A stretch of DNA of 64,000 nt, taken from positions 9,278-73,277 of the forward strand of contig DASZHL010000030.1 in assembly GCA_035937855.1 (NCBI GenBank). Direction: 5' to 3'. Shown in pieces: positions 1 through 64,000 of this stretch. This DNA comes from Vulcanimicrobiaceae bacterium. Lineage in GTDB: Bacteria; Vulcanimicrobiota; Vulcanimicrobiia; Vulcanimicrobiales; Vulcanimicrobiaceae. The position numbers and the translations under genes were made by a program. Each line of letters starts with the position of its first letter. Positions within the stretch are counted from its first letter, which is position 1. The notes beneath the pieces are model-generated. The model ran no database searches. It was not told the origin of the DNA and saw nothing but the letters and a program-made list of their open reading frames with translations.

Positions 1-471
1 CAAATAGACGACGCGCGTGTTCGGACGAATCAACTCGGCGATGCCTTCACCGATCGTCGGATTGAAATAGGTGGTCTCGACGCCCATCGCGGCGAGAATC
101 GTGTCGCAGAAGTTTCGCGTGGGGTCGTATACGGAATCGGTCACGAGAACGTGATCGCCCTGCCGCACAAAGGCGTGAATCGCAATCGCGCATGCCGCAA
201 GGCCGGTGCCGACGGCCACGCCTGCATAGCCGCCTTCGAGTTCGGCCATCGCCTCTTCGAACGCGTGGGTCGTTTGCGTACCCACCGCCCCGTAGTAGAG
301 TTCGCTCGGCATGTTCTTGCGTGCGGTCGCGCGATCGAGTTCGGCGAGCGAATCGAAGAGCACGGTTGAGCCGCGCTGAGGCGGCATATTGATGACGCCG
401 CGCCCATGTATCGCCGGGCGTCCCAGATGTGCGAGCTTGGTGTCGATGAGGAAGTCAGACGAATCCGGCAC
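1..471 (-). CDS. metC: cystathionine beta-lyase-like PLP enzyme (Cys/Met metabolism family), N-terminal 157 codons; gene runs off the window start
   Basis: Own minus-strand translation from GTG at 471 (GGAAC purine-rich stretch upstream): VPDSSDFLIDTKLAHLGRPAIHGRGVINMPPQRGSTVLFDSLAELDRATARKNMPSELYYGAVGTQTTHAFEEAMAELEGGYAGVAVGTGLAACAIAIHAFVRQGDHVLVTDSVYDPTRNFC... This is colinear with MetC-type N-termini (TKL.H.GR...YGR.GT.T...LE.A...LEGG). It is absent from the ORF track because it has no stop inside the window. Confidence 0.7.
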   Translation of the reverse strand, partial: MPDSSDFLIDTKLAHLGRPAIHGRGVINMPPQRGSTVLFDSLAELDRATARKNMPSELYYGAVGTQTTHAFEEAMAELEGGYAGVAVGTGLAACAIAIHAFVRQGDHVLVTDSVYDPTRNFCDTILAAMGVETTYFNPTIGEGIAELIRPNTRVVYL

Positions 472-510
472 GGAGTTCCTTTCGCGGAGATGGAAAATCC
501 TTAGTTATTC

Positions 511-1032
511 TTACTGAAGATATGGAAAATGCAGTCGGGCAAGCGCGGCGTAGGTAACGATTCCAACGGCATTCGAGAGATTGAGACTGCGCACAGCTCC
601 GGGTCGCATGGGGATTCGCACGACACGGTCGGAATGGGCATCGAGAAGGTTTTGCGGTAATCCTGCGGTTTCTTTGCCGAAGATCAAAGCATCGCCTTGT
701 TCGTAGGTGACATCGGTATAAATGTGCGTTCCACGCGTACTGAGGAGCCAGATGCGCGCCCCCAGCAGGCTCAGTGCCGCGTCGAGAGATGAATGAATTG
801 TAACGTTGAGCGCGTTCCAGTAGTCGAGCCCCGCCCGTTTGAGGGCGCGGTCGTCGATCGAAAATCCAAGCGGCTCGACGAGGTGCAGAGCGCATCCGGT
901 TGCGGCGCAAAGCCGTGCAATGTTTCCGGTATTCGGCGGAATCTCCGGTTCGACGAGCACGAGATGGAGGGGTGCGTCGCGGTGCATCGGGCCGATGCGT
1001 TCGCGTGGTTGAGCGATGTGAGATTTATTCAT
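511..1032 (-). CDS. trmL: tRNA (cytidine/uridine-2'-O)-methyltransferase, SpoU/TrmL family
   Basis: VLVEPEIPPNTGNIARLCAATGCALHLVEPLGF and SLNLSNAVGIV are typical TrmL motifs. The real start may be the internal Met at 987 (MHRDAPLHLVLVEPE). Confidence 0.85.
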   Translation of the reverse strand: MNKSHIAQPRERIGPMHRDAPLHLVLVEPEIPPNTGNIARLCAATGCALHLVEPLGFSIDDRALKRAGLDYWNALNVTIHSSLDAALSLLGARIWLLSTRGTHIYTDVTYEQGDALIFGKETAGLPQNLLDAHSDRVVRIPMRPGAVRSLNLSNAVGIVTYAALARLHFPYLQ

Positions 1033-1912
1033 TGATTAAATCGGCGATTTCGTGCGCGCGAATGCGGGCAGCCGTGAAGTAGACGATGCCTCCGTGTCCG
1101 ATCCATGAATGTTCGAAGGCGACGCGTGGATAGATGCTGCGTACGTGATGCCGGGCGGGATCGTTAACGATCGGGTCACCGTGCGCGTCGAATCCGCGCA
1201 AGACGACGAGGTGCCCCGCTGAGCATTCGAGCGGTGCGCCGGGGAGTTCGCCGGATTGCCACGCGATCGAGAGTGCGAGCGGAATTCCCGCCGCGATCAG
1301 GCGTCCGGCCGAAGAGAGGTCGGCGAGATGCGCGACGCTCGAGAAGCGTCCTCGGTTTGCGGCGAAGGCGGTCGCGAAGGTCCAGTTTCCCGTGCCGCCG
1401 TAGGCTTCGTCGAAAATCCCCCGCGCCACGGTCGGCACGTCGAGGTCGAGGCCGTCCGCGGCGAGGAGCATCGCGAGTGTTGCCGGCGAGCACCATCCCC
1501 GTTCGTCCGGAGCCTCCGCGTGATATTGCGAGCGCGTCGGGACGTCGAGTTCGATTGTTGGGAGCAGGGGAGTTTCCACGCTTGATTTCGGTGTCAATGC
1601 TGAAGGCGGCGTCGACACCGCGACGATTTCAAGCGGTGCGTCGGCGTGAAGCTCAAGCGCGGTGATCGGCGCGCAAGCGCGAAGAACGTCGACCTCGATT
1701 CGTGCGACGGCGTCCCCCCCGCTAAGGGAGGTTCGTCGCTCGGCCCCGACTTCGACGTACGGGAGACGCCGGGAACGGCGTCCGTCGGCGAGTTCAACAA
1801 CGAGGTCGATGCGCACGCGTTCGGCCGTCGTATTCCACGAGACGATGGCCTCGCACATTGCCGGCAGAACGATGCGGGCGCCCGCTGCGGGGCGCTCGAA
1901 CAGAGTCAGCAT
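1025..1912 (-). CDS. peptidase C39-like domain protein
   Basis: 295-aa GC-rich ORF. The C-terminal half (GWCSPATLAMLLAADG...GTGNWTFATAFAA...AGHLVVLRGFDAHGDPIVNDP) looks like a papain-like C39_2 fold with Cys and His motifs. It overlaps the trmL start by 8 nt. Confidence 0.55.
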   Translation of the reverse strand: MLTLFERPAAGARIVLPAMCEAIVSWNTTAERVRIDLVVELADGRRSRRLPYVEVGAERRTSLSGGDAVARIEVDVLRACAPITALELHADAPLEIVAVSTPPSALTPKSSVETPLLPTIELDVPTRSQYHAEAPDERGWCSPATLAMLLAADGLDLDVPTVARGIFDEAYGGTGNWTFATAFAANRGRFSSVAHLADLSSAGRLIAAGIPLALSIAWQSGELPGAPLECSAGHLVVLRGFDAHGDPIVNDPARHHVRSIYPRVAFEHSWIGHGGIVYFTAARIRAHEIADLINE

Positions 1913-2095
1913 TCCCGTGCTTTTCGCCGCCGAGGACCTCTACTTCTTCAGGTCGAGAGTCCCAATCTGTGCCTAAAACGCCGCATCCCGTACGATCTGT
2001 CCGCATGCATTACTGAGAGGTTCGTGGACGGTTTATGAGAACGCGGGCCTTGTGAGAAGTGGTCATCGAGCCGGTTTGAAGCGGGAGAAAAAGAA

Positions 2096-3346
2096 GTGAA
2101 GTGGGACTCGACCTTATTTGGGCGACACCTCGAAAGTTGGTCTGGGATGGCTACGCCCGAGTTCTTTGGGTATTTGGAGTCGAAAACAGCCGCTATTGTC
2201 GATGAGGACCATTTACGGGATTTGCTCGATTCGGGCCGTCACGTTGCGGTGAAGTTCGGCATCGACCCGACAACGAAAGACGTCCATCTTGGGCATATCG
2301 TCCCGGTGATGCTGCTAAGTCAGTTTATAAAAAAGGGACATGCAATCGATTTCGTCATCGGAGACATTACGGCGAAAATCGGCGATCCCAGCGGACGTAC
2401 TTCCGGTAGGGAAGTTTTATCGGAAAGCGAGATCAACAAAAATTTAGAGACCTATGCGACCCAAATATCAAACTTTATCGACGCAAATAAGATAACATTT
2501 TATCGAAATTCAACGTGGCTGGATAAAATCCCGTTAAGAGATTTGCTTTCAGTTTTTCAGAGCGTCAATTTATCTGAAGCGTTTCAGCGTGATGACTTTC
2601 GTGCCAGAGCAGCTGCGAATCAAGGCGTTTCTCTCGCAGAAGTTTGTTATCCTTTGCTCATGGGTCTGGATTCGATTGCATTAAAAAGCGAGATCGAAGT
2701 TGGGGGGATCGATCAACTGCTAAATTTCCATCAGGCTCGAAATCTCATGAAACACAAGGGGCTGCGGCAAGAAGTGATCCTTGTGACGCCCATTATTGAA
2801 GGAACGTCCGGAGACGGCCGGAAAATGAGCAAAAGTTTTGGAAACTACATTGCGGTCAATGATAGTTCTTCCGATATTTTCGGTAAAATAATGTCTATTC
2901 GCGACGAATTGATTGCCCCGTATTTTCAAGCGTTTGGTCACGTTCATATCCGAGAAGTGGACTCCATACGGCATTTTTCGGAAGATTCCCCGATGGAGGC
3001 AAAAAAACAGCTGGCAACGCTGATCGTCGGTATGCGGTATGCTGATTTACAGCGGGGGCTTGAAGAACGGGAATCGTTTGAACAGCGATTCTCTCGTCAC
3101 CAACTCAAAGACGAGTTATTCAGTGACCTCGTCGTGATTGCGAATACCTCGGTATTCGACGCTCTGATGGGATCTGGCCACTATAAATCGCGCGGCGAAT
3201 TGCGAAGACTGTTCGATCAAGATGCCGTCAAAAATTTAGGTGAGGGAGCGAAAACTCCCCTGCGAGGCGACACGTCCGTTTCGGATAATCTGAAAATCGC
3301 GGTCGGAAAGCGGGGGCTCTACAAAGTGCGGATTAAAAACACCTAA
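2096..3346 (+). CDS. tyrS: tyrosine--tRNA ligase (island copy)
   Basis: Class-I HIGH motif (DVHLGHIVP), KMSKS motif (GRKMSKSFGNY), IGDPSGRT and a C-terminal S4-like tail. Starts at GTG with GGGAG upstream; an alternative start is Met at 2147. Codon usage is AT-richer than the flanks. Confidence 0.9.
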   Translation: MKWDSTLFGRHLESWSGMATPEFFGYLESKTAAIVDEDHLRDLLDSGRHVAVKFGIDPTTKDVHLGHIVPVMLLSQFIKKGHAIDFVIGDITAKIGDPSGRTSGREVLSESEINKNLETYATQISNFIDANKITFYRNSTWLDKIPLRDLLSVFQSVNLSEAFQRDDFRARAAANQGVSLAEVCYPLLMGLDSIALKSEIEVGGIDQLLNFHQARNLMKHKGLRQEVILVTPIIEGTSGDGRKMSKSFGNYIAVNDSSSDIFGKIMSIRDELIAPYFQAFGHVHIREVDSIRHFSEDSPMEAKKQLATLIVGMRYADLQRGLEERESFEQRFSRHQLKDELFSDLVVIANTSVFDALMGSGHYKSRGELRRLFDQDAVKNLGEGAKTPLRGDTSVSDNLKIAVGKRGLYKVRIKNT

Positions 3347-3396
3347 GGACGCGGGTATTAAGACAGCATTACGCGTCGGTGAGTTGGTGGAGGTGG

Positions 3397-3792
3397 ATGA
3401 CCATGAAGAAATATCGGAGCGAAGCTATAGAAGCACTGCACGAAGCGATACAAGGCTTGCATCCTTACGATGAAGTAATGCGTGAGGTCGAGGCGTTGAC
3501 GATTCGTGGCAAGGCACGATCCGCTGCGGAGACGGAATACTATCGGATACTTTGTGCGCTTATCGGTGACTACGAACGCTCCGTGGGTGCCGACCACTGG
3601 CCGAAAACCGCCCCCCTCGACGCGCTTCGCGAACTTATGGAATTTCAAGGCGTAACACAATCGGAAATCGCAAACGCCCTCGGCGTTAGAGCCGCCGCGT
3701 CATCTATCCTCAGTGGACGTCGGCAAATTAGTAAGGCCCAAGCAAGAAAACTCGCGATCCTCTTCCGCCTTGATGCCTGCGTTTTCATTTGA
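3397..3792 (+). CDS. XRE-type HTH protein, HigA/COG5499-like antitoxin architecture (orphan)
   Basis: C-terminal HTH region: LRELMEFQGVTQSEIANALGVRAAASSILSGRRQISKAQARKLAILF. GGAGGTGG RBS lies just before the ATGACCATG start region. No toxin ORF is adjacent. Confidence 0.6.
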   Translation: MTMKKYRSEAIEALHEAIQGLHPYDEVMREVEALTIRGKARSAAETEYYRILCALIGDYERSVGADHWPKTAPLDALRELMEFQGVTQSEIANALGVRAAASSILSGRRQISKAQARKLAILFRLDACVFI

Positions 3793-3872
3793 GATGTAAC
3801 GCGGCGTTTACTTTGAGGACCTTTTGACGTAATAGTCTTCGCTACTGGACGTCGCCTGAACGTTTACTCGCT

Positions 3873-4580
3873 TTATTGCTCAAGATGAATGACGAATGGA
3901 TTGAAATTGGTGTCTCTGTCGTAAACATCGATTCTTTCCACACGTTTGAGAGCCGCGACGACTCGATACGTGATGGGGATCATCACGACTTCGACGACGA
4001 CTTTGAGAACCCAACTGGAGAGAACGGATGAGACCAGCAGTCCGTTTGGAATAACGCCGTATAGTGCTATGGAGGCGAAGAGAATGGAATTTGCAAGCTG
4101 ACCCACCAGCGTCGACGTGACCAGGCGAGCCCAGAGATGCTTTCCCTCCGAAAAAACCTTCAGTTTCGCAATCGCATAGTCGTTCAGAAACTCTCCCGTG
4201 AACACCGCGATCCAGCCGCCGAAGAGTATCCTCGGGACCTGATACAAAACACGTTTATACGCTTCGTTCGCATCGAACCCGGGAGCGGCCGGCAGCGTCG
4301 CTGCGATAACATAAAGAACGCCTGCCAACACCGAGCAGAGGAGGACGGTCCAAAGGGCGCTTCGCGCCCGCACATAGCCGTAAACTTCGGTGAGAATGTC
4401 TGAGAAAATATACGTGAACGGAAACCACAATATCGAAACGGGAACGACAAACTCGAAGAGGTTGACCAGCTTTCCGGCCGTGACGTCCGAAATGAGCTGA
4501 AAGGCGACGTACAACGCGGTGATGAACCCGAAAAACGTACGCCGAGTTCCTTTGTCCAGTGCATCAGTGGTCTCAATCAT
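3873..4580 (-). CDS. yhhQ: queuosine-precursor (preQ0/preQ1) transporter, YhhQ/VUT (DUF165) family
   Basis: Multi-TM protein with FPFTYIFSDILTEVYGY...GEFLNDYAIAKLK...LVGQLANSILF, typical of YhhQ. I place the start at Met 4580 (MIETTDAL) rather than at the long-ORF start 4718. Confidence 0.8.
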   Translation of the reverse strand: MIETTDALDKGTRRTFFGFITALYVAFQLISDVTAGKLVNLFEFVVPVSILWFPFTYIFSDILTEVYGYVRARSALWTVLLCSVLAGVLYVIAATLPAAPGFDANEAYKRVLYQVPRILFGGWIAVFTGEFLNDYAIAKLKVFSEGKHLWARLVTSTLVGQLANSILFASIALYGVIPNGLLVSSVLSSWVLKVVVEVVMIPITYRVVAALKRVERIDVYDRDTNFNPFVIHLEQ

Positions 4581-4630
4581 GAGCTCACTGATTTTTGAAG
4601 CCCCCGTAAGGAACCTTCTCGGGGTGCGGC
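4581..4630 (-). promoter_or_regulatory. candidate preQ1-I-like riboswitch in the yhhQ 5' leader
   Basis: The mRNA reads CCCCGAGAAGGUUCCUUACGGGGGCUUCAAAAAUCAGUGAGCUC-AUG. AGAAGGUUC...CUUC plus an A-rich tail resembles AGAGGUUC...CCUCU-AUAAAAAACUA of preQ1-I. Loop CUUAC can pair with GUGAG at the presumed SD. The gene context fits. Not validated by a covariance model. Confidence 0.3.
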
Positions 4631-4779
4631 TATTCTTCGTCGACGGGAAAGGCGGTATTGACAGCCTAATCCAAACCAGACAAGCGTCCTGAAATGGGCA
4701 ACTCCCCAAGATATCCAAACCGCCAAATCATGTCCCTCGAACGCGCGTGCACCGGGATTAGCATAGAATCCGTCGTTTC

Positions 4780-5043
4780 GAGCGCCCACATCAGGGGAAG
4801 CACTGATCACAGAGCGCCGCTTACGGCAAAGGCTTCAACCAGACGGTGCGGCAGTGCCATTAGTCGGCAATGTCGAGCGGTGGGGCTCCCAGGCCCACGA
4901 ACTCACGACATCTTCAAGGAGGAGAGTAACCGCGTCCCAAAACGCGCTGCTCAGATCACCCTAACGAAGCCGGAGAAAAAAGTGTGGGCTAACGAGTTCG
5001 AGTCCGCCTCAGGCAGCTCGCCGTCCCGCCCACGGAAGGTATT
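4780..5043 (+). promoter_or_regulatory. conserved noncoding leader, copy 1 (upstream of DUF3800-like gene)
   Basis: The last ~140 nt are about 90% identical to 13271-13406, with three single-nt indels (so not coding) and one variable ~15-nt block inside a GUGGGC...GCCCAC stem immediately 5' of the GGAAGG RBS. Confidence 0.45.
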
Positions 5044-6483
5044 ATGAACAATTCTACGACGAAAGTCAATTCATTAGAGCGGGAACCAGTTAAAGCAAGC
5101 GACCAGCCATCCCGTGTCCCCGGTGTCGCCCTCTACGTCGGTGAGGCCGGCTGCCCTCACCCTTTTGATGGTAGTGAGTCAACACCGTGCTTCATTGTCG
5201 GAGTGTTGGTGACGCCCGAAGCCGAAGCGTTTCGATCGGAAATAGAAGCGTTTCGCGCCACGCAACATTATCATGGGCCTTATCGCTGGAGCGAGACTAG
5301 CGACCACGCCGCTCGTCAAGCGTATCTAAATTTAGCGGAATATTTGCAAGCGGGAACTTCATCTGCATGGGATTTTCATGCGACGCGCTTTCCATCAAGG
5401 AACGTAAATCGGGAAGATTTTGGACACGACCGGTCTTATGCGTCTAGAAAAACCCTTCAAATAGGAATCGATGAAGCGCTAAAAGCGATGAGCCCTGAGG
5501 TTGGAGGACACCTTCAGATCGTTCTCCCCCGTAAAAGGCGCGACGGCAAAACGGCATATCAGCTTTCAGCTACAATCGAATATTTAGAAAAATACTATTC
5601 TGATCGCTTTCCAATGACGCAGATTGAAATCAAGTGGCGCGAGCCTGGGAGCGATCGAAACCTTGAAATTTGCAATCTTTTCGCTTCATCTCATCATTCA
5701 TATTTTACTCCTGATGAATGCGGATTCCCAAAGTGGAAAACTGCGAAGGCATATGCTGCACTTGGAAAGTGTTCTTATCAAGAATATATAGAACACTTCT
5801 TGCATCCACAAGAAATTCTCGCCGATTCACCGCCGAAAACCCGTGAGGATTTCGTCCAGGCGGCAATTGAAACGCTGCATGCAAAATATGGGGCCACGTC
5901 GAGAGACATCCGCGAAGAGCCGGCTTCTCAGGCTATTAGTGAAAAACCAAAACTTGCGGCAAACGGCAAGCTCGTTGCAATAGAGACGAGCGAGAACGCT
6001 TTCGTCGTGGTGAATCGCTGGGACTATCCACGCGGAACATTTCACCGGGAACTGGTTTCTATCGACCCTCACGAGGCATGTCCGAACGGATACGTCCGGC
6101 AAACTCCATCGAGCAGGGATGTTCTCGTAGAAGATGCTCGCGCGATTCTCGCTGATCGGCTAGGCGTACCAGCGGAAAGAATCATCGAGAAAATACGCCC
6201 ACCGTATGGCACTCTAGAAGGCGAGGTGATCGCGCTGGGAGAAAAACATTTCGCCGTCGTCAGACCATCAGAAAACCGACGCTTTACGATCGTCAAACCG
6301 GAGGTTTTCTCTTTTGAAAAACCGGCTGTGGGCGATTATGTACGGATCAAATTTTCCGGGAAGTTTACCGAAGGAACCCTCGTGCATCGCCCTGTTCTCC
6401 GTCACGAATCACAAGGCCGAAAGGCGGAATCTGTGCGCGATAAAGACGGGCAGGGAGCAAAATCCCTCGCGCATAGAATTTAA
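5044..6483 (+). CDS. DUF3800-like N-terminal domain fused to a conserved beta-rich C-terminal region (paralog 1)
   Basis: 479-aa ORF with a GGAAGG RBS, paralogous to 13407..14918. N-terminal YVGEAG...FIVGVLV...NLEICNLF resembles the DUF3800 DES/QxxD layout but is degenerate. The C-terminal GKLVAIETSENAFVVVNRWDYPRG and GEVIALGEKHFAVV...GDYVRIKF repeats are SH3/KfrB-like (tentative). Confidence 0.6.
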   Translation: MNNSTTKVNSLEREPVKASDQPSRVPGVALYVGEAGCPHPFDGSESTPCFIVGVLVTPEAEAFRSEIEAFRATQHYHGPYRWSETSDHAARQAYLNLAEYLQAGTSSAWDFHATRFPSRNVNREDFGHDRSYASRKTLQIGIDEALKAMSPEVGGHLQIVLPRKRRDGKTAYQLSATIEYLEKYYSDRFPMTQIEIKWREPGSDRNLEICNLFASSHHSYFTPDECGFPKWKTAKAYAALGKCSYQEYIEHFLHPQEILADSPPKTREDFVQAAIETLHAKYGATSRDIREEPASQAISEKPKLAANGKLVAIETSENAFVVVNRWDYPRGTFHRELVSIDPHEACPNGYVRQTPSSRDVLVEDARAILADRLGVPAERIIEKIRPPYGTLEGEVIALGEKHFAVVRPSENRRFTIVKPEVFSFEKPAVGDYVRIKFSGKFTEGTLVHRPVLRHESQGRKAESVRDKDGQGAKSLAHRI

Positions 6484-6532
6484 GTCAAGATAAAAAAGGG
6501 TACCATCTCGCCATAAACAGAAAGCTCCTCCG

Positions 6533-7120
6533 ATGAACGCACGCATCGTTCCGGTCATTTACGGGTCGGTCAGGACCGATCGCCAGGGAATCAAGGCCGC
6601 TCGCTTTGTAGTCAAGGAGCTTGAACGTCGCGGATACCATGCGGTGCTCGTCGATCCGCTCGAACGGCCCCTACCGTTGCTCGATCGGATGTACAAGCAA
6701 TTCGCTGCGGGTAAGGCGCCCAAGGTTCTCAGGGACTTGGCCGAGTTGTTCGTGAGTGCGGATGGTTTCATCGTCGTGTCCGGTGAGTATAACCACGGTA
6801 TACCGCCCGCGCTCAAGAACCTCATGGATCACTTCCTGGAGGAATATTTTTGGCGTCCCGCAGCCATCGTGTCGTATTCGGGCGGCAACTTCGGCGGCGT
6901 ACGCGCGGCCGTACAGTTGCGCTCGGTTCTTGGCGAAATGGGGATGGTCACGATCCCGACCAGCCAACCATTCCCGCACGTTGGCAACGCGTTCACCGAT
7001 GACGGCGAGCCTACCGATCCTAAGACACGAGACCGCATGGTGCCCTTCTTCGATGAATTCGCCTGGTATGTAGACGCGCTCCGCGAACAACGCCGCAAAG
7101 GCGTCCCGGACGGTGCCTAG
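6533..7120 (+). CDS. NAD(P)H-dependent FMN reductase family oxidoreductase
   Basis: IPVIYGSVRTDRQG...DGFIVVSGEYNHGIPPALKNLMDHF...AAIVSYSGGNFGG is a typical FMN_red/flavodoxin-like fold. Confidence 0.85.
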   Translation: MNARIVPVIYGSVRTDRQGIKAARFVVKELERRGYHAVLVDPLERPLPLLDRMYKQFAAGKAPKVLRDLAELFVSADGFIVVSGEYNHGIPPALKNLMDHFLEEYFWRPAAIVSYSGGNFGGVRAAVQLRSVLGEMGMVTIPTSQPFPHVGNAFTDDGEPTDPKTRDRMVPFFDEFAWYVDALREQRRKGVPDGA

Positions 7121-7147
7121 CAGATCCCGAGGGGTGCAAATTTATTT

Positions 7148-7732
7148 ATGAGTGATGCAAAATCTGATCGACAGTGGATGAGCGGCGCGGCACACGAAAA
7201 TATCGTTACGGTCGGCAATCCAATGCTCAGGCAGTACGCCACTGTTATAGGCGATATTGGCGCCGGTAAACGTTTGGCGGACCGAATGGCATTACTATTG
7301 CGGGAATTAAAAGGCGCCGGACTTGCGGCTCCGCAGATCGGTTTTTCCGAGCGAGTGATCGTTGTTGAAGTGAGAAAGACGGACGTGTTTCCAGATCGTC
7401 AGGAGTCCCCTTTGTACGCGATGATCAATCCGTCAATCACAGAAGCTTCAGAAGAGGTGGAGGAGGGATGGGAAGGTTGCTTTAGTGTGCCGGGTTTGAT
7501 GGGGCAAGTGTCGCGTCACAAGTCGATCACCGTACGTTATGTCAGCCTGGATGGTTTCGAGCATCGTGAGATCTTCAATGGTTACGTCGCTCGAGTGATC
7601 CAGCACGAATGTGACCACTTGATCGGCGCGATATTTCTGGATCGTATGAAATCGATGCAAAGTATCACGACCGTCGCAAACTACATGTGCTCTATTTCAG
7701 AGTCATGTAAAATGGGACATAACCTACTTTAA
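7148..7732 (+). CDS. def: peptide deformylase (island copy)
   Basis: All three PDF motifs are present: GAGLAAPQIG, EGCFSVPG, QHECDHLIG. Confidence 0.9.
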   Translation: MSDAKSDRQWMSGAAHENIVTVGNPMLRQYATVIGDIGAGKRLADRMALLLRELKGAGLAAPQIGFSERVIVVEVRKTDVFPDRQESPLYAMINPSITEASEEVEEGWEGCFSVPGLMGQVSRHKSITVRYVSLDGFEHREIFNGYVARVIQHECDHLIGAIFLDRMKSMQSITTVANYMCSISESCKMGHNLL

Positions 7733-7839
7733 CCGGCCGCCGAGGTCGCAGGAAGATCAGTACATTTAGACAATAATCTATCGGAAAGGGCGCTTTTTCC
7801 ACAAAGGAAGCGAACGGCAATTACTCGAACATCACCGAC

Positions 7840-9177
7840 GTGGACACAATCGTCGTTCAAAACCCTTCTGGACACTTCGACATTAGCGGATCAGTCGCCC
7901 TTCAAGGATCGAAAAATGCGGGGTTGATCAATATTGCATTGCCGCTACTGACGTCAGATGAGTGCGTGTTTACTAATATTCCCGCCATTGCCGATGTCGA
8001 GCAGGCACTTTCCTTCCTCAGATGCATTGGGGCTGATGTTCGATGGGACGGGCAGCTTCTCTATATCACCTGCGACAATATCGTCCCTCGAATGATGGAT
8101 CCTCAACACGCGATGGAGACAACTCACTCGAGTGTTTTTATCCCACTATTAGTTTCCCGCTTCGGAGAATTCGTAACAGGAGCACCAGGTGGATGTCCGA
8201 TCGGTGATCGCGCTTTTGGACAATACGTAAAGACCCTTTCCAAAATGGGCGTCGCTTGCGAGCCTGCGAAATCTGGAACCCTTCGCTTTTTTTCCACGGA
8301 GGAATTCACTAACGATATCACGCTGCCATTTCCAAGCTACAGTTCAACTATAAGTGCAGTCTTGCTTGCAATGACGCATGGCTCTATGGTTATTCATAAC
8401 CCGTCCGAAGAACCGGAAATCGACAACGTATTGCAGGTACTGACATCCATGGGCGCTCATGCACAGCGAGCCGGTTCACGGATAGAAGTGGCTCCTCCCG
8501 ATAAGTTCAATGGGGGACGATTTCGCAACATGAGTGATCGCAATGTCGCCGTGACATACGCAGTTATGGCACTCATAACTGGAAGCGAGCTTTCGATCAC
8601 AAATTTTGATGATGATAAAATGGACGCATTCTATCAATTCCTCGAGATTGTGGGCATTGCATATCATCGCCAAAACCAAGTGTTCAAGATCCCCTCCCAA
8701 GACGTTACACGTTTACGCGCTACCCAGGTTGATGCATACATTTACCCCTCGTTCCATAGCGACTGGCAACCCTTAGTTGCTCCGCTGCTGTGCTTATTCA
8801 ATGGAACTAGTCGCATTGAGGAGCGGCTTTTCCCGAATCGCTTGGGATACTGGGAACAATTAGCTCTCATGGGGGCGAAATACTCAGAAACAGTTACGCA
8901 AAAATCTCGTTTCCAAGATAATTTTGTGCACGCAGTTGAGATTTCAGGGCCTTGTGCTTTCCATGGGGCGAACGTTAAGGCACTAGATCTGCGCGGCGCC
9001 GCTGCGCTCTTAGAAGCGGCCCTGATCGCTCGTGGAACAACATGCATCCATAATGCCGAGATCCTTCAACGCGGTTACGCAAATATTATCGATGACCTAC
9101 AGAGCCTTTCGGTCACCATTGAAAAGGAAATAAGTCCACAGTTTGAGACAGTTCCTAAACGGTCTTGGAAAACTTAA
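7840..9177 (+). CDS. MurA-family enolpyruvyl transferase, highly diverged second copy
   Basis: 445 aa. N-terminal ISGSVALQGSKNAGL (compare GAKNAALP), a Cys loop APGGCPIGDRAF (compare PGGC.LG.R) and LDLRGAAALLEAALIARGTT (compare DIRAGAALVVAGL). Only weakly similar to the canonical murA at 52830. Confidence 0.75.
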   Translation: MDTIVVQNPSGHFDISGSVALQGSKNAGLINIALPLLTSDECVFTNIPAIADVEQALSFLRCIGADVRWDGQLLYITCDNIVPRMMDPQHAMETTHSSVFIPLLVSRFGEFVTGAPGGCPIGDRAFGQYVKTLSKMGVACEPAKSGTLRFFSTEEFTNDITLPFPSYSSTISAVLLAMTHGSMVIHNPSEEPEIDNVLQVLTSMGAHAQRAGSRIEVAPPDKFNGGRFRNMSDRNVAVTYAVMALITGSELSITNFDDDKMDAFYQFLEIVGIAYHRQNQVFKIPSQDVTRLRATQVDAYIYPSFHSDWQPLVAPLLCLFNGTSRIEERLFPNRLGYWEQLALMGAKYSETVTQKSRFQDNFVHAVEISGPCAFHGANVKALDLRGAAALLEAALIARGTTCIHNAEILQRGYANIIDDLQSLSVTIEKEISPQFETVPKRSWKT

Positions 9178-9208
9178 TCATGATTGCGTAAGGCCGTCTA
9201 ATTTCCAC

Positions 9209-10678
9209 TCATGCAATAGCAAAAACATCCGTTTCTCCAGAGCGGATCAGATAGGCACGAAGACGATCGCGGAATTCTTCGATTTCCGGCATACTGGGGT
9301 AATGGTCTTGAACTTCGCGATGGAATTGAACGAGACGGTCGACGATCCGCGAGGATCGAATCCCGCAAGCGAAGTTCATCACCGAATGACCAAGATTGAC
9401 GGCCTCGCCAGGCTCGCCTTGAAGCAGTCGGACATTCATCAAACGGATGGTATCTAAGGCTCTACCCCTGAAATAAGGGACTTTTCGTCCTTCAAGGGTG
9501 ACGAGAACATGCTGTTCTGCTTGCGCCGTATAACCTGACGCGGAATCGCGTGACCCATCACGCCGAGCCATGTTCAAGTATGTCGTCGCGATCCAACGGT
9601 GAATCGCCGCTAAGTTCAAGCTATTGAATACCGGCAGCATTGGATCATTTGTAGCATTTCTACTCGCATCCATACTTGCCTCAATGGCGCGATGAGCATC
9701 CAATGAGTTCCCTACCCGCGCCTGCGTAGCCGCAAAAACGCCAAAAAGCTCAGCCTGTACGAGCCCCTGCCGACGTGTAGGTAAACAGCTAATGGCAAAG
9801 GAAAGAAATTTCAATGCATCCTGATGTTTTCCCATCGCAATGGCGATGCACGACATATCACCGATAACTTTGGCGGCAATCAGGTGATTTCCAGCTTCTC
9901 GGCAAAAATGAAGTGCCAAGGAATAATAGCGTTGCGCCAATCCATATAATCGACAATCATATGACATTAAGCCTGCTTGCTGAGCCATTTGTGCGGCTAC
10001 TTCAAATAGCCGCGTTTTAATGGCTCCTGGAGGCGTTTCTTCAAGAAGCTCTCCAACCGCTCGCACTTGCCCAATCACTGCTTTCCGCATGTGCGTGCCA
10101 TTTTGAGAACCCCACTTAGAGAATTCCATAATTTTTTCTTCGAGATCAGCCACCTCAGTGAGGCCAACCTGATGAGGTTGAGATTGTCCCGTCATAATCG
10201 TGGTTGCTGGAGAAATGGTTCCTACTAACTGCATGATTGGTCTCAGCAGAAGGGAGCCGGAAATCGCGGTCATCGTAGCTAGGGCATCCCGTCGGCTGGC
10301 GATGTCGCTCGCGGTTACACTTTGTAAAGTCACTATTGCCTCTGAAGTGGTTAATTGGGAGATGTCTCTGGCATTCAAGCATTGAGTTCGTACTGCAGGC
10401 TCTCCAGAAATTGCCTGGCGAGAGTTGACATAGGCCCCATCGGCTTTCGGTGCCTTAAACCCGAGGTCTTCCTCTGTTGCCTGGTAAAAACGGCAGAGGA
10501 GGCGACGATAGTGCCTACGGGGTCTCTTTTTACCGCGTTCCCACTTTGAGATCACGGACGCGTCCACCTTGACCTCCAAGCCATCGGCTGCGGCGAGTCG
10601 GACCAATTCTTCAGCAACCTCCTCTTGAGTGATGCCGCGCCTAAGGCGGAAATCTTGAAGGCGATCAGTGCCACTCAT
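9209..10678 (-). CDS. XRE-family HTH regulator with long TPR-like helical C-terminal domain
   Basis: N-terminal LRRGITQEEVAEEL...VISKWERGKKRP HTH. About 400 aa of helical repeats follow (YYSLALHFCREAGN, IGDMSCIAIAMGKHQDALKF). I prefer the ATG at 10678 over the TTG at 10702. Confidence 0.7.
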   Translation of the reverse strand: MSGTDRLQDFRLRRGITQEEVAEELVRLAAADGLEVKVDASVISKWERGKKRPRRHYRRLLCRFYQATEEDLGFKAPKADGAYVNSRQAISGEPAVRTQCLNARDISQLTTSEAIVTLQSVTASDIASRRDALATMTAISGSLLLRPIMQLVGTISPATTIMTGQSQPHQVGLTEVADLEEKIMEFSKWGSQNGTHMRKAVIGQVRAVGELLEETPPGAIKTRLFEVAAQMAQQAGLMSYDCRLYGLAQRYYSLALHFCREAGNHLIAAKVIGDMSCIAIAMGKHQDALKFLSFAISCLPTRRQGLVQAELFGVFAATQARVGNSLDAHRAIEASMDASRNATNDPMLPVFNSLNLAAIHRWIATTYLNMARRDGSRDSASGYTAQAEQHVLVTLEGRKVPYFRGRALDTIRLMNVRLLQGEPGEAVNLGHSVMNFACGIRSSRIVDRLVQFHREVQDHYPSMPEIEEFRDRLRAYLIRSGETDVFAIA

Positions 10679-10886
10679 CTCTCTTTTTCTTCGCTCCAAC
10701 AACTCCAGGGTGATCTTCTCTGGACGGGAATGATCCTTAACCGATTGAAGGGGTATCCTTTAAACGAGAGGTCGCGATCAAATGTGCTCAATTGGACCAA
10801 TGAGACCATAAATTGAACCATATGATCGTTGCGACGATGCTGACCGTTATGCTTTTTTATGGGATGGTACTATATTGGAGGTGAAC

Positions 10887-11120
10887 ATGGAAGACCTACC
10901 GTCCATCAGTAATCCAACCGTGTGTGTACCCCATGAACTGGGGCTCATACCCATCACCCCACACGACAACGCGAGTGGACCCGGGTGCCTTCGGTGCCAC
11001 GGTTTACTGTCGTCCGACGGAATGTGTTGCAACCTTGAGTGTGTGATTCTTGCGATGAGCGACTCCGAGTACGCAGGCTATCTCGACGAGATTTTCGCGC
11101 CCTACGGGCGCCGCTCATAG
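10887..11120 (+). CDS. small Cys-rich hypothetical protein (77 aa)
   Basis: ATG preceded by TGGAGGTGA RBS. Six Cys, including CLRCHG...CCNLEC, suggest a zinc-ribbon-like protein. Divergent from the XRE-TPR regulator. Confidence 0.45.
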   Translation: MEDLPSISNPTVCVPHELGLIPITPHDNASGPGCLRCHGLLSSDGMCCNLECVILAMSDSEYAGYLDEIFAPYGRRS

Positions 11121-11283
11121 GAAAGTCGGAGTCTCTCGAGACGCGGTGGTTTTTCATGGGTGCCCTATTACGACGTCTGGATTGAATAGACTTGCTGCTC
11201 AATCCGTAGGGATTAGCGAACCCCCAAGAGCTCGAGGGCTCCAGACAATTCCCGGGCCAACCCGCAACCACTTGCATCAGATT

Positions 11284-12552
11284 TCATTCGTGATCATAAT
11301 TTTGTGCCGTGTATAGGAGAAACGTATCAGCCGCACCAAGTGCATCTCGGTCTTTGAGTGCATTGAGGCCAGAAACGGTTAGGCCGGTTGAAAGAGCGAA
11401 GCCACTTCCGGCAAGAATCGGTTCGTGTGTAACCAGGCCTACAATTCCAAGAGTGGCCCCAAGCGCTGCACCGGAGAAATCACGGAACAATGTAGCGAAA
11501 TTCCGATTTAGGTGTGTTCGTAGTCCCTCTAGTGAAGGCGAAATAACATCTTCGTAGATCTCTCTACTGATTTTCTCACATTGAGGATCCTCGATGGTTT
11601 TAACGCGTTCGTGAATCGCCTTACGCAATGTGCTTTGATAAAGCTTAAATGAGTCCTCAAAATCTTCGCGTAATTCATATAACTTCTTGAGCGGAACCTC
11701 GTCGATGAATGGTAACTCTATATTGAATGCAACTTGGTTCGTAAGATTCCCCTCGGGGGATGCTGCGTAACGCAAAAGGAAGCTTTCAGTTGGATCCAAT
11801 GAAGCGATGGTTGCATCTGTTTTTTTTGCGAGATATAGATTGGTTGACGTGGTACATAAACCTTGGTCAACAACTATCCGGGTTAACTCTTGGTGAATTC
11901 CTCGGGGATTTTTAGTCTTGATCCAGTTATCTTTCATGAGAAATCCTTCGTATATCTTAAACTTCTCACTCTCAAATTCGAGATATCGATGAGTTTTCCC
12001 ACTTCGTTTCCCGTTACGAATTTTACTCTCCTTAAGGAGAGTTTCGGTAAGACGATCACTAGGGAGAGCATTATTAGAGGATGGAAAATCCAGGTCGGTC
12101 GCCGCATGAGCGCAATCGCCACTGCAAAAAATAGATTTTGAGGAAAGCTTCAAGAGATTCTCGGCGTCAGCATTCTTAGCGATAAGCAGGGCATCAAGCC
12201 AACCGCCAAGTTTCCCTAAGTCTGCTTTGTCGTGCGGATAGAGAACGATTTCATGCGTAAGGTCGGATACTATGACTGAGTCAAAATAATGCCATGTGCG
12301 ACGAAGTAAAAACTCAGCTTCGCCTGCGATACAGGATCGTTCTGCACAAGAACTACCAGAAAAATCAAGGCCCGATCCTGCAAGTACTGTTGGATTATTA
12401 GTTATCGGTTCGATCGTCATTTCTCTAGCTTGTTGTGCAGCTTGACGAAATCTACTATAGAGAATAGGACTTCCTAAAAAACGATCAATATCAATGCTTT
12501 TATGAATACGGTTTTGTTCAAACCAATCGAAAACCCAAAACCTCTGTTCCAC
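11284..12552 (-). CDS. hypothetical protein, very AT-rich orphan with Gly/Ala/Ser/Thr-rich C-terminal segment
   Basis: 422-aa uninterrupted ORF starting at GTG with a GGAGGG RBS. I recognise no motif. The C-terminus SGAALGATLGIVGLVTHEPILAGSGFALSTGLTVSGLNAL is glycine-zipper-like. Confidence 0.7.
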   Translation of the reverse strand: MEQRFWVFDWFEQNRIHKSIDIDRFLGSPILYSRFRQAAQQAREMTIEPITNNPTVLAGSGLDFSGSSCAERSCIAGEAEFLLRRTWHYFDSVIVSDLTHEIVLYPHDKADLGKLGGWLDALLIAKNADAENLLKLSSKSIFCSGDCAHAATDLDFPSSNNALPSDRLTETLLKESKIRNGKRSGKTHRYLEFESEKFKIYEGFLMKDNWIKTKNPRGIHQELTRIVVDQGLCTTSTNLYLAKKTDATIASLDPTESFLLRYAASPEGNLTNQVAFNIELPFIDEVPLKKLYELREDFEDSFKLYQSTLRKAIHERVKTIEDPQCEKISREIYEDVISPSLEGLRTHLNRNFATLFRDFSGAALGATLGIVGLVTHEPILAGSGFALSTGLTVSGLNALKDRDALGAADTFLLYTAQNYDHE

Positions 12553-12601
12553 GTTATGCCCTCCACGAATCAGCGCTATTAAGAGAGTGCATGTTATCCA
12601 C

Positions 12602-12829
12602 CTAACCTACAGCTTCGAGTGAAACCAAACGTGAGAGTGGCACCCGTAGCGTCCCCTTAACCCAGCCATGCTGCGGACGATATGGGGTCACCTCGAGCAC
12701 CACGAGATCAGGTTTAACCGACCATACGAGCCCAACGCCACCTGGGGGGAAATCGAGATCGAGTTGTCCCGCGTCGGTCTTGAAAGTTACCTGACGGCCG
12801 GAAAATTTTTTCGCTTCGTCGAATTTCAT
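12602..12829 (-). CDS. small hypothetical protein (75 aa), upstream partner of the 422-aa orphan
   Basis: ATG with an AGAGG RBS. Lies 49 nt upstream of, and co-oriented with, 11284..12552. No recognisable motif. Confidence 0.45.
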   Translation of the reverse strand: MKFDEAKKFSGRQVTFKTDAGQLDLDFPPGGVGLVWSVKPDLVVLEVTPYRPQHGWVKGTLRVPLSRLVSLEAVG

Positions 12830-13154
12830 CAGTAACCTCTTCTAACGAAGAAAGGCCAGCCGCCACAAGCGCCTTGTGCTCATCACGGACTGGTTAGACT
12901 ATGGTCAAAAGCACGCAATCGCCCTCGGACGAACCGAGGTGTCAAGGCCAACGATAGCAATTTTCGTGTTAATGTGCAAGTTTTTTAGGACGGCACGATT
13001 CTAGCCTATCGCTAGTGAAAATTTCGCGCACGGACTCCATCCGCGAAGCTATCAAGCTCAAGTGGACGGAAACTTCCGTGCGATCACATGGACGACGCCT
13101 ACCTCGCATTGAAGGGTTGCATTCTCGGCTACGAAAAACGGGCACAGCCCATGA

Positions 13155-13406
13155 AGCTGCCGGCGCACATCGACCCAACCGATGCTCGCGGCAAAGGCTT
13201 CATCCCGACAGCACCGCAGCGCCATTGGTAGGCAACGCCGAGTGGCGGAGCACCGGCTAAGAAGTCGCCATTTCTTCAAGGGGGAGAGCAACCGCATCCC
13301 AAAACGCGCTGCTTCAGAATCACCCTAAACGAAGCCGGAGAAACAAAGTGTGGGCTAACGAGTCCGAGCCACCGAACAGCGGGTCGCCGTCCCACCCACG
13401 AAAGGT
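13155..13406 (+). promoter_or_regulatory. conserved noncoding leader, copy 2
   Basis: See copy 1. The core tcttcaagg.ggagag.aaccgc.tcccaaaacgcgctgc...cgaagccggagaaa.aaagtgtgggctaacgagt.cgag is shared, and the indels are not multiples of three. Confidence 0.45.
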
Positions 13407-14918
13407 ATGATGGAGAATTTTCAGGCGGAAGTCAATCCCTCCTCAGCGCAGGATGAGCTTGTTCGCCTCGAAGCGAGTAAGCAAGGATCTCTCGCTCGCG
13501 GCTTATCGCTATATGTTGATGAAGGTGGCTCCTCTCATCCATTCAATGGAAGTGAACGCAAACCATACTTCATCATCGGAGTCTTGGTGACGCCGGAACA
13601 CGAGGCTTTTCGATCGGAAATAGAAGCGTTTTGCGCTACGCAGCGTTATCAGGGACCGTATCATTGGATCGAGCAATCCAAGTCTGAACTAGGGCAACAA
13701 CAAACAGAAGCGTACCGAAACCTTGCCGAATACATAAGAGCGGGAACTTCATCTGCATGGGATTTCCACGCGAGGCTCTTTCCAGCGATAAATGTAAACG
13801 AGGAAGACTTCGGTCATAGCCAGCATTATGCATACAAAAAACTCCTTCAAATTGGGATCGACGAAGCGTTAGACGCGACGAGCTTCAAGGTCGGCAAACG
13901 CCTCGAAATCATTCTTTCCGGCAAGAGTCGTGACAGCACGAAAGCCAATGGTGATTCAAAATTAAAGGACACTAAAAGATACTTAGAAGAACATTATTCC
14001 ACGCAGTTCCCCGAAGCCGAGATTGAAGTCCGATGGGTCCCGCAAGAGACGGATCGTAACTTACAAATCTGCGATATGTTCACTTCAACGTATCATACAT
14101 ATATAACGCCTGACCACTGCAAAAATACTCAAAAGTGGGATCTTGCAAAGGTCTATAGTTCGCTTATAAAATGCGATTACCAAGAATACATGGACCACAC
14201 CTTGCACCCTCAGGAAGTTCTCTCAGATGCACCGCCAAGAAACCGTGAAGATATCATTAAGGCGGCAATCAAAAAACTACATGCAAAATATGGAACTCTC
14301 TCGGAAGGCGTCCGTGAGGAAATCGCTTCTCATGCTATCGACAAAAAACCAAAACTCGCGGAAAACGGCAAGCTCGTCGCGATAGAGACGAGCGAGAACG
14401 CTTTCGTCGTAGTGAATCGCTGGGACTATCCCCGCGGAACATTTCTCAGAGAACTGGTTTCCATCGATCCTCAGAAGGCACGTCCACACGAACATCTCCA
14501 GCAAATTCCATCGAACAGGGATATCGTCGTACAAGACGCTCGCGCGGTTCTCGCCGATCGGCTGGGTATACCGCCGGAGAAAATCATCGAGAAAGCCCGC
14601 CCTCCGCGCGGCACTCTTGAAGGCGAAGTGATCGCGCTGGGAGAGAAGCATTTCGCCGTCGTCAGTTCATTCGAAAACGGACGGTTTACGATCGTCCAGT
14701 CCGACGTTTTCTCTTTTGAAAAACCGGCAGTAGGGGACCAAATTCGGATCAAATTTGTCGGGAGGTCTACCGAAGGAACCGTCGTGCATCGGCCTGGTCT
14801 CCGTCATGAATCGCAAGACCGAAAGATGCAATATATACGCGATAGAGACGGGCAAAGAGCTAAATCGCTAGCGCAGAGAAACCAAGTCAAGATAAAGAAG
14901 GGTACGATTTCACTATGA
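13407..14918 (+). CDS. DUF3800-like N-terminal domain + conserved C-terminal region (paralog 2)
   Basis: 503 aa. YVDEGG and NLQICDMF keep DE(S)-like and QxxD-like motifs. The C-terminal half is nearly identical to paralog 1 (KPKLAENGKLVAIETSENAFVVVNRWDYPRGTF). Confidence 0.6.
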   Translation: MMENFQAEVNPSSAQDELVRLEASKQGSLARGLSLYVDEGGSSHPFNGSERKPYFIIGVLVTPEHEAFRSEIEAFCATQRYQGPYHWIEQSKSELGQQQTEAYRNLAEYIRAGTSSAWDFHARLFPAINVNEEDFGHSQHYAYKKLLQIGIDEALDATSFKVGKRLEIILSGKSRDSTKANGDSKLKDTKRYLEEHYSTQFPEAEIEVRWVPQETDRNLQICDMFTSTYHTYITPDHCKNTQKWDLAKVYSSLIKCDYQEYMDHTLHPQEVLSDAPPRNREDIIKAAIKKLHAKYGTLSEGVREEIASHAIDKKPKLAENGKLVAIETSENAFVVVNRWDYPRGTFLRELVSIDPQKARPHEHLQQIPSNRDIVVQDARAVLADRLGIPPEKIIEKARPPRGTLEGEVIALGEKHFAVVSSFENGRFTIVQSDVFSFEKPAVGDQIRIKFVGRSTEGTVVHRPGLRHESQDRKMQYIRDRDGQRAKSLAQRNQVKIKKGTISL

Positions 14919-14934
14919 ACAGTAGGCTCAGCCG

Positions 14935-15520
14935 ATGAACACACGCATCGTCCCCGTCATTTACGGGTCGGTCCGGACCGATCGCCAGGGAATCAAGGCC
15001 GCTCATTTCGTGGTTAAGGAGCTTGAACGTCCAGGATACCATGCGGTTCTCGTCGATCCGCTCGAACGTCGCATTCCGCTTCTCGATCGGAGTATAAGCA
15101 ATTTGCCGAGGGTGAGGCGCCCAAGGTTCTCAGGGACTTGGCCGAGATGTTCGTGAGCGCGGACGGTTTCATCGTCGTTTTTGGTGAGTATAACCACGGT
15201 ATACCGCCCGCGCTTAAGAACCTCATGGATCATTTCATGGAGGAATATTTTTGGCGTCCCGCGGCCATCGTGTCCTATTCGGGCGGCAGCTTCGGCGGCG
15301 TACGCGCGGCCGCGCAGTTGCGCTCGGTTCTCGGCGAAATGGGAATGGTCACGATCCCGACCAGCCAACCATTCCCGCACGTTGGCAACGCGTTCACCGA
15401 CGACGGCGAGCCGACCGATCCTAAGACACGAGAACGCTAGGTACCCTTTTCTATGAATTCACTTGGTTTGTAGATGCGCTCCGCGAACAACGCTGTAAAG
15501 GCATTCCGGACGGATGCTAG
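14935..15520 (+). pseudogene. FMN reductase pseudogene (copy of 6533..7120)
   Basis: About 90% nt identity to 6533..7120. It has a 1-nt deletion near 15091 (cggatgtacaag vs cgga-gtataag), an in-frame TAG at 15436-15438 (cgcatggtg vs cgctaggta) and a further 1-nt deletion. The ORF track splits it into 14935..15156 and 15138..15440. Confidence 0.85.
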
Positions 15521-15619
15521 AGTAAATCCAGATTTGATTTAGAATGGATTGGATAAAAAAAGGGGAATACTTGTGGCAACTCCTAACGCGATTATCCTAT
15601 GATCGCAGCGCAAGCCTCA

Positions 15620-15648
15620 TTGACTATGCTCGATTTCTTCTGTATAAT
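15620..15648 (+). promoter_or_regulatory. near-consensus sigma70-type promoter upstream of the APH-family gene
   Basis: TTGACT, a 17-nt spacer, then TATAAT, about 93 nt upstream of the ATG at 15741. Confidence 0.45.
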
Positions 15649-15740
15649 CGTTCTACCCAGGTCGCACAGATTGTATCCCGCCGCAATAGCCTTATCTGTA
15701 TTGACCAGTAGCATCATGTTGAGGAGCAGCGCCTACAGAT

Positions 15741-16730
15741 ATGAAGAATTCCATTTTGCCAGATGAAGTAATCGCCCTCGCCGGGAAATTTTGCGCTGAG
15801 CAGCCCCACCTGATTGCCACAGGGACGGAGGCGGACGTTTATTCGCTCGATGATGCGCGAGTGTTGAAAGTCTATCGAGCAGAGGGAGCTCTGAAGCACG
15901 TCCAGGCGCTACAGGATTTTTATAATCGTGCCAGTGTGGAGAATGTTGGCTTTGCTATACCAAGTATCAATGAATGCGGCAGCTACGAGGAGATGGTATA
16001 CTCCGTCGATCAGCGCTTGGTTGGCGTTCCATTATCGGATATTCCCCATGCGTTTGAAGATTCGCAGTTGACGGAGCAATACATCGATACGGTTTTGGCC
16101 ATCCAGAAAATCACCGTATTTCCACCGTATGCTCGCAGGAAGCTTCTGGATCCGAGCGGTCGACCCGAAGACTGGAATAGCTTCATCCGAGAGGAAGCCA
16201 TCAAGAAGCATCGTAAACTCATCAAGAAGCATCGTAAACTCAGCAATGAACTCCCGGCTAAAGTTGTCGAAATCCTTGGCCCTATTACGGTTCTGGCTGA
16301 CTTCTTTGATTCTCCGTACAAAGGTGAAGATCGTTTAGTTCATGGCGATTATCATCCGGGTAATGTGTTGATACTCGATGGCCGTGTCAGCGCCGTTGTC
16401 GACTTTGGCACCTTTACATTGTTCGGTGATCCTCTATACGATGCGGCGACTGCCTGCGGCTTTTTCAGTATGTATGAGACTGATCAAATACGGACTAGGA
16501 AAGCTGCCTTGGATTTACTATTCGATAAAATTGGAGATGCAAACGAATCCAAGGTGTCTGCTTATCTTTTGGTCGCTGCGCTGACGACGTGCGACCTCTA
16601 TCCAGATAAATCGCTCCCAATCTATGAGACTGGACATTTTCAGTGGGCGCAGTCAGTGCTTGCGGACAAGCAAACCTGGGAAGCTGTGGCCCGCCCGCGT
16701 CAAGATAAGTTGGTACCAAAGTTTGGATAA
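15741..16730 (+). CDS. aminoglycoside/choline-kinase-type phosphotransferase (APH family)
   Basis: Catalytic loop LVHGDYHPGNVLI and DFG-like VVDFGTF. Confidence 0.8.
   Translation: MKNSILPDEVIALAGKFCAEQPHLIATGTEADVYSLDDARVLKVYRAEGALKHVQALQDFYNRASVENVGFAIPSINECGSYEEMVYSVDQRLVGVPLSDIPHAFEDSQLTEQYIDTVLAIQKITVFPPYARRKLLDPSGRPEDWNSFIREEAIKKHRKLIKKHRKLSNELPAKVVEILGPITVLADFFDSPYKGEDRLVHGDYHPGNVLILDGRVSAVVDFGTFTLFGDPLYDAATACGFFSMYETDQIRTRKAALDLLFDKIGDANESKVSAYLLVAALTTCDLYPDKSLPIYETGHFQWAQSVLADKQTWEAVARPRQDKLVPKFG
16200..16241 (+). repeat. perfect 21-bp tandem duplication inside the APH-family gene
   Basis: atcaagaagcatcgtaaactc occurs twice, giving an in-frame IKKHRKL IKKHRKL. Confidence 0.95.
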
Positions 16731-16800
16731 GATACGCGATCCTGAATTCATGAAAATAAAGAGACGGAAGAAATATACTTTCAGGTTTCTCGCCTATTGA

Positions 16801-16968
16801 GAATTCCTGGTCCAAATGAAGGTCGCTTTGCGGGCGACGGTTGCGAGAATGACGCAAGCCCTCGATGCTGCGTTAACCAGCGCCCTTGCCGGTATGACAT
16901 CGAACGATATCTGGGGCTGGATTCATCACTGTGCATATGATCCTAAATCAAACCCCGATGTACTCTAA
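16801..16968 (+). mobile_element. 3' remnant of an IS630/Tc1-mariner-type transposase gene
   Basis: The frame reads EFLVQMKVALRATVARMTQALDAALTSALAGMTSNDIWGWIHHCAYDPKSNPDVL*. The pattern ...LK..LR......AL..A....L..IT..D..GWF.HCGY is the usual C-terminus of IS630-family transposases as I remember it. No upstream transposase body is present. Confidence 0.45.
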
Positions 16969-16971
16969 CCG

Positions 16972-18600
16972 TCAATTCTCCCATTCCCATGAATTCCAAT
17001 TATTCGTGACGTAGGTTGCCGGACGATAGTTTCGCAAGTCGCGGTTGTATGCGGCGGTGCCGACTTCCCAATAGAGCGGGATCATCGGCACAAGCGCGTG
17101 CGCGCGTGCCTCTTCGCGTTGATAGAGTTTCGCGCGAGTCGCGTGATCGAAACTGCGGACGGCGGCGTTGGCGAGGACGGTGAGTTCGCGATCACGGAGA
17201 AAACTCGTGTTTCCTCCGTAAGGGGGCACCGCCGTCGCGCTGAGAGTGTCGCGATTATCGGGGTCGGGTGCGTTCGTATCGATCGAGGTTTCGAGATCGT
17301 AGTGACCACCAAGAAGCGGACCGTTTTCGGAAAAGAGTACGCTTGCCGGATAATTCTTGATTGTTAAAACGATGCCGATCGTTCGAAGATCCTGTTGTAT
17401 CTGCACTTCCGAGCGAACGTTGGGCGCCAACGGTGTCGCGGAGATCGTCAGATGAAGAGGGACACCGTCACGAACGCGAATGCCGTCGCGTCCGACTCGG
17501 AAGCCCGCCGCATCGAGAAGACGACGCGCTTGCGCCGGATCATAGGCATACGGCGGAATTTTCGGCGCGGCCCAAGAACTTGGAACGATATCGCTGACGG
17601 CCGGAACATTGCGTTCGTGATACACCGTCTGCAACAGACGATGCCAATTGACGCCTTGCGCGAGCGCCCGACGGATGCGTACATCGTCGAGTGGTGGATG
17701 CGCCGTGTTGATCGTGATGCGCCGTCGATTTGCCAGCAATCGGCGTGCAACGGTGATTCCCGGAAGCGCGGAGGCGCGGTCAATCTGATCTTCCGAAACA
17801 TTGGGATCGACGTCGATTTCATGCGCGCTCAAGGCTGCGAACATCGTCTGATCGTCGGGAATCACTTTCCACAGGATTTCACGGGCTTTGGGTGGGCCAC
17901 GCCAATATCGCGGATTGGGAACGAAGCTCAGCGAGGCGCCGCGCTGCCATGAACGCAATACCCACGGACCGCTCGACAACGGTTGCTCATTGAACGCCGC
18001 GTGATCCAAACTCGGCAGTTTTTTCAAAAGGTGTGCGGGCAACGGTGGATATGCCGAACCGCCATTCGCGAACAAACCCAGCACCGTGACGTCGGGACGT
18101 TTGAGGGTGACGACGACGGTTGCGGGGTCGCGCAGGCGCATCGACGCGATCTCGTCCCAACCCGAACGCGTCTTTACGCTGTTCGCGGGATTCATCACCG
18201 CGGAATACGTGAACAGCAGATCGCGTCCGGTCAGTGGTACTCCGTCAGACCAGAGAACATTGCGCCGCAGATGCAGCACGATGCGGGTTCCGTCGGGCGA
18301 GATGCCGCCGTTCGCACGGGTCGGTACCTCGCTCGCTAATTCGGGAATGAAATTCCCATCGGGATCGTACCGGAAAAGCGGTGCGAACAGCAGCGCGTCG
18401 ATATCGTCGGTCGCCGCGCTATTACCCAAGAGCGGGTTGATATTATCGGGTTCGGCCGGGACGCCGATCCGCACGGTGCCGGGAAGTGTCCATGCGTTGT
18501 GTTCGCCAGGCGAGTTACTCGGTATAACCCGTGTGCAAGCGCCGAGTGCGATCGCGAGCATGATGCCGACGAGTGTGCCGAATGCGTTCGATGTCCTCAT
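16972..18600 (-). CDS. ABC transporter substrate-binding lipoprotein, peptide/nickel family 5
   Basis: I set the start at Met 18600 (MRTSNAFGTLVGIMLAIALGAC lipobox), which overlaps the upstream stop as ATGA. Family-5 SBP body (NPLLGNSAATDD, WSDG.PLT..D). Confidence 0.85.
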   Translation of the reverse strand: MRTSNAFGTLVGIMLAIALGACTRVIPSNSPGEHNAWTLPGTVRIGVPAEPDNINPLLGNSAATDDIDALLFAPLFRYDPDGNFIPELASEVPTRANGGISPDGTRIVLHLRRNVLWSDGVPLTGRDLLFTYSAVMNPANSVKTRSGWDEIASMRLRDPATVVVTLKRPDVTVLGLFANGGSAYPPLPAHLLKKLPSLDHAAFNEQPLSSGPWVLRSWQRGASLSFVPNPRYWRGPPKAREILWKVIPDDQTMFAALSAHEIDVDPNVSEDQIDRASALPGITVARRLLANRRRITINTAHPPLDDVRIRRALAQGVNWHRLLQTVYHERNVPAVSDIVPSSWAAPKIPPYAYDPAQARRLLDAAGFRVGRDGIRVRDGVPLHLTISATPLAPNVRSEVQIQQDLRTIGIVLTIKNYPASVLFSENGPLLGGHYDLETSIDTNAPDPDNRDTLSATAVPPYGGNTSFLRDRELTVLANAAVRSFDHATRAKLYQREEARAHALVPMIPLYWEVGTAAYNRDLRNYRPATYVTNNWNSWEWEN

Positions 18601-19667
18601 GCAACCTGGGCGTTTGCGCGCAGACGAGTTCCTTTCCCTTTGAGTAGCGGAGCGATCGCGGAAAAAAGAGCCTGCGGACTGTTGCGAACGACGTCGGCGC
18701 AGGGAAGCCCGGTTTGCGTACGGGCATCGGCGATCGCCTCTTGCGCTTGGGCATCGTCGAGTCCGTAAGTGTTCAGTGCGATACCGACGACTCGTGCGGG
18801 TTTGACCGTGGCGCATAGACGCTCATAGATGTCAATGAGTTCACCATACGACAGCAATGGTGTGCCGAAGGTGCGGATTTCGCGGCGACCGGCCTGATGG
18901 ACGAGGATGAGCGAATCAGGAGCGCTGCCGTACAGCAACGCCAGCGTCACGGGCGCATACGCCGGATGGTTGATGCCGCCCTGTCCCTCGATGAAGAGCA
19001 GATCGTGACCCGGTGCATGTTCCACGACGAGCCGCTCGGCCGCTCCCGGTGCGAAATCCGAGACGACACGATCGATCGCGATACCACTTCCTGCGATCAT
19101 GATGCCGGTTTGCCCGGTGGCGACGAAGCGCGAACGGATCCCTCGTTGTCGAGCGGCGCGATTGACCTCCAGAGCCGCCGTCATCTTCCCGACGTTGCAA
19201 TCGCTGCCGACGAAGAGCGTTACGTGGGGCGCGACGTTATACGCCGCACCTGAGAACAGCGGGACCGTCGGCGGCACCCGCACGTCCCAGATCGAACTTT
19301 TTCCGCGCACGGCGGCCGCGGCGAATTCGGGATCTTTTCCCAACTCGTCGTGGAGACCGCTGACGACTTCAAGCCCCGCTTCCAGCGCCGCGATAATCGC
19401 CGTTCTCCAAGTGGAAGGCAGCGCGCCGCCTTCAGGAGCGACGCCGACAAGTAACGATGTCGGCTTGAACGCGAGTGCGGAACGCAAATCGGCGACGATC
19501 GGCGCATCACCGGCGAGATACGGTAGCACGTCACGAACGCGACGACCCGCATGATCGGGATCAATGACAACGACACTCGGATCGCTCGAATAGGCGAGAA
19601 CTCCGTGCGCCGTCTTCGCCGCGCTTTGCGTGAAGAATCCAGGGGAAAAAATCGCATAGCGTCTCAA
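18597..19667 (-). CDS. DUF1611 family protein (DgcN-like putative N-acetyltransferase)
   Basis: TTG start at 19667 with AAGGAG 7 nt upstream (RRYAIFSPGFF...). LFVGSDCNVGKMTAALE P-loop-like segment. I recognise it as DUF1611. Confidence 0.75.
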   Translation of the reverse strand: MRRYAIFSPGFFTQSAAKTAHGVLAYSSDPSVVVIDPDHAGRRVRDVLPYLAGDAPIVADLRSALAFKPTSLLVGVAPEGGALPSTWRTAIIAALEAGLEVVSGLHDELGKDPEFAAAAVRGKSSIWDVRVPPTVPLFSGAAYNVAPHVTLFVGSDCNVGKMTAALEVNRAARQRGIRSRFVATGQTGIMIAGSGIAIDRVVSDFAPGAAERLVVEHAPGHDLLFIEGQGGINHPAYAPVTLALLYGSAPDSLILVHQAGRREIRTFGTPLLSYGELIDIYERLCATVKPARVVGIALNTYGLDDAQAQEAIADARTQTGLPCADVVRNSPQALFSAIAPLLKGKGTRLRANAQVA

Positions 19668-19681
19668 GGTTAAAAATCTCC

Positions 19682-20689
19682 TTACGTTTTCGCATTCGCG
19701 CGTTCGACGACGCCCAGTCCCGGGCCGTCGGGTAGAATGATTTTTCCGTTCTCGTATCCGATACCGACGAAGGGATCGTCTTTGACCAGGAGCGGCCCGT
19801 CGAGATCGGCCCAATCAACCAGCGGTGAGAGATGAGCACCCGCCGTTGACGAGATCGCGCTTTCGAGCATGCAGCCGATCATAACCTTGAAGCCGAGCGA
19901 CCTTGCTGTGTGAATCATCGAGAGTCCCGCGCGCAATCCGCCGCATTTGACGAGTTTTACGTTGACGCCGTCGACGCAGTCGATGAGATTTCCCAGGTCG
20001 GATGCGAAACGCGAATCTTCGTCCGCGACGATCGGAATTTTGCTCCGTTCGCGAATATAGCGAAGCCGCTCGGGAGTGCCGGCGGGGACGGGTTGTTCGC
20101 AATACTCGATGTCGTAGCGTTCCAATTCGTGTAAGATCCGAACGGATTCTTCGGCATTCCAACCTTCGTTTGCGTCGATGCGAATCGCGCCCGTGTAGTG
20201 CGAGCGAATCGCCGAGATTATTTCAATCTCGTTGCCGGTCCCCAGTTTGATCTTGAGCACCGGATGCGCGCGAGCTTCCTGAACCTTCGTGAGCATGACG
20301 TCGATGCTGTCGAGGCCGATCGTGAACGACGTGAGCGGTGTTTTGCTCGGATCCAGCCCGAAAAGCTGCCACAACGGGCGGCCGAGATCTTTTCCGATGA
20401 GATCGTGCAGGGCGAAATCGAATCCGCAACGCGCCGCCGGCGGGATTCCCGGATGCAAGAGTTCTTCAAGACGATACGGATCGTCGCCGGCCGGTTGATG
20501 CCCGGCGAAATACGTAAGAATCGAGTCAACACTTTCGGAATAACGCGCCGACGGTGCGGATTCTCCGAGTCCTTCGAGATCGCGCCAATGCAGACGGAAC
20601 AAGGCGGTGACCGCTTCGTTCTGAGACCCGCGGGTAATTGTGAACGGATGCTTGAGCGGGATCGAAAGTTTGCGAATATCGAGCTTCAT
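19682..20689 (-). CDS. enolase-superfamily dipeptide (L-Ala-D/L-Glu) epimerase / N-acyl-amino-acid racemase-like
   Basis: KIKLG, IRIDANEGW, EYCEQPV, IVADED, VKLVKCGG and MIGCMLES are MR/MLE subgroup motifs. Confidence 0.85.
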   Translation of the reverse strand: MKLDIRKLSIPLKHPFTITRGSQNEAVTALFRLHWRDLEGLGESAPSARYSESVDSILTYFAGHQPAGDDPYRLEELLHPGIPPAARCGFDFALHDLIGKDLGRPLWQLFGLDPSKTPLTSFTIGLDSIDVMLTKVQEARAHPVLKIKLGTGNEIEIISAIRSHYTGAIRIDANEGWNAEESVRILHELERYDIEYCEQPVPAGTPERLRYIRERSKIPIVADEDSRFASDLGNLIDCVDGVNVKLVKCGGLRAGLSMIHTARSLGFKVMIGCMLESAISSTAGAHLSPLVDWADLDGPLLVKDDPFVGIGYENGKIILPDGPGLGVVERANAKT

Positions 20690-21256
20690 AACAAGCCCTT
20701 GTTCCGATTTACGTGTTGCTCCTGGTCTGAGCTATCGAAAAAAGCGATCTCTGAGCGGAGGTCCGAAGAGAAGGCTCCTCGATGCGGAGGAGCCCTTCCG
20801 GTGGTTCTGTCAAGTCTTGACCTGGGTGGGATAATCCTTACAGACGAAGACTGTGCTCGCACGCGTACTTGCTTTGGTGTTGGACCAACGTTACCACCAA
20901 GGGAGCATCAGCTCCGGATACGACAGGACGGAATCGGTTTACCGATCCCACCCGGCGCCCGGGCCGCACCCACCTGCCAAAAAGCAGGTCTAAACCGGGC
21001 ATGCAGACGGCAGCGCGGTCCTCGTCCCGGCATTTGCGCGCCACAGGCCCCAGGGCGTCGTTGGTCGCCTCTCGCCCATCCATGGGCTTCGGCGACACTA
21101 GCGCATCCTGCGCGTCGCGCCGACCGCTCATGTATATCCGTATACACATCGCGGCGCCGCGCCTAGCCCTGAGGCCTGTGACACACAAATGCCCGCTGAG
21201 TGTTGTCTGGTCCGGTCACGAGGAACTGGGCGTGAGTCACCTCACCGCGACGTTGA

Positions 21257-21967
21257 TCAGTGCAGCTTGGATGAGGCGTGGAGGCTCTCGCGGAGTCGGG
21301 TGATTGTCGGCGTGGGATCGTCGCTTTCTTGGACGTCGATGAGGGTGAAGCCGCGTAGCGTGGCTGCGGCCCGGATGAGAGGGGCGAGGTCCGGTTCCGA
21401 AGGCTCTTTCTCGACTTCGAGGATTCCGATGACGCTTCGCGCGGCGAGGGGGGCGAGTTCATCCGAGGAGAGTCCGACGATGCTCGGAGCATAGCGAAGC
21501 CAGGAACTGTCACAATCCTTCGTCAGGCGTTTGAGGGCGGCTCCGTCTCCACAGAGCGTGTTTGCAGCGTTCCGTACGGCGATTGGGATATTTCGCGCCT
21601 TCGCTTCGCTCGCACGTTCACGTGACGTGGCGACCAGGCGCGGCCAGGCGTTGGGATCGGAATCGACGGCAGGAGCCGACGCGATGACCAGAGGTGATCC
21701 CAGCATTTGAGCGCGCTCCAACCAAGGCGCGCCGGCTGGGTCGAAGAGCGTCTCCGTTGCAAGCCCCGCGATCGTCAGGCCAAGATCGACGCAGAGTTTC
21801 TTCAATTGGGCGAGATATTCGACGTCGGTGCGGGGAAAATGCACGGCATCGAAGACGACGCCTTCAAGGGCGAGCGTGTTCGCGCACTGATCAAGCCATT
21901 CGAGTTGTGTGAGGCGTCCATTGCTGAGCAGGCGACCAAAGGAACGGCTGGAGGAAGCGGCTTTCAT
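21257..21967 (-). CDS. sugar phosphate isomerase/epimerase (xylose-isomerase-like TIM barrel)
   Basis: C-terminal 237 aa of the 443-aa track ORF (MKAASSSRSF...). The N-terminal part of that ORF is antisense to rpiB and was rejected. Confidence 0.55.
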   Translation of the reverse strand: MKAASSSRSFGRLLSNGRLTQLEWLDQCANTLALEGVVFDAVHFPRTDVEYLAQLKKLCVDLGLTIAGLATETLFDPAGAPWLERAQMLGSPLVIASAPAVDSDPNAWPRLVATSRERASEAKARNIPIAVRNAANTLCGDGAALKRLTKDCDSSWLRYAPSIVGLSSDELAPLAARSVIGILEVEKEPSEPDLAPLIRAAATLRGFTLIDVQESDDPTPTITRLRESLHASSKLH

Positions 21968-22030
21968 TATTTTTGTCGCTTGGCGGCGCTTGCGGGCCCA
22001 ACCTGCGGGCTCGTCGAAATGCGCTCGGCC

Positions 22031-22546
22031 ATGAAGATAGCTCTTGCTGCCGATCACGCCGGCTTTCAATACAAAAATCAGATCGCCGCGAACCTCCAGG
22101 AGTCCGGTCACGAGATTCTCGATCTTGGAACTCATGACGACACCCCCGTCGACTACCCGGACTACGGTTTTGCCGTGGGAGAGGCGATCGCGTCGGGAAC
22201 ATGCGAACGGGGCATCCTCGTCTGTGGATCCAGCATCGGAATCGCGATCGCCGCGAACAAGGTTCCGGGAATTCGCTGTGCGAGCGTCAACGAGCCGCTT
22301 ACGGCGGAGTTGGCGCGGCGCCACAACGATATTAACGTGCTGTCTGTAGGCGAACGACTCAGCGGTTGGGAGATGATCGTGCGCTTGGTCGAAGTCTTTT
22401 TGACGACGCCCTTCGACGGAGGACGTCATGCCTATCGAACCTCCAAGCTGAACGACTATCAGTCGGCCGTGCGAGTGAAAGCGCAAGCCGATGTGGTGCG
22501 CGGAATCGTCGATGGAGCGCGGACGCCCCAAGAGGTGCTGGGATGA
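22031..22546 (+). CDS. rpiB: ribose-5-phosphate isomerase B
   Basis: MKIALAADHAGF...ILVCGSSIGIAIAANKVPGIRCA...ARRHNDINVL. Start at ATG 22031 inside the longer track ORF. Confidence 0.85.
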   Translation: MKIALAADHAGFQYKNQIAANLQESGHEILDLGTHDDTPVDYPDYGFAVGEAIASGTCERGILVCGSSIGIAIAANKVPGIRCASVNEPLTAELARRHNDINVLSVGERLSGWEMIVRLVEVFLTTPFDGGRHAYRTSKLNDYQSAVRVKAQADVVRGIVDGARTPQEVLG

Positions 22547-23079
22547 GCCGGGTTCGGGCTCGCGGTCGAGCGCGGCGTGAAGGCGCACGCGGCGAGCGAA
22601 ATGTGGTGATTGCGCCGGTGCCCCATAGGAGCGCCGAAGTCGTACCCGATGAGGCGGTCGTACGGCGCTGGATGTTCACGATTCGGCTCCTCGTAATCGG
22701 CAGTGTTACCTATATCGTCGGAGTATTGATCGCCGCATTCGCTTTCAACGCTCTCGTCGGAGCGGCATTCCTCATCATCGGGCTGCTCGCGCTTTTGGCG
22801 GCGATGATCGTGAGCATGAAGCGCTATGATGGACTCCCGACGACTGGGCCGAGTCTTGCGCGTCTGCGTATCGTGATGTGGGCACTTCTCGGTGTCAGCC
22901 TCGCATTGCTCGCGGCGGATTACAGCGTGCGTGATCAGGCGCCGGTGCAGCTTGCCCGCGTGCTCCATCTCGCCTGGCTTCCGCCCTTCGCGTGGTTCTC
23001 CGTTCTGAGTGCGCGCTTCATCCAACGCAGCACGCCTCCAAAGGGAAGCAACGCCTCATCGCCAGAACGAGGAAAGTGA
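22543..23079 (+). CDS. membrane protein, 4 predicted TM helices
   Basis: The ATG overlaps the rpiB stop (ATGA). Hydrophobic stretches IGSVTYIVGVLIAAFAF, AAFLIIGLLALLAAMIV and VMWALLGVSLALLAA. Confidence 0.5.
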   Translation: MSRVRARGRARREGARGERNVVIAPVPHRSAEVVPDEAVVRRWMFTIRLLVIGSVTYIVGVLIAAFAFNALVGAAFLIIGLLALLAAMIVSMKRYDGLPTTGPSLARLRIVMWALLGVSLALLAADYSVRDQAPVQLARVLHLAWLPPFAWFSVLSARFIQRSTPPKGSNASSPERGK

Positions 23080-23147
23080 CGGTATTTTCGATTGCGATGA
23101 CGAAGGACTGACCACCGTTCGTCCGTCCTTTCCATTGGGAGATCTCG

Positions 23148-24395
<1,248 letters not shown>

Positions 24396-24415
24396 GAGTG
24401 TGCTAGAATCGTTAT

Positions 24416-25804
24416 GTGTCGCCAACGAACTTGAACATACCGGACTTCTCTCTGGTTATGCTTATCGGCATCCCCGGATCTGGAAAATCGACCTTTGCCT
24501 CACGCCATTTTTCGCCAACTGAAATAGTTTCGACGCAGTTCACTCGTGCTTTGATCACCGATGATGCGAGCAATCCCGGCCCGGATTCCGATGTATCCGA
24601 GGTCATGAAACTGTTGGTAGAAAAGCGTCTCGCGCGGCGTCGCCTCAGCGTCGTGGATGCAACGAATGTGCGGAAGGATCATCGGCAATATTTCCTCGAT
24701 CTCGCTCATATCTATCATGTCCCCGTCGTTGCGATCGTGTTCGATCTGAATGAAGAGCTTTGCATTCAGCGTCCGCGCGCCAAAAATTCACAGGACCGCG
24801 GTGCGAACGTCTTCAGACGCGAAGCAGAATTACTTCGGCAGAGCCTGCGCGGATTGACGGACGAGGGCTATTCGAACGTGTACACGTTCTCCAGTCCTGA
24901 GGAAGTCGATGCCGCATCGGTTAAGCGCGTTCCGCTTTCCGTCGATCGTCGCGGGGACCATGGACCCTTCGACGTCATCGGTGACGTACACGGTTGTTTT
25001 GACGAACTTGTCACGTTGCTCAATGTCCTTGGCTATCGTCGTGAGGAACGTGGAGGAAAAGACGCGTATGCGCATCCCGAGGGGCGCCGTGTCATATTTG
25101 TCGGAGATCTCGTCGATCGCGGTCCGGGAGTCGTCACGGCCTTTGAACTGATGATGGACATGGTTGACGCCGGAACGGCCCTGTGCGTCGAGGGAAATCA
25201 CGACGAGAAGTTCATAAGGAAGCTCAACGGGCGTGACGTAAAAGTGAAGGAGGGTCTCGCCAAGACGCTCGCGCAAATTGAGGCCTTGCCGTCGGTCGAG
25301 CGCAATTCGTTCATCGAACGCGTTCGTGCGTTTGCCGACTGCATGAGCAGCCATTATTGGCTGGACGACGGAAAACTCGTCGTCGCGCATGCTGGTTTGG
25401 GCGAAGCGATGCACGGCCGGGACTCATCAGCGGTGCAAGAATTCGCGCTCTACGGCGCGCGTTCGAACGACAAGAATGCCAAGGACGAATTCGGACGTGC
25501 CGTGCGTTATGATTGGGCTGCAAACTATCGCGGAGGAGCGTTTGTCGTCTACGGCCATATGGCGGTGCTTCGTGCGGAATGGCGGAATCGGACAATTTGC
25601 ATCGATACGGGCTGTGTATACGGCGGAGAACTCACGGCTTTGCGGTACCCGGAGCGTGAAATCGTGAGCGTTCCGGCAAAGAAGAGGTATTGGGACGATG
25701 GACGCCCCCTTCAGGAGATCGGAGAGACACTTCTCGCTCCGCCGGATTCGATGCCGGACGAACTCTCAGGAGACGCGAAGCGACTTTTCTCGCACCGCCG
25801 TTAA
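24416..25804 (+). CDS. P-loop kinase fused to calcineurin-like metallophosphatase (polynucleotide kinase-phosphatase-like, no ligase domain)
   Basis: GIPGSGKST Walker A, then GDVHGCFDEL, FVGDLVDRGP and EGNHDEK phosphoesterase motifs. Confidence 0.75.
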   Translation: MSPTNLNIPDFSLVMLIGIPGSGKSTFASRHFSPTEIVSTQFTRALITDDASNPGPDSDVSEVMKLLVEKRLARRRLSVVDATNVRKDHRQYFLDLAHIYHVPVVAIVFDLNEELCIQRPRAKNSQDRGANVFRREAELLRQSLRGLTDEGYSNVYTFSSPEEVDAASVKRVPLSVDRRGDHGPFDVIGDVHGCFDELVTLLNVLGYRREERGGKDAYAHPEGRRVIFVGDLVDRGPGVVTAFELMMDMVDAGTALCVEGNHDEKFIRKLNGRDVKVKEGLAKTLAQIEALPSVERNSFIERVRAFADCMSSHYWLDDGKLVVAHAGLGEAMHGRDSSAVQEFALYGARSNDKNAKDEFGRAVRYDWAANYRGGAFVVYGHMAVLRAEWRNRTICIDTGCVYGGELTALRYPEREIVSVPAKKRYWDDGRPLQEIGETLLAPPDSMPDELSGDAKRLFSHRR

Positions 25805-25915
25805 CATCCGCCGCCGTGGAAAGGAATTTTTACTCAAAGCCTGAAATTTAAACCCCCCTTCAACGAGTCGGATCGCATTGCTCGGCTCGCTTATCTCTTC
25901 GATTCGGGAGTGTCT

Positions 25916-27574
25916 ATGAAAACCGCCAAGAAAACCGAAGCTGACACGAAAACTGAGGCGCCCAAAAAGAGTAAAGAGGACATCGCCAAAGAGCTTGAGG
26001 CGCGCGTCGAAAAAGGTGATATCGAGGCTATCTATGAGCTTGGGGAACTCTTGATGAGGGTGGGAAAACCAATTGATTACCCAAGGGCTTTCGAGCTTCA
26101 CAAGCGCGCCGCCGACGACCATGATCACGCGGGATCCCACCATGTATTAGGATCCTTTTTTTATCGGCAGGGTTACCAGAAGGATCTGTTTTCAAAGCAC
26201 ACTCCGAAAAGAGATCTTAAAGAGGCGGAGCGTCACCTCGTACGAGCCCTCGCATTACCTGAGCATAAAAACCATCCTCGCATAAAAATTAAAAAAGATC
26301 TTGACGCGCTTCAAGGGAAGCGCTCGCCTACAGAGACGAACGCATCTCCGAAAGCAAAACAGACCGGTGCACAAAATCCGGTAATTGTTGGAACGCCGAT
26401 ACCTGTGAAGGCCACAGCGGTAGACAAGGAGAGTGAGAACGCTTTAAAATTCCTCCGTGAGTCTTGGGAGAAGTACGCGAACGAAAACCATGAAATTGGG
26501 CTTGCACGATCTTCCTATTGGAACGCGTGTTCTCAATCTAAGGACCAGCCCGACGAACACAATGATATCCTGAAGAATCTTCAAGCCGCGGCAGATAAAG
26601 ACAAGGAACCCCTTGCGTTTCGCGACCTCGGCATCATTTTTCGATTCGGCTTTCTCGGCTTGGCAAAGAATGATTCACTCGCCGCGAGTTATTTTGAGAA
26701 AGGAACGGATAACGATACCATCTGCATGCTAAACTTCGCAAGATATTGTCATAGCGAGGTTGGAAGGATTGCCGGCATCACGCAGGATCCGGACCGTGCC
26801 TGGAATCTTGTCAAGAGCGCCGAAAGCCTCGGTCATAAACAAGCAAAGGTTGCTCGCGAGAGCCTTTTCACTCCGGAGGAGATTGCACGCCGGAATGCAA
26901 TTGATGTACGCGATACAATTGATATACGTGGTCCAATTGATCCAATGGATGCGACAATCCGAGCGCTTTCAGCCGACGTGCCTCAAGAGCAAGATACTGT
27001 ACAACCGAGTAACAATCTACCACCGTCGAACATTCCGGCAGTGAAGGTTTTCCCGGCAGCGAAAGTTCCCGAGGCGGTGAGCGAAGCGGTCCATGTCCAT
27101 CTTCATGGGCAAACACATAATGGGCAGACAAAACTGCATCCCGGAGATAAAGATGAGTTTGCTTCGATTTCCGTGCCGCGCACGTATTTCCATCAGTTGT
27201 TAGAAGCCGATCTTAAAGAGTTGCGAGACATTCAGAGCAAGGAAATGGTCCTCGAAAACGCCGCCAACGGCGAGGTGCTTCAGCGGTTAATTGACCTTTT
27301 TGAAGGGTCCATCACCATGGATCCCGACGCACAATTAGATTTAGCGAAAGTCTATATGGCCCCGCGTCGCCCGCAAGATCCGGCAAATTACTGCATACGG
27401 AATAGTTCGGAAATGGCGTTGCTGCTACTCTCCTCGGCCGAGAATCTCGGGAACAAGGAAGCTCGGCTAATGTTGCTAGGTCCGCCGGAGAAGTCACGGA
27501 AAAACCGCGATCTCGCCGAGAGCTTGCCGGTACCCGCCTTTAGTCCCGCCGTCAGAGTTCGAGTCGGCACCTAG
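25916..27574 (+). CDS. degenerate Sel1/TPR-like repeat protein, Lys/Glu-rich N-terminus
   Basis: ATG with a GGGAG RBS. AT-rich. IYELGELLMRVGKPIDYPRAFELHKRAADD and RDLGIIFRFGFLGLAKNDSLAASYFEKG are SLR-like units. No signal peptide seen. Confidence 0.6.
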   Translation: MKTAKKTEADTKTEAPKKSKEDIAKELEARVEKGDIEAIYELGELLMRVGKPIDYPRAFELHKRAADDHDHAGSHHVLGSFFYRQGYQKDLFSKHTPKRDLKEAERHLVRALALPEHKNHPRIKIKKDLDALQGKRSPTETNASPKAKQTGAQNPVIVGTPIPVKATAVDKESENALKFLRESWEKYANENHEIGLARSSYWNACSQSKDQPDEHNDILKNLQAAADKDKEPLAFRDLGIIFRFGFLGLAKNDSLAASYFEKGTDNDTICMLNFARYCHSEVGRIAGITQDPDRAWNLVKSAESLGHKQAKVARESLFTPEEIARRNAIDVRDTIDIRGPIDPMDATIRALSADVPQEQDTVQPSNNLPPSNIPAVKVFPAAKVPEAVSEAVHVHLHGQTHNGQTKLHPGDKDEFASISVPRTYFHQLLEADLKELRDIQSKEMVLENAANGEVLQRLIDLFEGSITMDPDAQLDLAKVYMAPRRPQDPANYCIRNSSEMALLLLSSAENLGNKEARLMLLGPPEKSRKNRDLAESLPVPAFSPAVRVRVGT

Positions 27575-27704
27575 AGCGGTTTGCTTCGTGACGGAGGCCC
27601 TAAGCCCGACGCACGTCAGGCCAACATCACGATGCAAATAACTCTCAAATTGTGTCAGCGCAGTATCCGGGATCAACGGGGTACAAGAAGCAAAAGTCCG
27701 GACC

Positions 27705-29462
27705 TTATTTCGTTATCTTGAATCGTATTGGAATGGCAGCATCTTCTTGGTGCGTTAACGGTTCTTCGGAAACGGAAGCATCTCTCTGTTGCGCAGACAG
27801 TTCTTGGAAATATCTCGATATCTCGCTCACGTAACTCACCGAATCTTCATGGATTTTACGGAATTGTTCATGTGCGTATTGGTCTCCACCTTCGGCGGCG
27901 AGACGTAATAAGTATACGGCGACAGGCGTGTTATTTCTCACGCTACCCTCATCAGGAAAGTAGTGATCCGCAAGTGCGACCTGCGCTACGTTATCGCCTC
28001 TGAAGGCATTTTCATAAAGTTCAATCAGTTCGATATTTGGGTTTGTCGCGGATTGGAGTTTGTTGTAGTCATGCCAAAGAACTGCTGCGGTAATTTCGTC
28101 GCTAGCCTCACTGTATGTATGGAATTGAGGCGCTTGCTCGACCGGCGTTTCGACCTTATCGAATCGAACATCGACCTCTTCCGAAGAAAAATCTGCTTCG
28201 TGCTTGAACGAAGCTTGAATTCCTTCTTCGTCGAAAGCGGTTTGGGGTACCACATTGATAAGGGGTATCTGTGTGTCCTGAGGCTTCGCGGGAACTGAGA
28301 AATCCGCCGGCGGTGGTGGAGTGACGTTGATTATCGCCCGATTACCGTTGCGAGATGCATCCTCCTGAATATCCGGCGGCGCGGACGTAAGTGCAATAAT
28401 CTTCGCTTTTTGTGAGAAGCCCCGCTTTTCGGCGAGATCAAACAAGCGCCGAGCCTCCGCGAGATCCCGCGAAGCGCCTCCTTTCTCCAACTTTGTGAAG
28501 CGGGCGAGATTGTAGGTCGCGGCACCATTATGTTCCTCGGTGCCCTGCTTATAGTACTCGAACGCCTCGGAGGTATGACCATCGAGTTCGGCTATATAGC
28601 CAAGATTGTTGAGCGCTCGGCCGGTATACCAATCGTCTCCTGGTGCGTTTCTATCGTCTTTAACTATGTCAAGAAAAAGATGCTTGGCTTTACCGACGTC
28701 TTTTGATATGTGCGAGTACTGAGCGTCGGAAAACGTTTGCCTGCGATTAATTTTCGAAAGTGGAAGCAAGATCTGTACGCCATGGATTTCGGTGTGAATG
28801 TCTGCCGGCGCAAGCAGTTTATCGATAGCGTACTTCACGCTTTTTTGGCCGAAGCCGAAGCGTTCTTTCAAATGGAGTTCATTGTAACTATCGCACGCGA
28901 GTTTGTGCAGGATCGAATTCGTATGAGCAGTTTTTACAATGATGTCGTAGTAGCTTTCCGCCAGCTTCAGTTGAAATTGTCTCGCGGGCTTTTGATTTTC
29001 GGATTGATCGGATGCTCCTAGAATAAGGCTTGTGTAGTAGTATTTCCCGATAAGACATTCTTGCTTCGCGGAATTCGCAAGGTATTCGGACCCATCGTCT
29101 TGATGCCGGAGAACTCCGTAGACATACTGTGCGACGGGATGCATGTTGTCCGCCGCCGCCTTGAGCATTTCATTCGCGTAAATTGGGTTTTCCGGCAACA
29201 TGCGTCTAAAGAGCGCGAATTGCGCTTTTGGATCTCCTTCAGTTGCTGCAGCGCGAAGATGATCGATATTGTCCCAGGAATTCGGATCATAGTCGGGCGT
29301 TTCAATCGCACCTCCCATCGTACCTCTAGCATGGCCGTGCTCAAGGAGGAGAGGTGTCACAAGTGTTTCTAACTTCGCTAATCTGGTTTTAGCGGTTGTC
29401 AGGTTACGTGATAAATCCTCCTTACTTTGCTCGAATGGATTCGGAGTGGTGGAGCCTGACAT
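27705..29462 (-). CDS. degenerate Sel1/TPR-like repeat protein
   Basis: CAGGAG RBS. GDPKAQFALFRRML...MLKAAADNMHPVAQYVYG and NNLGYIAELDGHTSEAFEYYKQG. Its architecture resembles the convergent 25916..27574 gene. Confidence 0.6.
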   Translation of the reverse strand: MSGSTTPNPFEQSKEDLSRNLTTAKTRLAKLETLVTPLLLEHGHARGTMGGAIETPDYDPNSWDNIDHLRAAATEGDPKAQFALFRRMLPENPIYANEMLKAAADNMHPVAQYVYGVLRHQDDGSEYLANSAKQECLIGKYYYTSLILGASDQSENQKPARQFQLKLAESYYDIIVKTAHTNSILHKLACDSYNELHLKERFGFGQKSVKYAIDKLLAPADIHTEIHGVQILLPLSKINRRQTFSDAQYSHISKDVGKAKHLFLDIVKDDRNAPGDDWYTGRALNNLGYIAELDGHTSEAFEYYKQGTEEHNGAATYNLARFTKLEKGGASRDLAEARRLFDLAEKRGFSQKAKIIALTSAPPDIQEDASRNGNRAIINVTPPPPADFSVPAKPQDTQIPLINVVPQTAFDEEGIQASFKHEADFSSEEVDVRFDKVETPVEQAPQFHTYSEASDEITAAVLWHDYNKLQSATNPNIELIELYENAFRGDNVAQVALADHYFPDEGSVRNNTPVAVYLLRLAAEGGDQYAHEQFRKIHEDSVSYVSEISRYFQELSAQQRDASVSEEPLTHQEDAAIPIRFKITK

Positions 29463-29667
29463 GTGATTCTTTTCTCCTGAAAACTGCTACAACAAGAATG
29501 TTTCGCCGATTTCGCGATTGAGTGGGGCTTCATCCGTTGCGTGAGTTCCCGCGTAAAACCCTCTTCAGGCAGCATGGGACTTTCGGGCAATTGTCGTTTT
29601 TGTCTGAGTGGCACGCTTATTTTTTTCGAAATATCGCCTTGACTCGACGAAAGTCGACGTGATCGAC

Positions 29668-32600
29668 TCATCCGGTGAGGCGACGAAGGACCGAGTCAAG
29701 GCGTTCCCGAGCGCCGGGATGATCTTGTCGAGCGGCGAGTCGATACCATTGAGCCGCTTGTTCGAGGTCTTGCGTGACGCCGAGGCCGTTTTCGTACATC
29801 CGGCCGAGATGATCCTGTGCATGGGCGTCACCTTGTTCGGCGGCTTTGCGGTACCACCGCATCGCCTGTTCGTCGTTCCGCTCGGTGCCCTCTTTGGCAT
29901 AGAGGTCGGCGAGATGTCGCTGAGCTTGGACATGACCTTGATTGGCGGCTTGGTGCAGCCAATGCAATGCTTGTTGCTCGTCTCGCTCGACGCCGATTCC
30001 GTCTTTGAACGAGAGACCGATCTTGAACGGACTCTCGGCATCTTCGTCACCGCGGTCGTCGGTCAATTCAATATCGCCCTCACTGGTGAGGGAGGAGAAG
30101 ATGAGGGCAAATCGTGCGTCGGTCGACAGTGGATTGGCCTGCGCAACATCAGGGGATTCGCTCGGAATGCCCTGATGTTCGCGGAGGAGACCCTGCGCAT
30201 ACATCTCGCCGATGCTGAATTTCGCTTGCCGGTGGCCTTGATCAGCGGCTTTGCGGAACCAATAGACGGCTTCACTATAGTTTTGCGATGTGCCGAGGCC
30301 CGCCCTTCGGAGATTTCCGATCTCGAATTGAGCATCGGCATGACCTTGATCGGCGGCTTTACGCAGCCAATGCATGGCTTGCTCGTAATCGTGCGGAACG
30401 CCGGATCCTTCGAGGGAGAACATACCCAAACGATATTGCGCATTCGCAAAATCTTGTTCGGCAGCTTTCCTCAACCATTGAATTGCTTGCGCGAAATCTT
30501 GACCGACGGCATTGCTTGAAGCGGAAAGAATGCCCAGATCACATTGCGCTTGCGCATGGCCTTGTTCAGCGGCCTTGTGATACCACCAGAGTGCGTATTC
30601 GATATTTTGCTTCGTGCCGTATCCCTTTTCGTAGAGGAGGCCGACGCGATGCTGGGCGTCCGCATACCCTTGTTCGGCGGCCCGGCGATACCAGCGCATA
30701 GCCTGAGTGTAATCTTGCGTTACTCCCCACCCGTTCTCATATAAGTGTCCGACGTGGAATTTCGCGGGAGAATGTCCTCGCTCGGCGGCTTGGAGATACG
30801 AATACATGGCTTGTGCAAAATCGCGCGGAACGCCCTTCCCGCTTTCGTAAAGATTTCCGATATTGGTGAGAGCGTACAAACTCCCTCGTTCGGCGGCTCT
30901 GCGGTACCAGGTCATCGCTTGAAGATAATCTTGCTTGAGGGCATATCCGTTCTCGTAGAAACGCCCAATGTTATTGAGGGCTGCACTCTCTCCTTGATCG
31001 GCAGCCATGCGATACCAACTGAGGGCCTCGGCATAGTCTTGCGGGACGCCTGATCCCTGTGCGTAGAGAAAGCCGACGTTGAATTGCGCGGGCGCATATC
31101 CTTGATCGGCCGCCTTGCGGTACCAGAGCATCGCATGCGTTGGGTCTTTGGGTACGCCGCTGCCGTCTTCGCAGAAGAGACCGATGCGGGTTTGGGCTCG
31201 AACGTGTCCTTGTTCGGCAGCATTGCGATACCATTTCAAGGCTTGAGCATAATCTTGAAGAACGCCCTTTCCGTCTTCGTAAAGCATGCCCAAGTTGAAT
31301 TGCGCGGCCTGATAGCCGTGATCGGCCGCATTTTTGTACCATTGCATCGCCTGGATATAATCTTGGAAGACGCCCTTGCCGTCTTCGTACATGACGCCGA
31401 GATTGTTTTGCGCGCCGAGATGGCCTTGCCTGGCGGCTCGGAGGTACCAGGTTATCGCTTGTCCGTAATCTTGCTTTACGCCGCGTCCCATTTCATAAAA
31501 ACGGCCGACCGCGAATTGTGCATCGAGATCACCAAAATTTGCGGCTTTGCGATACCAGTACATGGCCGCAACATCATCGCGCGCTACTCCACGCCCATGT
31601 TCGTGGAGCCCCGCGATGTTGAATTGCGCAAACGGACTTCCTTGCTCGGCGGCTTTCCCGTACCAATAGAGCGCCTGCGCATAATCTTGCGTGACACCCA
31701 AACCTCCGGCGTACAGATAGCCGACGTTTGTTTGTGCGTGCATTTCTCCTTGATCGGCCGCCTTGCGATACCAAAACAGCGCTTGGGCATAATCCCGCGT
31801 GACGCCGCGTCCCATGCGATAGAGCGTTCCAATCTCGCTTTGCGCAAAGGCGTGACCTTGATCGGCCGCCTTTCGGAACCATGACATCGCGTGCACGTAA
31901 TTTTGCGGCACGCCGAGCCCCTGTCGGTGAAATATCGCAATTTCGTATTGCGCCTCCGCGTAGCCTTTATGCGCGGCTTTGCGAATCCATGCCATCGCCT
32001 GCGCGTAATCTTGGCGAATGCCGTAGCCTTTCTTATAAAGGCAGCCGAGTTTGGTCTGAGCTTCGGCGTAGCCTCGATCAGCCGCTTTCAGGTACCAGGA
32101 AAGCGCTTGTACATAGTCTTGGGGAACGCCCATTCCCTCCTCGAAAAGAGTTCCGATCTCCGTTTGGGCCTGCAGATTTCCGCGATCTGCGGCTTTGGAG
32201 AACCACAGCATCGCCGTGTCCCAATCTCCTCTCATCATTAAGAGCATACCGAGGGAGTTTTGCGCGTCGGAGTCGTCTTGATCCGCAGCTTTGAGATACC
32301 AGAATTCCGCCGCTTCCTTATCGCACTCGTTTCCGAGACCTCGTTCGTAGAGGTCTGCGACGTTGCGTTGAGCTACAGCATCTCCTTGATCTGCGGCTTT
32401 GCGAAACCATTCCATCGCCTGGGCATAATCAGTCGGGACCCCGAGACCCTCCCGATATGCGAGTCCCATAGCAATTTGCGCGTCGGTCGAATCTTGATCC
32501 GCAGCTTTCCGATACCATGCAATGCCTTGTTGAAGGTCTTGCGCCGGCCCCAGTCCCCGCATACAGAGTTCGCCCATTTTCAATTGAGCGTGTACGTCGC

Positions 32601-33132
32601 CTTGCTCGGCGGCTTTGAGAAACCATGCGAGGGCCAGCGTGAGATCTCGCTCTACGCCGCGTCCATGGTACAAAGCGTCGCCGATTTCATATTGCGCATT
32701 TGGATGACCTTGATCGGCGGCTTTTTGATACCATCGCCTCGCGTGAATTGCATCGTTGGGCGTGCCGAACCCCGCGTCATAGCACTGCGCCAGAGCGAAT
32801 TGCGCTTGAACATTGCCTTGGTAAGCGGCCTTCTGAAACCAGGAGAGCGCTTCGGCGGAATCTTGAGGACCGTAGGGAACGCTCAAGCCGTTTTTGTAAA
32901 ACTGAGCGATTTTGTATTGGGCGTCCGCGAAGCCGTATTCTGCGGCCTTGCGATACCAGAACGCTGCTTGGAGGTAATCGCGTTCGCCGTCGCTGCCTTC
33001 TTCATACTGCGCCCCGAGAACGTATTGCGCGACGGCATCGCCTCGCTGCGCCGCAGTTTGCAGCCGCCTCGCAGCAATCAAGCGGCGAAGGCGTGTGAGA
33101 ATCGTGAAGAGGATAGACTTCCGGTTACGCAT
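29668..33132 (-). CDS. giant Sel1-like repeat (SLR) protein, ~30 repeats
   Basis: 1154 aa. I counted 27 consecutive units plus 3 terminal units of the form A..W[YF]rKAAeQG...AQ..lG..Ye.G.GV.qDy. Confidence 0.85.
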   Translation of the reverse strand: MRNRKSILFTILTRLRRLIAARRLQTAAQRGDAVAQYVLGAQYEEGSDGERDYLQAAFWYRKAAEYGFADAQYKIAQFYKNGLSVPYGPQDSAEALSWFQKAAYQGNVQAQFALAQCYDAGFGTPNDAIHARRWYQKAADQGHPNAQYEIGDALYHGRGVERDLTLALAWFLKAAEQGDVHAQLKMGELCMRGLGPAQDLQQGIAWYRKAADQDSTDAQIAMGLAYREGLGVPTDYAQAMEWFRKAADQGDAVAQRNVADLYERGLGNECDKEAAEFWYLKAADQDDSDAQNSLGMLLMMRGDWDTAMLWFSKAADRGNLQAQTEIGTLFEEGMGVPQDYVQALSWYLKAADRGYAEAQTKLGCLYKKGYGIRQDYAQAMAWIRKAAHKGYAEAQYEIAIFHRQGLGVPQNYVHAMSWFRKAADQGHAFAQSEIGTLYRMGRGVTRDYAQALFWYRKAADQGEMHAQTNVGYLYAGGLGVTQDYAQALYWYGKAAEQGSPFAQFNIAGLHEHGRGVARDDVAAMYWYRKAANFGDLDAQFAVGRFYEMGRGVKQDYGQAITWYLRAARQGHLGAQNNLGVMYEDGKGVFQDYIQAMQWYKNAADHGYQAAQFNLGMLYEDGKGVLQDYAQALKWYRNAAEQGHVRAQTRIGLFCEDGSGVPKDPTHAMLWYRKAADQGYAPAQFNVGFLYAQGSGVPQDYAEALSWYRMAADQGESAALNNIGRFYENGYALKQDYLQAMTWYRRAAERGSLYALTNIGNLYESGKGVPRDFAQAMYSYLQAAERGHSPAKFHVGHLYENGWGVTQDYTQAMRWYRRAAEQGYADAQHRVGLLYEKGYGTKQNIEYALWWYHKAAEQGHAQAQCDLGILSASSNAVGQDFAQAIQWLRKAAEQDFANAQYRLGMFSLEGSGVPHDYEQAMHWLRKAADQGHADAQFEIGNLRRAGLGTSQNYSEAVYWFRKAADQGHRQAKFSIGEMYAQGLLREHQGIPSESPDVAQANPLSTDARFALIFSSLTSEGDIELTDDRGDEDAESPFKIGLSFKDGIGVERDEQQALHWLHQAANQGHVQAQRHLADLYAKEGTERNDEQAMRWYRKAAEQGDAHAQDHLGRMYENGLGVTQDLEQAAQWYRLAARQDHPGARERLDSVLRRLTG
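30178..33054 (-). repeat. tandem ~108-bp coding repeat array (27 SLR units); 3 more units at ~29713-30027
   Basis: Periodicity is seen in the translation (aa 27-985). The array generates long spurious antisense ORFs (29608..30519, 31084..31884, 32260..). Confidence 0.85.
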
Positions 33133-33273
33133 GGATGCTTCCTGAAAGGCGAACTTTCGATGCGGTTCTCGATGGGGGGCGCTCGGTACCGCATTCTTCG
33201 CAGCGGAGGAGCCTGCATACTGCCGGAAGATATCGCAAGGGCTAGGGGGCGTCGGACGCCAAGCAATGATCGA

Positions 33274-33735
33274 ATGAGGCCGAGTTGGGACGAGTACTTT
33301 CTCGATGTCGCACGAACGGTCGCGACACGAGGGACCTGTCCCCGCGCAAGCGTCGGATCCGTGTTCGCGCGCAATGAACGAATCCTATCAACGGGGTACA
33401 ACGGCGCACCACCGAATGCAGCTCACTGCGTCGATGTCGGTTGCGTGATGGTCAATGGCCATTGCGTGCGAACAACGCATGCCGAGGCGAATGCGATCGC
33501 GCAAGCGGCCCGCCATGGAGTGAGCCTGGCGGGCTCGACGGCGTATGCGACCTATCAGCCGTGCTTGAGTTGTACCAAATTGCTCATCAGCGCGGGAGTC
33601 GCGCGCATCGTCTACGGCCACGCCTATCCCGATGAACTCGCCGCGAAGTTGTTGACCGAGGTCGGGATCCCCGTCCTTTACCTCACAAGCTTCGATGCCC
33701 TGCCTCCCGGATCCGAAGCGAAATCATCTCTGTGA
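33274..33735 (+). CDS. dCMP deaminase (ComEB/CDA zinc-dependent family)
   Basis: MRPSWDEYFLDVA...HAEANAI...PCLSCTKLL (HAE and PC..C zinc motifs). Start at ATG 33274 within the long track ORF. Confidence 0.85.
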   Translation: MRPSWDEYFLDVARTVATRGTCPRASVGSVFARNERILSTGYNGAPPNAAHCVDVGCVMVNGHCVRTTHAEANAIAQAARHGVSLAGSTAYATYQPCLSCTKLLISAGVARIVYGHAYPDELAAKLLTEVGIPVLYLTSFDALPPGSEAKSSL

Positions 33736-34775
33736 ATCATCCCGCTGTTGCGATGTATCTCATGGCGTTCGCGGTCGCGGCCGCCGTCTCGCTCTATGCG
33801 ACGCCATTGGTTCGAAAGTTTGCCCTCAAGGTCCGGATGCTCGACGCCGTTGATGAGCGGCGCATGAACGCGGATCCAAAGCCGCGGGTCGGAGGACTCG
33901 CCGTCTTCCTTGGTTTCTCGCTCGCGCTCTTCGTGACGCTTGGCTTTGGTCTGGCGATGCCGACCGTTGTCCGTGACGCGCACGATCCCGAGCATATCGC
34001 CGTGCTGCGCCGGGTCTTAGGGCTGTTCTTCGGGGGAACGTTGATTTTGCTCGTCGGCGTTTGGGATGACGTCATGGGTATGCGTCCCAGCAGTAAGCTG
34101 TTCGCGCAGATCGCCGTCGCGCTGGTTTCGATGGCCTACGGTTATCGAATCGACGGAATCGAACTTCCCCATACCGGCACGTGGCTAGACTTCCCCCCCT
34201 TCCTTGAGATTCCGATCACGCTGCTCTGGTACGTCGGAATGATGAATGCCATCAACTTTCTCGACGGCTTAGACGGCTTGCTCGCCGGAACGACCGTGAT
34301 CTCCGGATTCTTCCTCTTTGTCATTGCCGTCGGGCATGGGCATATTCTCGCGGCGATCTTGCTCGCGGCGCTCGTCGGCGGCGTCGCCGGATTTCTTCCT
34401 TACAACTTCAATCCGTCGAAGATCATCCTCGGCGACACGGGCTCCTTGTTCATCGGCTATCTGTTAGCGACGATCTCGATTCTCATCACCGCCAAAGGTG
34501 CCGTCCTCGTGAGTTTGGCCGTACCACTGGTGACCTTGGCCTTGCCCGTGCTCGATACGGCGATGGCGATCGTGCGTCGCACGCTCGCCGGACAGAGGAT
34601 CACCCAAGCCGATCGCGGACATATCCACCATCTGCTCGTTTTCCGCTTCGGACTCAGCGTGCGTCAGGCGGTCCTCCTGATTTATGCCGTCTCCTTTGTG
34701 CTCGGTGCAGTCGCCTATGTTCTTTCCGGCGGTCGTCTGGGTACCCTCATCCCTTTAGGAATCTTCGTTTTGTGA
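33732..34775 (+). CDS. UDP-GlcNAc:undecaprenyl-phosphate GlcNAc-1-phosphate transferase (WecA/TagO, MraY family)
   Basis: Polytopic membrane protein with NAINFLDGLDGL and ILGDTGSLFIGY motifs. Confidence 0.85.
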   Translation: MNHPAVAMYLMAFAVAAAVSLYATPLVRKFALKVRMLDAVDERRMNADPKPRVGGLAVFLGFSLALFVTLGFGLAMPTVVRDAHDPEHIAVLRRVLGLFFGGTLILLVGVWDDVMGMRPSSKLFAQIAVALVSMAYGYRIDGIELPHTGTWLDFPPFLEIPITLLWYVGMMNAINFLDGLDGLLAGTTVISGFFLFVIAVGHGHILAAILLAALVGGVAGFLPYNFNPSKIILGDTGSLFIGYLLATISILITAKGAVLVSLAVPLVTLALPVLDTAMAIVRRTLAGQRITQADRGHIHHLLVFRFGLSVRQAVLLIYAVSFVLGAVAYVLSGGRLGTLIPLGIFVL

Positions 34776-35923
34776 AACCCTTGCGAATTATGAGCGTCTT
34801 CGGGACGCGTCCGGATACGACCAAGATGGCGCCGGTTGTCGAGGCGCTCAGGGCGGCCGGACCCGCAATCGAGTCACTGGTCTGCGTCACGGCTCAGCAT
34901 CGAGGAATGCTCGACGATTTGTTGGCGCTCTTTGCGATTCGTCCGGACTTCGACCTCGATGTAATGACGCCCAATCAAACGCTCACGCAGATCACGACGC
35001 GGGTCCTTCAAGGAATGGAGCCCGTGCTTGCTGAGGCTCGTCCTGAGGTTATTCTCGTCCACGGTGACACCTCGACGAGCACGGCGGCGGCGCTTGCGGC
35101 CTTTTACGCAAGAATTCCCGTTGGTCACGTCGAGGCGGGCTTACGCACGAGCACGATCTGGGAGCCGTATCCCGAAGAACTCAACCGTCGCTTGACGGGC
35201 GTGATAGCCGCGTATCATTTCGCGCCGACCGCCTGGGCGCGCACGAATCTCATCGCGGAGAACATCGCCTCTGAGCAGATCTTCGTCACGGGGAACACGG
35301 CCGTCGATGCCTTCACGATGATCGCGCGGAGGCCGCTTGAGCGGGATCCCGTCGAATGGAATCGACTCGATTCGCGGCGTCCGCTTATTCTCGTGACCGC
35401 TCATCGTCGAGAGAATCATGAACGTATGCCTGAGATTTGCGCGGCCTTGGCCGAGATCGCCGCATTGCCGCAGCGACCGCAGATCCTCTGGCCGGTGCAT
35501 CCGTCTCCGAAGGTTCGGCCGATTGCTCACGAGATGCTCGGCGGTGTCGAGGGAGTCATCCTCGTGGAGCCGATGACCTATCACGTCCTGGCACGCGCGA
35601 TCTCTCTCTGTCATCTGGTGCTGACCGACAGCGGCGGCATTCAAGAAGAAGCACCATCCCTCGGTAAGCCGGTTCTCGTCATGCGCGACGAAACCGAGCG
35701 TCCCGAAGGCGTTCGGGCGGGAATCTCTCGGCTGATCGGTGCGAAACGAGAGGCGATTGTCGAGGCGGTGACGACCTTGTTGACGGACAAGGCTGCATAC
35801 GAGCGGATGTCGCGCGCGCACAATCCGTTTGGAGACGGACAAGCCGCAGGCCGCATCGTCGCCTGGCTCCTCGCCGAACTTCGAGGTCAAGTCTACCCCG
35901 AGGAATTCTCCGCGATCCCTTGA
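34772..35923 (+). CDS. wecB: UDP-N-acetylglucosamine 2-epimerase (non-hydrolysing)
   Basis: FGTRPD..KMAPV, VHGDTSTS, EAGLRT and DSGGIQEEAPSLGKPVLV. Confidence 0.9.
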   Translation: MKPLRIMSVFGTRPDTTKMAPVVEALRAAGPAIESLVCVTAQHRGMLDDLLALFAIRPDFDLDVMTPNQTLTQITTRVLQGMEPVLAEARPEVILVHGDTSTSTAAALAAFYARIPVGHVEAGLRTSTIWEPYPEELNRRLTGVIAAYHFAPTAWARTNLIAENIASEQIFVTGNTAVDAFTMIARRPLERDPVEWNRLDSRRPLILVTAHRRENHERMPEICAALAEIAALPQRPQILWPVHPSPKVRPIAHEMLGGVEGVILVEPMTYHVLARAISLCHLVLTDSGGIQEEAPSLGKPVLVMRDETERPEGVRAGISRLIGAKREAIVEAVTTLLTDKAAYERMSRAHNPFGDGQAAGRIVAWLLAELRGQVYPEEFSAIP

Positions 35924-35941
35924 GGGCCGCTCAAATCAAGG

Positions 35942-36163
35942 ATGCGGCCTCATCGAATCGGAACCTGCGGCAACGGGATGCGGCTGATCGATGCCATGGG
36001 TCTTGGAGCGATGTTCGCCGGCAGTGTGCTCGTCGGCTTGTTCCTCGGCGCACTCGTGGCGTCACGCACGGGATCCTCGCTTTGGGTGGTCGGAGGTCTC
36101 TTCGCCGGCTTCGTCATCGGAGGCGCCGCGGCGTTCACGCGAATCATCCGCTTCTTGAAGTAG
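35942..36163 (+). CDS. AtpZ/AtpI-family small membrane protein
   Basis: Two TM helices (GLGAMFAGSVLVGLFLGAL, VVGGLFAGFVIGGAAAF) directly upstream of the atp operon. The start may be the internal Met at 35978. Confidence 0.55.
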   Translation: MRPHRIGTCGNGMRLIDAMGLGAMFAGSVLVGLFLGALVASRTGSSLWVVGGLFAGFVIGGAAAFTRIIRFLK

Positions 36164-36195
36164 CGCTGTATGAAAAATATTTGCAAGATTCACTC

Positions 36196-36648
36196 ATGAG
36201 TGAGCAGGGTTCCACCATAGAGGCTCTGAACTTTGCGGACGCTACGGCGGACGGCTTGGGGGTGTATCGCGCCCGCAAGCGGACGATCAGCGTACGCACG
36301 CTTCTCCTCATCTTTCCGCTCGCTGCGCTCGTCGCAATGAGTTCGATTCGCTTGGGACTCGACTTGGCGCTCGGGGGCGGATGCGGAGTGGTCTACATGC
36401 TCACGACAATGCGCGCGGGTGAACGGCTCCTGGATGGTTCAGGCTCCGTTGGTGCGTTCAGGTTCGGGGGAATGGTGCGCATTTTGGTCTTCGCCGCAAT
36501 TCCGGTGATGGCGTCGCTTCATGGCCCGTGGTGGGCGATGGGCGCCTATTTTGCCGGATTTTTCACGCCGCACATCCTCTACGCTTTGGAGGTTCTGCGG
36601 GAAAGCCATTGGGGAGAAACGTGCACGAGCAAATCGGCGGACACCTGA
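36196..36648 (+). CDS. atpI: ATP synthase protein I-like membrane protein
   Basis: Hydrophobic ~150-aa ORF immediately before atpB. Start at MSEQGS (36196) within track ORF 35920..36648. Confidence 0.55.
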   Translation: MSEQGSTIEALNFADATADGLGVYRARKRTISVRTLLLIFPLAALVAMSSIRLGLDLALGGGCGVVYMLTTMRAGERLLDGSGSVGAFRFGGMVRILVFAAIPVMASLHGPWWAMGAYFAGFFTPHILYALEVLRESHWGETCTSKSADT

Positions 36649-37352
36649 CGTGGAACTGGCCGCTCCTTGGGAGCGTCCATGCCGACACGATTTTGACGAC
36701 ATGGATCGTTATGGCCGTGTCTTTCGTGTGCTTTTGGTGGCTGGGGCGTTCGTATCGGACGCATCGGATCGGAAAGACTCAGGCGGTCTTCGAATCGATC
36801 ATCGATTTCTTGAGCGACTTGGCAGTCGGAGTTCTCGGGCGTCGGGGCGAAGCGATGGTTCCGGTTTTTGTCGGCATCTTCGTCTTCGTGTTCGTTCTCA
36901 ATCAAGTCGGCTTCTTTCCACTCAAACAACTGGGGTTGCCGTTCGGCGGCTCGCCGACGGCCGATCTCAACACGACTGCGGCGTTCGCCCTCGTCGTGTT
37001 CTTATCGATTCAGTTTCTCGCGATCCGCAAGAGCGGCATTTCCGCATACGCTCACCTCTTTAAGCCCTTCTGGTTCCTTTTTCCGCTCAATCTGATCGAA
37101 GAAACCATGCGGCCGATCGTGCTCTGCTTGCGTTTGTTTTTCAACATTTTCGTGGGCGAGCTGTTGATCTTTGTGGTGACGACGATCATCCTAGCTGACG
37201 TGAAGATCGGTTCCGTCCACCTGTCATTGCCGCTCTCGGTCGTCCCGTTCTTCATCCAGTTTTTCAACTTTTTCGTCGGCTCGATCCAGGCGTTCGTGTT
37301 TACCCTGCTCACCATCGTCTACACCTCCTTGGCATTGGCCGAGGAGCACTAG
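36621..37352 (+). CDS. atpB: F0F1 ATP synthase subunit a
   Basis: GTG start with a GGGGAG RBS. ...RPIVLCLRLFFNIFVGELL contains the conserved Arg motif (LRLF.N...G). Confidence 0.9.
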   Translation: MHEQIGGHLTWNWPLLGSVHADTILTTWIVMAVSFVCFWWLGRSYRTHRIGKTQAVFESIIDFLSDLAVGVLGRRGEAMVPVFVGIFVFVFVLNQVGFFPLKQLGLPFGGSPTADLNTTAAFALVVFLSIQFLAIRKSGISAYAHLFKPFWFLFPLNLIEETMRPIVLCLRLFFNIFVGELLIFVVTTIILADVKIGSVHLSLPLSVVPFFIQFFNFFVGSIQAFVFTLLTIVYTSLALAEEH

Positions 37353-37368
37353 AAAGGTCCTGTATTTC

Positions 37369-37644
37369 GTGACTTCGCAAGCGCTTATTCTCGCCTCCGT
37401 CATCCTCAGTTTTGGTCTCATCGTGGCGGCGGTCGCCTTTGGTTCGGCGGTCGGTGACGGTGTTATCGGTTCCAAAGCGGTCGAGGCAATTGCCCGTCAG
37501 CCCGAGGCTCGTCCGAACATCTTCACGTTTTACTTCCTCGGCGTGGGTATTCTGGAGGCCTTCCCCGTGATCGCACTGGGCCTCGCGCTCTACTTGTTCT
37601 TCGCGGTCGGCAATGTCCCCGGCCTGATCGCGAACGTCAAGTAA
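37369..37644 (+). CDS. atpE: F0F1 ATP synthase subunit c
   Basis: AIARQPEA...GVGILEAFPVIAL hairpin with the conserved carboxylate Glu. Confidence 0.9.
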   Translation: MTSQALILASVILSFGLIVAAVAFGSAVGDGVIGSKAVEAIARQPEARPNIFTFYFLGVGILEAFPVIALGLALYLFFAVGNVPGLIANVK

Positions 37645-37665
37645 GTCAGGATCGGAGCAAGAATC

Positions 37666-38100
37666 GTGTTCCTTAGCATAGACGGAACCTTGATCGTTCA
37701 AATCGTGAATTTCATCGCGTTCCTCACGGTGATGAACGTGATTTTTTTCCGTCCGGTCGCCAAGGCCATCGCGGAGCGACGTGCTTATGTCGACAGTCTT
37801 GGTGAAAATAATGAGACGATGCTCGCCCGTATTCGTGAGTTTCGTCAAGCGGCGAATGAGCGGCGAGCGAGTGCGCGTCGTGAGGCCGATGAATTGAAGG
37901 CTCAAGTTCGCGCTCAAGCCGGCGCCGAGGCGGAGCAAATCTCAGTACAGTTCACCGCTCGTGCCTCCGCCGTGATCGCGACGGCACACCAAACCGTCGC
38001 CGAAGAAGTGCGGACGGCACACGAGCGTCAGGACGATTTGGCGCAGCAGATTGCCGCGACACTCCTCGGAAATGTCCTCGGATCGGAAAAAGCTGCATGA
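37666..38100 (+). CDS. F0F1 ATP synthase subunit b'
   Basis: N-terminal TM helix plus a long charged coiled coil. First of two b-type genes. Confidence 0.8.
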   Translation: MFLSIDGTLIVQIVNFIAFLTVMNVIFFRPVAKAIAERRAYVDSLGENNETMLARIREFRQAANERRASARREADELKAQVRAQAGAEAEQISVQFTARASAVIATAHQTVAEEVRTAHERQDDLAQQIAATLLGNVLGSEKAA

Positions 38101-38603
38101 GTGCAAGCGATACGCATTTCCTCGAACAACTTTCCCTAACCAGTCAGGTTCTCGGCGCCCTCGCGTTCCTTGCGGTTCTCTTGTGGCTCTTCGGGCGTTT
38201 CGGGATTCCGGCGGTGCGGGCGGCTGAGGATGCGAGAAATTCCCTCCTTCGTGAGTCTGAGGGACGCTTACGAAAATCGCGCGCCGATGAGCAGCGAGCG
38301 CGTCTCGAACTGGAGCGAAGTGAAGCCGAGGCGACTTTGATTCGAGAGCGCGCCAAAGAGGAGGCGCACCATGAGCATGAGCGGATCATCACCGAAGCCA
38401 AAAGCAACGGCGAGCGGATGATTCGCAATGCTGAAGGAGAGTTGGAGCGTGCCCGTGCCGTTGCACGCGTTCAGCTGCGAAGCGAATTGCTCGAACGAGC
38501 GCTTCATATCGCTCGTGAGCGTGCGCTGACCGCGGTCGATTCAGGCATGGACGCTCGTCTCGTACTGCATGTCGTCGATCGGCTCGAACGGAAAGGAAGC
38601 TGA
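38097..38603 (+). CDS. atpF: F0F1 ATP synthase subunit b
   Basis: TM helix plus a coiled coil rich in E/R/A. 4-nt overlap with the upstream gene. Confidence 0.8.
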   Translation: MSASDTHFLEQLSLTSQVLGALAFLAVLLWLFGRFGIPAVRAAEDARNSLLRESEGRLRKSRADEQRARLELERSEAEATLIRERAKEEAHHEHERIITEAKSNGERMIRNAEGELERARAVARVQLRSELLERALHIARERALTAVDSGMDARLVLHVVDRLERKGS

Positions 38604-39142
38604 TGGCCGAACAGACTGTCGCACGTCGGTATGCGAGCGCCGTCTTCGAGCTCGCAAAAGAGCACGGGGCTCTCGAGGTCGTCGCAAAAGATTTGGATCT
38701 TGTGCGCGACCTTCTGGATAATGATGCGAGGGTGCGCGCCTTCTTCGTCTCTCCGGTCGTGGATCGGAGCGAAAAAGCCTCACTCTTCGAACGTTCGCTC
38801 AGCGGGCTTCATCCGATCGCGCTCCATACGATTCTCTTGCTCATTCGCAAGCGTCGTGCGGCCTTGTACGGCGCGATCGTTCGCGAATTCGCCTCGCTGC
38901 GGCAAATCGAGCGCGGTGCGACGTCGCTCTTGCTCACGAGCGCACGGCCTCTCTCGCTGGCGGATCGCGATTCCCTGACTCGCCGCCTCGGCGTGATCTA
39001 CGGAACGACGTTCGAGACGACGGCCGTCGTCGATCGCGATCTCATCGGCGGAGTTCGCCTGAACATGGGCGACCGCCGAATCGACGGCAGCATAGCCGGG
39101 CGACTCGATTATCTCGCCCAAGAACTGATGACCGTTTCGTAA
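38603..39142 (+). CDS. atpH: F0F1 ATP synthase subunit delta
   Basis: VARRYASAVFELAKE N-terminus and operon position. Confidence 0.85.
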   Translation: MAEQTVARRYASAVFELAKEHGALEVVAKDLDLVRDLLDNDARVRAFFVSPVVDRSEKASLFERSLSGLHPIALHTILLLIRKRRAALYGAIVREFASLRQIERGATSLLLTSARPLSLADRDSLTRRLGVIYGTTFETTAVVDRDLIGGVRLNMGDRRIDGSIAGRLDYLAQELMTVS

Positions 39143-39214
39143 ACCTGAGTTATCCACCCACCGTCACACCCCCGACTCTTCCATTCCCGCGGACGAAAAG
39201 AAAGCGAACTAACG

Positions 39215-40717
39215 ATGATTAACGCAGACGAAATTGCCGGTATCCTCAAACAGCAGATCGCAAATTATCAGACGGACGTCCGTGAAGACGAGGTCGGCAC
39301 CGTTATTGAGGTCGGTGCGAATCTCGCGCGTGTGTACGGTTTGCGTAGCGTGCGTTCGTCGGAGTTGGTTGAGTTTGCCGCCGGCCAACAAGGTGTCGCG
39401 CTCAATCTTGAAGAGGACAACGTCGGCGTCGTCATCCTGGGTTCCGACAAGGATATTCAGGAAGGCCAGAAGGTTCGCCGCACCGGGCGTATCGCCTCGG
39501 TTCCGGTCGGAGCGGCGATGCTCGGACGCGTCGTCGATCCGCTCGGGAATCCCGTCGACGGACGTGGGCCGATCGTGAGCACAAAGTATCGCACGATTGA
39601 GAACTCCGCACCATCGGTTGTACAACGACAACCCGTCAAGCAACCCTTGCAGACGGGTATTCGCGCGATCGACGCCTTGATTCCGATCGGAAAGGGCCAG
39701 CGTGAGCTCATCATTGGCGACCGTAGCACCGGCAAGACGGCGATTGCGGTAGACACGATCATCAATCAGAAGGGCCGAAACGTTTTCTGTATCTATGTTG
39801 CGATCGGCCAGAAGAACTCGACGGTTGCCGCGCTCGCGCAGACACTTGAACAGAAGGGCGCCCTTGAGTACACGACCATCGTCACGGTCAGTCCTTCCGA
39901 CGCTGCCGCGCTCCGCTGGATCGCGCCGTTCGCGGGATGTTCGATGGGCGAAGAATTGATGTACGAGGGGAAAGACGTCCTTATCATTTACGACGATCTC
40001 ACCAAGCACGCACAATCCTATCGCGAGATGGCGTTGTTGCTCCGCCGTCCGCCGGGCCGTGAAGCCTATCCGGGCGACGTCTTCTTCCTCCACTCACGTT
40101 TGCTTGAACGCGCAGCGAAACTCTCCGATGAACTGGGCGGGGGTTCGATGACGGCCTTACCGATCATCGAGACGCAGGCCGGCGACTTCTCGGCTTATAT
40201 CCCGACCAATGTTATCTCGATCACCGACGGGCAGATTTACCTGACGCCGCAGCTCTTCTTCCAGGGCATTCGGCCGGCCGTCGACGTCGGACTTTCCGTC
40301 TCACGCGTCGGTGGAGCGGCACAGACCAAGGCGATGAAGAGCGTCGCCGGTCAACTCAAACTCGAACTCGCGCAATATCGCGATCTCGCGGCCTTCGCCA
40401 AACTCGCGAGCGATCTCGACAAGTCGACGCAAATGCAATTGTTGCGCGGCGAGAAACTCACCGAACTGCTCAAGCAGCGGCAGTACCAACCTCAAGCCGT
40501 CGAAGACCAAGTCGTGCTGCTGTATGGTGCCACGAAGGGTTTCGTCAACGAAGTCCCGACCGCGCGTCTCCAGGACTGGGCACGGGAATTCCTGACGTTC
40601 CTCCACGAAAAATATGCGAGCGTTCCCACGGCGATCGCATCGAGCGGAGTGGTTTCACCGGATTCGGCCAAGCAGCTTGAAGCGGCTTTGGTCGAATTCA
40701 AGCAGAGTTTCGGATAA
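39215..40717 (+). CDS. atpA: F0F1 ATP synthase subunit alpha
   Basis: GDRSTGKTA Walker A, plus [20 protein letters not shown]. Confidence 0.95.
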
Positions 40718-40729
40718 TGCGAGGGCCTC

Positions 40730-41599
40730 ATGCCGTCGGTTAAAGACTTACGCGATCGGATCAAGTCGCTGAAGAATACGCAGCAGATTACCAAGGCGAT
40801 GAAGCAAGTCGCGGCTGCGAAGATTCGACGTGCCGAACAGGCGCGCAAGCAGGCGCGTCCGTATGCCGACGCGATCGGCACCATGCTGAGTGATCTCGTC
40901 AAAAGCGTCTGGAACGCCGATCACCCTTTCCTAAGACCCGGAGCGAGCGGAGTCCCCGCCGGCGTCGTTTTGCTGACTGCGGATAAAGGCCTCTGCGGGG
41001 CCTTTAACTCCAATGTGCTTCGGGCCGGGGAGCTCTATCGTGTCGAAGAGCGCGACGCGCAGTTTTTCCCGGTCGGCATCAAGGCTCGTAATGCCGTGCG
41101 CCGTTGGGGTCAGATCGATCGCCCCACCTGGGCGCTCGCGGCGAAGACGAAACTCGAGACGGCTCGTGAAGTGGCCGCTCGCGTAAGCGACGATTTCATC
41201 TCCGGACGAATCGGAAGCATCGTCTTGATTTCCTCCAGGTTGATCTCGATGATGTCCCAGCGGCCGGAAGTACGCAGGATTGTCCCGATCGTTGTGAGCG
41301 AATTCACCGGCGATGAAAAATCGGCGAGCGAAGCGCGGGGAGCCGTTGAATTCCTGCCGTCGCCCGAACTCGTGCTTTCCCGATTGCTCCCCAAGTATCT
41401 GGAGTTCACCTTGTACTCCGCGATGCTCGAAACCGACGCCGCCTTTTTTGCCGCTCAGCTCCTCGCGATGAACAACGCGACCGAGAATGCGGGGAAGCTC
41501 ATCGACGAGTTGACGATTCAGATGAATAACGCACGTCAAGCTGCGATCACCAAGGAACTTCTCGAGATTGTCGGCGGGGCTGAGGCGCTTTCCGCGTAA
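40730..41599 (+). CDS. atpG: F0F1 ATP synthase subunit gamma
   Basis: IKSLKNTQQITKAMKQVAAAK N-terminus and ARQAAITKELLEIVGGAEAL C-terminus. Confidence 0.95.
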   Translation: MPSVKDLRDRIKSLKNTQQITKAMKQVAAAKIRRAEQARKQARPYADAIGTMLSDLVKSVWNADHPFLRPGASGVPAGVVLLTADKGLCGAFNSNVLRAGELYRVEERDAQFFPVGIKARNAVRRWGQIDRPTWALAAKTKLETAREVAARVSDDFISGRIGSIVLISSRLISMMSQRPEVRRIVPIVVSEFTGDEKSASEARGAVEFLPSPELVLSRLLPKYLEFTLYSAMLETDAAFFAAQLLAMNNATENAGKLIDELTIQMNNARQAAITKELLEIVGGAEALSA

Positions 41600-41649
41600 C
41601 GCGCAGTACCGAACGAACATAAACGAATTATCACGTAAAGGAATGTTGA

Positions 41650-43136
<1,487 letters not shown>

Positions 43137-43137
<1 letters not shown>

Positions 43138-43550
43138 TGGCTAATACGATTCCGTTTTCGCTCATTACGCCGACGGCGGTCGTCTACGACGGTCCTGCGG
43201 AGTTTGTCATTGCAGTTGGTACGGAAGGGGAAGAAGGGATTCTTCCCTCGCATGCGCCATTGCTCACGGCGCTTCGGCCGGGGGTATTACGTGCCGATAT
43301 CGTTCATGACGGCAAGACGCAGCGCGTACGGTATGCGACCGGGCAAGGTTTTTTGCAAGCATTACCTGATCGGATCACGATCTTAGTCGATCTCGTTGCT
43401 GCACCGGACGATGTCGATCCGGCCGGGACACGAGCGGAGCTCGCTGCAGCGGAAGAACGGCAGAAGAGTTTGACTCCGCAAACCCCCGAGTTCGAACGCG
43501 AACAGGCCCTTGTCGACTTCGCAACCGCGAAGCTCGCACTTGTAGCCTAA
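43137..43550 (+). CDS. atpC: F0F1 ATP synthase subunit epsilon
   Basis: Operon position. GILPSHAPLLTAL motif. Confidence 0.9.
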
Positions 43551-43832
43551 ACGAAGCAACGGTTGGGACTTTTGATTCAGAGTGGTTGGGCGCTATTTCA
43601 TGGAGTTCCATGAGAGAAATGGGCCTTTATTCCCTGAAGATAAATAGGTACGATCGTAGGGCGTATCCGCGCGAGACTTCTCTATTGTGTGGACTTGAAC
43701 AGCGTCCAAAAGTTCAATTTATCAAGCTCGTGTAAAGTTCGCGAGAACGAATTCGCACCGTAAAGGTTTCCAGTTGTTTCCCGCTGGAGCCTCTGGAAAG
43801 CCATTGGTGCAAATATATCTTCTGGAGATCCG

Positions 43833-46475
43833 ATGATTACTTCGCGACGTTCATGGAATACTTCCGCCGCTGCCTTGATATTGATATCGCTGATCAGCGC
43901 ATGCGGCGGCGGCGGCGGAGTGCTTCCTTCCGTCCCGCCCGCAGACTCTAGCGGTGCCGGTGGAATCGTCGATCTGACGACTTGCCGTATGTGGGGAAAC
44001 TGGTGCGGACGTAATGGTGGAGGTGGTACGCCGAGTCCGACGCCGACCCCGTCTTCAAGTTCGCCGCCCACGTCGGGATCGTTAAATGAAGATTGGTTGT
44101 CCTATGCTCTCAACGTTCCGTGGAATGATGGTTCAGTCAATGGAAATTGGACGGATCAATGGAGTGGGTACGGTACCATTCAAGTGCAATCCGCTTCGTC
44201 CGGCGGACGACAACTGTCGCTTTCTCCAGGAACCCCTCGGTTCTCAAGTAGCTCTCACTCCGCGTTGGTCACGTCCGTTGAGTCGTTCGGAGACTTCACG
44301 TCGAGTATTTCGTTCACGACAAAGGCGCAATTGCGATCGGATGCTCCCAGTCCTTGGGAGGTCGGTTGGGTGTTGTGGCATTACAGCGACTCCGCTCATT
44401 TTTATGCGCTGACGTTGAAGCCGAACGGCTGGGAACTCAGCAAAGAAGATCCGGCATACCCTGGAAATCAACGCTACCTCGCGACGGGATCATCACCGAC
44501 GTTCCCGATTGGTGCAATGTACAACGCGCAGATCGCGCAAACGGGAAATAGCATCACCGTCTCGGTCAATGGCAACCAGCTGACGAAATTCACGGATACC
44601 GAACGACCCTACACGTCGGGTTCATTGGGACTTTACTCGGAAGAGGCACAAGTCGACTTTGGGGCGATTAATGTAAACGCAGGTTCGAACTCGTCAACGC
44701 CGATTCCAACGGCTCCTTCGCCGACTCCAACACCGCTACCATCTCCGATTGTAACGCCGAAGCCCACTCCCGTCCCGTCGCCTTCTCCGAAGCCGACGGG
44801 CATTCTCTCTCCGACTCCAATACCGTCTCCGATCGTAACGCCGAAGCCCACACCCGTGCCGACCCCGAAACCGATCACGAATCCGCCTGCAGTTCCCGGT
44901 GGAACGCTGGTGTTGAATGCATACGATTCGTCCGGTAATCTGATGTCGTATAACACGTTCGTCAATACCGAGCAAGGGAATGGGGCAAGCGGCACCAACG
45001 ACGTCTTGGTTAATCAATCGAATTTGCGAACCCTCACGATGTCGCCGCTCTCGTCATCATCGAGCGGAACCATGCAGCTCCAACTGCCGACGACTCCCGC
45101 AGCGCTTTCGGTAGCCTGGCTGACGTCGGACGGCTATTCGAACTTGATCATCAATTTGCCCGCGAGCGGGGGAACCGCGAATTTCAATTTACTCGCGGCT
45201 CAACAAGTGGTGAGCGACCTCAATGCCGCCAATGCGGCGCGACCGTGGTACAGCCCCTCGTCAAGCGAGACAACGAGCGCCGCGCAGGCGCAAACCCTTC
45301 TGAAAAAGGCGCAGGGAGAGTCGGGATCAGCGCAAGGTGCCGATGCTCAGAATGCCCTCGATGCCGCAGTGCATGCGGAGACCTTGCTTCTTACGGATGC
45401 CGGTATTCAGTATGCCCCGACGCTGCGTGCTTCGGGTGCGCAATGGGGCGTCACCGATGATCAGGGAGGCGGAACTTCCATCGCTTATTCTCCGAACATC
45501 TTCGTTTCGCTCTACAAGAGTATGATGACAACGGATCCGGGCGACGGTTGGATCCGGCTATACCTCGATCCATCACAATCAGCTTCGAGTACGGTTTCGC
45601 AAGCGGCGAGTGAAGTGAGTCTCGCTCACGCGGCGGGCTTCCACGTCCTTGCTCAGATCATGGATTCCAGCGATACGAATTCGTACGGCTCGTCCGCGAA
45701 TTTCCAGTCCTTGGTGCAAAAGTACGTCGCCGGAATTCCGAACGTGGATGAGTGGGAAGTCGGAAACGAGGTCAACGGCTCGGGTTCCGGCTGGAATACA
45801 CAGCCGGCCGTCCCTTCGAACGTTGCGTATGCCGCATCGTACGTCAAACAGAACACAAGTGCGAAAACGATGCTTACGCTCTATTATCAGCTCGGTTCGG
45901 GTCAGCAGCCGAACAATGAGATGTTCACGTGGACAGCGGCGAATATTCCGTCCTCGGTCATGGCGAATATCGACGATCTCGCGATCTCCATCTACCCGCA
46001 GCAAGAGCCCGTCGGAGCCGGCTTCGATCGCGTGATGAATACTTTGCACGCGCAATATCCATCGCAGCGCATCATGATCGGCGAACTCGGCTACAGCACC
46101 ACTTCCCAGGATTCGCAAGGCTCCATCGCTTGGTGGTGGGGATCGTCGAACAATCCCAATAGTGCCGGTCGCACCGCGTATGCGACGTATCTCGCGAACG
46201 CCGTGTATGCGTATCCCTTCTCCGGCGGCGGAACCTACTACTGGAGTTATCTGGAAGATAACGGTAGCGGAGGTGATTCCGGCGGAGCGAACATTCAGAC
46301 GATCTTGCAGACCGCACATCAAGACACGATCACGGGAGCAATTCCGGCGCTGTCCGCCGTCAGCAGCATGCAAAGGCTCGTCGTGCAAAGTACGCAGACT
46401 TTCGCTGCTCCAGCTTCCGGCGGGAAAATCATCCGTCAAGGTTCCCCGCACCAGCCTCATCACCATCACCGATGA
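43833..46475 (+). CDS. secreted lipoprotein: ConA-like lectin/glucanase (DUF1080-like) domain + Pro/Thr linker + clan-A-like glycoside hydrolase domain
   Basis: Lipobox LISLISAC followed by [35 protein letters not shown]...[16 protein letters not shown]-rich linker. WEVGNEVNG and MIGELGYS are candidate acid/base and nucleophile Glu. His-rich C-terminus HQPHHHHR. Confidence 0.65.
44721..44860 (+). repeat. duplicated Pro/Thr-linker unit (~84-nt period)
   Basis: ccgactccaa.accg...tctccgat.gtaacgccgaagcccac.cccgt.ccg occurs twice ([12 protein letters not shown] x2). Confidence 0.8.
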
Positions 46476-46616
46476 GGAGTGAATGTCTCCTTCATGCCTG
46501 AGCTTGTCCCGGTTCCTGTGACACGCTACCGACCGGATTTTTCCGAGTCTACGTGTGTCCGGGAAGCCGGCCGAGCGTTTTCGGGCGCGCAATAGACTGA
46601 GCGCCGACTAGGCAGC

Positions 46617-47783
46617 GTGCCTCACCCACTACCGGATCACTTCAAGAAAATGGCGAATATGCAGAGAGTAACCGTGCTCGACGTTACCTTGCGCGACGGT
46701 GGATATCGAAACAATTGGGATTTCTCTCAAGAACGGGCTCAGGAGATAGTTCGATTACTCGTTGCGGCCGGAATTGATCATATTGAAATTGGTTATCGTA
46801 ACAGTCCACCGAACGAGTACGGTTTCAAATTAACGGGAGAAACCCCCGACAGCTATGTTGCGGCTATCCGGGAACATGTGCCGGAGGCGAAGCTCGCGGT
46901 CATGTACGCACCGGGCTTGGTTACTGTGAACGATATTGAAAAGCTCAACGAGCTTGGCGTATCGATGGTCCGTTGCAGTCTGCCGCACACCTCGCCGGAA
47001 CGTGCATTTCCTCTGATTAAGCGCGGATATGATCTTGGAATGGTTTCGACGGCGAACATGATCAACGTCACACAATACCGCCTTGATCATCTTGTCGATC
47101 TGTGCAATCGAATTATCGATAATGGATGCAACGTCATCTACGTCGCCGACTCCAATGGCAGCATGACACCCGAAAGCGTGAAGTCCACGTTGACGCATCT
47201 TCAAGAGAAGCTTCCCAACGTTCAACTGGGATTTCATAACCACAATATGTTGGGAATGGCCATGGCCAACGCGATTGAAGCGATACGCCTGGGCGTTTCA
47301 TATATTGATAGCAGCATTCGCGGAATGGGTCGCTCAGCCGGGAACGTTCCCACTGAGTCATTGCTTGCATATCTATCGCGCTCATATCGGTCATATGACG
47401 TGCATGCCGGGCTTTGCGCCGCGCTTTATCTGCGAGAGCATTATCCAATGGCTGATCCCCAACCAAGGCCACAGGATACGGCGTATGGAATCTATGATTT
47501 CGATAGTCAACTCGAAACGAACATTATAGGCGCCGCGAAGAAAAACGGGGTTCATTGGAGTGATCTCATGGCCGCGATGCACACGGCAGATCTTGATAAG
47601 ACGCACATCACGCCGAGGGTGTTAGACAATGTCGCAAAATCTCTTCAGGCAGCTTCGACCCGGACGGAATCGAGCGATTGCATCACGGGCCGAATCGAGG
47701 ACCTTGAGGGAACGCTTCCCGACAACACGGAGCGTGGTCTTGGGTCTCGACCGGCGTTGCCCAAGCGGATCCGGATCTCGTGA
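46617..47783 (+). CDS. HMGL-like / DmpG-type aldolase (pyruvate carboxyltransferase domain)
   Basis: VTVLDVTLRDGGY...IEIGY...YVADSNGSM...GFHNHNMLGMAMAN. AT-rich. An alternative start is Met at 46650. Confidence 0.7.
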   Translation: MPHPLPDHFKKMANMQRVTVLDVTLRDGGYRNNWDFSQERAQEIVRLLVAAGIDHIEIGYRNSPPNEYGFKLTGETPDSYVAAIREHVPEAKLAVMYAPGLVTVNDIEKLNELGVSMVRCSLPHTSPERAFPLIKRGYDLGMVSTANMINVTQYRLDHLVDLCNRIIDNGCNVIYVADSNGSMTPESVKSTLTHLQEKLPNVQLGFHNHNMLGMAMANAIEAIRLGVSYIDSSIRGMGRSAGNVPTESLLAYLSRSYRSYDVHAGLCAALYLREHYPMADPQPRPQDTAYGIYDFDSQLETNIIGAAKKNGVHWSDLMAAMHTADLDKTHITPRVLDNVAKSLQAASTRTESSDCITGRIEDLEGTLPDNTERGLGSRPALPKRIRIS

Positions 47784-47806
47784 ATAGGTAAGGAGAGAAC
47801 GAAAGT

Positions 47807-48430
47807 TCAGCGAAGCATTTCTCTCAAATGGCTTAGCACAAATGCAGTGGTAGTTACGTCCGCGATTCCAGCTGAAAGCGACGTTGCGGTCACTTTCATA
47901 ATGTCGTCATGAGAGACTGCCCCAAAACCCATATCGGGCATGTCAGGTCCGGCATTTGCATCGACAATGAAAATCGTCTTATAATCCAGATCATGTGCAT
48001 GACGCGCCGTTGTGACCGAACAATAGTTCGTCATTAGGCCGGTAATGAGTACCGTATCTATTTTCTTTTCTTTCAATATATCCCGAAGTGGAGTGTTTAC
48101 AAATGCACTATAGCGGGTTTTCTCCACAACAATCTCTCCATCAGTTGGCAATAAATCCGGTATAAATTCTACAGACGCAGTACCTTCTATGAATACGGGC
48201 GTTGGATCAAAATCTCCCATTCGACCGAGATCTGACCCATCGGCTTTGTGCACGTGTTTCACAAAAACAACTTGCAAGCCAATTTGACGTGCAGCATCAC
48301 GAAGTTTCACCAAGTTCCCACGTATTTTTTCTGCATTTGGTGTGTAGAGAGGGCGATCATCGTCAAAGTACTCACGCTGCGGATCAATCAGCAAAAGAGC
48401 TGTCGTGGTTGCGTCAATCGGGTAAACCAT
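47807..48430 (-). CDS. isochorismatase-family cysteine hydrolase
   Basis: ALLLIDPQREYF, VFVKH and VLITGLMTNYCSVTTARHA (nucleophile Cys). Confidence 0.85.
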   Translation of the reverse strand: MVYPIDATTTALLLIDPQREYFDDDRPLYTPNAEKIRGNLVKLRDAARQIGLQVVFVKHVHKADGSDLGRMGDFDPTPVFIEGTASVEFIPDLLPTDGEIVVEKTRYSAFVNTPLRDILKEKKIDTVLITGLMTNYCSVTTARHAHDLDYKTIFIVDANAGPDMPDMGFGAVSHDDIMKVTATSLSAGIADVTTTAFVLSHLREMLR

Positions 48431-48529
48431 GGCCCGATAGTACCACTACTACCATAAACATACTACGCATCTAGGAGATGTTGCTCGCGTCCTGCGGGAA
48501 GGCCCTTTGGCTCATCCGAAACGTTCAGC

Positions 48530-49324
48530 ATGACTGGAGAAACACAAGCGCACGCAAGGAGTACGAGCCCTGCAGCGGTCGCGAACCGCGTAGTCGTCGT
48601 TACTGGTGGCAGCCGGGGAATTGGTGCGGCTGTCGCGGTGCGCGCCGCAGGCGAGGGCGCTCGCATCGTGCTGACGTACCGAGATGACGCGGATGCGGCG
48701 CAGCGTGTTGTGGATGCCATCGCCGATGCCGGTGGACAGGCCGTCGCGATCCGCGCCGATGCGGCAAACGAGCACGAAACCATAGCCGTTTTTGAAGAGG
48801 CCGCACGCCTTGGGGTGATTACGGGCGTCGTCATCAATGCAGGCATCACCGGCGGATTCCACCGCGTCGACGAGCTCGAGAGCAGCGTCTTGCGTGATGT
48901 CTTTGCGATTAACGTTCTTGGTGCGTTCGAGTGTGCGCGTGAGGCCGTGCGCCGGATGTCGACCAAACACGGCGGTCAGGGTGGCGCGATCGTGACGATC
49001 AGCTCACGTGCCGCACGCCTTGGGTCGCCTGGTGAATATGTCCACTACGCAGCTTCGAAGGCAGCGGTCGAAACGATGACGATTGGACTCGCGCGTGAGG
49101 TTGCCCGCGAGGGGATTCGCGTAAACGCAGTTGCCCCGGGCGTAATCGCGACGGACATCCATGCGCGCGGCGGCGACGCAGGGCGCTTGGAGCGTAAGGC
49201 CGCGACGACCCCAATGGGGCGCGTCGGCCAGGCCGACGAGGTCGCTGAGGCGGTCGTCTGGCTGCTCTCCGATGCGGCTTCCTACGTCACTGCTGCAATT
49301 CTTGACGTCGCCGGCGGACGCTAG
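48530..49324 (+). CDS. SDR-family oxidoreductase
   Basis: VVVVTGGSRGIGAAVA cofactor motif and YAASKAAVE catalytic YxxxK. Confidence 0.85.
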   Translation: MTGETQAHARSTSPAAVANRVVVVTGGSRGIGAAVAVRAAGEGARIVLTYRDDADAAQRVVDAIADAGGQAVAIRADAANEHETIAVFEEAARLGVITGVVINAGITGGFHRVDELESSVLRDVFAINVLGAFECAREAVRRMSTKHGGQGGAIVTISSRAARLGSPGEYVHYAASKAAVETMTIGLAREVAREGIRVNAVAPGVIATDIHARGGDAGRLERKAATTPMGRVGQADEVAEAVVWLLSDAASYVTAAILDVAGGR

Positions 49325-49431
49325 GAGAGTTTCTGAAAAATTCCTGCGCGCCGTGTATGCCTTTCCCTAAAAAATCAAGTCTTGACCCAACGATATCCAT
49401 TGAGTATAACGCAGATTGACAAAGAGATCGG

Positions 49432-49995
49432 CTAGTGGGTTCTTCGTGGCTTTTCGGTATTTATGAACGCCACGTTCATTTCCTTAAGGGTCTTCTGCAA
49501 TCCGGCGTCATTCTGAAGCTTCGCGTAATTTGGGGGCGGAGTAACGGGGCTGCCTGGAACTTTTGCTTGAATCGAGCTTGTCGTGATGTCTACGGTGATG
49601 CGGCTACCTGCGGGAAGTTGTTCGCGAGTTAAGCATACCGAAGTCTCCACGTCGAGAGGGGATTGTGCTCTTATTGGATACACGATCGCGGAAGCGGTGT
49701 TCGGCTCCCGCTTTAAATGAATGATCGGAGGGATATAAATATCAATGACAGCAATTGGGTTGAGAAAAGATCGCGGCACATTTCTATCCATAATGACGCC
49801 GTTACTAAGATCGTTGCGGAATTCGAGGTTGGGGTCCCGTGCCTCGAAGCTCGAACAGGGCGGCTTGGGTGGAGACGGACGGGCGAGTGTCGTCTCCGCC
49901 TGCGCGGCAGCGAAAGGGACGGAAAAAAGGCTGATCGCGGTCCCTATCGCGAGTGCGGTATGGGGCTTGGAAGAGTCGTTGCTCATATCACCCAC
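49432..49995 (-). CDS. hypothetical secreted protein
   Basis: Signal-peptide-like ALAIGTAISLFSVPFAAAQA. No recognisable domain. Confidence 0.5.
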   Translation of the reverse strand: MGDMSNDSSKPHTALAIGTAISLFSVPFAAAQAETTLARPSPPKPPCSSFEARDPNLEFRNDLSNGVIMDRNVPRSFLNPIAVIDIYIPPIIHLKREPNTASAIVYPIRAQSPLDVETSVCLTREQLPAGSRITVDITTSSIQAKVPGSPVTPPPNYAKLQNDAGLQKTLKEMNVAFINTEKPRRTH

Positions 49996-50031
49996 ATGAT
50001 ACGGGAAGACGCCCCTTTCTCAATAGAGGCG

Positions 50032-50135
50032 GTCTGTGGGCCTTTGGTAGACTCCTCCGCACCGGCATGGCTCCTTGCTTTCGGGGTCGAACGATAGCCT
50101 TGTGAATCTTCTCGATCGGCTTGAAACGACTTTGC
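50032..50135 (+). repeat. direct repeat A: copy of murA promoter region + first ~11 codons
   Basis: 51 nt and 39 nt are identical to 52787-52837 and 52852-52890, separated by a 14-nt diverged block. Confidence 0.95.
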
Positions 50136-50331
50136 TCGATCAATCTAGGCGTGGTTTTGATGCGGAAAAATAGCACGAGGGCGTGGCGCGAGCTGATAAA
50201 ATGGTTGAATTGCATCCCTGCTACTTCTGCGAATTCGGATACCTTCTTCTTCGCCGACAAGGTGAATTTTGGCGTCGGTTGGTTTAGCGTAGTAGTTCCC
50301 GTGTACTTTCCATCGCGCACGATTGTTTTGG

Positions 50332-50802
50332 TCAGAATTCATCATCCTCGACCTCTGGAAGATTGCCGGCTTGGAGTTGCTGGATCGTCTCCTCAAGCAA
50401 TGCTTGGGCATCGTGATCGCCCGCTTTCAATGAGGCAATAGCCGCCCGCTCGTAGGGGTCATCGCCGGAACCCTCCTTGCGTGGGCCAATCTCCAAAACG
50501 TGCACGACGACGACGCTTCCTTCCAGCTTGGCGGTCGCGATGAAGTGGGGCGCGAGGGCCTTGGAGATAGCCCGCAACCGGCCGTATGTCACCCGGTGAT
50601 AGCCCTTGAGTTCGCCAATCAGCGGCTTGCCGATGCTTGGGTTCGCGCCGAACTCGCGGAGTTTTCGGCGCATTCCATCCTGGACTTTTGAAGGAAGCCG
50701 GTCGAACGCGGTCCGTGCATCGGGGGAGAAACCAATGCGGACAAGCACCTGCTTGGGAAGGGCAGTCGGGGGCATTTCTTGCTTCCGTAGCTTCGGTTTC
50801 AC
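50332..50802 (-). CDS. RelE/ParE-superfamily toxin-like protein with ~45-aa acidic C-terminal extension
   Basis: FSPDARTAFDRLPSKVQDGMRRKLREFGANPSIGKPLIGELKGYHRVTYGRLRAI...VVVVHVLEIGPRKE follows the ParE/RelE layout. The tail ...LLEETIQQLQAGNLPEVEDDEF is extra. Confidence 0.55.
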   Translation of the reverse strand: MKPKLRKQEMPPTALPKQVLVRIGFSPDARTAFDRLPSKVQDGMRRKLREFGANPSIGKPLIGELKGYHRVTYGRLRAISKALAPHFIATAKLEGSVVVVHVLEIGPRKEGSGDDPYERAAIASLKAGDHDAQALLEETIQQLQAGNLPEVEDDEF

Positions 50803-50973
50803 TCCCGTGGAGGATAGCGAAAGGTGAGGGTTTTGTCAAATTTACCGTACGAAATTATGCACAGAAATTTGCTATTTCCCCCCATTGGGTGCTAGTATGG
50901 GTGTACGGCGTATATCCATACTCGTAGTATGACCCCTGCATGCAAGATTCGAGGGGGGAACCTTAGGAAGGCT

Positions 50974-51258
50974 ATGATGATGACTCGCACGGTTGCAGCG
51001 GCTGTAGCCCGGGACAATTTGACCGATATCCTTGACGATGCCGAGCAGGGGCGGGCGACGCTGATTTTGCGCCATTCCCGGCCAAGCGCTGCGGTGGTTC
51101 CCGTAGTGGATTTTGAGGCGTACAAGCTCTTTCGCCGGGTAATGCGAGAAGTTGGGGAGACGCTTATTGTGTCTCGTGATCCAGACGTCATCGCCGCTGT
51201 CCGCTCATCCCAGGAAGCCATCAATCGCGGAGAGATCATTTGGGACGACGAGGCGTGA
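50974..51258 (+). CDS. Phd/YefM-family type II antitoxin
   Basis: VAAAVARDNLTDILDDAEQGRATLILRHSRPSAAVVPVVDFE. AGGAAGG RBS before the ATGATGATG start region. Confidence 0.75.
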   Translation: MMMTRTVAAAVARDNLTDILDDAEQGRATLILRHSRPSAAVVPVVDFEAYKLFRRVMREVGETLIVSRDPDVIAAVRSSQEAINRGEIIWDDEA

Positions 51259-51302
51259 TGGAGCGCTGCTGTTTCGCGTGTGATTTTTTCTTCAGGCGTT
51301 AG
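51258..51302 (+). pseudogene. 14-codon stub where the Phd-partner toxin gene would be
   Basis: The ATG overlaps the Phd stop (TGATG coupling), as TA toxin genes typically do, but the frame stops after MERCCFACDFFFRR. Confidence 0.25.
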
Positions 51303-51371
51303 TTTCGTCGGATTGCGTGGGAACGATTGTTCCCAGCGCCGGGCAACGTCGATTCTGCGGCATTCCCAGCG

Positions 51372-52358
<987 letters not shown>

Positions 52359-52716
52359 AGCTCTCTCCTTGCTTGGTCCGGGAATCATGGCTACTTTTGG
52401 GATGCAACAATGCCCTTCCTAAGTAACGCCGATGCATCCTGCTCCGGACCGTTTCACCTTGGCTCGGCACGCAACGTCAGAATTGCCTTTGCGAGACGAT
52501 TAGGGCGAGTAGCCGCCGCCGCGCAGTCGATCTCGGCGCGAGTATACCCACAATCCTTAGGAAACCAGGTTCCCCTCCGTCTCTGCGGTCATGTGAGTGC
52601 ACGAAGCCGGTGTGAATGGTTGCGCCGTGAGCACGGTAATTGCGAGGCGGGCCTTCACCCCTCGATCTGGGGCGTTCGGGAGGTGGAGGATGACGGGGTG
52701 GTCTGAGGTGTCCCGA

Positions 52717-52795
52717 TCAGTATTCGTCACCTTCGACCTCCATTAGATTTCCGGCGTGTAATTGCTGGATCGTCTTCTTGAGCAATGTCTGTGGG
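52717..52795 (-). pseudogene. 3'-terminal remnant of a second RelE/ParE-like gene (tail only)
   Basis: The minus strand reads LLKKTIQQLHAGNLMEVEGDEY*, compared with LLEETIQQLQAGNLPEVEDDEF* at 50332. About 78% nt identity over ~80 nt. The body is replaced by the murA upstream region. Confidence 0.5.
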
Positions 52796-52890
52796 CCTTT
52801 GGTAGACTCCTCCGCACCGGCATGGCTCCTTGCTTTCCGCGGCGAATTGGGGCCTTGTGAATCTTCTCGATCGGCTTGAAACGACTTTGC
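52787..52890 (+). repeat. direct repeat B: authentic murA promoter region + first codons
   Basis: See repeat A. Confidence 0.95.
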
Positions 52891-54206
52891 GCGTGCGCGG
52901 CGGCTCCGTGCTGTCCGGATCGGTCGAAGTTCACGGCGCGAAAAACGCGGCGCTCCCGATCATGGCCGCTTGTTTGCTGGCCTCGGGGCCGGTGACGCTG
53001 CACCGCATTCCGCGCATCACCGACGTCTCGGTGATGTGGTCGCTCCTCGAAGCCTTGGGCGCGCGCATGCGCTTGGAAGGTAAGGGGACGATCACGATCG
53101 ACACCTCCTCGGTTTCCTCGGTTCGCGCACCCTACACGCTCGTGCGGAAGTTGGCGGCTAGCTTCGACGTCGTGGGACCGTTGCTCGGACGCTTCGGCCG
53201 TGCGGAGGTCCCGCTGCCGGGAGGTTGCGTCCTGGGGACGCGGGCGACCGATCTTCACGAGCTGGCCTTCCGCCGACTCGGAGCCGAGGTCACGACTGAG
53301 CGGGGGTTCCTCGTTGCGAAAACGCGCGGGACCTCCTTGGTCGGAGCCCGCATCGAGTTTCGAACTCCGAGCATCGGCGCAACGAAGAACGCGATGTTGG
53401 CCTCGGTCCTGGCCGAGGGGGAAACACAGATCGTCAACGCCGCGATGGAGCCCGAGGTTATCGATCTCGCGAATTTCCTCAACAAGATGGGCGCACGCGT
53501 GAGCGGTCACGGAACCGACGTGATCACTATCGAGGGTGTCCGCGAGCTGCACGGCGTCGAGTACGAGATCATTCCCGATCGGATCGTGGCCGGAACGCTG
53601 CTCCTTTGCGGCGCCGCCACGCGCGGAGACGTCACGGTGACGCGTTGCGCACCGGGTCATCTCGCTGCGTTGACCGGCAAGCTCGGTGAATGCGGCGTCG
53701 TCGTCACGACCGGATCCGACTGGGTTCGCGCGCAAGCCGACGGCGTGACCGGCGGCACCGACATTTTGACCGCGCCGTTTCCGGGTTTTCCGACGGATTT
53801 GCAACCGCCGGTGCTAGCGTTCTTATGCACGGTGCCCGGCACCAGCGTCGTCGAAGAGACAATCTTCAACGCCCGTTTCTCCTACGTAAACGAGTTGGCG
53901 CGTATGGGAGCGGACGTTCGTGTGGCCATCGACAATAATACCGCTCTTATCAAGGGCGGGACGCCGCTCTCCGGTGCGCCGGTCGAGGCTCCGGATATTC
54001 GTGCGGGGGCAGCGCTTGTTGTCGCAGGTCTCGCGGCGCACGGCGAAACGGATATCATCGGTTTGGAATATATCGATCGCGGTTACGAGCGGCTTGAAGA
54101 AATGTTGTCGGTCCTTGGAGGGCAGGTTCATCGTAGTAGCGGCGTCACACCGTTGATGGAGCCGGTGGGAACCTTCGAGACGACCGAGTTTCCCAAGGTC
54201 GGCTGA
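52830..54206 (+). CDS. murA: UDP-N-acetylglucosamine 1-carboxyvinyltransferase (canonical copy)
   Basis: LRVRGGSVLSGSVEVHGAKNAALP, LPGGCVLGTRATDLH (Cys115 equivalent), FPGFPTDLQ and DIRAGAALVVAGL. The start is TTG at 52830 or GTG at 52857. Confidence 0.92.
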   Translation: MLSAANWGLVNLLDRLETTLRVRGGSVLSGSVEVHGAKNAALPIMAACLLASGPVTLHRIPRITDVSVMWSLLEALGARMRLEGKGTITIDTSSVSSVRAPYTLVRKLAASFDVVGPLLGRFGRAEVPLPGGCVLGTRATDLHELAFRRLGAEVTTERGFLVAKTRGTSLVGARIEFRTPSIGATKNAMLASVLAEGETQIVNAAMEPEVIDLANFLNKMGARVSGHGTDVITIEGVRELHGVEYEIIPDRIVAGTLLLCGAATRGDVTVTRCAPGHLAALTGKLGECGVVVTTGSDWVRAQADGVTGGTDILTAPFPGFPTDLQPPVLAFLCTVPGTSVVEETIFNARFSYVNELARMGADVRVAIDNNTALIKGGTPLSGAPVEAPDIRAGAALVVAGLAAHGETDIIGLEYIDRGYERLEEMLSVLGGQVHRSSGVTPLMEPVGTFETTEFPKVG

Positions 54207-54255
54207 TTATGAGCGTACGAGAATTTCAGATTCGGCAAACTCCAAGAGAAGTCTG

Positions 54256-54912
54256 ATGCGAAAACTCGATGCTCGTCGTATGCAGACGAACCTGCTCCTC
54301 GAGGAGGTGCGGCATACGATCATCGGAGGCGGCACCCTGATCTTCCCGACGGAGACGGTCTACGGAATTGGTTGCGACCCGATGCGGGCCGATGCGATTG
54401 ACCGAATCTTTGCAAGCAAAGGTCGCCCGCGCGGCAAGCCGCTCGCCTTGCACCTCGCCACTCCCGATGAGGCGCTTGAGTACATCGCTGAGAATCCCAG
54501 CGCCGTTCGAGCCGTACACCGCTTCTTGCCCGGTCCGCTCGCGGTCATTGTGGCTCGTCCGGGGTTCGTGAATCCGGCACTTACGGCCGGCTTGCCTTCG
54601 CTCTCGCTCCGCGTTCCCAATCACTCCTTGTGCCGTGAGATCTTGGATTGCTGCGGGCCTCTGGCCGCGACGAGCGCCAATCGGAGCGGAGAACCTGCGT
54701 TCGTCGGCGGCAAGAAGGGCGTCCTGCCGCAAGCCGATCTCTTCATCGACTCTGGAGCGGCGCTGTTGGGCATCGCCTCGACGGTCGTCGATTTCACGAC
54801 CTCTCCGCCGAAACTCGTGCGTGAGGGAGCGATCACGCGAGAGATTTTAGAGGCGGAACTCGGTCCGCTCGCAGTTTCCATCCGAGCAGTGTCGAACGAG
54901 GGGCAGGTATGA
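54256..54912 (+). CDS. tsaC: L-threonylcarbamoyladenylate synthase (YrdC/Sua5/TsaC family)
   Basis: GGTLIFPTETVYGIGCDP..A...IF..KGRP..KPL and SLRVPNH...TSANRSG. Confidence 0.85.
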   Translation: MRKLDARRMQTNLLLEEVRHTIIGGGTLIFPTETVYGIGCDPMRADAIDRIFASKGRPRGKPLALHLATPDEALEYIAENPSAVRAVHRFLPGPLAVIVARPGFVNPALTAGLPSLSLRVPNHSLCREILDCCGPLAATSANRSGEPAFVGGKKGVLPQADLFIDSGAALLGIASTVVDFTTSPPKLVREGAITREILEAELGPLAVSIRAVSNEGQV

Positions 54913-55937
54913 AGGTCTTCCGTATTCTCGCATTCCTGCTTCCTGTGTTTTTCGCGCAGGGTGGTTTCGCTGTGGCGGCTCCGCCCGTTCCCTCCAATCC
55001 AGCCGGGGCGACCGCTGATTTTGGCGGCTTCCAGCTTCAAGTGCAAGCCATCGATTACAACGACAAAACCGGGAATTTCACGATAGCCGACCATTTCACG
55101 GGAACCCGCGAAGGGACCGAAATCAGCGGCGATCATGCGAAGGGGAATTCGCGTACGAAAATGATGGAAGTCTTCGGGCACGTCGTCGTTCATCAGACGG
55201 CGCCGCTCGAACCTCGGACAGAGCTTTCGTCGGTGGGCAAGGAGCCCGCGACGTTGACCTGCGATCGTTTAACGATTGACGGAAACCAAAAGCTCTATAC
55301 CGCCATCGGCGACGTGCACTATCTGCAAGGAACGCAGGGCGCCTCAGCTGAGCGCGGTTCTCTGAACCAAACGACGCACATCATGCACATGGAGGGTCAT
55401 GTGCATATGCAGAACGGCGACCAATCGATCGATGCGGATAGCGTTGATTATAATACGCAGACGGGTCAAGGTCATGCCGGCGGGCACGTCTCTGTTCATC
55501 AGACGGCGTCGCTCGAATCTGAAGGTGCGCCGCCTACGATCGGCAACGAGCCTGTATTGGTGACGTGCGATCGTTTAACGATTGACGAAAGGAAGAGCCT
55601 CTATACCGCAGACGGTAACGTGCACTATTCCCAGGGAACGCGCAACGCGGTCGCTGAGCTAGGTACGCTCAATGAGGCCACGCACATGGTTCACATGGAG
55701 CGACACGTGCACATGCAGGATGTCGACCAATCCATCGACGCTGATAGCGTCGATTATTATTTAAAGACGGGTGAGGGTCATGCCGTAGGTAATATCATTC
55801 TTCGAGGACCCGCCCAAACGGGCGTATCCGAGGCCGCGACACCTGCACCCCCATCGAAAAAAAAGAAAAAGGCCGCTCCGCCGCCCTCAGCTGATGCATC
55901 GCCGCCGCCCTCACCGGAGGCGTCTCCGCCGACATGA
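54909..55937 (+). CDS. secreted OstA/LptA-like beta-jellyroll protein with internal duplication and Pro/Lys-rich tail
   Basis: Signal peptide FRILAFLLPVFFAQGGFA. Repeated pattern ..CDRLTID....LYTA.G.VHY.QGT......G.LN..TH..HME.HVHMQ...QSIDADSVDY resembles OstA_N units. The tail is PAPPSKKKKKAAPPPSADASPPPSPEASPP. Confidence 0.55.
   Translation: MKVFRILAFLLPVFFAQGGFAVAAPPVPSNPAGATADFGGFQLQVQAIDYNDKTGNFTIADHFTGTREGTEISGDHAKGNSRTKMMEVFGHVVVHQTAPLEPRTELSSVGKEPATLTCDRLTIDGNQKLYTAIGDVHYLQGTQGASAERGSLNQTTHIMHMEGHVHMQNGDQSIDADSVDYNTQTGQGHAGGHVSVHQTASLESEGAPPTIGNEPVLVTCDRLTIDERKSLYTADGNVHYSQGTRNAVAELGTLNEATHMVHMERHVHMQDVDQSIDADSVDYYLKTGEGHAVGNIILRGPAQTGVSEAATPAPPSKKKKKAAPPPSADASPPPSPEASPPT
55191..55802 (+). 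repeat. tandem ~306-bp intragenic duplication (2 units, ~75% identical)
   Basis: catcagacggcg.cgctcgaa...tgcgatcgtttaacgattgac... recurs at 55191 and 55497. Confidence 0.85.
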
Positions 55938-57214
55938 AGAGCGGGCGCGACGTCGAGCCGGGGCTTTTCAGCGGGAATGCGCCCGAACCCCTTGCGGCTC
56001 GGATGAGGCCGCGCACGCTCGACGAATTCGTGGGGCAAGCGCATCTCGTTGGTGAAGGTCGCGCTTTGCGGCGTGCGATCGAGCGCGATGCGGTCCCCTC
56101 GATGATCTTATGGGGTCCGCCGGGTACCGGAAAGACGACGCTTGCCGATATCATCGCTCGCACCGCACGAGCGCGTTTCGTTCCGCTTTCGGCAGTGAGC
56201 GCCGGTGTCGCCGATCTGCGCGCGGTCGTTGCCGACGCCAAGAGCGCCCGCGTGATCGGAAACCGGACGCTGCTCTTCATCGACGAAATTCATCGCTTCA
56301 ACAAGACGCAGCAAGATGCGATCTTGCCGTATGTTGAAGACGGAACCATCACCTTTATTGGCGCGACGACCGAGAATCCGTCGTTTGAGGTGAATCCCGC
56401 GTTGCTTTCACGAGCGCGCGTTTTCGTGTTATATGCTTTGAGCGATGAAGAAATTACATCGCTCGTGCAACGTGCGCTCGATGACCGTGAACGGGGTTTG
56501 GGCGGACGCGGAATTGAGATCGATGCTCCCGCGCGGGATGCGATCGTACGACTTTCCGGCGGCGACGCGCGAGTGGCATTGGCAACGTTGGAATATGCTG
56601 CGGAAATCGTCGAACCCGATGCACACGGAGTGCACCGCATCGACGAAGCGATCGTGGCCGATGCCATGCAGCGCCGTGCGATCGCCTATGATAAATCGGG
56701 CGACGGACACTATGATGTCGTCAGCGCGTTCATAAAATCGATTCGTGGGAGCGATCCGGATGCGGCCTTGTACTGGCTGGCGCGCATGATCGATGCCGGT
56801 GAGGATCCACTCTTCATCGCACGGAGACTCGTGATCGCGGCGTCCGAGGATATTGGAATGGCGAATTCCGGCGCTCTGGGGGTCGCGGTCGCGGCCCAGC
56901 AAGCCTTGCATTTCGTCGGCATGCCCGAGGGGCATTATCCGCTCGCTCACGCGACGATCTACCTTGCCACGGCAGAAAAAAGCAACGACGTGAAAACCGC
57001 CTACGAAGCGGCAATGCACGATGTCGAAACGACGCGTAACGAACCGGCCCCGCTCCATTTACGCAATGCGCCGACGGCGTTGATGCGAAACCTCGGTTTT
57101 GGAAAAGACTATAAATACGCGCACGACGACTATGCGCGCGACGCTCCCCATGTGCAAGAATATCGCCCGGCGAACGTTGCGAAAAACCGCTATTACAAAC
57201 CGCGCTCCAAATGA
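55934..57214 (+). CDS. rarA: replication-associated recombination protein A (AAA+ ATPase)
   Basis: GPPGTGKTT, LFIDEIHRFNK, GATTENPSFE and YDKSGD.HYD..SAFIKS.RGSDPDAALYWLARM. Confidence 0.9.
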   Translation: MKSGRDVEPGLFSGNAPEPLAARMRPRTLDEFVGQAHLVGEGRALRRAIERDAVPSMILWGPPGTGKTTLADIIARTARARFVPLSAVSAGVADLRAVVADAKSARVIGNRTLLFIDEIHRFNKTQQDAILPYVEDGTITFIGATTENPSFEVNPALLSRARVFVLYALSDEEITSLVQRALDDRERGLGGRGIEIDAPARDAIVRLSGGDARVALATLEYAAEIVEPDAHGVHRIDEAIVADAMQRRAIAYDKSGDGHYDVVSAFIKSIRGSDPDAALYWLARMIDAGEDPLFIARRLVIAASEDIGMANSGALGVAVAAQQALHFVGMPEGHYPLAHATIYLATAEKSNDVKTAYEAAMHDVETTRNEPAPLHLRNAPTALMRNLGFGKDYKYAHDDYARDAPHVQEYRPANVAKNRYYKPRSK

Positions 57215-58359
57215 ATCGCATCTATCTCGATCATGCCGCGACGACGCCGCTTCGACCGGAAGTTCTTGAGGTTATGATCGCGCAACTCGCCGTCACCGGC
57301 AATCCCAGTTCCTTGCACGCCGAAGGGCGTCGCGCGCGAAGCGTGGTGGATGGTGCGCGTGCGAGCATTGCGCGTTTGCTCGGTGCACGTGCGCGTGAGA
57401 TCGTTTTCACGGGCGGAGGCACCGAGGCTGACAACCTCGCGATCTTCGGCGTCGCTCGCTCCTTTCGAAGCGGAGAGCGCCATGCGATCACCCTGGCGAC
57501 GGAGCATCATGCGATTCTGCATGCCTTCGAGGTTTTGCGCGACGAGGGTTGGGACGTCAGTATTCTCCCCGTTGATGCCGAGGGGCGTATTGATACGGCG
57601 GAATTCGCGCGGATGCTCCGTCCGACGACTCGACTCGCGTCGGCGGCTTTGGTGAACAATGAACTCGGCGTCATTGCGCCGATTGCCGACTTGGCGGCGA
57701 TCGCGCATGAGCATGGAGTGCTCTTCCATACCGACGCCGTTCAGGCGGCGGCGTTCTTGCCGCTGAATGTGCGGGATTTGGGAGTCGATCTGCTTACGTT
57801 CTCGGCGCATAAGCTGGGAGGACCTCAAGGAGTCGGCCTCCTCTTCGTTCGTGACGGCGTCACCCTCGTTCCGCAGATCGTGGGGGGAGGGCAAGAAGCT
57901 GTTCGCCGAGCCGGTACCGAAAACGTCGCCGGAATCGTTGGGCTGGCGCGGGCCTTCGAACTCGCGTGCGACGAACGGGTGGAAGCTGCAATGCGCTTGG
58001 CGGGTTTACGCGAGCGATTCGAGGGGAAACTGCTAGCGATGCTGGCCGGAGCTCGCGTAAACGGAGAGGCTGCATTTCGTGCGCCGCACATCGCGAATAT
58101 CGCGCTGGGAGATCTTGATGCCCAGGCTTTGCTTGCGCATCTGGACTTGGAGGGCGTCGCGGTCTCTCTTGGGAGTGCTTGCGCTGCCGGAGCGCTTGAA
58201 CCAAGTCATGTCCTACGCGCAATGGGTGCGCCGACCTGGGTTCTTCAAGGAAGCGTTCGCTTTTCGTTCGGCCGTCGCACGAGCGACGAGGAGGTCGACG
58301 GCGTTCTCAAGCGTGTGGCGAAGGTCGTTGCCGCTGTCTGTGAAAAGGAGGAGAGATGA
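57211..58359 (+). CDS. cysteine desulfurase (NifS/IscS class V aminotransferase)
   Basis: IYLDHAATTP, FTGGGTEADN, FSAHKLGGPQGVG (PLP Lys) and GSACAAG (active Cys). Confidence 0.9.
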   Translation: MNRIYLDHAATTPLRPEVLEVMIAQLAVTGNPSSLHAEGRRARSVVDGARASIARLLGARAREIVFTGGGTEADNLAIFGVARSFRSGERHAITLATEHHAILHAFEVLRDEGWDVSILPVDAEGRIDTAEFARMLRPTTRLASAALVNNELGVIAPIADLAAIAHEHGVLFHTDAVQAAAFLPLNVRDLGVDLLTFSAHKLGGPQGVGLLFVRDGVTLVPQIVGGGQEAVRRAGTENVAGIVGLARAFELACDERVEAAMRLAGLRERFEGKLLAMLAGARVNGEAAFRAPHIANIALGDLDAQALLAHLDLEGVAVSLGSACAAGALEPSHVLRAMGAPTWVLQGSVRFSFGRRTSDEEVDGVLKRVAKVVAAVCEKEER

Positions 58360-58778
58360 CGTTTGATTGGTCTATTGTGCTCGATGTCGGCGTCGGCCTC
58401 GGCGTTCTTCTGATAGGAGTCGGTGTTCTTTTCGCCTGCATACGCTTGGCGAGCCTTCTCCATCGCTTGTTGGCGACGTTAGACGAGGTAGACCGGCAGC
58501 TAGGCTCGCTCGGTCCACCGCTCGCCCACACACTTGCGCACGTCGGGGAAATCGCCGATACTGCAGATGTCACGCTCGGGAGGCTCGGCGGCATCGCCGG
58601 GAATCTCGAGTCCATCACGGGACAACTCGTGAAGACCTCATCTATTGCACAGGAAGCACTCGCTCCGTCGCTTGTCAACATCGGAGCGACATTAAGCGGA
58701 GTGACTGCGGCTGTGCGGCGGCTTACGCAAGGGAAGACCGGAGGTTCGAAAGATGACGGACGAAAAACCGAACGGTAA
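58356..58778 (+). CDS. DUF948-like membrane-anchored protein
   Basis: N-terminal TM helix plus a helical region (LLATLDEVDRQLGSL...). Stress-operon context. Confidence 0.6.
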   Translation: MTFDWSIVLDVGVGLGVLLIGVGVLFACIRLASLLHRLLATLDEVDRQLGSLGPPLAHTLAHVGEIADTADVTLGRLGGIAGNLESITGQLVKTSSIAQEALAPSLVNIGATLSGVTAAVRRLTQGKTGGSKDDGRKTER

Positions 58779-59124
58779 CCTCGATCACCGTACAAGTGAT
58801 ACGGGACATTTCATTTGGGGTTTTCTGACGGGGGCGCTGGTCGGAACGGCACTTGCGCTGGCCTTCTCTCCCAAGACCGGAGAGGAGACACGAGATCTTT
58901 TGCGGACAAAATCAGAAAAAGTAGGGAATATCGCCCGTGACGTGGCAGGAGATACGGGCGATCGTGCTCGAGCGATCGCTTGCGACCTTGGCGTTAGTGC
59001 TTCGAGTCTTTATGACCGAGGAAGGCAAATTCTCGCCGAGGCTCGTGAGCGGGTTGAATCTTCAATCGAAGAGGGCAAGTCAGCGGCAGCCGACGAACGA
59101 ACTCGACTTGAACAAGATGCCTAG
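58753..59124 (+). CDS. YtxH domain protein
   Basis: GFLTGALVGTALALAFSPKTGEETRDLL is the YtxH signature. Confidence 0.7.
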   Translation: MTDEKPNGNLDHRTSDTGHFIWGFLTGALVGTALALAFSPKTGEETRDLLRTKSEKVGNIARDVAGDTGDRARAIACDLGVSASSLYDRGRQILAEARERVESSIEEGKSAAADERTRLEQDA

Positions 59125-59479
59125 GAGTGAGTCTTTGGATATCACCGTCTCGGTTCGCAAGGCGAACGATCAGGTCCATGTCGTTGAAATCGGCGGCGAA
59201 ATCGACGTCTACACTTCACCGAAGGTGAAGGATGCCTTGGGCGAGTTGATCGACGGGGGAAGTTATTACCTCGTGATTAATCTCGAGAAGGTTCGCTATA
59301 TCGATTCGACAGGCTTAGGGGTTCTCATCGGCGGCCTAAAGCGCGTGCGCGAGCACGGCGGTTCTGTCAACCTCGTGTGCGTTAGTCCACAGATTCGGAA
59401 AATTTTTGACATCACCGGGTTGGTGAAGATCTTTGGAATTTTCCCGGACGAGCAGAGCGCGGTAAGCGCTTTGGCATGA
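59117..59479 (+). CDS. rsbV: anti-sigma factor antagonist (STAS, RsbV/SpoIIAA-like)
   Basis: VVEIGGEIDVYTSPKVKDAL...YIDSTGLGVLIG (phosphorylatable Ser in DSTGLG). Start at ATG 59117 in the longer track ORF. Confidence 0.85.
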   Translation: MPRSESLDITVSVRKANDQVHVVEIGGEIDVYTSPKVKDALGELIDGGSYYLVINLEKVRYIDSTGLGVLIGGLKRVREHGGSVNLVCVSPQIRKIFDITGLVKIFGIFPDEQSAVSALA

Positions 59480-59898
59480 AGGCCGTGTCAAAAGCCCAGG
59501 TGACACAGGGGCTTGTCGATCTACGCATTCCGGCAGCGGCGGAATGGGTCGCCGTTGCGCGCTTGGCTGTGGCGGCTGTTGCCAATCGATTGTCGTTCTC
59601 GTATGAAGAGATTGAGGACGTCAAGCTTGCTGTGGCCGAGGCATGCACCAATTGCATTCACTATGCGGCTCCCGGAGACGACATCGATATTCGTTGCGAA
59701 GTCCTCGTTCGCGAACTTCAAATTCGTGTACGCCATGCCGGTCCCAGCGGTGAGACCGACTCGCGGAATCGGGGGCCCGATGAGGCGATGGACGGCCTTG
59801 GTGTCTTTCTCATCCAGTCGCTCATGGATACGGTCGAATATACGATCGACCCGAAGACCGGTATTGAGCTACGGATGAGCAAGCGTTTGCCGGAGTAA
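59476..59898 (+). CDS. rsbW: anti-sigma factor / serine kinase (RsbW/SpoIIAB, HATPase_c)
   Basis: EACTNCIHYA (N-box) and DGLGVFLIQSLMD (G-box). 4-nt overlap with rsbV. Confidence 0.85.
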   Translation: MKAVSKAQVTQGLVDLRIPAAAEWVAVARLAVAAVANRLSFSYEEIEDVKLAVAEACTNCIHYAAPGDDIDIRCEVLVRELQIRVRHAGPSGETDSRNRGPDEAMDGLGVFLIQSLMDTVEYTIDPKTGIELRMSKRLPE

Positions 59899-59905
59899 TA
59901 CGCTC

Positions 59906-60757
59906 GTGGCGTGGCCCGTGCAGCGTTCCACTGAGCAAGATGAGGAGACGCCGTTTGCGCGTTTTAGCGAGCAGCGGCGTAAAATGGAAGTTTCTGATCC
60001 AAGTTTTGATCCGGTCGAATATCATCGACTGCGTGATGAACTGGTCGTCGGACAACTCAAGCTCGTACGGTACCTCGCTTCGAAATTTTCCAATCGTGGA
60101 GAACCGCTCGACGATTTGATCCAAGTCGGAGCCGTTGGTCTGCTCAAGGCGATCGATCGCTTCGATGCCGATCGAGGCGTTGGTTTCAGCACGTACGCGA
60201 TGCCGACGATCGTCGGCGAGATCAAGCGTTACTTTCGTGATAAAGGTTGGGCGTTGCGTGTTCCACGTCGTCTGCAGGAACTCAATCTTGCGGTAAATCG
60301 AACGATCGAACGCTTGACGATTGATCTGGGCCATTCGCCAACCGTCGAGGAGCTTGCAGCCGAACTCGAGAGCACGTCCGAATCGATCTTGGAAGCGCGT
60401 GAGTTGGGCGGCGCCTATAACCTGTTGTCGCTGGATAGCGAAGTCGTCTCCGACGGCGACAAGCGAAACCAAACACTCGGCGAAACGCTGCCCAGCGGTG
60501 AAACGGGTCTGGAATTCCTCGAAGAGAAGGCGATTCTGGAGCGTGCCTTCACGATCCTCACGCGGCGCGAGCGAATCATTCTCTTTCTGCGCTATTTCGA
60601 CAGTCTCTCGCAGACGGAGATTGCCAAGCGACTCGGACTTTCTCAGATGCACGTCTCCCGCCTTCAGAACAAAGCCTTGGAGAAAATGCGAAAGACGATC
60701 GAGGAGCCGCCGCTGCCCGGAGAGGACGAGCCGACCGAACCGTTTCCGCAAGGATGA
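59906..60757 (+). CDS. RNA polymerase sigma factor, SigB/SigF group
   Basis: DDLIQVGAVGLLKAIDRFD...GFSTYAMPTIVGEIKRYFRD (region 2) and SQTEIAKRLGLSQMHVSRLQNKAL (region 4). Confidence 0.9.
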   Translation: MAWPVQRSTEQDEETPFARFSEQRRKMEVSDPSFDPVEYHRLRDELVVGQLKLVRYLASKFSNRGEPLDDLIQVGAVGLLKAIDRFDADRGVGFSTYAMPTIVGEIKRYFRDKGWALRVPRRLQELNLAVNRTIERLTIDLGHSPTVEELAAELESTSESILEARELGGAYNLLSLDSEVVSDGDKRNQTLGETLPSGETGLEFLEEKAILERAFTILTRRERIILFLRYFDSLSQTEIAKRLGLSQMHVSRLQNKALEKMRKTIEEPPLPGEDEPTEPFPQG

Positions 60758-60788
60758 GCTCCGCCGATCGCGGAGAAAACACCCGGAA

Positions 60789-60902
60789 ATGACAAGTCAA
60801 GAGCTTCGCGCGTCCTTCGTGGACTTTTTTGTGAACCGAGGACATAAGCACATCTCCTCGGCTTCGCTTATCCCCGATCAGATGGCAACGACGCTCTTTA
60901 CG
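60789..60902 (+). pseudogene. alaS: 5' fragment (~38 codons) of an alanine--tRNA ligase gene
   Basis: MTSQELRASFVDFFVNRGHKHISSASLIPDQMATTLFT matches AlaRS N-termini (for example E. coli ...[39 protein letters not shown]). Similarity ends after TLFT. Confidence 0.6.
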
Positions 60903-61595
60903 ATCGCCATTGCGGCGGCCGTTATCCTTTTCATCCCGATGGAAGGGGTTTTCGCCGCGACGGCGCCTGGGGTTGTGCTCGCCAATTACGAATCGGCTCT
61001 CGCGCACCTTGCGGTGCCGGATGCTCAGACGTATTTTTATAACGTGGAGCAGGTCGGCGTCAGCAATCTTCTGGAGAATCATCGGATTTATCGAGACGGA
61101 ATGAGCGTCCGCGATGAAACTATTGTCCTCGACGGACACACGCTCAGCGTCCCGCTCGTGCGGGTGCTCTCCGCTCCAGATCGGTATGCTTTGACGAATC
61201 TTGCTCCAACGCCGGCACGGTACCAGTTTGATTTTGTGAGCACGGCACACTTGGGGAATGTGGTCGTCTATCTTTTTCGAACGACCTCGCTCGGTACGGC
61301 GGCCTTTACCGTTGACGAAGTTGCGATCGATGCTCGAACTTTTCTCCCTCGGACGATTCGCTTCCATAGCTCGGGCGTAGCTGCACGCGGTACCGGACTC
61401 TTAACCTATGCACCTGTCGGTAGCTCGTATTGGATGATTCAGTCAGCGGTGGCGCGGGCTCCCGTGGGCAGCCTTCAAACGCGCGAGTACATCACCTGGA
61501 GTGCGTATCAGTTCCCTCGTTCGCTTCCGCCCTCAACCTTTGGGCGATTCGCCCCTCTACCGGGCCTGGAAGGCAGTATACCATCGCCCCAATGA
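60789..61595 (+). CDS. hypothetical exported/LolA-like protein, in frame with the alaS fragment (real start possibly Met 60882)
   Basis: After the alaS-like 38 aa comes a hydrophobic segment IAIAAAVILFIPMEGVFAA, then ~230 aa with no AlaRS similarity. The N-terminal 156 codons of track ORF 60321..61595 overlap the sigma gene out of frame and were discarded. Confidence 0.5.
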   Translation: MTSQELRASFVDFFVNRGHKHISSASLIPDQMATTLFTIAIAAAVILFIPMEGVFAATAPGVVLANYESALAHLAVPDAQTYFYNVEQVGVSNLLENHRIYRDGMSVRDETIVLDGHTLSVPLVRVLSAPDRYALTNLAPTPARYQFDFVSTAHLGNVVVYLFRTTSLGTAAFTVDEVAIDARTFLPRTIRFHSSGVAARGTGLLTYAPVGSSYWMIQSAVARAPVGSLQTREYITWSAYQFPRSLPPSTFGRFAPLPGLEGSIPSPQ

Positions 61596-61667
61596 CGAAA
61601 ATACGCAATCTCGTCTAAGCTTGAAAAATTTCCCCGGCTTGTCGAGGAGGTACGTACGTCCGATTCC

Positions 61668-63881
61668 TTGTTTGATCGGCTCGCTTCGCTGGCGGCTCGA
61701 ATACTGAAGGTTCCAATCGCGAGCATCTCGCCCGCCCGCGCTGCCGCCTTGGGCTTTGAAGACGGACTTCGTGAGCGACTGAACCTAATCGAATCAGCGT
61801 TTTTCAAGGTTCCTTTGGCTCGAGCCCTCGTTCGTGCCGATCAGGACGTTCCCTCGAACCTGGTTGTGGAGATCGCAAATCAAGGCTGTGTCGATTTGTT
61901 CGCCACACCCCTTCAGGATATTGTGGGAAGCTCTTTGCCTGATGTGTTCCTCCCATTTGTCGAAGCGACCGATCGAGAACGTTTCGCGGCGGCTTTGCGT
62001 GAGGGAAGACCCTTCGAGTTGCAGCTCTCATGGTCGCGCGAGCCGCACCTGCGCTCGTGGCATACGGTAGCCGCATCGCCGTTTGAGTATGGGAAAAAGG
62101 AGACGATACACTGGCTGCTGACATTTCGGGATACCAGCGAAAGTGCGCTTCGCCGGTCCGCCGAGCGTCTTCGTTCGAGCGTCATGGAAATGCTCGTTCA
62201 TAATCCACCGCGTAGCGCGTTCGCTCAACGAGCGAGTGAATATATCAAGGAATGCTGGCCGAACGCCGTCGTAACATGGCTGTTGTATGTCGATGGAGGT
62301 TTGCGTGTCTTGCTCTCCGACCGTCCCGCAACCGAAGGTCTTCTCGGGGCGAATCGAGTTACCGATCGCACTCAAGCGACGCTGCAAAGTCACCGTCCGG
62401 AATTTTCGAACAACCCCTGGGCGGTACCGATCATCTCCACCACCGGCACGGTTCTCGGCGTTCTGCTTGTTGAGATCGAGACATGCGAGGTTGCGACCTC
62501 GATTCAGCGAGAAATTCTCGAACGGCTTGCCGAGACCGCCGCAAGTTTCTTGGAGCGCAAGAATGATCTGGAGCGGATTCATTTTCTCGCACTCCATGAT
62601 TCGCTAACAGGCTTACCAAACCGTGAATCTCTCTTGCGAGCGTTAAGGAAGATCGTGTTGCCAGACGACGCCACAGCCGATGAACTTGCGGTTGTGTTTA
62701 TCAACCTCGATCGCTTCAAATCGATCAATGATACCTTCGGCCACTTCGCCGGCGATCGGGTCTTGCAAGAGGTCGCTCAGCGCTTGCTCAAAGGCGTCCG
62801 TCCTGGCGATTTTGTCGCGCGTGTCGGCGATGCCGAGTTTGTTTGCCTCATTAACGTTGAGGGTTCGTCCTCGGACCTGCACGAGCGTATCGAACGAGTT
62901 CGAACCCGTTTGACCGAGCCGCTCTTGGTGCAGGGAACGGAGGTTCGCGTTCACCCCTCGATCGGCATAGCGCTCTTTCCGGAACATAGCTCCGATTCAG
63001 AAACGCTCCTACGTTTTGCGCAAGAAGCAATGTATGCGGCGCGCTCCTCAACGCGCGTAGTCGCCGTTCATAACTCGGGAGAAGTCGAAATACGCGATCG
63101 CTTCATCCTCCTCGATGCCGCTTTAGCGCGTGCGATTGAGGCAGGCGAGTTGAGTCTCCACTATCAACCGATCATCGATTTGACGACGTCGTCCGTGCAC
63201 GGGTATGAAGCACTCTTACGCTGGAAAAGCGAACGTTTCGGGGCCATTGCGCCCGATGAGTTCATACCGCTCGCCGAATATTCCGGTCTCATCATTCCCA
63301 TTGGAAAGTGGGTGATTGAGACTGCGTGCCGCCAGGCGGCGGCTTCGCTTTCAGAAAGCTCAGTAATGACGGTGAACGTCTCCGCCCGTCAGCTTGAGGA
63401 TCCGGATCTTTTGGAAGTCGTTCATGACGCGCTCGCCCGCAGCCGGTTGTCGGCGAAGTTCCTCGTGATCGAGCTCACCGAAAGTACGTTGATGCGTGTT
63501 CCCGAGCGGGCGTTGGCGACGATCCAAGAGCTGCGGAGTTTGGGAATCTCGGTCTGGATTGATGACTTTGGGACGGGATATTCGAGCTTGAAGGTGCTGA
63601 AGAACTTGCCGGTTGACGGTATGAAGATCGACCGGAGTTTCTTGAGCGACATTGTTGCTGCCGATCCGTCGAGTAAGGATTGCAAGATCGTCGCCGCGAT
63701 GGTCGACCTTGCCGATGCATTGGATCTGGATCTTGTCGCTGAAGGCATTGAGACGGTCGAGCAACTTCATTTCGTGCGCAAGGTCGGTTGCCGATACGCC
63801 CAAGGTTACCTACTCGGTGTCGCCAATCCACAAATAGTTGGGCCCGGTACGTCATTTGTGACGACAAGATCCTCAGGGTGA
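61668..63881 (+). CDS. PAS-GAF-GGDEF-EAL signalling protein (degenerate GGDEF, intact EAL)
   Basis: LTGLPNRESL...DRFKSINDTFGH.AGD...RVGDAEFV (GGDEF replaced by GDAEF). YEALLRW, ELTES, DDFGTGYSSL and EGIE are EAL motifs. Confidence 0.85.
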   Translation: MFDRLASLAARILKVPIASISPARAAALGFEDGLRERLNLIESAFFKVPLARALVRADQDVPSNLVVEIANQGCVDLFATPLQDIVGSSLPDVFLPFVEATDRERFAAALREGRPFELQLSWSREPHLRSWHTVAASPFEYGKKETIHWLLTFRDTSESALRRSAERLRSSVMEMLVHNPPRSAFAQRASEYIKECWPNAVVTWLLYVDGGLRVLLSDRPATEGLLGANRVTDRTQATLQSHRPEFSNNPWAVPIISTTGTVLGVLLVEIETCEVATSIQREILERLAETAASFLERKNDLERIHFLALHDSLTGLPNRESLLRALRKIVLPDDATADELAVVFINLDRFKSINDTFGHFAGDRVLQEVAQRLLKGVRPGDFVARVGDAEFVCLINVEGSSSDLHERIERVRTRLTEPLLVQGTEVRVHPSIGIALFPEHSSDSETLLRFAQEAMYAARSSTRVVAVHNSGEVEIRDRFILLDAALARAIEAGELSLHYQPIIDLTTSSVHGYEALLRWKSERFGAIAPDEFIPLAEYSGLIIPIGKWVIETACRQAAASLSESSVMTVNVSARQLEDPDLLEVVHDALARSRLSAKFLVIELTESTLMRVPERALATIQELRSLGISVWIDDFGTGYSSLKVLKNLPVDGMKIDRSFLSDIVAADPSSKDCKIVAAMVDLADALDLDLVAEGIETVEQLHFVRKVGCRYAQGYLLGVANPQIVGPGTSFVTTRSSG

Positions 63882-64000
63882 ACGGGGAATGGAATTCAAC
63901 GGACTTCTGCCGACGTGGGACGTTTAGAGCTTCGGCGACCCAGTCGCGAGTTATCTGCATCGTTCGCGCTTTTGCGCGACGCTTTTATGATCCGTGGTGA

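Follow-up and report, generated by a model that had tools for sequence, protein, structure and literature searches.

A compositionally deviant genomic islet with genes for a tyrosyl-tRNA synthetase, a peptide deformylase and a MurA-like enzyme in an uncultured Candidatus Baltobacteraceae bacterium

Tyrosyl-tRNA synthetase (TyrRS), peptide deformylase (Def) and MurA are known antibiotic targets, and genes for all three types of protein were noticed within approximately 15 kb of A/T-shifted DNA on a contig of a metagenome-assembled genome (MAG) from an uncultured bacterium. The original prediction described this segment as an accessory island resembling target-duplication or self-resistance loci. 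How the genes came to lie together, and whether resistance accounts for them, was addressed by computational analysis of a 64-kb window, that is, the whole stretch of DNA under study.

Extent, composition and insertion site

The segment extends from the start codon of a C39-like peptidase gene to the stop codon of an SBP_5 gene (Table 1) and has a GC content of 50.4%, against 58.3% in the remainder of the window. In 1-kb windows, GC was 47–55% between 2001 and 17000 and 59–64% in the flanks, and tetranucleotide distances in 3-kb windows reached z values of up to 7.9 relative to core windows. GC3 was 0.37–0.55 in islet genes and 0.61–0.75 in core genes, with the intact FMN reductase gene and yhhQ as exceptions. 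The predicted shift toward A/T was thus borne out by computation, and Pfam and NCBIfam searches returned the gene content as first listed. Another compositionally deviant insert, missed in the original prediction, lies at 24416–33132 of the window.

Table 1. Features of the islet, its flanking genes and the canonical murA gene (positions in the window)
Feature	Position	Strand	Evidence or remarks
Inserted islet	1913..16971	.	15,059 bp
C39-like peptidase gene, left flank, core	1025..1912	-	PF13529; GC3 0.72
tyrS, full-length tyrosyl-tRNA synthetase	2147..3346	+	TIGR00234 258 bits (cutoff 114); GC3 0.50
XRE/HigA-like HTH protein, orphan	3397..3792	+	PF01381, E = 8e-6
yhhQ/Vut_1-family queuosine-precursor (preQ0/preQ1) transporter	3873..4580	-	PF02592, E = 3e-41; GC3 0.63
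Conserved non-coding leader, copy A	4815..5043	+	Upstream of DUF3800-like copy a; aligns with 13180-13406
DUF3800-like orphan protein, copy a, 479 aa	5044..6483	+	Paralogue of 13407-14918
NADPH-dependent FMN reductase, intact	6533..7120	+	PF03358, E = 1e-31; host-like GC3 0.71
def, peptide deformylase	7148..7732	+	TIGR00079 112 bits (cutoff 104); NF001159 142 bits (cutoff 125)
Divergent MurA-family enolpyruvyl transferase, supernumerary	7840..9177	+	Below murA model cutoffs
NsdA-family XRE-TPR regulator	9209..10678	-	NF053720 231 bits (cutoff 75)
Orphan 422-aa protein, hydrophobic C-terminus	11284..12552	-	GC 0.44, GC3 0.37; lowest GC in islet
Conserved non-coding leader, copy B	13180..13406	+	Alignment with copy A
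DUF3800-like protein, copy b, 503 aa	13407..14918	+	PF12686 23.4 bits (cutoff 21)
FMN reductase pseudogene, second copy	14935..15520	+	~90% nucleotide identity to 6533-7120
APH-fold (phosphotransferase family) kinase	15741..16730	+	PF01636 73.7 bits
IS630-family transposase C-terminal stump, frameshifted	~16787-16968	+	Six-frame translation; tblastn
SBP_5 peptide-binding protein gene, right flank, core	16972..18600	-	PF00496
Canonical housekeeping murA, outside islet	52830..54206	+	TIGR01072 499 bits (cutoff 393); GC3 0.75

In four Eremiobacterota genomes (L022, L023, L024 and L061) the C39 gene lies directly beside the SBP_5 gene, with C39 orthologues of 37–56% identity and, in L023 and L024, a gap of 44–46 nt (tblastn boundaries); no islet gene was found in these four within approximately 10 kb on either side of SHMT. 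Since the flanking genes adjoin in these relatives, the block is an insertion. As the original prediction had proposed, its deviant composition and its absence from the four relatives at this locus support an accessory, horizontally acquired island. A foreign contig piece misjoined into, or misbinned with, a Baltobacteraceae contig would likewise produce a jump in composition coinciding exactly with gene boundaries, and short-read contigs do break near the internal repeats. However, the window is 100% identical to contigs of four independent assemblies from four samples; four of the identical contigs cross the left junction, and the entire islet with both junctions lies on one 53-kb JGI contig. 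The islet is therefore not an assembly artefact, and we regard the probability of such an error as negligible.

Genes of housekeeping type

The TyrRS translation contains the HLGH and KMSKS motifs and aligns up to residue 395 of 399 with the best solved structures (6byq, 6bqy and 1h3e), its closest solved-structure relative being the Thermus thermophilus enzyme. Among the best 120 of 5,030 matches, the best non-self homologues were 50–53% identical and came from mixed phyla; one near relative that was inspected had an ordinary housekeeping gene context. In Def, the motifs GLAAPQIG, EGCFSVPG and QHECDHL are intact when aligned to solved deformylases. Both tyrS and def are intact and foreign-looking. 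The HTH protein scored 20 bits with the HigA model, below the cutoff of 48, and its N-terminus resembled phrog_1373 and PD-Lambda-2_B; no open reading frame for a toxin partner was seen. YhhQ scored 86 bits with TIGR00697 (cutoff 51).

Genes for aminoacyl-tRNA synthetases are well known for horizontal replacement, and tyrS, def or both could be the sole functional copies in this genome, essential rather than spare, if the native genes were lost later. Both proteins pass housekeeping equivalog models and look fully functional, and no second Baltobacteraceae-labelled TyrRS occurs among the best 120 of 5,030 matches, most of them without an organism name. A native copy of less than 45% identity would, however, be missed among those matches, and neighbouring genes in the islet are decaying. 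Because both genes are absent at the islet locus in the relatives, these must encode tyrS and def elsewhere, so that retention of ancestral copies is the simplest assumption and replacement seems unlikely.

The MurA-like protein fell below the cutoffs of two murA models (275 bits against 393 and 290 bits against 297) and is 29% identical to the canonical MurA of the same window. As the latter passes its equivalog model, the islet gene is supernumerary, in agreement with the original prediction. All catalytic positions are kept (K, PGGC, R, D and R), and so is the equivalent of Cys115, the residue alkylated by fosfomycin. The protein belongs to a discrete, purely metagenomic subfamily (P0001-P0026) of patchy distribution, found on contigs of 26–56% GC, in some members of which Asp replaces the fosfomycin-target Cys. 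A dN/dS of 0.13 against an 87%-identical homologue indicates that the gene is under purifying selection. Subfamily members occur beside Replic_Relax and TrwB-like genes (L016, 53% identical to the islet gene), among IS66, ParA and ParB genes (L100), and within a chromosomal mur/dcw cluster beside canonical murA (L012), the last placement supporting a predicted enzymatic role of the subfamily in the cell wall. The gene for the NsdA-family regulator is convergent with the murA-like gene. This pair recurs in L098, where the MurA-like and NsdA-like proteins are 71% and 58% identical to those of the islet, and again at the 3' end of L106, in both cases without def upstream, and the conservation of the pairing indicates a conserved two-gene module.

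Repeated units, orphan genes and decay

Two DUF3800-like genes and two FMN reductase genes had been predicted; all are present, but the second of the reductase genes is no longer intact and counts as a pseudogene. The genes are arranged as a diverged 2.3-kb direct repeat (4824–7120 and 13189–15520, 78% identical), in each unit of which a leader precedes a DUF3800-like gene and then an FMN reductase gene. The leaders share no reading frame, because their alignment contains indels of 3, 2, 1 and 1 nt; their final ~150 nt are ~90% identical. They had no Rfam match, three of 47 pairs were compensatory and a thermodynamic signal was absent. The sole homologue of DUF3800-like copy a among 5.8 billion proteins was copy b (63–64% identical; dN/dS between the two 0.30), and a profile search added five distant proteins of 136–240 aa that match the N-terminal ~220 residues only. 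The AF2 model of copy a was unusable (pLDDT 39). The orphan 422-aa protein (orf422) had no match in Pfam, NCBIfam, PHROGs or PADLOC, and its AF2 model reached a pLDDT of 33. Because the DUF3800-like pair, orf422 and the leaders are without a functional explanation, the real theme of the islet may differ from the three enzymes.

The islet is partly decayed. The FMN reductase pseudogene, called as two genes of 73 aa and 97 aa, has lost 1 nt at each of two sites and contains an in-frame stop. At the right edge, six-frame translation gave SPIENSWSK followed, in a second frame, by ...DIWGWIHHCAY. A tblastn search with a peptide joined by hand from the two frames retrieved annotated IS630 transposases at 47–55% identity (E down to 5e-11), confirming the predicted IS630-type remnant, which had no match in Pfam or NCBIfam. 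Signs of mosaicism are the heterogeneous GC3 and the uneven divergence of the repeat units (71–93% identity).

Origin and proposed role

A plasmid, ICE or prophage could have delivered the whole segment at once, bringing the housekeeping-type genes along as auxiliary cargo and later losing its mobility and structural genes by deletion. Plasmids of cultured bacteria and jumbo phages carry tyrS, TyrRS, Def, MurA-like and NsdA-like proteins all have phage families in PHROGs, and the MurA-like gene of L016 has the mobile-type neighbours described above. Against this, no relaxase, replication, capsid or terminase gene was found in Pfam and PHROGs searches, and no border repeats of at least 9 bp, such as att sites would leave, occur at the islet ends; the absence of an integrase and of a tRNA gene from the islet, already remarked in the original prediction, was confirmed. 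Identities to phage and plasmid collections were only ~30% for the MurA-like protein and 21–40% for TyrRS, the NsdA-like protein had no phage match in the phage collections, and IMG/VR contained no relatives of the MurA-like subfamily. Heterogeneous GC3 and uneven repeat divergence also favour several events, and we consider a single-event remnant quite unlikely.

Very probably, the islet of this uncultured soil bacterium is an accessory, horizontally acquired mosaic with foreign housekeeping-type genes; it is now immobile and decayed and, as genomic islets go, fairly ordinary. It would have formed in the short spacer between the C39-like peptidase and SBP_5 genes of a Candidatus Baltobacteraceae (Eremiobacterota) chromosome, probably by accretion of several modules: tyrS with the HTH gene and yhhQ; the leader/DUF3800-like/FMN reductase unit, now in two diverged copies; a mobile pair of the divergent MurA-family enzyme and the NsdA-family regulator; def; the orphan gene; and the APH-fold kinase beside the IS630 stump. 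It counts against this explanation that the islet lacks mobility machinery able to account for the insertion, that its borders are free of repeats and that a donor lineage can be named for none of its genes.

If TyrRS, Def and the MurA-like protein of the islet were insensitive or surplus targets of natural inhibitors made by the host or its competitors, with the kinase and reductase as accessory detoxifiers, the islet would be a target-duplication or self-resistance locus, as the original prediction had suggested. Three antibiotic-target enzymes do cluster in one acquired block, murA is demonstrably duplicated, the MurA-like gene is under purifying selection and paired with an NsdA-family regulator, Asp replaces the fosfomycin-target Cys in some of its relatives, and plasmid-borne tyrS has precedents in cultured bacteria. 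ARTS looks for duplication, proximity to a biosynthetic gene cluster and horizontal transfer (PMC5570205); here two of the three are at least partly seen, horizontal transfer and, for murA only, duplication, and cluster proximity is not. Neither the 64-kb window nor the adjoining 7 kb on its left side contains a biosynthetic gene cluster, which agrees with the earlier observation that biosynthetic genes are absent. The islet MurA-like protein retains its Cys115 equivalent, YhhQ matches an importer family rather than efflux pumps, and the kinase fits no resistance model, the nearest, APH(4)-Ia, being matched at 29 bits where 725 are required. Moreover, the conserved murA-like/nsdA-like pair does not include def on other contigs, and the islet is partly decaying. 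The self-resistance reading is unsupported, and we judge it unlikely.

As an accreted mosaic, the islet would most likely supply additional isozymes of TyrRS, deformylase and UDP-GlcNAc enolpyruvyl transferase, either as extra dosage or as alternative forms, with the MurA-like gene probably controlled by its NsdA-family partner. On this reading the enzymes would be expressed and active, tyrS and def would be additional to native copies, and the islet may confer a benefit, of which inhibitor tolerance is one possible form.

The same genes might instead form a small cryptic biosynthetic cluster, in which MurA-like, aminoacyl-tRNA synthetase-type, deformylase-like hydrolase, flavin reductase and kinase proteins make a metabolite under NsdA-type control. 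Yet the scores of TyrRS and Def are those of ordinary housekeeping equivalogs, core biosynthetic enzymes, ligases and exporters are absent, a subfamily member sits in the mur/dcw cluster of another organism, and the modules are not co-conserved elsewhere, which makes such a cluster highly improbable. In its favour, the NsdA family takes its name from a Streptomyces regulator of antibiotic production, the uridine-binding motif of the MurA-like protein departs from that of canonical MurA, and NikO, an enolpyruvyl transferase of nikkomycin synthesis, is a detectable but more distant relative (E = 2e-25).

An inserted segment between two core genes

The islet, which separates the genes for a C39-like peptidase (left) and an SBP_5 protein (right), was examined for composition and delimited by comparison with related genomes. 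GC content was 47–55% in 1-kb windows from 2001 to 17000 and 59–64% immediately outside, and the tetranucleotide distance from the core profile, in 3-kb windows, rose to z = 7.9. Island genes had a GC3 of 0.37–0.55 against 0.61–0.75 for core genes, the exceptions being yhhQ (0.63) and the intact FMN reductase gene (0.71, with neighbours at 0.46–0.54). The shift in base composition noticed in the original prediction was therefore borne out by the computed GC, GC3 and tetranucleotide values. The surrounding genes are core chromosomal, including those for AspRS, cystathionine synthase, TrmL, SHMT, the ATP synthase operon, MurA, LptC and others.

Related loci were identified by scanning GTDB representative genomes with the SHMT protein of the window, which gave seven loci at 70–76% identity and a more distant one at 59%. 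Of the seven, at least six belong to genomes with the label Eremiobacterota/Vulcanimicrobiota. The same kind of scan with the C39-like protein as query found no relatives. The four loci extending far enough for comparison (L022, L023, L024 and L061) shared with the window the order SHMT ... MR_MLE, DUF1611, SBP_5, C39 in tblastn searches. SBP_5 and C39 were directly adjacent in all four (in L023, for example, at 4722-6332 and 3877-4677), and tblastn of the window's proteins found the island genes absent from these loci. This adjacency gives the insert the limits 1913, immediately past the C39 start codon, and 16971, immediately ahead of the SBP_5 stop codon, and thus a length of 15,059 bp, with a GC content of 50.4% vs 58.3% in the rest of the window. 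The segment is an insertion, and its description as an accessory island is well supported by both lines of evidence.

The segment has exact-sequence matches in contigs from JGI metagenomes (two) and SRA runs (two), and these assemblies agree with the window at 100% identity. The left junction, from C39 to tyrS, is covered by four of them, and a JGI contig of 53 kb reads through the entire islet and across its right junction. An artificial join made during assembly or binning is therefore very unlikely. An exact look-up of the C39 protein revealed no island-free variant of the same population, all four samples carrying the island. Independent short-read assemblies (L108–L110 and L002) break inside the islet near its 2.3-kb repeat, and in other MAGs of this lineage the region is therefore likely to be broken up or missing.

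Compared with the related loci, the window contains a second insert (GC 53.4%, tetranucleotide z up to 5.5), and the gap from SHMT to GT4/epimerase measures 9.3 kb in the window vs 0.5–4.7 kb in the relatives. A mild compositional dip (GC ~54%, tetranucleotide z ~2.2) covers isochorismatase, SDR and hypothetical genes, and close to it is a small PhdYeFM-like antitoxin gene without an obvious toxin gene.

Gene content, internal repeat and decay

Pfam and NCBIfam searches showed the original gene list to be correct.

Features of the islet and of the remainder of the window, with model scores
Feature	Position	Strand	Remarks
tyrS	2147-3346		TIGR00234 258 bits, cutoff 114
XRE/HigA-like HTH gene	3397-3792		
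yhhQ	3873-4580	minus	queuosine-precursor transporter family
Leader, first copy	4815-5043		
Direct repeat, first unit	4824-7120		
DUF3800-like gene, first copy	5044-6483		no Pfam match
FMN reductase gene, intact	6533-7120		
def	7148-7732		TIGR00079 112 bits, cutoff 104; NF001159 142 bits, cutoff 125
MurA-like gene	7840-9177		
XRE-TPR regulator gene, NsdA family	9209-10678	minus	NF053720 231 bits, cutoff 75
orf422	11284-12552	minus	422-aa orphan
Leader, second copy	13180-13406		
Direct repeat, second unit	13189-15520		
DUF3800-like gene, second copy	13407-14918		PF12686 23.4 bits, gathering cutoff 21
APH-fold kinase gene	15741-16730		
Second insert	24416-33132		
Pnkp-like kinase-phosphatase	second insert		TIGR04075 573 bits, cutoff 750; N-terminal half of 851-position model only
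Three Sel1-repeat proteins	second insert		552 aa, 585 aa, 1154 aa (28 Sel1 repeats)
Mild compositional dip	~46000-50000		
PhdYeFM-like antitoxin gene	~50.97-51.26 kb		
Canonical murA	52830-54206		murA equivalog model 499 bits, cutoff 393

The mobility genes of the islet amount to one frameshifted C-terminal stump of an IS630 transposase at the right edge, which Pfam and NCBIfam missed. Six-frame translation gave SPIENSWSK in one frame followed by ...DIWGWIHHCAY in another, and the peptide joined by hand across the two frames matched annotated IS630-family transposases at 47–55% identity (E down to 5e-11), confirming that the predicted remnant is real. Integrase or recombinase domains were absent from all ORFs scanned, and ARAGORN identified no tRNA or tmRNA genes in the 64 kb, as the original prediction had noted for an integrase and a tRNA att site. 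The borders showed no direct or inverted repeats of 9 bp or longer.

Searches with Pfam, PHROGs and NCBIfam returned no relaxase, T4SS, replication or virion genes. For lack of an integrase together with relaxase/T4SS, replication or virion genes, the islet does not class as an ICE, integrated plasmid or prophage. A phage origin was rejected on sequence comparisons with mobile elements, which gave distant matches: in tblastn against cultured phages and plasmids nothing was closer to the MurA-like protein than ~30% identity, the same as to any MurA, and a scan of IMG/VR with a profile of its subfamily returned nothing; the NsdA-like protein was 23–30% identical to actinomycete plasmid genes and had no phage match; and TyrRS was 21–40% identical to plasmid and phage tyrS genes.

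Rfam at the gathering threshold gave no matches across the window, and promoter and terminator scans found sites no more numerous than in shuffles. The orphans had no defence-system match in PADLOC; the N-terminus of the HTH protein weakly matched PD-Lambda-2_B, and the other matches were marginal. The orf422 product had no detectable family, and its AlphaFold2 model (pLDDT 33.0) was too poor for a fold search.

A diverged direct repeat of ~2.3 kb, 78% identical overall, lies within the islet, each unit containing a non-coding leader of ~230 nt, a DUF3800-like gene and an FMN reductase gene. Its divergence is uneven. The reductase part is ~90% identical and the DUF3800-like genes are 71–77% identical, with dS values of 1.36 in their N-terminal and 0.52 in their C-terminal halves, suggesting partial gene conversion or separate histories of the parts. 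The second FMN reductase gene is a pseudogene with two 1-nt deletions and an in-frame stop. For the intact copy, the host-like GC3 combined with an identity between copies above that of the DUF3800-like genes points to recent gene conversion within the repeat or to a different origin.

The two DUF3800-like proteins are each other's sole homologues among 5.8 billion proteins, and searching 1.8 billion cluster representatives with a profile yielded five short DUF3800-like proteins matching the N-terminal ~220 residues only. An AlphaFold2 model (pLDDT 38.8) was too poor for a fold search. Near the N-terminus the first copy reads V-G-E-A-G, where the second copy and the distant homologues have V-D-E-x-G; having lost this conserved Asp, the first copy may be catalytically altered. 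Both genes are preceded by the leader in conserved form; over the last ~150 nt its copies are ~90% identical, above the downstream coding sequence. The leader had no match in Rfam at E up to 10. A structured RNA in this leader was not supported by the two existing copies, with 3 of 47 pairs compensatory and folding z-scores of -0.7 and +1.0. In its content as a whole, the islet is a mosaic that is partly decaying.

The MurA-like subfamily, TyrRS and deformylase

The predicted supernumerary status of the MurA-like gene is certain, given the canonical murA in the same window. The two proteins are 29% identical, and the MurA-like protein scored below every NCBIfam MurA cutoff (TIGR01072, 275 vs 392.7 bits; NF006873, 289.9 vs 297). 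Alignment to solved MurA structures indicated that the catalytic positions are kept in the motifs GSKN, PGGC, GDR, HSDWQ and DLRG, the residues concerned being K22, C115 or D115, R120, D305 and R397 in E. coli numbering. These motifs are invariant or nearly so across a subfamily of 26 clusters (90% clustering) at 40–100% identity to the islet protein, separated from ordinary MurA by a drop in score from 325 to 216 bits. Members of the subfamily are at most 33% identical to canonical MurA, come from metagenomic assemblies only (except for the window's own protein) and are distributed patchily across contigs of 26–56% GC. The position targeted by fosfomycin is Cys or Asp in the subfamily and Cys in the islet copy. 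A dN/dS of 0.13 against an 87%-identical homologue indicates purifying selection on the gene.

In the two closest relatives, on the metagenomic loci L098 (71%) and L106 (87%), the MurA-like gene is also followed by a convergent gene for an NsdA-like regulator and def is not upstream, indicating that the conserved unit is murA-like with nsdA-like rather than def with murA-like. The islet regulator scored below the NsdA and NsdB equivalog cutoffs. A 42%-identical member of the subfamily is encoded between murB and murD in the chromosomal mur/dcw cluster of a low-GC organism (L012, 6109-11299; JGI Ga0438289_000007; also L013–L015), in which a canonical murA is present after the PBP gene. This context indirectly supports a genuine cell-wall role for the subfamily, and by its residues and this one mur cluster the islet protein is judged likely to work like MurA. 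The L012 cluster also contains two Ddl genes, GlmS, a CofD-like gene and an extra Mur-ligase gene, a hint that two pathways, parallel or alternative, lead to the precursors.

Other members were found in varied surroundings. On L016 (7361-13117; JGI Ga0604941_0001914) a 53%-identical MurA-like gene follows genes for a TrwB/DUF87-type ATPase and Replic_Relax and precedes a 117-aa ORF and a trypsin-like protein, with GlmS 6.7 kb upstream; this locus is probably an element of conjugative or integrative type with genes for cell-wall precursors. On L100 (1938-12489; JGI Ga0208373_1001186) the gene lies between ParA and ParB in the company of an IS66-family transposase, a MopE-motif protein, an Fmt/ArnA-like formyltransferase and a TPR-nucleoside phosphorylase/nucleosidase fusion, and looks like part of an islet inserted between parA and parB. 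The nearness of a formyltransferase-like gene there, and of def in the islet, was regarded as coincidence and given no weight. L099, with a MurA-like gene near clamp-loader and SSB genes, was considered as a phage and rejected, PHROGs giving generic clamp-loader matches only; it may be the chromosome of a small-genome organism.

TyrRS is full length, carries the HLGH and KMSKS motifs and satisfies TIGR00234 as well as having the C-terminal tRNA-binding domain. Its closest solved structures were 6byq (aligned over residues 23-395 of the islet protein), 6bqy and 1h3e from Thermus thermophilus. The best non-self relatives were 50–53% identical; those named among the best 120 matches belonged to Patescibacteria, Bacillota and Thermotogota, and none of the 120, most of them without an organism label, was labelled Eremiobacterota. 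One 53%-identical relative (P0126) has an ordinary housekeeping neighbourhood. Replacement by foreign copies is a known pattern among aminoacyl-tRNA synthetases. Def has the motifs GLAAPQIG, EGCFS and HECDH. Because relatives lacking tyrS and def at this locus must encode both elsewhere, the simplest assumption is that the native copies would be retained elsewhere in this genome too. Although tRNA-Tyr is one of the queuosine-modified tRNAs, the position of yhhQ next to tyrS was treated as coincidental, with no weight placed on it.

Resistance reading and likeness to known systems

Extra copies of antibiotic-targeted enzymes had suggested a target-duplication or self-resistance locus. ARTS recognizes such genes by duplication, BGC proximity and HGT (PMC5570205). 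Horizontal transfer is evident here from the insertion, the foreign composition, TyrRS matches from other phyla (among the best 120) and the patchy MurA-like subfamily, and duplication is shown for murA only. Core biosynthetic domains (PKS, NRPS, RiPP, terpene and others) were absent from the 64-kb window and 7 kb of left flank in a domain scan of the genes, in agreement with the original prediction. The self-resistance reading was not upheld: besides the lack of a BGC nearby, the fosfomycin-sensitive Cys is present in the MurA-like protein, the family that YhhQ matches is one of importers, and the score of the APH-fold kinase with the nearest resistance model was 29 bits (cutoff 725). Membership of the self-resistance class is not demonstrable.

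The explanation we favour is that a horizontally acquired, partly decayed mosaic islet would supply additional isozymes, of which the benefit might be dosage or inhibitor tolerance. A stronger proposal, which we think improbable, is that the islet is a transferable set of spare drug targets, a regulator-coupled MurA with a foreign TyrRS and deformylase, conferring tolerance of cell-wall and translation inhibitors from competitors or phages without a BGC of its own. If so, the enzymes would have been acquired as a set, to the benefit of an oligotrophic soil bacterium, and the module of MurA-like and NsdA-like genes would represent a new resistance determinant, transferable and inducible, that acts by target bypass. 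On present evidence, this is an ordinary decayed islet with well-defined limits. Should the three enzymes be extra functional isozymes, it would be a clear example of housekeeping-type genes as accessory cargo in Eremiobacterota, a poorly known and almost entirely uncultured phylum. It would then bear on the environmental resistome and on target-directed genome mining, for which duplicated targets without a BGC are a source of false positives.

The segment resembles classical genomic islands in its deviant GC, GC3 and tetranucleotides, its absence from relatives at a conserved locus, its transposase remnant and its pseudogenes. It differs in lacking an integrase, an adjacent tRNA gene and flanking direct repeats, and in a cargo of housekeeping-type enzymes instead of virulence, catabolic or defence genes. 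It is a genomic island by composition and comparison, but not by tRNA gene and direct repeats. With the duplicated-target genes of ARTS (PMC5570205) it shares a second, horizontally acquired copy of an essential family, certainly for murA and possibly for tyrS and def; the differences are the missing BGC and a MurA-like protein without a resistance-type substitution.

Eleven structured RNA motifs, unrelated to one another and of unknown function (DUF3800-I to XI), are known to accompany DUF3800 genes (Weinberg et al. 2017, PMC5737381). The islet genes are alike in the conserved ~230-nt non-coding region before both of them, but this region has no Rfam family, exists in two copies and gave no thermodynamic signal, and the proteins differ by an orphan C-terminal extension of ~250 aa. 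A full-length housekeeping-type aminoacyl-tRNA synthetase on acquired DNA is also found in the plasmid tyrS genes of Legionella, Clostridium and Bacillus, from which the islet TyrRS differs in being 30–36% identical over most of its length. Another mobile-element-borne synthetase is mupA/ileS2; we know of no inhibitor association for the islet TyrRS.

NikO, the enolpyruvyl-UMP synthase of nikkomycin biosynthesis (PDB 4fqd), is a MurA-fold enolpyruvyl transferase outside the cell-wall pathway, but the MurA-like protein matched it with 93 bits vs ~157 for true MurA structures, and there are no nikkomycin-type genes nearby. Some members of the subfamily resemble the naturally fosfomycin-resistant Asp-type MurA in having Asp at the Cys115 position. 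The Gram-positive paralogues (MurAA/MurAB, MurZ) offer the parallel of a second MurA-family enzyme with conserved catalytic residues beside the canonical one. From these the islet protein differs in being ~30% identical to canonical MurA and MurAB-type models, below every NCBIfam cutoff, in belonging to a separate metagenomic subfamily and in its NsdA-family regulator partner. This subfamily, in some cases NsdA-coupled, is the most original element of the finding and its most reusable result. Its members are candidates for carrying out the first step of peptidoglycan synthesis in an alternative or regulated form.

Follow-up and report, generated by a model that had tools for sequence, protein, structure and literature searches.

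A duplicated module of a DUF3800-like fusion gene and an FMN reductase gene, with mosaic divergence and a decayed reductase copy, in an Eremiobacterota chromosome

The DUF3800 family has been linked to retrons, to Cas12a2 and to 11 RNA motifs (PMC7736814, PMC10910872, PMC5737381). In the 64,000-nt stretch of DNA analysed here (the window), a gene related to this family occurs twice, each time between a leader and an FMN reductase gene, and the two three-part modules, in direct orientation, flank a group of six other genes. This arrangement raises the question of whether the modules are the arms of a mobile cassette, two versions of a protein–RNA system or the products of an ordinary duplication. 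The initial annotation had treated them as equivalent copies that bracket a cargo segment. Here we present evidence that they are probably paralogous operon heads that were duplicated, partly re-homogenised and then left to decay in a different gene each, rather than a mobile cassette. The coordinates of all features are given in Table 1.

Table 1. Features of the repeat pair and the intervening segment (window coordinates).
Feature	Position	Strand	Basis or remark
Repeat copy 1 (leader, DUF3800-like gene 1, intact FMN reductase gene)	4817–7120	+	Global alignment; blastn, 78.3%; segment identities
Leader 1, non-coding	4817–5043	+	79% identical to leader 2; core 4899–5000, 88%
DUF3800-like gene 1 (479 aa; HEV3156523.1)	5044–6483	+	ORF; no Pfam match
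Silent-site divergence breakpoint	5943 (homologous to ~14346 in copy 2)	+	Max-chi-square test
NAD(P)H-dependent FMN reductase gene 1, intact (195 aa)	6533–7120	+	PF03358, E = 1.1e-31
Spacer	7121–13181	.	6061 bp, six genes
def	7148–7732	+	In spacer
Divergent murA-like gene	7840–9177	+	In spacer
NsdA-family XRE-TPR regulator gene	9209–10702	-	In spacer
Cys-rich small ORF	10875–11120	+	In spacer
422-aa gene without family matches	11284–12552	-	In spacer
75-aa gene without family matches	12602–12829	-	In spacer
Repeat copy 2 (leader, DUF3800-like gene 2, reductase pseudogene)	13182–15520	+	Global alignment; blastn; segment identities
Leader 2	13182–13406	+	blastn; alignment with leader 1
DUF3800-like gene 2 (503 aa; HEV3156531.1 starts one codon later)	13407–14918	+	Pfam DUF3800 above threshold
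FMN reductase pseudogene	14935–15520	+	1-nt deletions, in-frame TAG

A direct duplication with mosaic divergence

Global alignment showed that the two copies, 2304 and 2339 nt long, are co-linear from end to end, and blastn gave 78.3% identity over 2351–2354 aligned nucleotides (E < 1e-20), which bears out the direct duplication of a leader, a DUF3800-like ORF and a reductase gene described in the initial annotation. Homology begins ~35 nt inside the left edge proposed there and, on the right, runs precisely to the stop codons of the reductase genes. The two peptides quoted as common to both copies are indeed identical. The longest perfect run shared by the copies is 56 bp, and the few identical runs of 30–56 bp lie in the reductase gene.

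Nucleotide identity varies along the module, from 79.0% in the leader to 66.7% and 82.8% in the 5′ and 3′ parts of the DUF3800-like gene, 79.6% in the intergenic region and 90.3% in the reductase gene. The mosaic noted earlier is real; the leader, put at ~90% by eye, comes near that figure only in its core. Protein identity in the N-terminal half, put at about two thirds, is ~55% (alignment columns 1–300), compared with ~76% in columns 301–450.

Uniform divergence along the module would have pointed to a simple old duplication; instead, divergence is heterogeneous even at silent sites. The dS values are 0.83 to >2 in the N-terminal part of the DUF3800-like gene, 0.34–0.52 in its C-terminal part and 0.30 in the reductase gene (four-fold-site differences 0.49, 0.29 and 0.17), and the leaders are separated by a JC distance of 0.24. 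Silent divergence in the ~900-bp N-domain segment is thus ~3 times that of the 1.2 kb at the 3′ end and of the leader. A max-chi-square test located a single significant breakpoint at position 5943 (maximum chi-square 47.7; 0 of 2000 permutations); no other reached significance to its left or right. Differences at third codon positions fall at this breakpoint from 46.8% on the left to 21.7% on the right. This drop at one breakpoint argues for recombination or gene conversion rather than constraint alone, which favours the former of two alternatives that the initial annotation had left standing. Any direction, date or mechanism assigned to the exchange would be tentative, since it would be based on two sequences, with no outgroup for the C-terminal domain: no other sequence with this domain, the leader or the fusion was found that could serve as a third.

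The two modules share the same three parts, as first described, but they are not equivalent. The reductase gene of copy 2, previously taken to be intact, is a pseudogene with a 1-nt deletion between 15091 and 15092, an in-frame TAG (ATG→TAG) at 15438–15440 and another 1-nt deletion near 15448. Contigs L001 and L004 both cover the first lesion; L004 ends before the TAG and the second deletion, for which L001 alone gives coverage. Derived substitutions are in excess in this copy (9 vs 2), and the pseudogene shows a GC→AT bias of 30:16. The closest relatives of reductase 1 are found in Eremiobacterota MAGs (65–72% identity). The GC3 of the reductase gene (0.71) resembles that of the host genome, as against 0.43 in the DUF3800-like gene, so that the module is compositionally chimeric.

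The DUF3800-like fusion proteins

The protein encoded in copy 2 matches Pfam DUF3800 (PF12686) over residues 35–229 with 23.4 bits (E = 1e-4), above the gathering threshold of 21 bits. Its copy 1 counterpart gave no Pfam match even at E ≤ 10, and homology to DUF3800 became visible only through copy 2 and profile searches. Standalone DUF3800 proteins (PF12686; 195–263 aa), some of them from Eremiobacterota, align with the N-terminal ~250 residues at 24–31% identity. When an AF2 model of the copy 2 N-domain (pLDDT 84.7, pTM 0.81) was compared with the PDB using Foldseek, the top nine matches were RNase H2A structures (E = 6e-5, TM ~0.41; including 3puf and 3kio), followed by RNase H1, PIWI and reverse transcriptase (RT) RNase H. 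The domain thus models as an RNase H2-like fold, as reported for DUF3800 proteins (PMC7736814, PMC10910872). The model of full-length copy 1 (pLDDT 38.8) was too poor to judge its fold.

The DE and QxxD motifs have been defined for DUF3800 (PMC7736814). In all 20 of 20 standalone relatives, the aspartates of DE, DxKxR, EDNF and QxxD, together with the Q of QxxD, are invariant. At these positions the residues are D, S, K, Q and D in copy 2 and G, P, S, E and N in copy 1, where all four subfamily aspartates are lost; the DE motif reads YVDEGG in copy 2 and YVGEAG in copy 1 (Asp→Gly), and the QxxD motif reads QICD and EICN. The aspartates of DxKxR and EDNF, present in the standalone proteins, are thus missing from both copies; of the two, only copy 2 retains DE and QxxD. 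Motif loss in copy 1 is clear from this alignment, and its DUF3800 domain is predicted to be non-catalytic because every signature carboxylate has been lost. A division into an active copy 2 and a dead copy 1 may nevertheless be too simple, as copy 2 is itself without two of the four invariant aspartates.

The initial annotation had also proposed diversification of the N-terminal domain. With dN/dS at 0.16–0.39 in this domain, we found no diversifying selection; the change consists of the loss of signature residues in copy 1. Over the whole module dN/dS is 0.16–0.58, and both fusion ORFs remain under purifying selection. We also considered accelerated evolution of the copy 1 N-domain and rejected it, the relative-rate test against copy 2 being non-significant (20:13, p = 0.30).

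A further difference from standalone DUF3800 proteins is a C-terminal extension of ~230 residues. It has no detectable homologue among 1.84 billion representative proteins, in Pfam (E ≤ 10), PHROGs, PADLOC, NCBIfam or PDB sequences, or by tblastn against plasmids and phages; a metagenome protein scan with a two-sequence alignment found no relative, and no internal repeat was detected between the two beta-rich halves of the domain. In a search of 5.8 billion clusters and 1.84 billion representatives, only these two paralogues (P0001 and P0002) carry the fusion. It represents a mildly novel architecture, known so far from one population.

The complete triplet, proposed as a possible conserved unit, did not recur in the other genomes searched: none of 80 loci with reductase relatives has a DUF3800-like gene, the leader or a murA-like gene nearby, and eight contexts of standalone DUF3800 relatives contain no reductase gene. 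The locus also differs from those of the retron type VII-A2 accessory protein and the Cas12a2-associated TPR-DUF3800 protein in having no RT, Cas12, TPR fusion or known RNA motif. In a test for a type VII retron, no RT was found among the ORFs of at least 150 aa in 1–24 kb, each of which was given to another family or had no Pfam match.

Spacer, leader and competing explanations

The genome is a MAG, and path switching in a short-k Logan contig (L003) could suggest that the copies come from alleles of separate strains that assembly or binning merged into a single contig. However, three contigs from different samples and independent assemblies (JGI 53 kb and JGI 7.6 kb, from two samples, and Logan 4.3 kb) match the window at 100% identity through both junctions between repeat and unique sequence; the repeat is therefore not an assembly artefact, a possibility raised at the outset that now merits next to no credence. 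The divergence between the copies, moreover, is 22%, and their four flanking sequences all differ. We consider it very improbable that the repeats are the arms of a composite-transposon-like or otherwise recombination-prone cassette that moves the 6-kb cargo. Their direct orientation, the identical runs in the reductase gene, the frequent proximity of standalone DUF3800 relatives to IS1595, an integrase or tRNA genes, and the switch of L003 to copy-2 bases at 6746–6781 could be read in this way. Yet the ORFs in 1–24 kb include no transposase, integrase or recombinase, the module ends carry no terminal inverted repeats, and arms of 78% identity fall far short of active IS pairs. The 'cargo' is not a discrete unit either, as the low-GC accessory stretch runs from ~2000 to ~17000, past both repeats. 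All assemblies agree on the arrangement, the database contains no hybrid protein, and a check for excision or amplification junctions found neither a junction nor a hybrid in any assembly. As for L003, its switch sits exactly between two 32-bp identical runs, at the second of which the contig ends; we rejected it as a real recombinant, as these boundaries indicate a k=31 graph path switch. Deletion or amplification of the cargo, to which the initial annotation held it prone, is possible; it is not favoured, because the copies are 78% identical overall, the longest identical run is 56 bp and mobility genes and inverted repeats are absent.

Two further proposals concern what the similarity between the copies means. 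The mosaic could reflect a single old duplication of uniform age, shaped by differences in constraint and codon bias and not by recombination. In its support, the most similar parts are the conserved C-terminal domain and a conserved enzyme, and the high GC3 of the reductase gene could depress its dS. Against it, silent-site divergence changes abruptly within a single ORF whose GC3 in copy 1 is similar on both sides (0.435 vs 0.428), the most similar gene is a pseudogene in copy 2, and the non-coding intergenic spacer and leader also fall in the 'young' class; we judge it improbable. Constraint rather than conversion could still underlie the similarity of the leaders, whose core contains, in copy 1, the heptamer CTAACGA at 4961 and 4989. 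If the leader encoded a structured non-coding RNA that partners the DUF3800-like protein, its conservation would be explained, and it would form a new class beside the DUF3800-I to DUF3800-XI RNA motifs described by Weinberg et al. 2017 (PMC5737381). Those 11 unrelated motifs accompany DUF3800 genes on either strand, and DUF3800 proteins are associated with retron and Cas12a2 RNAs (PMC7736814, PMC10910872). As with the motifs, a conserved non-coding segment adjoins a DUF3800-type gene here; the core stays at 88% while silent sites in the adjoining coding sequence are ~50% different, and no leader peptide or upstream ORF has a frame conserved between copies. The leader differs from the motifs, however, in having no Rfam sequence or structure match (no match at the gathering threshold across the window, the DUF3800 motifs included; nothing relevant at E ≤ 10 on either leader) and no thermodynamic or covariation support. 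Minimum free energy z-scores for both strands, full length and core, span -1.15 to +1.53 (leader 1, -1.15 to +0.39 vs shuffles), so the leaders are not unusually stable, and RNAalifold found compensatory changes in 3 of 47 predicted pairs, from two sequences only. The divergence of the leader equals that of the non-constrained 'young' segments. It is known from two instances in one genome: exact and 3-mismatch motif searches of the window, and metagenome and viral contigs scanned for 19-mers, returned these two copies only, and an nhmmer profile found nothing upstream of standalone relatives or in ~90 fetched loci. We regard an RNA partner as unlikely. Such a partner would be compatible with the duplication model and would make each module a protein–RNA system.

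A model of duplication and complementary decay

In the duplication model that we prefer, the ancestral unit would have comprised a promoter and 5′ leader, a gene in which a lineage-specific C-domain follows a DUF3800 (RNase H2-like) domain, and an NAD(P)H:FMN reductase gene. This unit would have been duplicated within a low-GC accessory region of the chromosome of a soil bacterium, Candidatus Baltobacteraceae (Eremiobacterota). Either the flanks would then have been re-homogenised by ectopic gene conversion, or one N-domain segment would have been replaced by a diverged allele. Complementary decay would have followed, leaving copy 1 with a reductase predicted to work and a DUF3800 domain without signature carboxylates, and copy 2 with DE and QxxD and a dead reductase. 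The copy 1 reductase gene is probably co-transcribed with def and the murA-like gene, and it is most probably the conserved C-terminal domain that both copies need. Like the loss of catalysis and any biochemical role, co-transcription is a prediction.

Both steps have known counterparts. Ectopic gene conversion occurs between dispersed bacterial paralogues such as tufA/tufB in Salmonella, where direct paralogues on one chromosome likewise have a tract of much lower silent divergence; here, in contrast, homogenisation is partial and old (dS 0.3–0.5, not ~0) and one converted gene is a pseudogene. Duplicated gene pairs are also said to undergo duplication–degeneration–complementation (subfunctionalisation), reportedly set out by Force and colleagues in 1999. 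Similarly, the losses here fall on different parts of the two units, copy 1 being without the signature residues of DUF3800 and copy 2 without the reductase, although these parts are separate operon genes rather than regulatory sub-functions and the complementarity is putative. It is a long shot that the proteins form a paired system, in which one partly motif-intact and one catalytically dead RNase H2-like paralogue, joined or targeted through the homogenised C-domain, act on a leader-encoded RNA or DNA element. If true, this would be a new DUF3800–nucleic-acid system, with a twelfth partner class, in Eremiobacterota.

For annotation, one 'FMN reductase' is corrected to a pseudogene fragment and one 'hypothetical protein' to a DUF3800 paralogue whose motifs are lost. 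The only unusual biology is a protein that joins a DUF3800 RNase H2-like domain, as modelled, to a well-conserved C-domain without a detectable homologue. The process behind the repeat pair is ordinary evolution, of which the locus gives a well-quantified textbook example: a dispersed duplication of an operon, with one discrete breakpoint of recombination and with two genes that decayed in complementary fashion.

Structure and surroundings of the repeat

ORF listing, repeat finding, global alignment and blastn recovered a single co-linear direct repeat, with copies of 2304 nt (copy 1) and 2339 nt (copy 2) that are separated by a 6061-bp spacer and homologous from about 225 nt 5′ of the first ATG to the exact stop codon of the second gene. 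Alignment and blastn confirmed the initial annotation in that two three-part modules lie here in the same orientation. The gap between the DUF3800-like (DUF) gene and the reductase gene is 49 nt in copy 1 and 16 nt in copy 2, in which the DUF stop codon comes later. The window comes from a Candidatus Baltobacteraceae (Eremiobacterota) MAG. Contigs that were assembled from other samples, of 53 kb (JGI), 7.6 kb (JGI) and 4.3 kb (Logan), match it at 100% identity over the repeat/unique junctions, which excludes an assembly artefact as the source of the arrangement.

Coordinates of the repeat and neighbouring features, with divergence between the two copies
Feature	Copy 1 or single locus	Copy 2	Nucleotide identity	Divergence
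Direct repeat	4817-7120	13182-15520	78.0%, without gaps	
Leader, non-coding	4817-5043	13182-13406	79.0% (core 4899-5000: 88%)	JC 0.24
CTAACGA heptamers	4961/4989	13325/13355 (CTAAACGA at 13325)		
Antisense sigma70-like hexamers	5069-5041 (-), TTGACT-17-CATAAT	13435-13407 (-), TTGACT-17-CATCAT		
Terminator-like hairpin		13152-13138 (-)		
DUF3800-like ORF	5044-6483 (479 aa)	13407-14918 (503 aa)		
ORF 5′ part			66.7%	dS 0.83 to >2, saturated
ORF 3′ part			82.8%	dS 0.34-0.52
Intergenic			79.6%	JC 0.24
NAD(P)H-dependent FMN reductase gene	6533-7120	14935-15520	90.3%	dS 0.30, dN/dS 0.16
Island murA-like gene	7840-9177			
422-aa gene	11284-12552 (-)			
75-aa gene	12602-12829 (-)			
Sel1-repeat genes (three)	25910-33132			
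Bona fide murA	52830-54206			

Both copies lie inside a low-GC stretch (about 2000-17000; GC 0.47-0.55 versus 0.59-0.64 in the flanks) that reaches past each of them. In addition to the modules, this island contains tyrS, def and a divergent murA-like gene, genes for a HigA-like HTH protein, a queuosine-precursor transporter, an NsdA-family XRE-TPR regulator and an APH-like kinase, and three ORFs that are small or unmatched, namely one Cys-rich small ORF and the genes of 75 aa and 422 aa. Its genes resemble spare copies of antibiotic targets, with a second copy demonstrable for murA only. The bona fide murA scores 498.7 bits against the murA equivalog cutoff of 392.7, which the island MurA-family gene falls below at 275 bits; the two are 29% identical, and the island copy retains the PGGC cysteine loop. 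Across 5.8 billion clusters the only homologue of the 422-aa protein is a distant one, at 28% identity, and searches of Pfam, NCBIfam, PADLOC and PHROGs placed this protein in no family; the 75-aa protein matched nothing in Pfam, PADLOC or PHROGs. Three Sel1-repeat proteins are encoded consecutively in the window, one of them (1154 aa; 29668-33132, minus strand) with 24 Sel1 repeats.

The spacer had been described as a 6-kb cargo prone to deletion or amplification. No transposase, integrase or RT genes were found in 1-24 kb of the window and no terminal inverted repeats on the modules, which, with a low-GC stretch exceeding both repeats, speaks against a cargo cassette. The case for the proposed instability is weak: RecA-type exchange between the copies is possible, but with a local identity of about 90% its efficiency is expected to be low. 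The longest identical run between them is 56 bp (6944-6999), four others measure 30-32 bp, and no hybrid gene product or junction was found in any dataset queried.

Divergence, probable recombination and decay of the modules

Conservation along the module is mosaic, as first described, and the step in divergence extends to silent sites. One breakpoint at 5943 separates third-codon differences of 46.8% from 21.7% (max-chi-square = 47.7; 0/2000 permutations), a pattern far from uniform divergence, and the same test on third codon positions gave no second significant breakpoint on either side. Of the two causes suggested initially, gene conversion or strong constraint, the silent-site breakpoint supports recombination. 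Because GC3 in copy 1 does not change at the breakpoint (0.435 versus 0.428) and reductase 2, the gene that copy 2 conserves best, is a pseudogene, neither constraint nor codon bias can explain the step. The N-domain segment of the DUF gene differs in coalescence depth from the remainder of the module. Gene conversion might have homogenised the flanks of this segment, or a diverged allele might have replaced one copy of it; judged from two sequences, without an outgroup for the C-domain, both histories fit equally. dN/dS is 0.16-0.58 throughout the module, and the N-domain therefore shows no sign of diversifying selection.

One Logan contig (L003, from SRR12659399) differs from the window at six positions inside copy 1 (6746-6781) and carries the copy-2 base at all six. 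At either end of this stretch lies a 32-bp run that both copies share exactly, and the contig stops at the second run. For an assembly presumed to use k=31, this is most likely a short-k de Bruijn path switch, and we left the contig out of the recombinant evidence because these boundaries, together with the contig end, are the signature of such a switch rather than of a genuine recombinant.

Reductase 1 is intact (PF03358 match, E = 1e-31). Missed in the initial annotation, reductase 2 is a pseudogene, with 1-nt deletions between 15091 and 15092 and near 15448 and an in-frame ATG→TAG change at 15438-15440. All three lesions are present in a JGI contig (L001); a Logan contig (L004), which stops at 15144, reaches the first only. 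When amino-acid differences were polarised by seven Eremiobacterota orthologues, copy 2 proved to carry nine derived residues and copy 1 two, and the nucleotide differences are biased GC→AT (30:16), a pattern that fits relaxed constraint on reductase 2. The NCBI record annotates a 134-aa piece of the broken gene as a CDS, 'NADPH-dependent FMN reductase' (HEV3156532.1), and JGI gene calls split it into 73-aa and 97-aa fragments.

The module is compositionally chimeric: the reductase has a host-like GC3 of 0.71 and the DUF gene a GC3 of 0.43. The closest relatives of the reductase are Eremiobacterota genes (65-72% identity) in other, conserved neighbourhoods. A search for the leader/DUF3800-like/reductase triplet as a conserved unit, suggested initially, found it at 0 of 80 reductase loci and in 0 of 8 standalone DUF3800 contexts; the module was thus put together and duplicated within this lineage, and it is no conserved unit. 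Standalone DUF3800 relatives (L005, L006, L007, L091, L093 and L094) adjoin tRNA genes, IS1595 transposases, an integrase, a DISARM-like helicase/MZB/PLD set or a DUF5343 gene; in two genomes such relatives lie immediately 3′ of maf-mreBCD-PBP2.

The leader

The leader was tested as an RNA because 11 unrelated candidate RNAs adjoin DUF3800 genes (PMC5737381), but a non-coding RNA is an improbable reading. No Rfam family matched even at E ≤ 10, folding was no better than for shuffled sequence on either strand, and compensatory changes affect only 3 of 47 predicted pairs. No conserved upstream ORF was found in it, and its sequence was absent upstream of the standalone relatives, from about 90 other fetched loci and from metagenome and viral scans. 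Its divergence is that of the other 'young' segments, and we read it as the operon promoter plus 5′ UTR. In each leader the heptamer CTAACGA occurs twice within the best-conserved core, 28-30 nt apart, a pair that could be a regulator binding site or operator. Antisense sigma70-like -35/-10 hexamers span the DUF3800-like start codon in each copy and are directed into the leader, and a terminator-like hairpin lies just past leader 2, with no counterpart seen for copy 1.

The fused DUF3800 protein

A word-indexed search of 5.8 billion clusters found no protein beyond the two window paralogues. A HMMER search of 1.84 billion representatives added five proteins (136-240 aa) matching the N-terminal ~250 residues only, and with a profile search the set of relatives grew to about 20 standalone DUF3800 proteins (195-263 aa), Eremiobacterota contributing some of them. 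The DE motif, the DxKxR and EDNF aspartates and the QxxD motif are invariant in 20 of 20 relatives, DE and QxxD being published family signatures (PMC7736814). At the D of DE, DxKxR and EDNF and the Q and D of QxxD, in that order, copy 2 has D, S, K, Q and D and copy 1 has G, P, S, E and N; copy 1 is thus motif-dead, a loss overlooked initially. Copy 2 exceeds the Pfam DUF3800 threshold (23.4 versus 21 bits) and copy 1 has no Pfam match whatever.

An AlphaFold2 model of the copy 2 N-domain, built on a 21-sequence alignment, is confident (pLDDT 84.7, pTM 0.81). Among PDB entries it most resembles the catalytic subunits of RNase H2 (3puf and 3kio; E = 6e-5, TM about 0.41), with RNase H1, PIWI and RT RNase H domains ranking next, and the RNase H2-like fold agrees with the DUF3800 literature (PMC7736814, PMC10910872). 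Between the paralogues, conservation is highest in the C-terminal ~230 residues, which had zero matches in Pfam, PHROGs, PADLOC, NCBIfam, PDB, plasmids and phages; the full-length model is too poor for interpretation.

Taken together, the locus is probably best explained by an operon head that underwent a lineage-specific duplication; its copies would have been partly homogenised and then have decayed in complementary fashion. Such a process is ordinary; the new element is the fused DUF3800 protein with its unmatched C-terminal domain, which adds a new variant to a family without assigned function.

Follow-up and report, generated by a model that had tools for sequence, protein, structure and literature searches.

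Our goal was to understand the role of two similar leaders, each located immediately upstream of a DUF3800-like gene. Do these sequences encode a cis-regulatory RNA, as an initial annotation proposed, or does their resemblance have another source? Both are found in the window, by which we mean the entire 64,000-nucleotide stretch of DNA that was analysed. The host genome is an uncultured Eremiobacterota MAG. As a separate observation on this host, the nearest other AspRS to its own is 72-76% identical.

The two leaders are evidently related. Alignment of positions 4906-5043 with 13268-13409 gives 115 matches, 23 mismatches, and 4 gap columns. This corresponds to 83% identity, or 81% with gaps counted. 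The region originally assigned to copy 2 (13271-13406) was the right one, but each end was placed 3 nt short of the limit set by alignment. Conserved blocks of the leader occur at only these two sites in the 64-kb window, and hence are not a product of chance. Weaker similarity further upstream, also reported previously, is apparent; identity is 74% as far as positions 4819 and 13184, beyond which it falls to a random level of 38%. Other contigs that carry the gene are virtually the same as the window (100% identity). The six differences are all in one contig, L003, and are copy-2 variants at the contig end.

Alignment of both copies, and the repeat families, place the leaders in a 2.3-kb dispersed duplication. 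The component parts are as follows.

Positions 4819-7120, plus strand: duplication copy 1, with the leader, a DUF3800-like ORF (5044-6483), a 49-nt spacer, and an intact FMN_red gene (6533-7120); defined by alignment, repeats D3-D14, and Pfam.

Positions 13184-15520, plus strand: duplication copy 2, with the leader, a DUF3800-like ORF (13407-14918), the spacer, and an FMN_red pseudogene (14935-15520); defined by alignment.

Positions 4819-4905 (copy 2, 13184-13267), plus strand: upstream flank, 74% identical between copies, with one 3-nt indel.

The FMN_red gene, for an NADPH-dependent FMN reductase, is intact in copy 1. In copy 2, it has been inactivated by two 1-nt deletions and a premature TAG. 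Outside the limits of the duplicate, identity drops to the random level. Within them, identity varies by segment: 83% in the leader, 67% in the N-terminal two thirds of the DUF3800-like ORF, 83% in the C-terminal third, 80% in the 49-nt intergenic spacer, and 90% in the FMN_red gene and pseudogene. In the N-terminal part of the DUF3800-like ORF, synonymous divergence has reached saturation (pS 0.62, dS ~1.3), compared with a dS of 0.42 in the C-terminal part. Differences in FMN_red are distributed 13/10/34 across codon positions 1/2/3, with third positions 17.5% diverged. Since divergence is so unequal between segments, we conclude that the duplicate is a mosaic. Its segments have different histories and the N-terminal coding segment is unusually old.

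This has consequences for how leader similarity should be read. The initial annotation stressed that the leader was more conserved than the coding N-termini. The leader is more similar (83% versus 67%) but, as an argument for conservation, the comparison is confounded by the mosaic. It misleads because the N-terminal segment is so old. The leader does not stand out in similarity from the remaining segments, namely the C-terminal third, the spacer, and FMN_red. Three neutral proxies are available within the duplicate: the spacer (20% diverged), FMN_red third positions (17.5%), and four-fold sites (29%). Averaged over 138 nt, divergence of the leader is at this neutral level. Most leader similarity is inherited with the duplicate. 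The leaders are paralogues, each being the 5' control region of one copy of a duplicated cassette that consists of the leader, an orphan DUF3800-like gene, and an FMN-reductase gene.

Differences between the two leaders are unevenly spread. Indels that are not multiples of three were correctly reported, though not their number; there are four single-nucleotide insertions in copy 2, rather than three. These are a T and an A around 4952-4954, an A after 4962, and a C after 4978. All are 5' of position 4982. We agree that there is no conserved reading frame, since the indels break it and substitutions are distributed 12/10/6 over the three codon positions. For the same reasons, and because Pfam gave no match, we rejected the idea that the leader is the decayed 3' end of an upstream gene. 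The frame that suggested this (4694-5047, 117 codons, ending in ATGA) is open in copy 1 and broken in copy 2. The variable block of ~15 nt was also borne out. It occupies 5003-5017 in copy 1 and 13369-13383 in copy 2, with 11 of 15 positions differing and no change in length. By eye, the reverse complement of this block matches at 13 of 22 positions and the direct sequence at 12 of 22, giving no support to a small inversion. An integron attC, or other DNA hairpin recombination site, was also rejected; the sequences GTTAGCC and GGCTAAC fit the GTTRRRY and RYYYAAC cores only in part, and do not pair with each other.

One section of the leader departs from the neutral average.

Positions 4911-4997, strand unspecified: core of copy 1, 87 nt, with 3 substitutions in 83 aligned nt (all transitions) and four 1-nt indels.

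Positions 13273-13363, strand unspecified: core of copy 2, aligned to that of copy 1.

At a neutral rate of 0.2, the probability of 3 or fewer substitutions in 83 positions is 1.5e-5, and substitutions are ~5-fold rarer in the core than in neutral sequence. Direct comparison with neighbouring DNA gives the same picture; the core, at 3/83, differs by Fisher tests from the upstream flank, at 22/84 (P=5e-5), and from the spacer, at 10/49 (P=0.004). Conversely, 1-nt indels, of which the core has four, are more frequent there than in the FMN_red pseudogene (P=0.007). Logically, the leaders might have no function, being a duplication relic or a short gene-conversion tract in which the elements described below are predicted by chance. 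The 138-nt average, no less diverged than the spacer and FMN_red third positions, and the mosaic nature of the duplicate are what such an origin would produce. However, divergence is uneven across the core and upstream flank. Moreover, a recent gene-conversion tract is disfavoured because conversion would have wiped out the four core indels, which are instead in excess. Purifying selection on sequence blocks, with changes in spacing tolerated, is the better reading, and we regard an absence of function as highly unlikely. Judged by its substitution pattern, the core is probably under constraint and functional. Hence, the claim that a non-coding element is present is upheld, with 3 of 83 positions changed in the core, set against 17-29% divergence at the neutral proxies.

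We then considered what the downstream gene encodes. Hallmarks of DUF3800 proteins are an N-terminal DE motif and a C-terminal QxxD motif (PMC7736814). The copy-2 protein (503 aa) scores 23.4 bits on PF12686, for which the cut-off is 21, and contains VDEGG and QICD. The copy-1 protein (479 aa) has no Pfam match and contains VGEAG and EICN. Both are soluble. A profile built from the two paralogues recovers DUF3800 proteins at E=1e-17, and the alignment shows shared motifs. A search of 5.8 billion clustered proteins with the DUF3800-like protein recovers just the query and the other paralogue. Among 1.84 billion representative proteins there are five distant relatives, which match in the N-terminal domain only. 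By these sequence comparisons, the gene specifies a strongly diverged DUF3800 relative that carries an orphan domain at its C-terminal end. Proteins of ~230 aa from other Eremiobacterota are its nearest DUF3800 relatives. Upstream regions of these genes (130-410 nt at loci L008-L012) have no similarity to the leader and no Rfam motif.

Searches with the leaders themselves returned no relatives. The annotation had made its proposal depend on homologous leaders beyond this genome, and none was found in the collections searched. An exact-pattern scan of GTDB species genomes gave one match, and a scan of JGI metagenome contigs gave two; all are chance matches inside coding DNA. Nothing was found in IMG/VR, or by blastn against plasmids and phages. 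Note that the pattern scans demand exact matches to each block and are insensitive; the metagenome scan missed even the contig of the window. Because of this, and because the gene is an orphan, the lack of leader homologues elsewhere carries little weight. Known RNA families were also sought. At gathering thresholds, cmscan of the whole window against all 4227 families of Rfam 15 gave 0 matches. For both strands of both leaders, at E<=10, there were only two chance matches (a miRNA and a snoRNA). The Rfam search takes in motifs DUF3800-I to DUF3800-XI. Hence, the element matches no known RNA family. It is possible that it is a lineage-specific 5' regulatory or antisense element, or another DUF3800-associated RNA.

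If the leader acts as RNA, on which strand would it do so? We consider the sense strand first. The relevant features are these.

Positions 4912-4969 (copy 2, 13274-13334), plus strand: predicted irregular hairpin domain, with a CUUC...GAAG closing stem and a CGCG-UCCCAAAA-CGCG apex.

Positions 4984-5033, minus strand: hairpin H1 of copy 1, 50 nt, with the variable block (5003-5017) as its apex; -27.4 kcal/mol on the minus strand versus -20.0 kcal/mol on the plus strand.

Positions 13350-13399, minus strand: hairpin H1 of copy 2, 50 nt, with the same architecture; -22.1 kcal/mol on the minus strand versus -14.8 kcal/mol on the plus strand.

Positions 5034-5039 (GGAAGG; copy 2, 13400-13405, GAAAGG), plus strand: Shine-Dalgarno sequence of the main ORF, weak, abutting the 3' arm of the hairpin.

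A structured RNA acting in cis on the sense strand, whether as a riboswitch or as a 5' UTR that binds protein, could be formed from the first of these domains and from H1 acting as a gate on the ribosome binding site. Several observations fit. The core is constrained, all leader indels are within predicted loops of the 4912-4969 domain, and one of the three core substitutions changes U.G to C-G within a stem. In copy 1, the domain folds at -18.2 kcal/mol (z = -2.74), and the minimum-energy fold includes an alternative pairing, CUUC:GAAGG, with the main Shine-Dalgarno sequence. Against this, the copy-2 domain folds at -14.3 kcal/mol with a z-score of -0.21, and the anti-Shine-Dalgarno pairing is not kept. 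On the sense strand, the leader taken as a whole has no more stable a fold than shuffled sequences (z = -0.87 for copy 1 and +0.70 for copy 2). The stem proposed in the initial annotation (GUGGGC at 4984-4989 with GCCCAC at 5028-5033) does enclose the variable block, but its assignment to the sense strand is not supported, since the hairpin is weaker there than on the antisense strand in both copies. Furthermore, the only stem substitution (5028 G>A) converts C-G to C.A on the plus strand, so that copy 2 has an A.C mismatch at the closing pair. The same change gives G.U in place of G-C on the minus strand. The variable block is not compensatory evidence for a stem; shuffled block sequences give an equally stable hairpin in copy 2. 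Neither this result nor the whole-leader z-scores support the structured RNA with a variable loop that had been envisaged.

Riboswitches warrant separate comment. The leaders resemble them, and other structured 5' UTRs, in position, in having conserved blocks joined by variable linkers, and in placing a hairpin beside the ribosome binding site. They differ in lacking an aptamer match, excess stability of the sense fold over the whole leader, an expression platform, and phylogenetic spread in our searches. Specifically, no Rfam aptamer model matched either strand of either leader at E<=10. No terminator-like site was found on the sense strand upstream of the ORF in either leader. The main Shine-Dalgarno sequence (5034-5039) is just outside H1, and not sequestered by it, and no Shine-Dalgarno-sequestering helix is conserved in both copies. 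Nothing points to a ligand-sensing riboswitch. With no homologue found in addition, we think it unlikely that the leader is a structured regulatory RNA of the sense strand.

Each copy also contains a short upstream open reading frame (uORF).

Positions 4982-5047, plus strand: uORF of copy 1, 21 codons (MWANEFESASGSSPSRPRKVL), with a GTG start, GGAG 6 nt before it (4972-4975), and a TGA stop that shares the sequence ATGA with the main start codon.

Positions 13348-13410, plus strand: uORF of copy 2, 20 codons (MWANESEPPNSGSPSHPRKV), with GGAG at 13337-13340 and a TGA that overlaps the main ATG.

Read from the sequence, the layout (GGAG-N6/7-GTG, with the TGA inside ATGA) is intact in both copies. 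The uORF has no indels; all four are 5' of it, and the replaced block keeps its length. Note, however, that an open frame of 21 codons is expected by chance about 1 time in 3. Differences between the two uORFs are almost all non-synonymous, with no bias in codon position, and the peptides are hydrophilic. The arrangement of uORF and main ORF would allow translational coupling. Since the main Shine-Dalgarno sequence is weak, and the main start overlaps, via ATGA, a uORF with its own GGAG-N6/7-GTG, translation of the main ORF is probably coupled to that of the uORF.

We turned our attention to the minus strand, where H1 is ~7 kcal/mol more stable than on the sense strand in both copies. The consensus fold has the same asymmetry (-33.3 kcal/mol minus versus -24.1 kcal/mol plus). 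This occurs because 3-5 G.U pairs on the minus strand are A.C on the sense strand. The hairpin has a GC-rich, interrupted stem of 20 bp with a predicted apical loop of 3-4 nt. Its z-score in copy 2 is -0.95. Three further features adjoin it.

Positions 4976-4981 (copy 2, UUUGUUU at 13341-13347), minus strand: U6 tract, 2 nt past the hairpin; on the plus strand, this is an A6 run between GGAG and GTG.

Positions 5041-5069, minus strand: sigma-70-like promoter of copy 1, TTGACT-17-CATAAT, matching at 10/12 positions; the predicted start, G5033, is the first hairpin base.

Positions 13407-13435, minus strand: promoter-like site of copy 2, TTGACT-17-CATCAT, matching at 9/12 positions and homologous to that of copy 1.

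The layout on the minus strand is that of an intrinsic terminator, with stems of -27.4 and -22.1 kcal/mol and, 2 nt beyond them, U6 or UUUGUUU (ACUUUUUU and ACUUUGUUU). The two H1 sites are the strongest among ~120 sites in the window that combine a hairpin with a T-run (at least 6 of 8 T). With a looser rule for the T-run, they rank 2nd and 10th of 523. Shuffled windows each contain ~1 hairpin of -27 kcal/mol or below. Similar structures, with a terminator-like hairpin and U-run, are present at related Eremiobacterota loci. Unlike most terminators in position, H1 is antisense to the 5' end of a gene. The minus strand has no gene upstream of H1 for it to terminate; the one element that could feed it is the predicted promoter, 8 nt before the base of the hairpin. 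An equally good explanation of the A6 run is that it separates the Shine-Dalgarno sequence of the uORF from the uORF start codon.

The promoter-like site is within codons 1-9 of the main ORF. Only seven sites in the window match at 10/12 positions or better; the copy-1 site is among them, and two of the others are upstream of genes. No sense-strand sigma-70-like promoter is common to both copies, even at 7/12. Its -35 hexamer, TTGACT, is kept inside the most diverged coding stretch. Conservation of the -10 hexamer is trivial, because most of this hexamer is simply the start codon and its A/T-rich spacer read on the opposite strand. A hydrophobic ORF of 26 aa on the minus strand (4989-5069) was considered as a type I toxin and rejected, being absent from copy 2.

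An alternative is that the leader operates at the DNA level, as an ordinary promoter or operator with a 5' UTR. The core would then be the sense promoter and its regulator sites, and the hairpin, U-run, and antisense promoter would be incidental. The gene must have a promoter, and outside the core the shared flank contains none that can be recognised. The core also holds a short palindrome, CGCG-N8-CGCG. In addition, the fold statistics of copy 2 are weak, and sigma-70-like matches of at least 9/12 are not enriched in the intergenic DNA of the window. Conversely, the four 1-nt insertions shift the spacing of blocks by +3/+4 nt, which is awkward for -35 and -10 elements or for phased protein sites. 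The palindrome is broken in copy 2 by 4934 G>A, and the strand-biased hairpin beside a U-tract is left unexplained. We regard control at the DNA level alone as possible, if somewhat doubtful.

Instead, we tentatively favour control of translation initiation by a cis-antisense RNA of ~58 nt, with coupling through the uORF. This explanation, built from sequence features, has a substantial chance of being right, albeit one short of even. Briefly, the promoter (5069-5041), hairpin, and U-tract would together make up an antisense RNA gene. Transcription would start at ~5033 and end past the U-tract at 4976. The 50-nt hairpin spans the region between the start codon of the uORF and the main Shine-Dalgarno sequence. 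By pairing with the leader over this region, the RNA would block translation of the uORF, and thereby that of the main DUF3800-like ORF. The differing 15-nt apices would make each antisense RNA specific to its own paralogue, with no cross-talk. The model assigns what is left of the core (4911-4975) to the sense promoter or 5' UTR. Note that an antisense RNA leaves unexplained why 4911-4975 is the best-conserved part, and that two related copies amount to roughly one independent observation behind the model.

Comparable arrangements are known. In the CopA/CopT-tap-repA system of plasmid R1, and in sok/mok/hok, an antisense RNA blocks a leader ORF that is translationally coupled to the main gene. 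Both copies here share with these systems a leader ORF that overlaps the main start. The short antisense RNA predicted here would likewise have its own promoter and terminator and be complementary to the initiation region of the leader ORF, and its copy-specific apex would resemble the specificity loops. The target is different, being a soluble protein of 479 or 503 aa, rather than a replication initiator or small membrane toxin. The predicted RNA also differs; it is a closed hairpin, with an apical loop of 3-4 nt and no single-stranded 5' tail, which is atypical for antisense RNAs that act by kissing loops. There is no Rfam match to sok or CopA. Similarly, we found no sign of a type I toxin-antitoxin system of the hok/sok kind, for there is no small hydrophobic toxin among the products; the main ORFs encode the large soluble proteins and the uORF peptides are hydrophilic. 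Hence, the likeness to CopA/tap/repA and sok/mok/hok is best taken as an analogy of mechanism, not as membership.

Genes of the DUF3800 family have their own history of association with RNA. Previously, 11 mutually unrelated RNA motifs were described beside them, on either strand, several with terminators, and all of unknown function (Weinberg et al. 2017, PMC5737381). The leaders resemble motifs DUF3800-I to XI (e.g. RF02969 and RF02968) in being tied to a DUF3800-family gene and in having a terminator-like hairpin at the locus. Orientation with respect to the gene is not fixed among the known motifs. Unlike these, the leaders have no model match at E<=10, occur as two copies in one genome, and accompany a very divergent gene. 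Could the element be a twelfth such motif, whose non-coding RNA acts in trans or serves as a partner of the DUF3800-like protein? A constrained core and terminator-like hairpin adjoin each of the two paralogues, and the 11 unrelated structures, on either strand and often with Rho-independent terminators, set a precedent (PMC5737381). However, no covariance model for any DUF3800 motif matches, and the nearest Eremiobacterota relatives lack a similar upstream element. Read along the minus strand, the terminator-like hairpin comes before the core and not after it, and there are only two copies in a single genome. We consider a partner RNA very doubtful. Taken more broadly, the element might be an undescribed regulatory RNA of a DUF3800-family gene (RNase H-like), be it a uORF-gating cis-antisense RNA or a twelfth DUF3800-associated partner RNA. 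Described in these terms, as a new RNA, it has a fairly small chance of being correct.

With two copies in one genome, beside an orphan gene, the practical significance of the element is small. To our knowledge, Eremiobacterota are a candidate phylum without a cultured genetic system. If true, control by an antisense RNA and uORF would provide a first glimpse of RNA-based gene regulation in this group. It would also add to the evidence that DUF3800 genes have repeatedly recruited unrelated non-coding RNAs (PMC5737381). Whether the RNA is antisense or a partner of the protein, either reading, if true, would link the association between DUF3800 and RNA to a concrete mechanism.

The two DUF3800-like paralogues differ at acidic motifs conserved in the family. 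In the copy 1 protein (5044-6483), both are lost, VDE being changed to VGE and QxCD to EICN. The copy 2 protein (13407-14918) retains both, as VDEGG and QICD. Note that the Asp of a further motif, IDxK, is present in relatives and missing from both copies. Judged from these residues, copies 1 and 2 may be an inactive/active paralogue pair.

Divergence between the paralogues is uneven along their length. The dS is only 0.42 in the C-terminal part, compared to about 1.3 in the N-terminal domain, a contrast indicative of recombination, or of gene conversion, inside the DUF3800-like gene. For the C-terminal segment, of approximately 180 amino acids in each protein (5950-6483 and 14353-14918), neither the PDB nor a set of 1.84 billion representative proteins contained a detectable relative. 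An internal repeat appears to be present in this segment in both paralogues (KLVAIETSENAFVVV... / GEVIALGEKHFAVV...).

The downstream FMN_red genes are 90% identical. While the copy 1 gene is intact (6533-7120), copy 2 (14935-15520) is a pseudogene, with a premature TAG and two 1-nt deletions. On the evidence of codon positions, the inactivation is recent, since differences between copies are biased to third positions (13, 10, and 34 at positions 1, 2, and 3, respectively). Separately, a Logan contig (L003) that otherwise matches copy 1 has six copy 2 variants at its end (window 6746-6781). These come either from a chimeric assembly spanning the repeat or from gene conversion within the population.

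One gene is transcribed divergently from copy 1:

3873-4580, minus strand, Vut_1 (YhhQ-like) transporter gene

PreQ1 riboswitches are frequent in this family; an Rfam search of the leader of this gene gave no match. The best sigma-70-like promoter match within the window (15620-15648, plus strand; TTGACT-17-TATAAT, 11/12) is positioned ~90 nt upstream of an APH-family kinase gene at 15741, suggesting that the organism uses canonical -35/-10 promoters.

Other repeats occur in the window. On the minus strand, 29668-33132 encodes a 1154-aa protein built from 28 Sel1 repeats, visible in the DNA as a 108-nt periodic repeat family of 19-25 copies. Additional diverged direct repeats are found at 50032-50402 versus 52717-52893 (and at 55175-55785). 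One repeat spans 107 nt with 92% identity and another 71 nt with 79%; a pair spaced 306 nt, with 74-88% identity, lies within an LptD_N/OstA-like gene.

In other Eremiobacterota, three loci (L008, L009, and L010) have standalone DUF3800 genes, and one of the three is non-syntenic. Each has a strong hairpin, followed by a U-run, on the opposite strand at the DUF3800 gene 3' end:

L008 3704-3745, minus strand, hairpin and U-run
L009 3700-3741, minus strand, hairpin and U-run
L010 3710-3754, minus strand, hairpin and U-run

The inner stem is common (CUCUCCC...GGGAGA) and the outer stems are unlike. These structures could be the neighbouring gene's terminator or a DUF3800-associated element. In L009 (1-6714), the DUF3800 gene adjoins a tRNA gene, and its neighbours encode a helicase, an MZB-domain protein, a PLD-like nuclease, and a primase-polymerase-like protein. 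This neighbourhood resembles a mobile or defence island.

Follow-up and report, generated by a model that had tools for sequence, protein, structure and literature searches.

An acquired AT-rich single-gene cassette with a DUF6236-like C-terminal module, encoding a candidate membrane-associated conflict protein of soil bacteria

The window analysed here, 64,000 nt of a Vulcanimicrobiaceae bacterium genome (contig DASZHL010000030.1, positions 9,278 to 73,277), carries an intact, horizontally acquired single-gene cassette, whose 422-aa product belongs by sequence comparison to a large, unnamed and rapidly diverging family of ~425-aa proteins. As judged by profile alignment, the last ~150 residues of this protein are homologous to the C-terminal half of the uncharacterised Pfam family DUF6236 (PF19749), and the family behaves as a mobile, AT-rich one-gene cassette that moves among soil bacteria. 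The best explanation of the data as a whole is an acquired one-gene cassette with a DUF6236-like tail whose product would serve as a conflict protein at the cytoplasmic membrane, a reading for which we consider the chances about even. A 75-aa ORF lying next to the gene, which an earlier note on this DNA had joined to it in a candidate toxin or defence module, is an unrelated neighbour and not a partner.

Composition, spread and insertion of the 422-aa gene

The gene (422 codons including the stop) occupies 11284..12552 on the minus strand, begins with GTG and is preceded by a 49-nt leader (12553..12601, minus strand) with a ribosome-binding site, GGAGGG at 12559-12564, 6 nt before the start (GGAGGG-CATAAC-GTG), which confirms the intact reading frame and the good GGAGGG-N6-GTG signal reported earlier. 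The GTG start fits the family alignment, where other members begin 2-5 residues ahead of a conserved W6/W10, and the protein keeps 34 of 47 strongly conserved family positions. At 43.8% GC (GC3 37.4%) in a window of 55.8% GC, the ORF has the lowest GC among the 55 window ORFs of at least 200 aa; it is indeed the most AT-rich long ORF, and its compositional foreignness is supported. A fine-scale profile placed the AT-rich block at ~11475-12600 with a boundary at the 5' end of the gene, such that the block consists of the gene and its leader. Both ORFs of the pair were present as described, and they lie in the cargo between two repeats, found here as diverged copies of a DUF3800 + reductase module (~5093-6990 and ~13471-15391, 71-93% identity). 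No recognised defence system was found in the window's own island.

The term orphan, which the earlier note had applied to both ORFs, holds for the 75-aa ORF and fails for the 422-aa protein, which matched 445 representative clusters at E<1e-3 and 245 at E<1e-10. A word-indexed search lacked sensitivity here (2 matches), and the count rests on exhaustive phmmer. Almost all matches are full length (~425 aa), and the hosts, mostly soil bacteria, fall into at least seven phyla, with sporadic occurrence in Actinomycetota, Acidobacteriota, Eremiobacterota, Binatia, Gemmatimonadota, Verrucomicrobiota and Proteobacteria. The family was absent from the phage collection and present on one contig only in IMG/VR, while plasmids held a single partial relative, on the M. 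avium plasmid pP3-3a. Pfam, NCBIfam, PADLOC and PHROG models matched neither ORF; in the PADLOC check proposed earlier, PADLOC-DB v2.0.0 returned zero families at E≤0.1 for the 422-aa ORF, the 75-aa ORF and a distant paralog. A profile search of PDB sequences gave chance matches alone (E 0.098 or worse). Weak matches of both ORFs at locus L002 of a relative proved to be chance similarities within a housekeeping region with spoIID-like and queA-like genes. The comparisons used a family alignment of 60 sequences (A1) and related loci gathered with a 14-sequence sub-alignment.

The low GC of the window copy is a general property of the family. At 35 of 36 loci the family gene had a lower GC than the DNA on either side, by a mean of 11 points (Wilcoxon p = 2e-7), and its GC was uncorrelated with host GC. 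Several copies are found between housekeeping genes (prfA/prmC, glcE/glcF, ABC-transporter genes, ffh), and cassettes elsewhere have a leader of only ~50-90 nt. Two Eremiobacterota genomes carry inserts of 1,385 and 1,536 nt (L022 and L025) precisely placed between glcE and glcF, which abut as an empty site in 29 of 29 relatives. The two glcE/glcF copies are 56% identical, while the flanking proteins are 80-89% identical, and therefore either fast evolution or allele replacement has acted at this site. The sequence GTAG (4 nt) occurs at the L022 junctions, and no further terminal repeats were seen. Precise insertion with an empty site was shown for these homologs; the window copy is likewise accessory, being missing from 60 close relatives, and of 401 genomes of the phylum 5 carry the gene.

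The 75-aa ORF (12602..12829, minus strand, ATG start) is an orphan neighbour outside the cassette. It lies beyond the AT-rich block and differs in composition from the larger ORF (54.4% vs 43.8% GC), as the earlier note had observed, and the 49-nt spacing and shared orientation of the two were also confirmed. An AlphaFold2 (AF2) model from the single sequence has a six-stranded beta fold (pLDDT 74.9), with Sm-like barrels as its best PDB matches (E 0.65 or worse), and the ORF may on this basis be a real small all-beta protein. Co-orientation at short distance, which would permit co-transcription, the lack of a terminator-like site between the ORFs and the moderately confident model of the smaller product would all be compatible with a toxin/antitoxin or abortive-infection module in which the small protein neutralises or regulates a membrane-active large one. 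Scans for promoters and terminators near the two ORFs scored no higher than shuffled sequence. The two-gene layout, however, fell on comparison with the homologs: no homolog of the 75-aa ORF was detected beside family members (tblastn, 9 homolog loci) or in 301 genomes from the same bacterial family, and no upstream or ±1 neighbour recurred across 36 family loci, where the immediate upstream neighbours vary in size, strand and family. The compositional boundary between the ORFs, the occurrence of the cassette elsewhere as a single gene with exact empty sites, and the failure of any toxin-antitoxin (TA) or abortive-infection (Abi) model to match also argue against such a module. Non-conservation of the small ORF alongside the large one is an outcome that the earlier note itself had named as refuting its proposal; the two-gene interpretation is thereby already largely refuted, and we regard it as extremely improbable.

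A DUF6236-like C-terminal module on a family-specific body

The AF2 model of the 422-aa protein was of high overall confidence (pLDDT 87.5, pTM 0.86), with most of the N-terminal body (residues 1-271; 11740..12552, minus strand; delimited on A1 and the model) above pLDDT 90. The body is predicted to open with three helices, followed by an alpha/beta core, a beta-meander of three strands that is variable, and a long helix. The motifs conserved in A1 are AG.G.DLSG..C....C, WHYFD.IVV.D and IGAE, and the conserved residues of the body include D63, D91, C69, C74 and C143; variability in the family peaks at residues 101-120 and 161-220. In Foldseek searches with the model, no PDB match fell below E 0.03 and no BFVD match below E 0.23, and long alignments had TM <0.2. 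A weak resemblance to the PIN-like HARP (TMt 0.35) was not counted as evidence. By sequence and predicted structure, the N-terminal ~270 aa are thus family-specific, with no relative found in these searches, and a confident model lacking a PDB or BFVD neighbour makes the protein a reasonable structural-genomics target.

The C-terminal module (residues 272-422; 11287..11739, minus strand) has the pattern LP..(v)P...L..LR..E..F..FR..LR.AI.ER, followed by a long helix, then the hydrophobic hairpin and an amphipathic motif at the terminus with the family consensus SDMYFLWKA (ADTFLLYTA in the window copy). Its homology to DUF6236 was detected by hhalign of A1 against an alignment of 25 DUF6236 proteins (A4), which gave a probability of 94.1% and E 1.3e-7 over 147 columns (columns 275-429 vs 185-347); against a single DUF6236 protein the family profile still gave 73% (E 3e-5). 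The Pfam model of DUF6236, PF19749, had no match to the window protein at E≤0.1 and weakly matched 2 of 60 family members (best E 1e-4), without reaching its gathering cut-off of 26.2 bits. In the best six-frame match to a family member (23 bits), only positions 174-307 of PF19749 were aligned. Homology of the N-terminal parts was rejected, as hhalign of the N-terminal sub-alignments gave a probability of 0.15% (E 0.38). Proteins of one further locus (L017) and of pP3-3a share the C-terminal module alone.

Within this module, a Gly/Ala/Thr-rich hydrophobic hairpin (residues ~358-395, FSGAALGATLGIVGLVTHEPILAGSGFALSTGLTVSGL; 11368..11481, minus strand) is a candidate membrane-inserting element. 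A Kyte-Doolittle 19-residue mean above 1.6 occurred within the last 100 residues in 79% of 146 members and elsewhere in 4%, and the family median of the 19-residue maximum was 1.83, compared to a marginal 1.43 in the window copy. G372 is invariant and G384 nearly so in the family alignment. The hairpin is the sole low-confidence part of the AF2 model (pLDDT 51-56, poorly packed) and protrudes from it, while the terminal helices dock back on the body. The glycine-zipper-like tail of the earlier note was borne out in part: the C-terminal letters it quoted are present and a small-residue-rich hydrophobic tail is conserved in the family, but the strict motif is not. GxxxGxxxG is present in the window protein (G361-G365-G369) and in 8% of the 146 members, vs 5.0 ± 1.7% in shuffles, and a strict glycine zipper is accordingly rejected as a property of the family; four-fold small-xxx-small spacing was found in 55% of members vs 41 ± 3.6% in shuffles. 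The marginal hydrophobicity of the window hairpin and the unconserved zipper motif leave membrane insertion a putative property.

Genomic neighbourhoods and candidate function

The neighbours of family members are heterogeneous, with 97 Pfam families among the ±2 neighbours, each in at most three proteins, and a largest neighbour cluster of 5/36 loci. In line with the expectation that homologs would be found in mobile or defence contexts, they are accessory genes and often occur in such surroundings. One copy adjoins Septu PtuA (1e-133) and PtuB, with a Mutator transposase also present, and another lies between a type I restriction-modification (R-M) system (hsdMSR) and an Mrr-like PDC-S02 gene, with a WYL gene also present. 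DRT reverse transcriptases, PDC-S59, AbiLi and PD-T4-6 were found near other copies, and a reverse transcriptase (RT)-associated SLATT model matched one neighbour. Among mobile functions, integrases accounted for 6 neighbouring proteins, FtsK/TraSA for 5 and RepSA for 2; an integrase together with a resolvase was found near one copy, and a Streptomyces copy (L003) lies near a pSAM2-like gene set of an integrative element (AICE), for which no bounding att repeats or tRNA were found. A recognisable defence gene was present within ±6 genes at roughly a quarter of the 36 loci, a tally made without a matched control. A proportion of this size is below the thresholds usually applied to nominate defence families.

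We consider the family a reasonable conflict or defence candidate and a membrane-acting conflict role of the 422-aa protein plausible. Its identity as a defence effector is something we infer, PADLOC having no matching model. The protein would act alone at the cytoplasmic membrane, in phage or mobile-element exclusion or in abortive infection. The N-terminal body, with its variable beta-meander, would sense or regulate, and the hairpin would be anchored in the membrane or enter it, possibly oligomerising to leak ions once triggered. In favour of this reading are the size of the family and its full-length matches, the C-terminal homology to DUF6236 with its place in a prophage defence hotspot, the accessory status and low GC of the gene, its defence and mobile surroundings, its one-gene insertion and the conserved hydrophobicity of the hairpin. 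Against it count the failure of PADLOC, PHROG and Pfam models to match, the modest share of loci with a defence gene, the position of several copies between housekeeping genes, the near absence from phage, plasmid and IMG/VR records, the marginal hairpin of the window copy and the lack of a recognised defence system in the island that holds it.

A broader reading, which we find doubtful, would unite the family and DUF6236 in one large superfamily whose members each act as a single-protein effector against phages or mobile elements, with a fold that resembles no solved structure, swapped sensors and spread by cassettes. Interchangeable N-terminal sensor bodies, of which at least three types were seen (the 422-aa family, DUF6236 and the C-terminal-only relatives of L017 and pP3-3a), would sit on a common C-terminal module, and the Gly/Ala-rich hairpin would enter the membrane on triggering. 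Promoter-plus-ORF cassettes of ~1.4 kb would land precisely between host genes by an undescribed mechanism, and their AT-richness would be maintained in GC-rich hosts.

It is possible, though somewhat unlikely, that the gene instead encodes a membrane-anchored accessory protein with a non-defence role, hitch-hiking as cargo in variable regions; examples would be entry or surface exclusion, maintenance of integrative elements such as AICEs, or a niche-specific envelope or stress function. In its favour, the commonest recognisable neighbours are integrases together with genes for AICE transfer and replication (FtsK/TraSA, RepSA, SpdB, NUDIX pif-like), a known defence gene is missing at most loci, phages essentially lack the family, and the docked terminal helices of the predicted structure would suit a hairpin that anchors constitutively just as well as one that forms a latent pore. 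Yet no conjugation or replication gene is consistently linked to the family, even the largest cluster being confined to the 5/36 loci noted above, and many copies are solitary insertions far from element genes. Fast divergence at the syntenic glcE/glcF site and persistent AT-richness are also more typical of conflict genes.

The same insertions raise the question of whether the cassette moves itself, as a selfish gene similar to a free-standing homing gene whose product copies it into new intergenic sites; the conserved Asp and Cys residues of the N-terminal body (D63, D91, C69, C74, C143) would then form a nuclease or recombinase-like site. Exact, gene-sized insertions at stop/start junctions of operon genes (glcE|glcF and prfA|prmC), occupation of glcE|glcF in two lineages next to an empty site in their closest relative, sporadic distribution and AT-richness are consistent with this mechanism. 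Against it, neither sequence nor fold resembles a nuclease, recombinase or transposase, insertion sites all differ except for the glcE/glcF pair, the only terminal repeat seen is the GTAG of L022, and a hydrophobic hairpin is unexpected in a DNA enzyme, such that we judge self-mobilisation very unlikely.

If the preferred reading of a membrane-associated conflict protein is true, several hundred clusters in soil Actinomycetota, Acidobacteriota and candidate phyla, groups that are under-sampled for defence systems, gain a function, and the DUF6236 proteins of enterobacterial prophage hotspots are tied to a much wider modular superfamily. Function aside, the family cleanly illustrates how a gene can stay ~11 GC points under its host in almost every genome, and its exact one-gene insertions into operons, together with far faster evolution than its neighbours, make cassette movement and non-amelioration a tractable question.

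Comparison with known systems

DUF6236 is entered as gene set #125 in the catalogue of the P2 prophage defence hotspot (Rousset et al. 2022, PMC9122126, supplementary file 6); literature searches for DUF6236 in main texts and for anti-phage proteins with glycine zippers gave nothing relevant. Like the 422-aa family, DUF6236 is single-gene accessory cargo, and the two share a helix with the pattern P...L..(F/L)R, then a long helix, a hydrophobic hairpin rich in Gly and Ala, and a terminal motif that is conserved. They differ in length (~290-365 aa in the DUF6236 proteins seen vs ~425 aa) and in the N-terminal half, where the DUF6236 core (ALYYPYI..F.D..WLK...LFYD.IYRIVP) has no detectable similarity to the 422-aa family. 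The 422-aa family is also distinct in its hosts, mostly soil Actinomycetota, Acidobacteriota and Eremiobacterota, and in its location in chromosomes or integrative elements rather than phage records.

Type II toxin-antitoxin and two-gene Abi systems resemble the window in that a small ORF precedes a larger, possibly toxic one, but here the small ORF is not conserved and no TA or Abi family matches. SLATT-domain and other two-helix transmembrane effectors (CBASS, retron, DRT) differ in that the 422-aa family shows no PADLOC sequence or profile similarity to them and has no partner sensor or enzyme, and its membrane activity is purely a matter of prediction. The likeness lies in the predicted hydrophobic helical hairpin, which could act on the membrane, and in the presence of some family copies in defence islands; one neighbour also matches the RT-associated SLATT model noted above.

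Compared with phage morons and free-standing homing-endonuclease genes, the 422-aa family inserts in bacterial chromosomes and integrative elements and not in phage genomes, and neither a nuclease motif nor a nuclease fold was detected in it. The family shares with both the precise insertion of one gene between abutting conserved genes where relatives are empty, a GC content under that of the host, and a sporadic distribution.

The 422-aa gene, its family and its small neighbor

The 422-aa ORF (11284-12552, minus strand, GTG start) has the ribosome-binding site and start context GGAGGG-CATAAC-GTG and is separated by 49 nt from the 75-aa ORF (12602-12829, minus strand, ATG start), in the arrangement described by the earlier note. 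As also described there, it has the lowest GC among the 55 window ORFs of at least 200 aa (GC 43.8%, GC3 37.4%; whole window GC 55.8%), and GC of the 75-aa ORF was 54.4%. A 150-nt sliding profile placed an AT-rich block at ~11475-12600, which ends at the 5′ end of the 422-aa gene and leaves out the 75-aa ORF. Both ORFs are flanked by two diverged copies of a DUF3800 and reductase module (71-93% identity), and they sit in a ~15-kb AT-richer island (GC 51.0% without the 422-aa gene vs. 57.4% outside).

Neither ORF matched Pfam, NCBIfam, PADLOC or PHROGs. The 422-aa protein had been regarded as an orphan, but an exhaustive search with phmmer, covering 1.84 billion representative proteins, recovered 445 clusters at E < 1e-3, 245 of them at E < 1e-10, and nearly all homologs were 415-440 aa long and could be aligned over their full length (22-31% identity). 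An alignment of 60 family sequences showed conservation of W6, W10 and C143, of the motifs AG.G.DLSG..C....C, WHYFD.IVV.D, IGAE, LP.L.G.P...L..LR..E..F..FR..LR.AI.ER and D.IEP, of a hydrophobic stretch rich in Gly, Ala and Thr with an invariant G372, and of SDMYFLWKA at the terminus. Conservation reaches 80% or more at 47 positions; the window protein retains 34 of these, with mostly conservative changes at the others, and the alignment supports its GTG start. A genome scan yielded 35 family loci in Acidobacteriota, Actinomycetota (Streptomyces, Nonomuraea, Amycolatopsis, Micromonospora, Nocardia, Actinomadura, Planotetraspora, Solirubrobacterales and Acidimicrobiaceae), Eremiobacterota, Binatia, Gemmatimonadota, Verrucomicrobiota, Proteobacteria and CSSED10-310. 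None of 60 close relatives of the window genome carried the gene, and only five of 401 genomes of the phylum did. The family was not found in the phage collection; it occurred on one IMG/VR contig and, among plasmids, only as a partial relative from Mycobacterium avium.

The proposal that the two ORFs form a two-gene module did not hold up. Searches with the 75-aa ORF gave no match at the homolog loci searched (tblastn) and matched only the window itself in six-frame translations of 301 genomes of the same taxonomic family. Across 36 loci, the gene immediately upstream of the family gene varied in strand, size (66-1424 aa) and distance, and in all-against-all BLAST of six genes on either side no cluster was shared by more than five loci or kept a constant position. 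Single-sequence AlphaFold2 (AF2) gave the 75-aa ORF a moderately confident six-stranded all-beta fold (pLDDT 74.9), for which the best PDB matches, Sm-like barrels, were insignificant (E 0.65 or worse). The ORF may be a real small protein; it is an orphan beyond the AT-rich cassette, for which every search here failed to turn up a homolog, and not a partner of the 422-aa gene.

Elsewhere in the window, a 207-aa ORF (47807-48430, minus strand; GC 45.6%, GC3 40.6%) ranks second in AT-richness among those with 200 aa or more; its surroundings have ~55% GC, and it is a possible further foreign gene. A 108-nt unit (36 aa) is repeated in tandem about 19 times, in diverged form, at 29722-32745 inside a 1154-aa ORF (29668-33132, minus strand), which points to a large repeat protein. 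On its downstream side, the 422-aa gene is followed by the gene for an NsdA-family XRE-HTH and TPR regulator (9209-10702, minus strand; NCBIfam NF053720, 3e-68), notable in an Eremiobacterota genome because such regulators are known chiefly from Streptomyces; no regulator was consistently linked to the 422-aa family at other loci.

Hydrophobic tail, predicted structure and relationship to DUF6236

A 19-residue Kyte-Doolittle mean above 1.6 occurred within the last 100 residues in 79% of 146 family members, compared with 4% elsewhere in the proteins. The segment consists largely of A (20%), L (14%), G (14%), V (10%) and T (9%), and the window protein, at 1.43, lies at the weak end of the family range. 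Strict GxxxGxxxG, present in the window protein, lacks conservation, occurring in 8% of members (shuffles, 5.0 ± 1.7%), while small-xxx-small periodicity was modestly enriched (55% vs. 41 ± 3.6%). The small-residue-rich tail is therefore a real, conserved and hydrophobic family feature, for which the "glycine zipper" of the earlier note is too specific a term; its insertion into membranes is putative.

With the family alignment as input, AF2 modeled the 422-aa protein confidently (pLDDT 87.5, pTM 0.86). Three helices are predicted to precede a small alpha/beta core (strands 55-58, 92-96 and 134-137), a three-stranded beta-meander (177-207), long helices (216-245, 299-319 and 325-359), a poorly packed hairpin (363-385, pLDDT 51-56) and two confident terminal helices. 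Foldseek found nothing significant for this model in PDB (best E 0.03, TM < 0.2) or BFVD (best E 0.23), and a profile search of PDB sequences found no match for the family.

Two of the 60 family members weakly matched Pfam DUF6236 (PF19749), and the DUF6236 model scored 23 bits, under its 26.2-bit cut-off, against the C-terminal half of another. For comparison, we assembled a bona fide DUF6236 gene (361 aa) from the phylum of the window genome and 51 relatives, and aligned 25 of these proteins. Profile-profile comparison of the two alignments gave 94.1% probability (E 1.3e-7, 147 columns) over a stretch that takes in both hairpin and terminal motif (window protein residues ~272-422), and detected no relation between the N-terminal halves (probability 0.15%). 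The C-terminal module alone is common to two further proteins with different N-terminal halves, one of 422 aa (L017:8785-10053, genome G146) and a hypothetical protein of 402 aa on M. avium plasmid pP3-3a (L059:5317-6525, WP_342314782.1), the latter following a very large methyltransferase-domain gene. This combination of one C-terminal module with differing N-terminal parts indicates a modular architecture, and suggests domain shuffling around the common module. Within a DUF6236-like superfamily, the 422-aa protein is best placed as a new branch set apart by its N-terminal part, a classification shown directly. DUF6236 is itself an uncharacterized family, which appears as gene set #125 of the P2 prophage hotspot in supplementary file 6 of Rousset et al. 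2022 (PMC9122126). The Eremiobacterota DUF6236 gene in our set (L056:940-2025) lies 25 nt downstream of a 298-aa ORF of unknown family (L056:19-915).

Composition, genomic setting and insertion of family genes

GC of the family gene was lower than that of its flanks in 35 of 36 loci (mean −11 points, range −21 to +2; Wilcoxon p = 2e-7), and gene GC (44-63%) did not track host GC (54-72%; r = 0.13). The 116 proteins within two genes on either side represented 97 Pfam families, each in three proteins at most, and included housekeeping products (ffh, glcD/E/F, prfA/prmC) as well as defense proteins (two reverse transcriptases, one matching DRT UG23 at 7e-139; PtuA/PtuB; PDC-S59). Among the 128 proteins three to six genes away, Phage_integrase (6), FtsK_SpoIIIE (5) and RepSA (2) were commonest, and AbiLi, PD-T4-6 and a type I R-M system also occurred. 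One copy is divergent from Septu PtuA (1e-133) and PtuB (4e-49) with a Mutator transposase alongside, and another has hsdMSR on one side and a WYL-WCX regulator, DUF2130 and an Mrr-like PDC-S02 gene on the other. A Streptomyces copy adjoins a pSAM2-type AICE gene set, one copy adjoins a resolvase and integrase, and another follows an integrase and a small XRE gene. Recognizable defense neighbors were found in only about a quarter of loci, in a tally made without a matched control.

Other copies occupy housekeeping settings, such as between ABC-transporter genes or between prfA and prmC. In the latter case the window protein's nearest homolog (31% identity; L006:1531-2793) stands alone, starting 59 nt past the prfA (RF-1) stop and overlapping the prmC start with its own stop, at 48% GC between flanks of 69%.

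Mobility of the family is shown directly by a glycolate-oxidase-like operon, where a family gene lies exactly between glcE and glcF in 'Ca. Elarobacter' (Eremiobacterota; L022:9914-11298) and in an Eremiobacteraeota MAG (L025:5893-7440). The two loci are syntenic (flanking proteins 80-89% identity, flanking DNA ~80%) and share the insertion place, right after the glcE stop (...NPGRFIGGL*) and ahead of glcF, but the copies are only 55.6% identical and not alignable as DNA, with GC3 of 0.52-0.54 vs. ~0.9 in neighboring genes. glcE and glcF abut or overlap in all 29 other related genomes (junction CTGAGTG in L060). The inserts, of 1,385 nt (L022) and 1,536 nt (L025), contain nothing but the family gene, and a 4-nt GTAG occurs at both L022 junctions. 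Flanks of L025 resemble those of an empty congener (84-90%) more than those of L022 (78-81%), such that at least two events are needed.

Candidate function

We infer, with moderate support, that the 422-aa protein acts at the membrane as a single-protein exclusion or abortive-infection factor. Of the earlier reading, a foreign, possibly membrane-active candidate of defense type is what stands; its orphan status and the two-gene module do not. Support is only moderate because no defense model matches, defense neighbors are confined to about a quarter of loci, many copies are solitary insertions in operons, and the window hairpin is weakly hydrophobic. The main competing explanation is a non-defense membrane function of mobile elements. 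A lesser one, that the gene mobilizes itself, has the precise insertions as its sole hint.

Exclusion or abortive infection at the membrane is favored since the gene is accessory, fast-evolving, persistently AT-rich and stand-alone, and is frequently sited in integrative elements and defense islands. The protein also has its putative output module in common with a family cataloged in a prophage defense hotspot, and its conserved hydrophobic hairpin is predicted by AF2 to project from a soluble body. Within such a protein, residues 161-220, the beta-meander region and the least conserved part of the family, would be a candidate recognition surface. Gene character, location, shared output module and hairpin together make up the usual signature of conflict genes.
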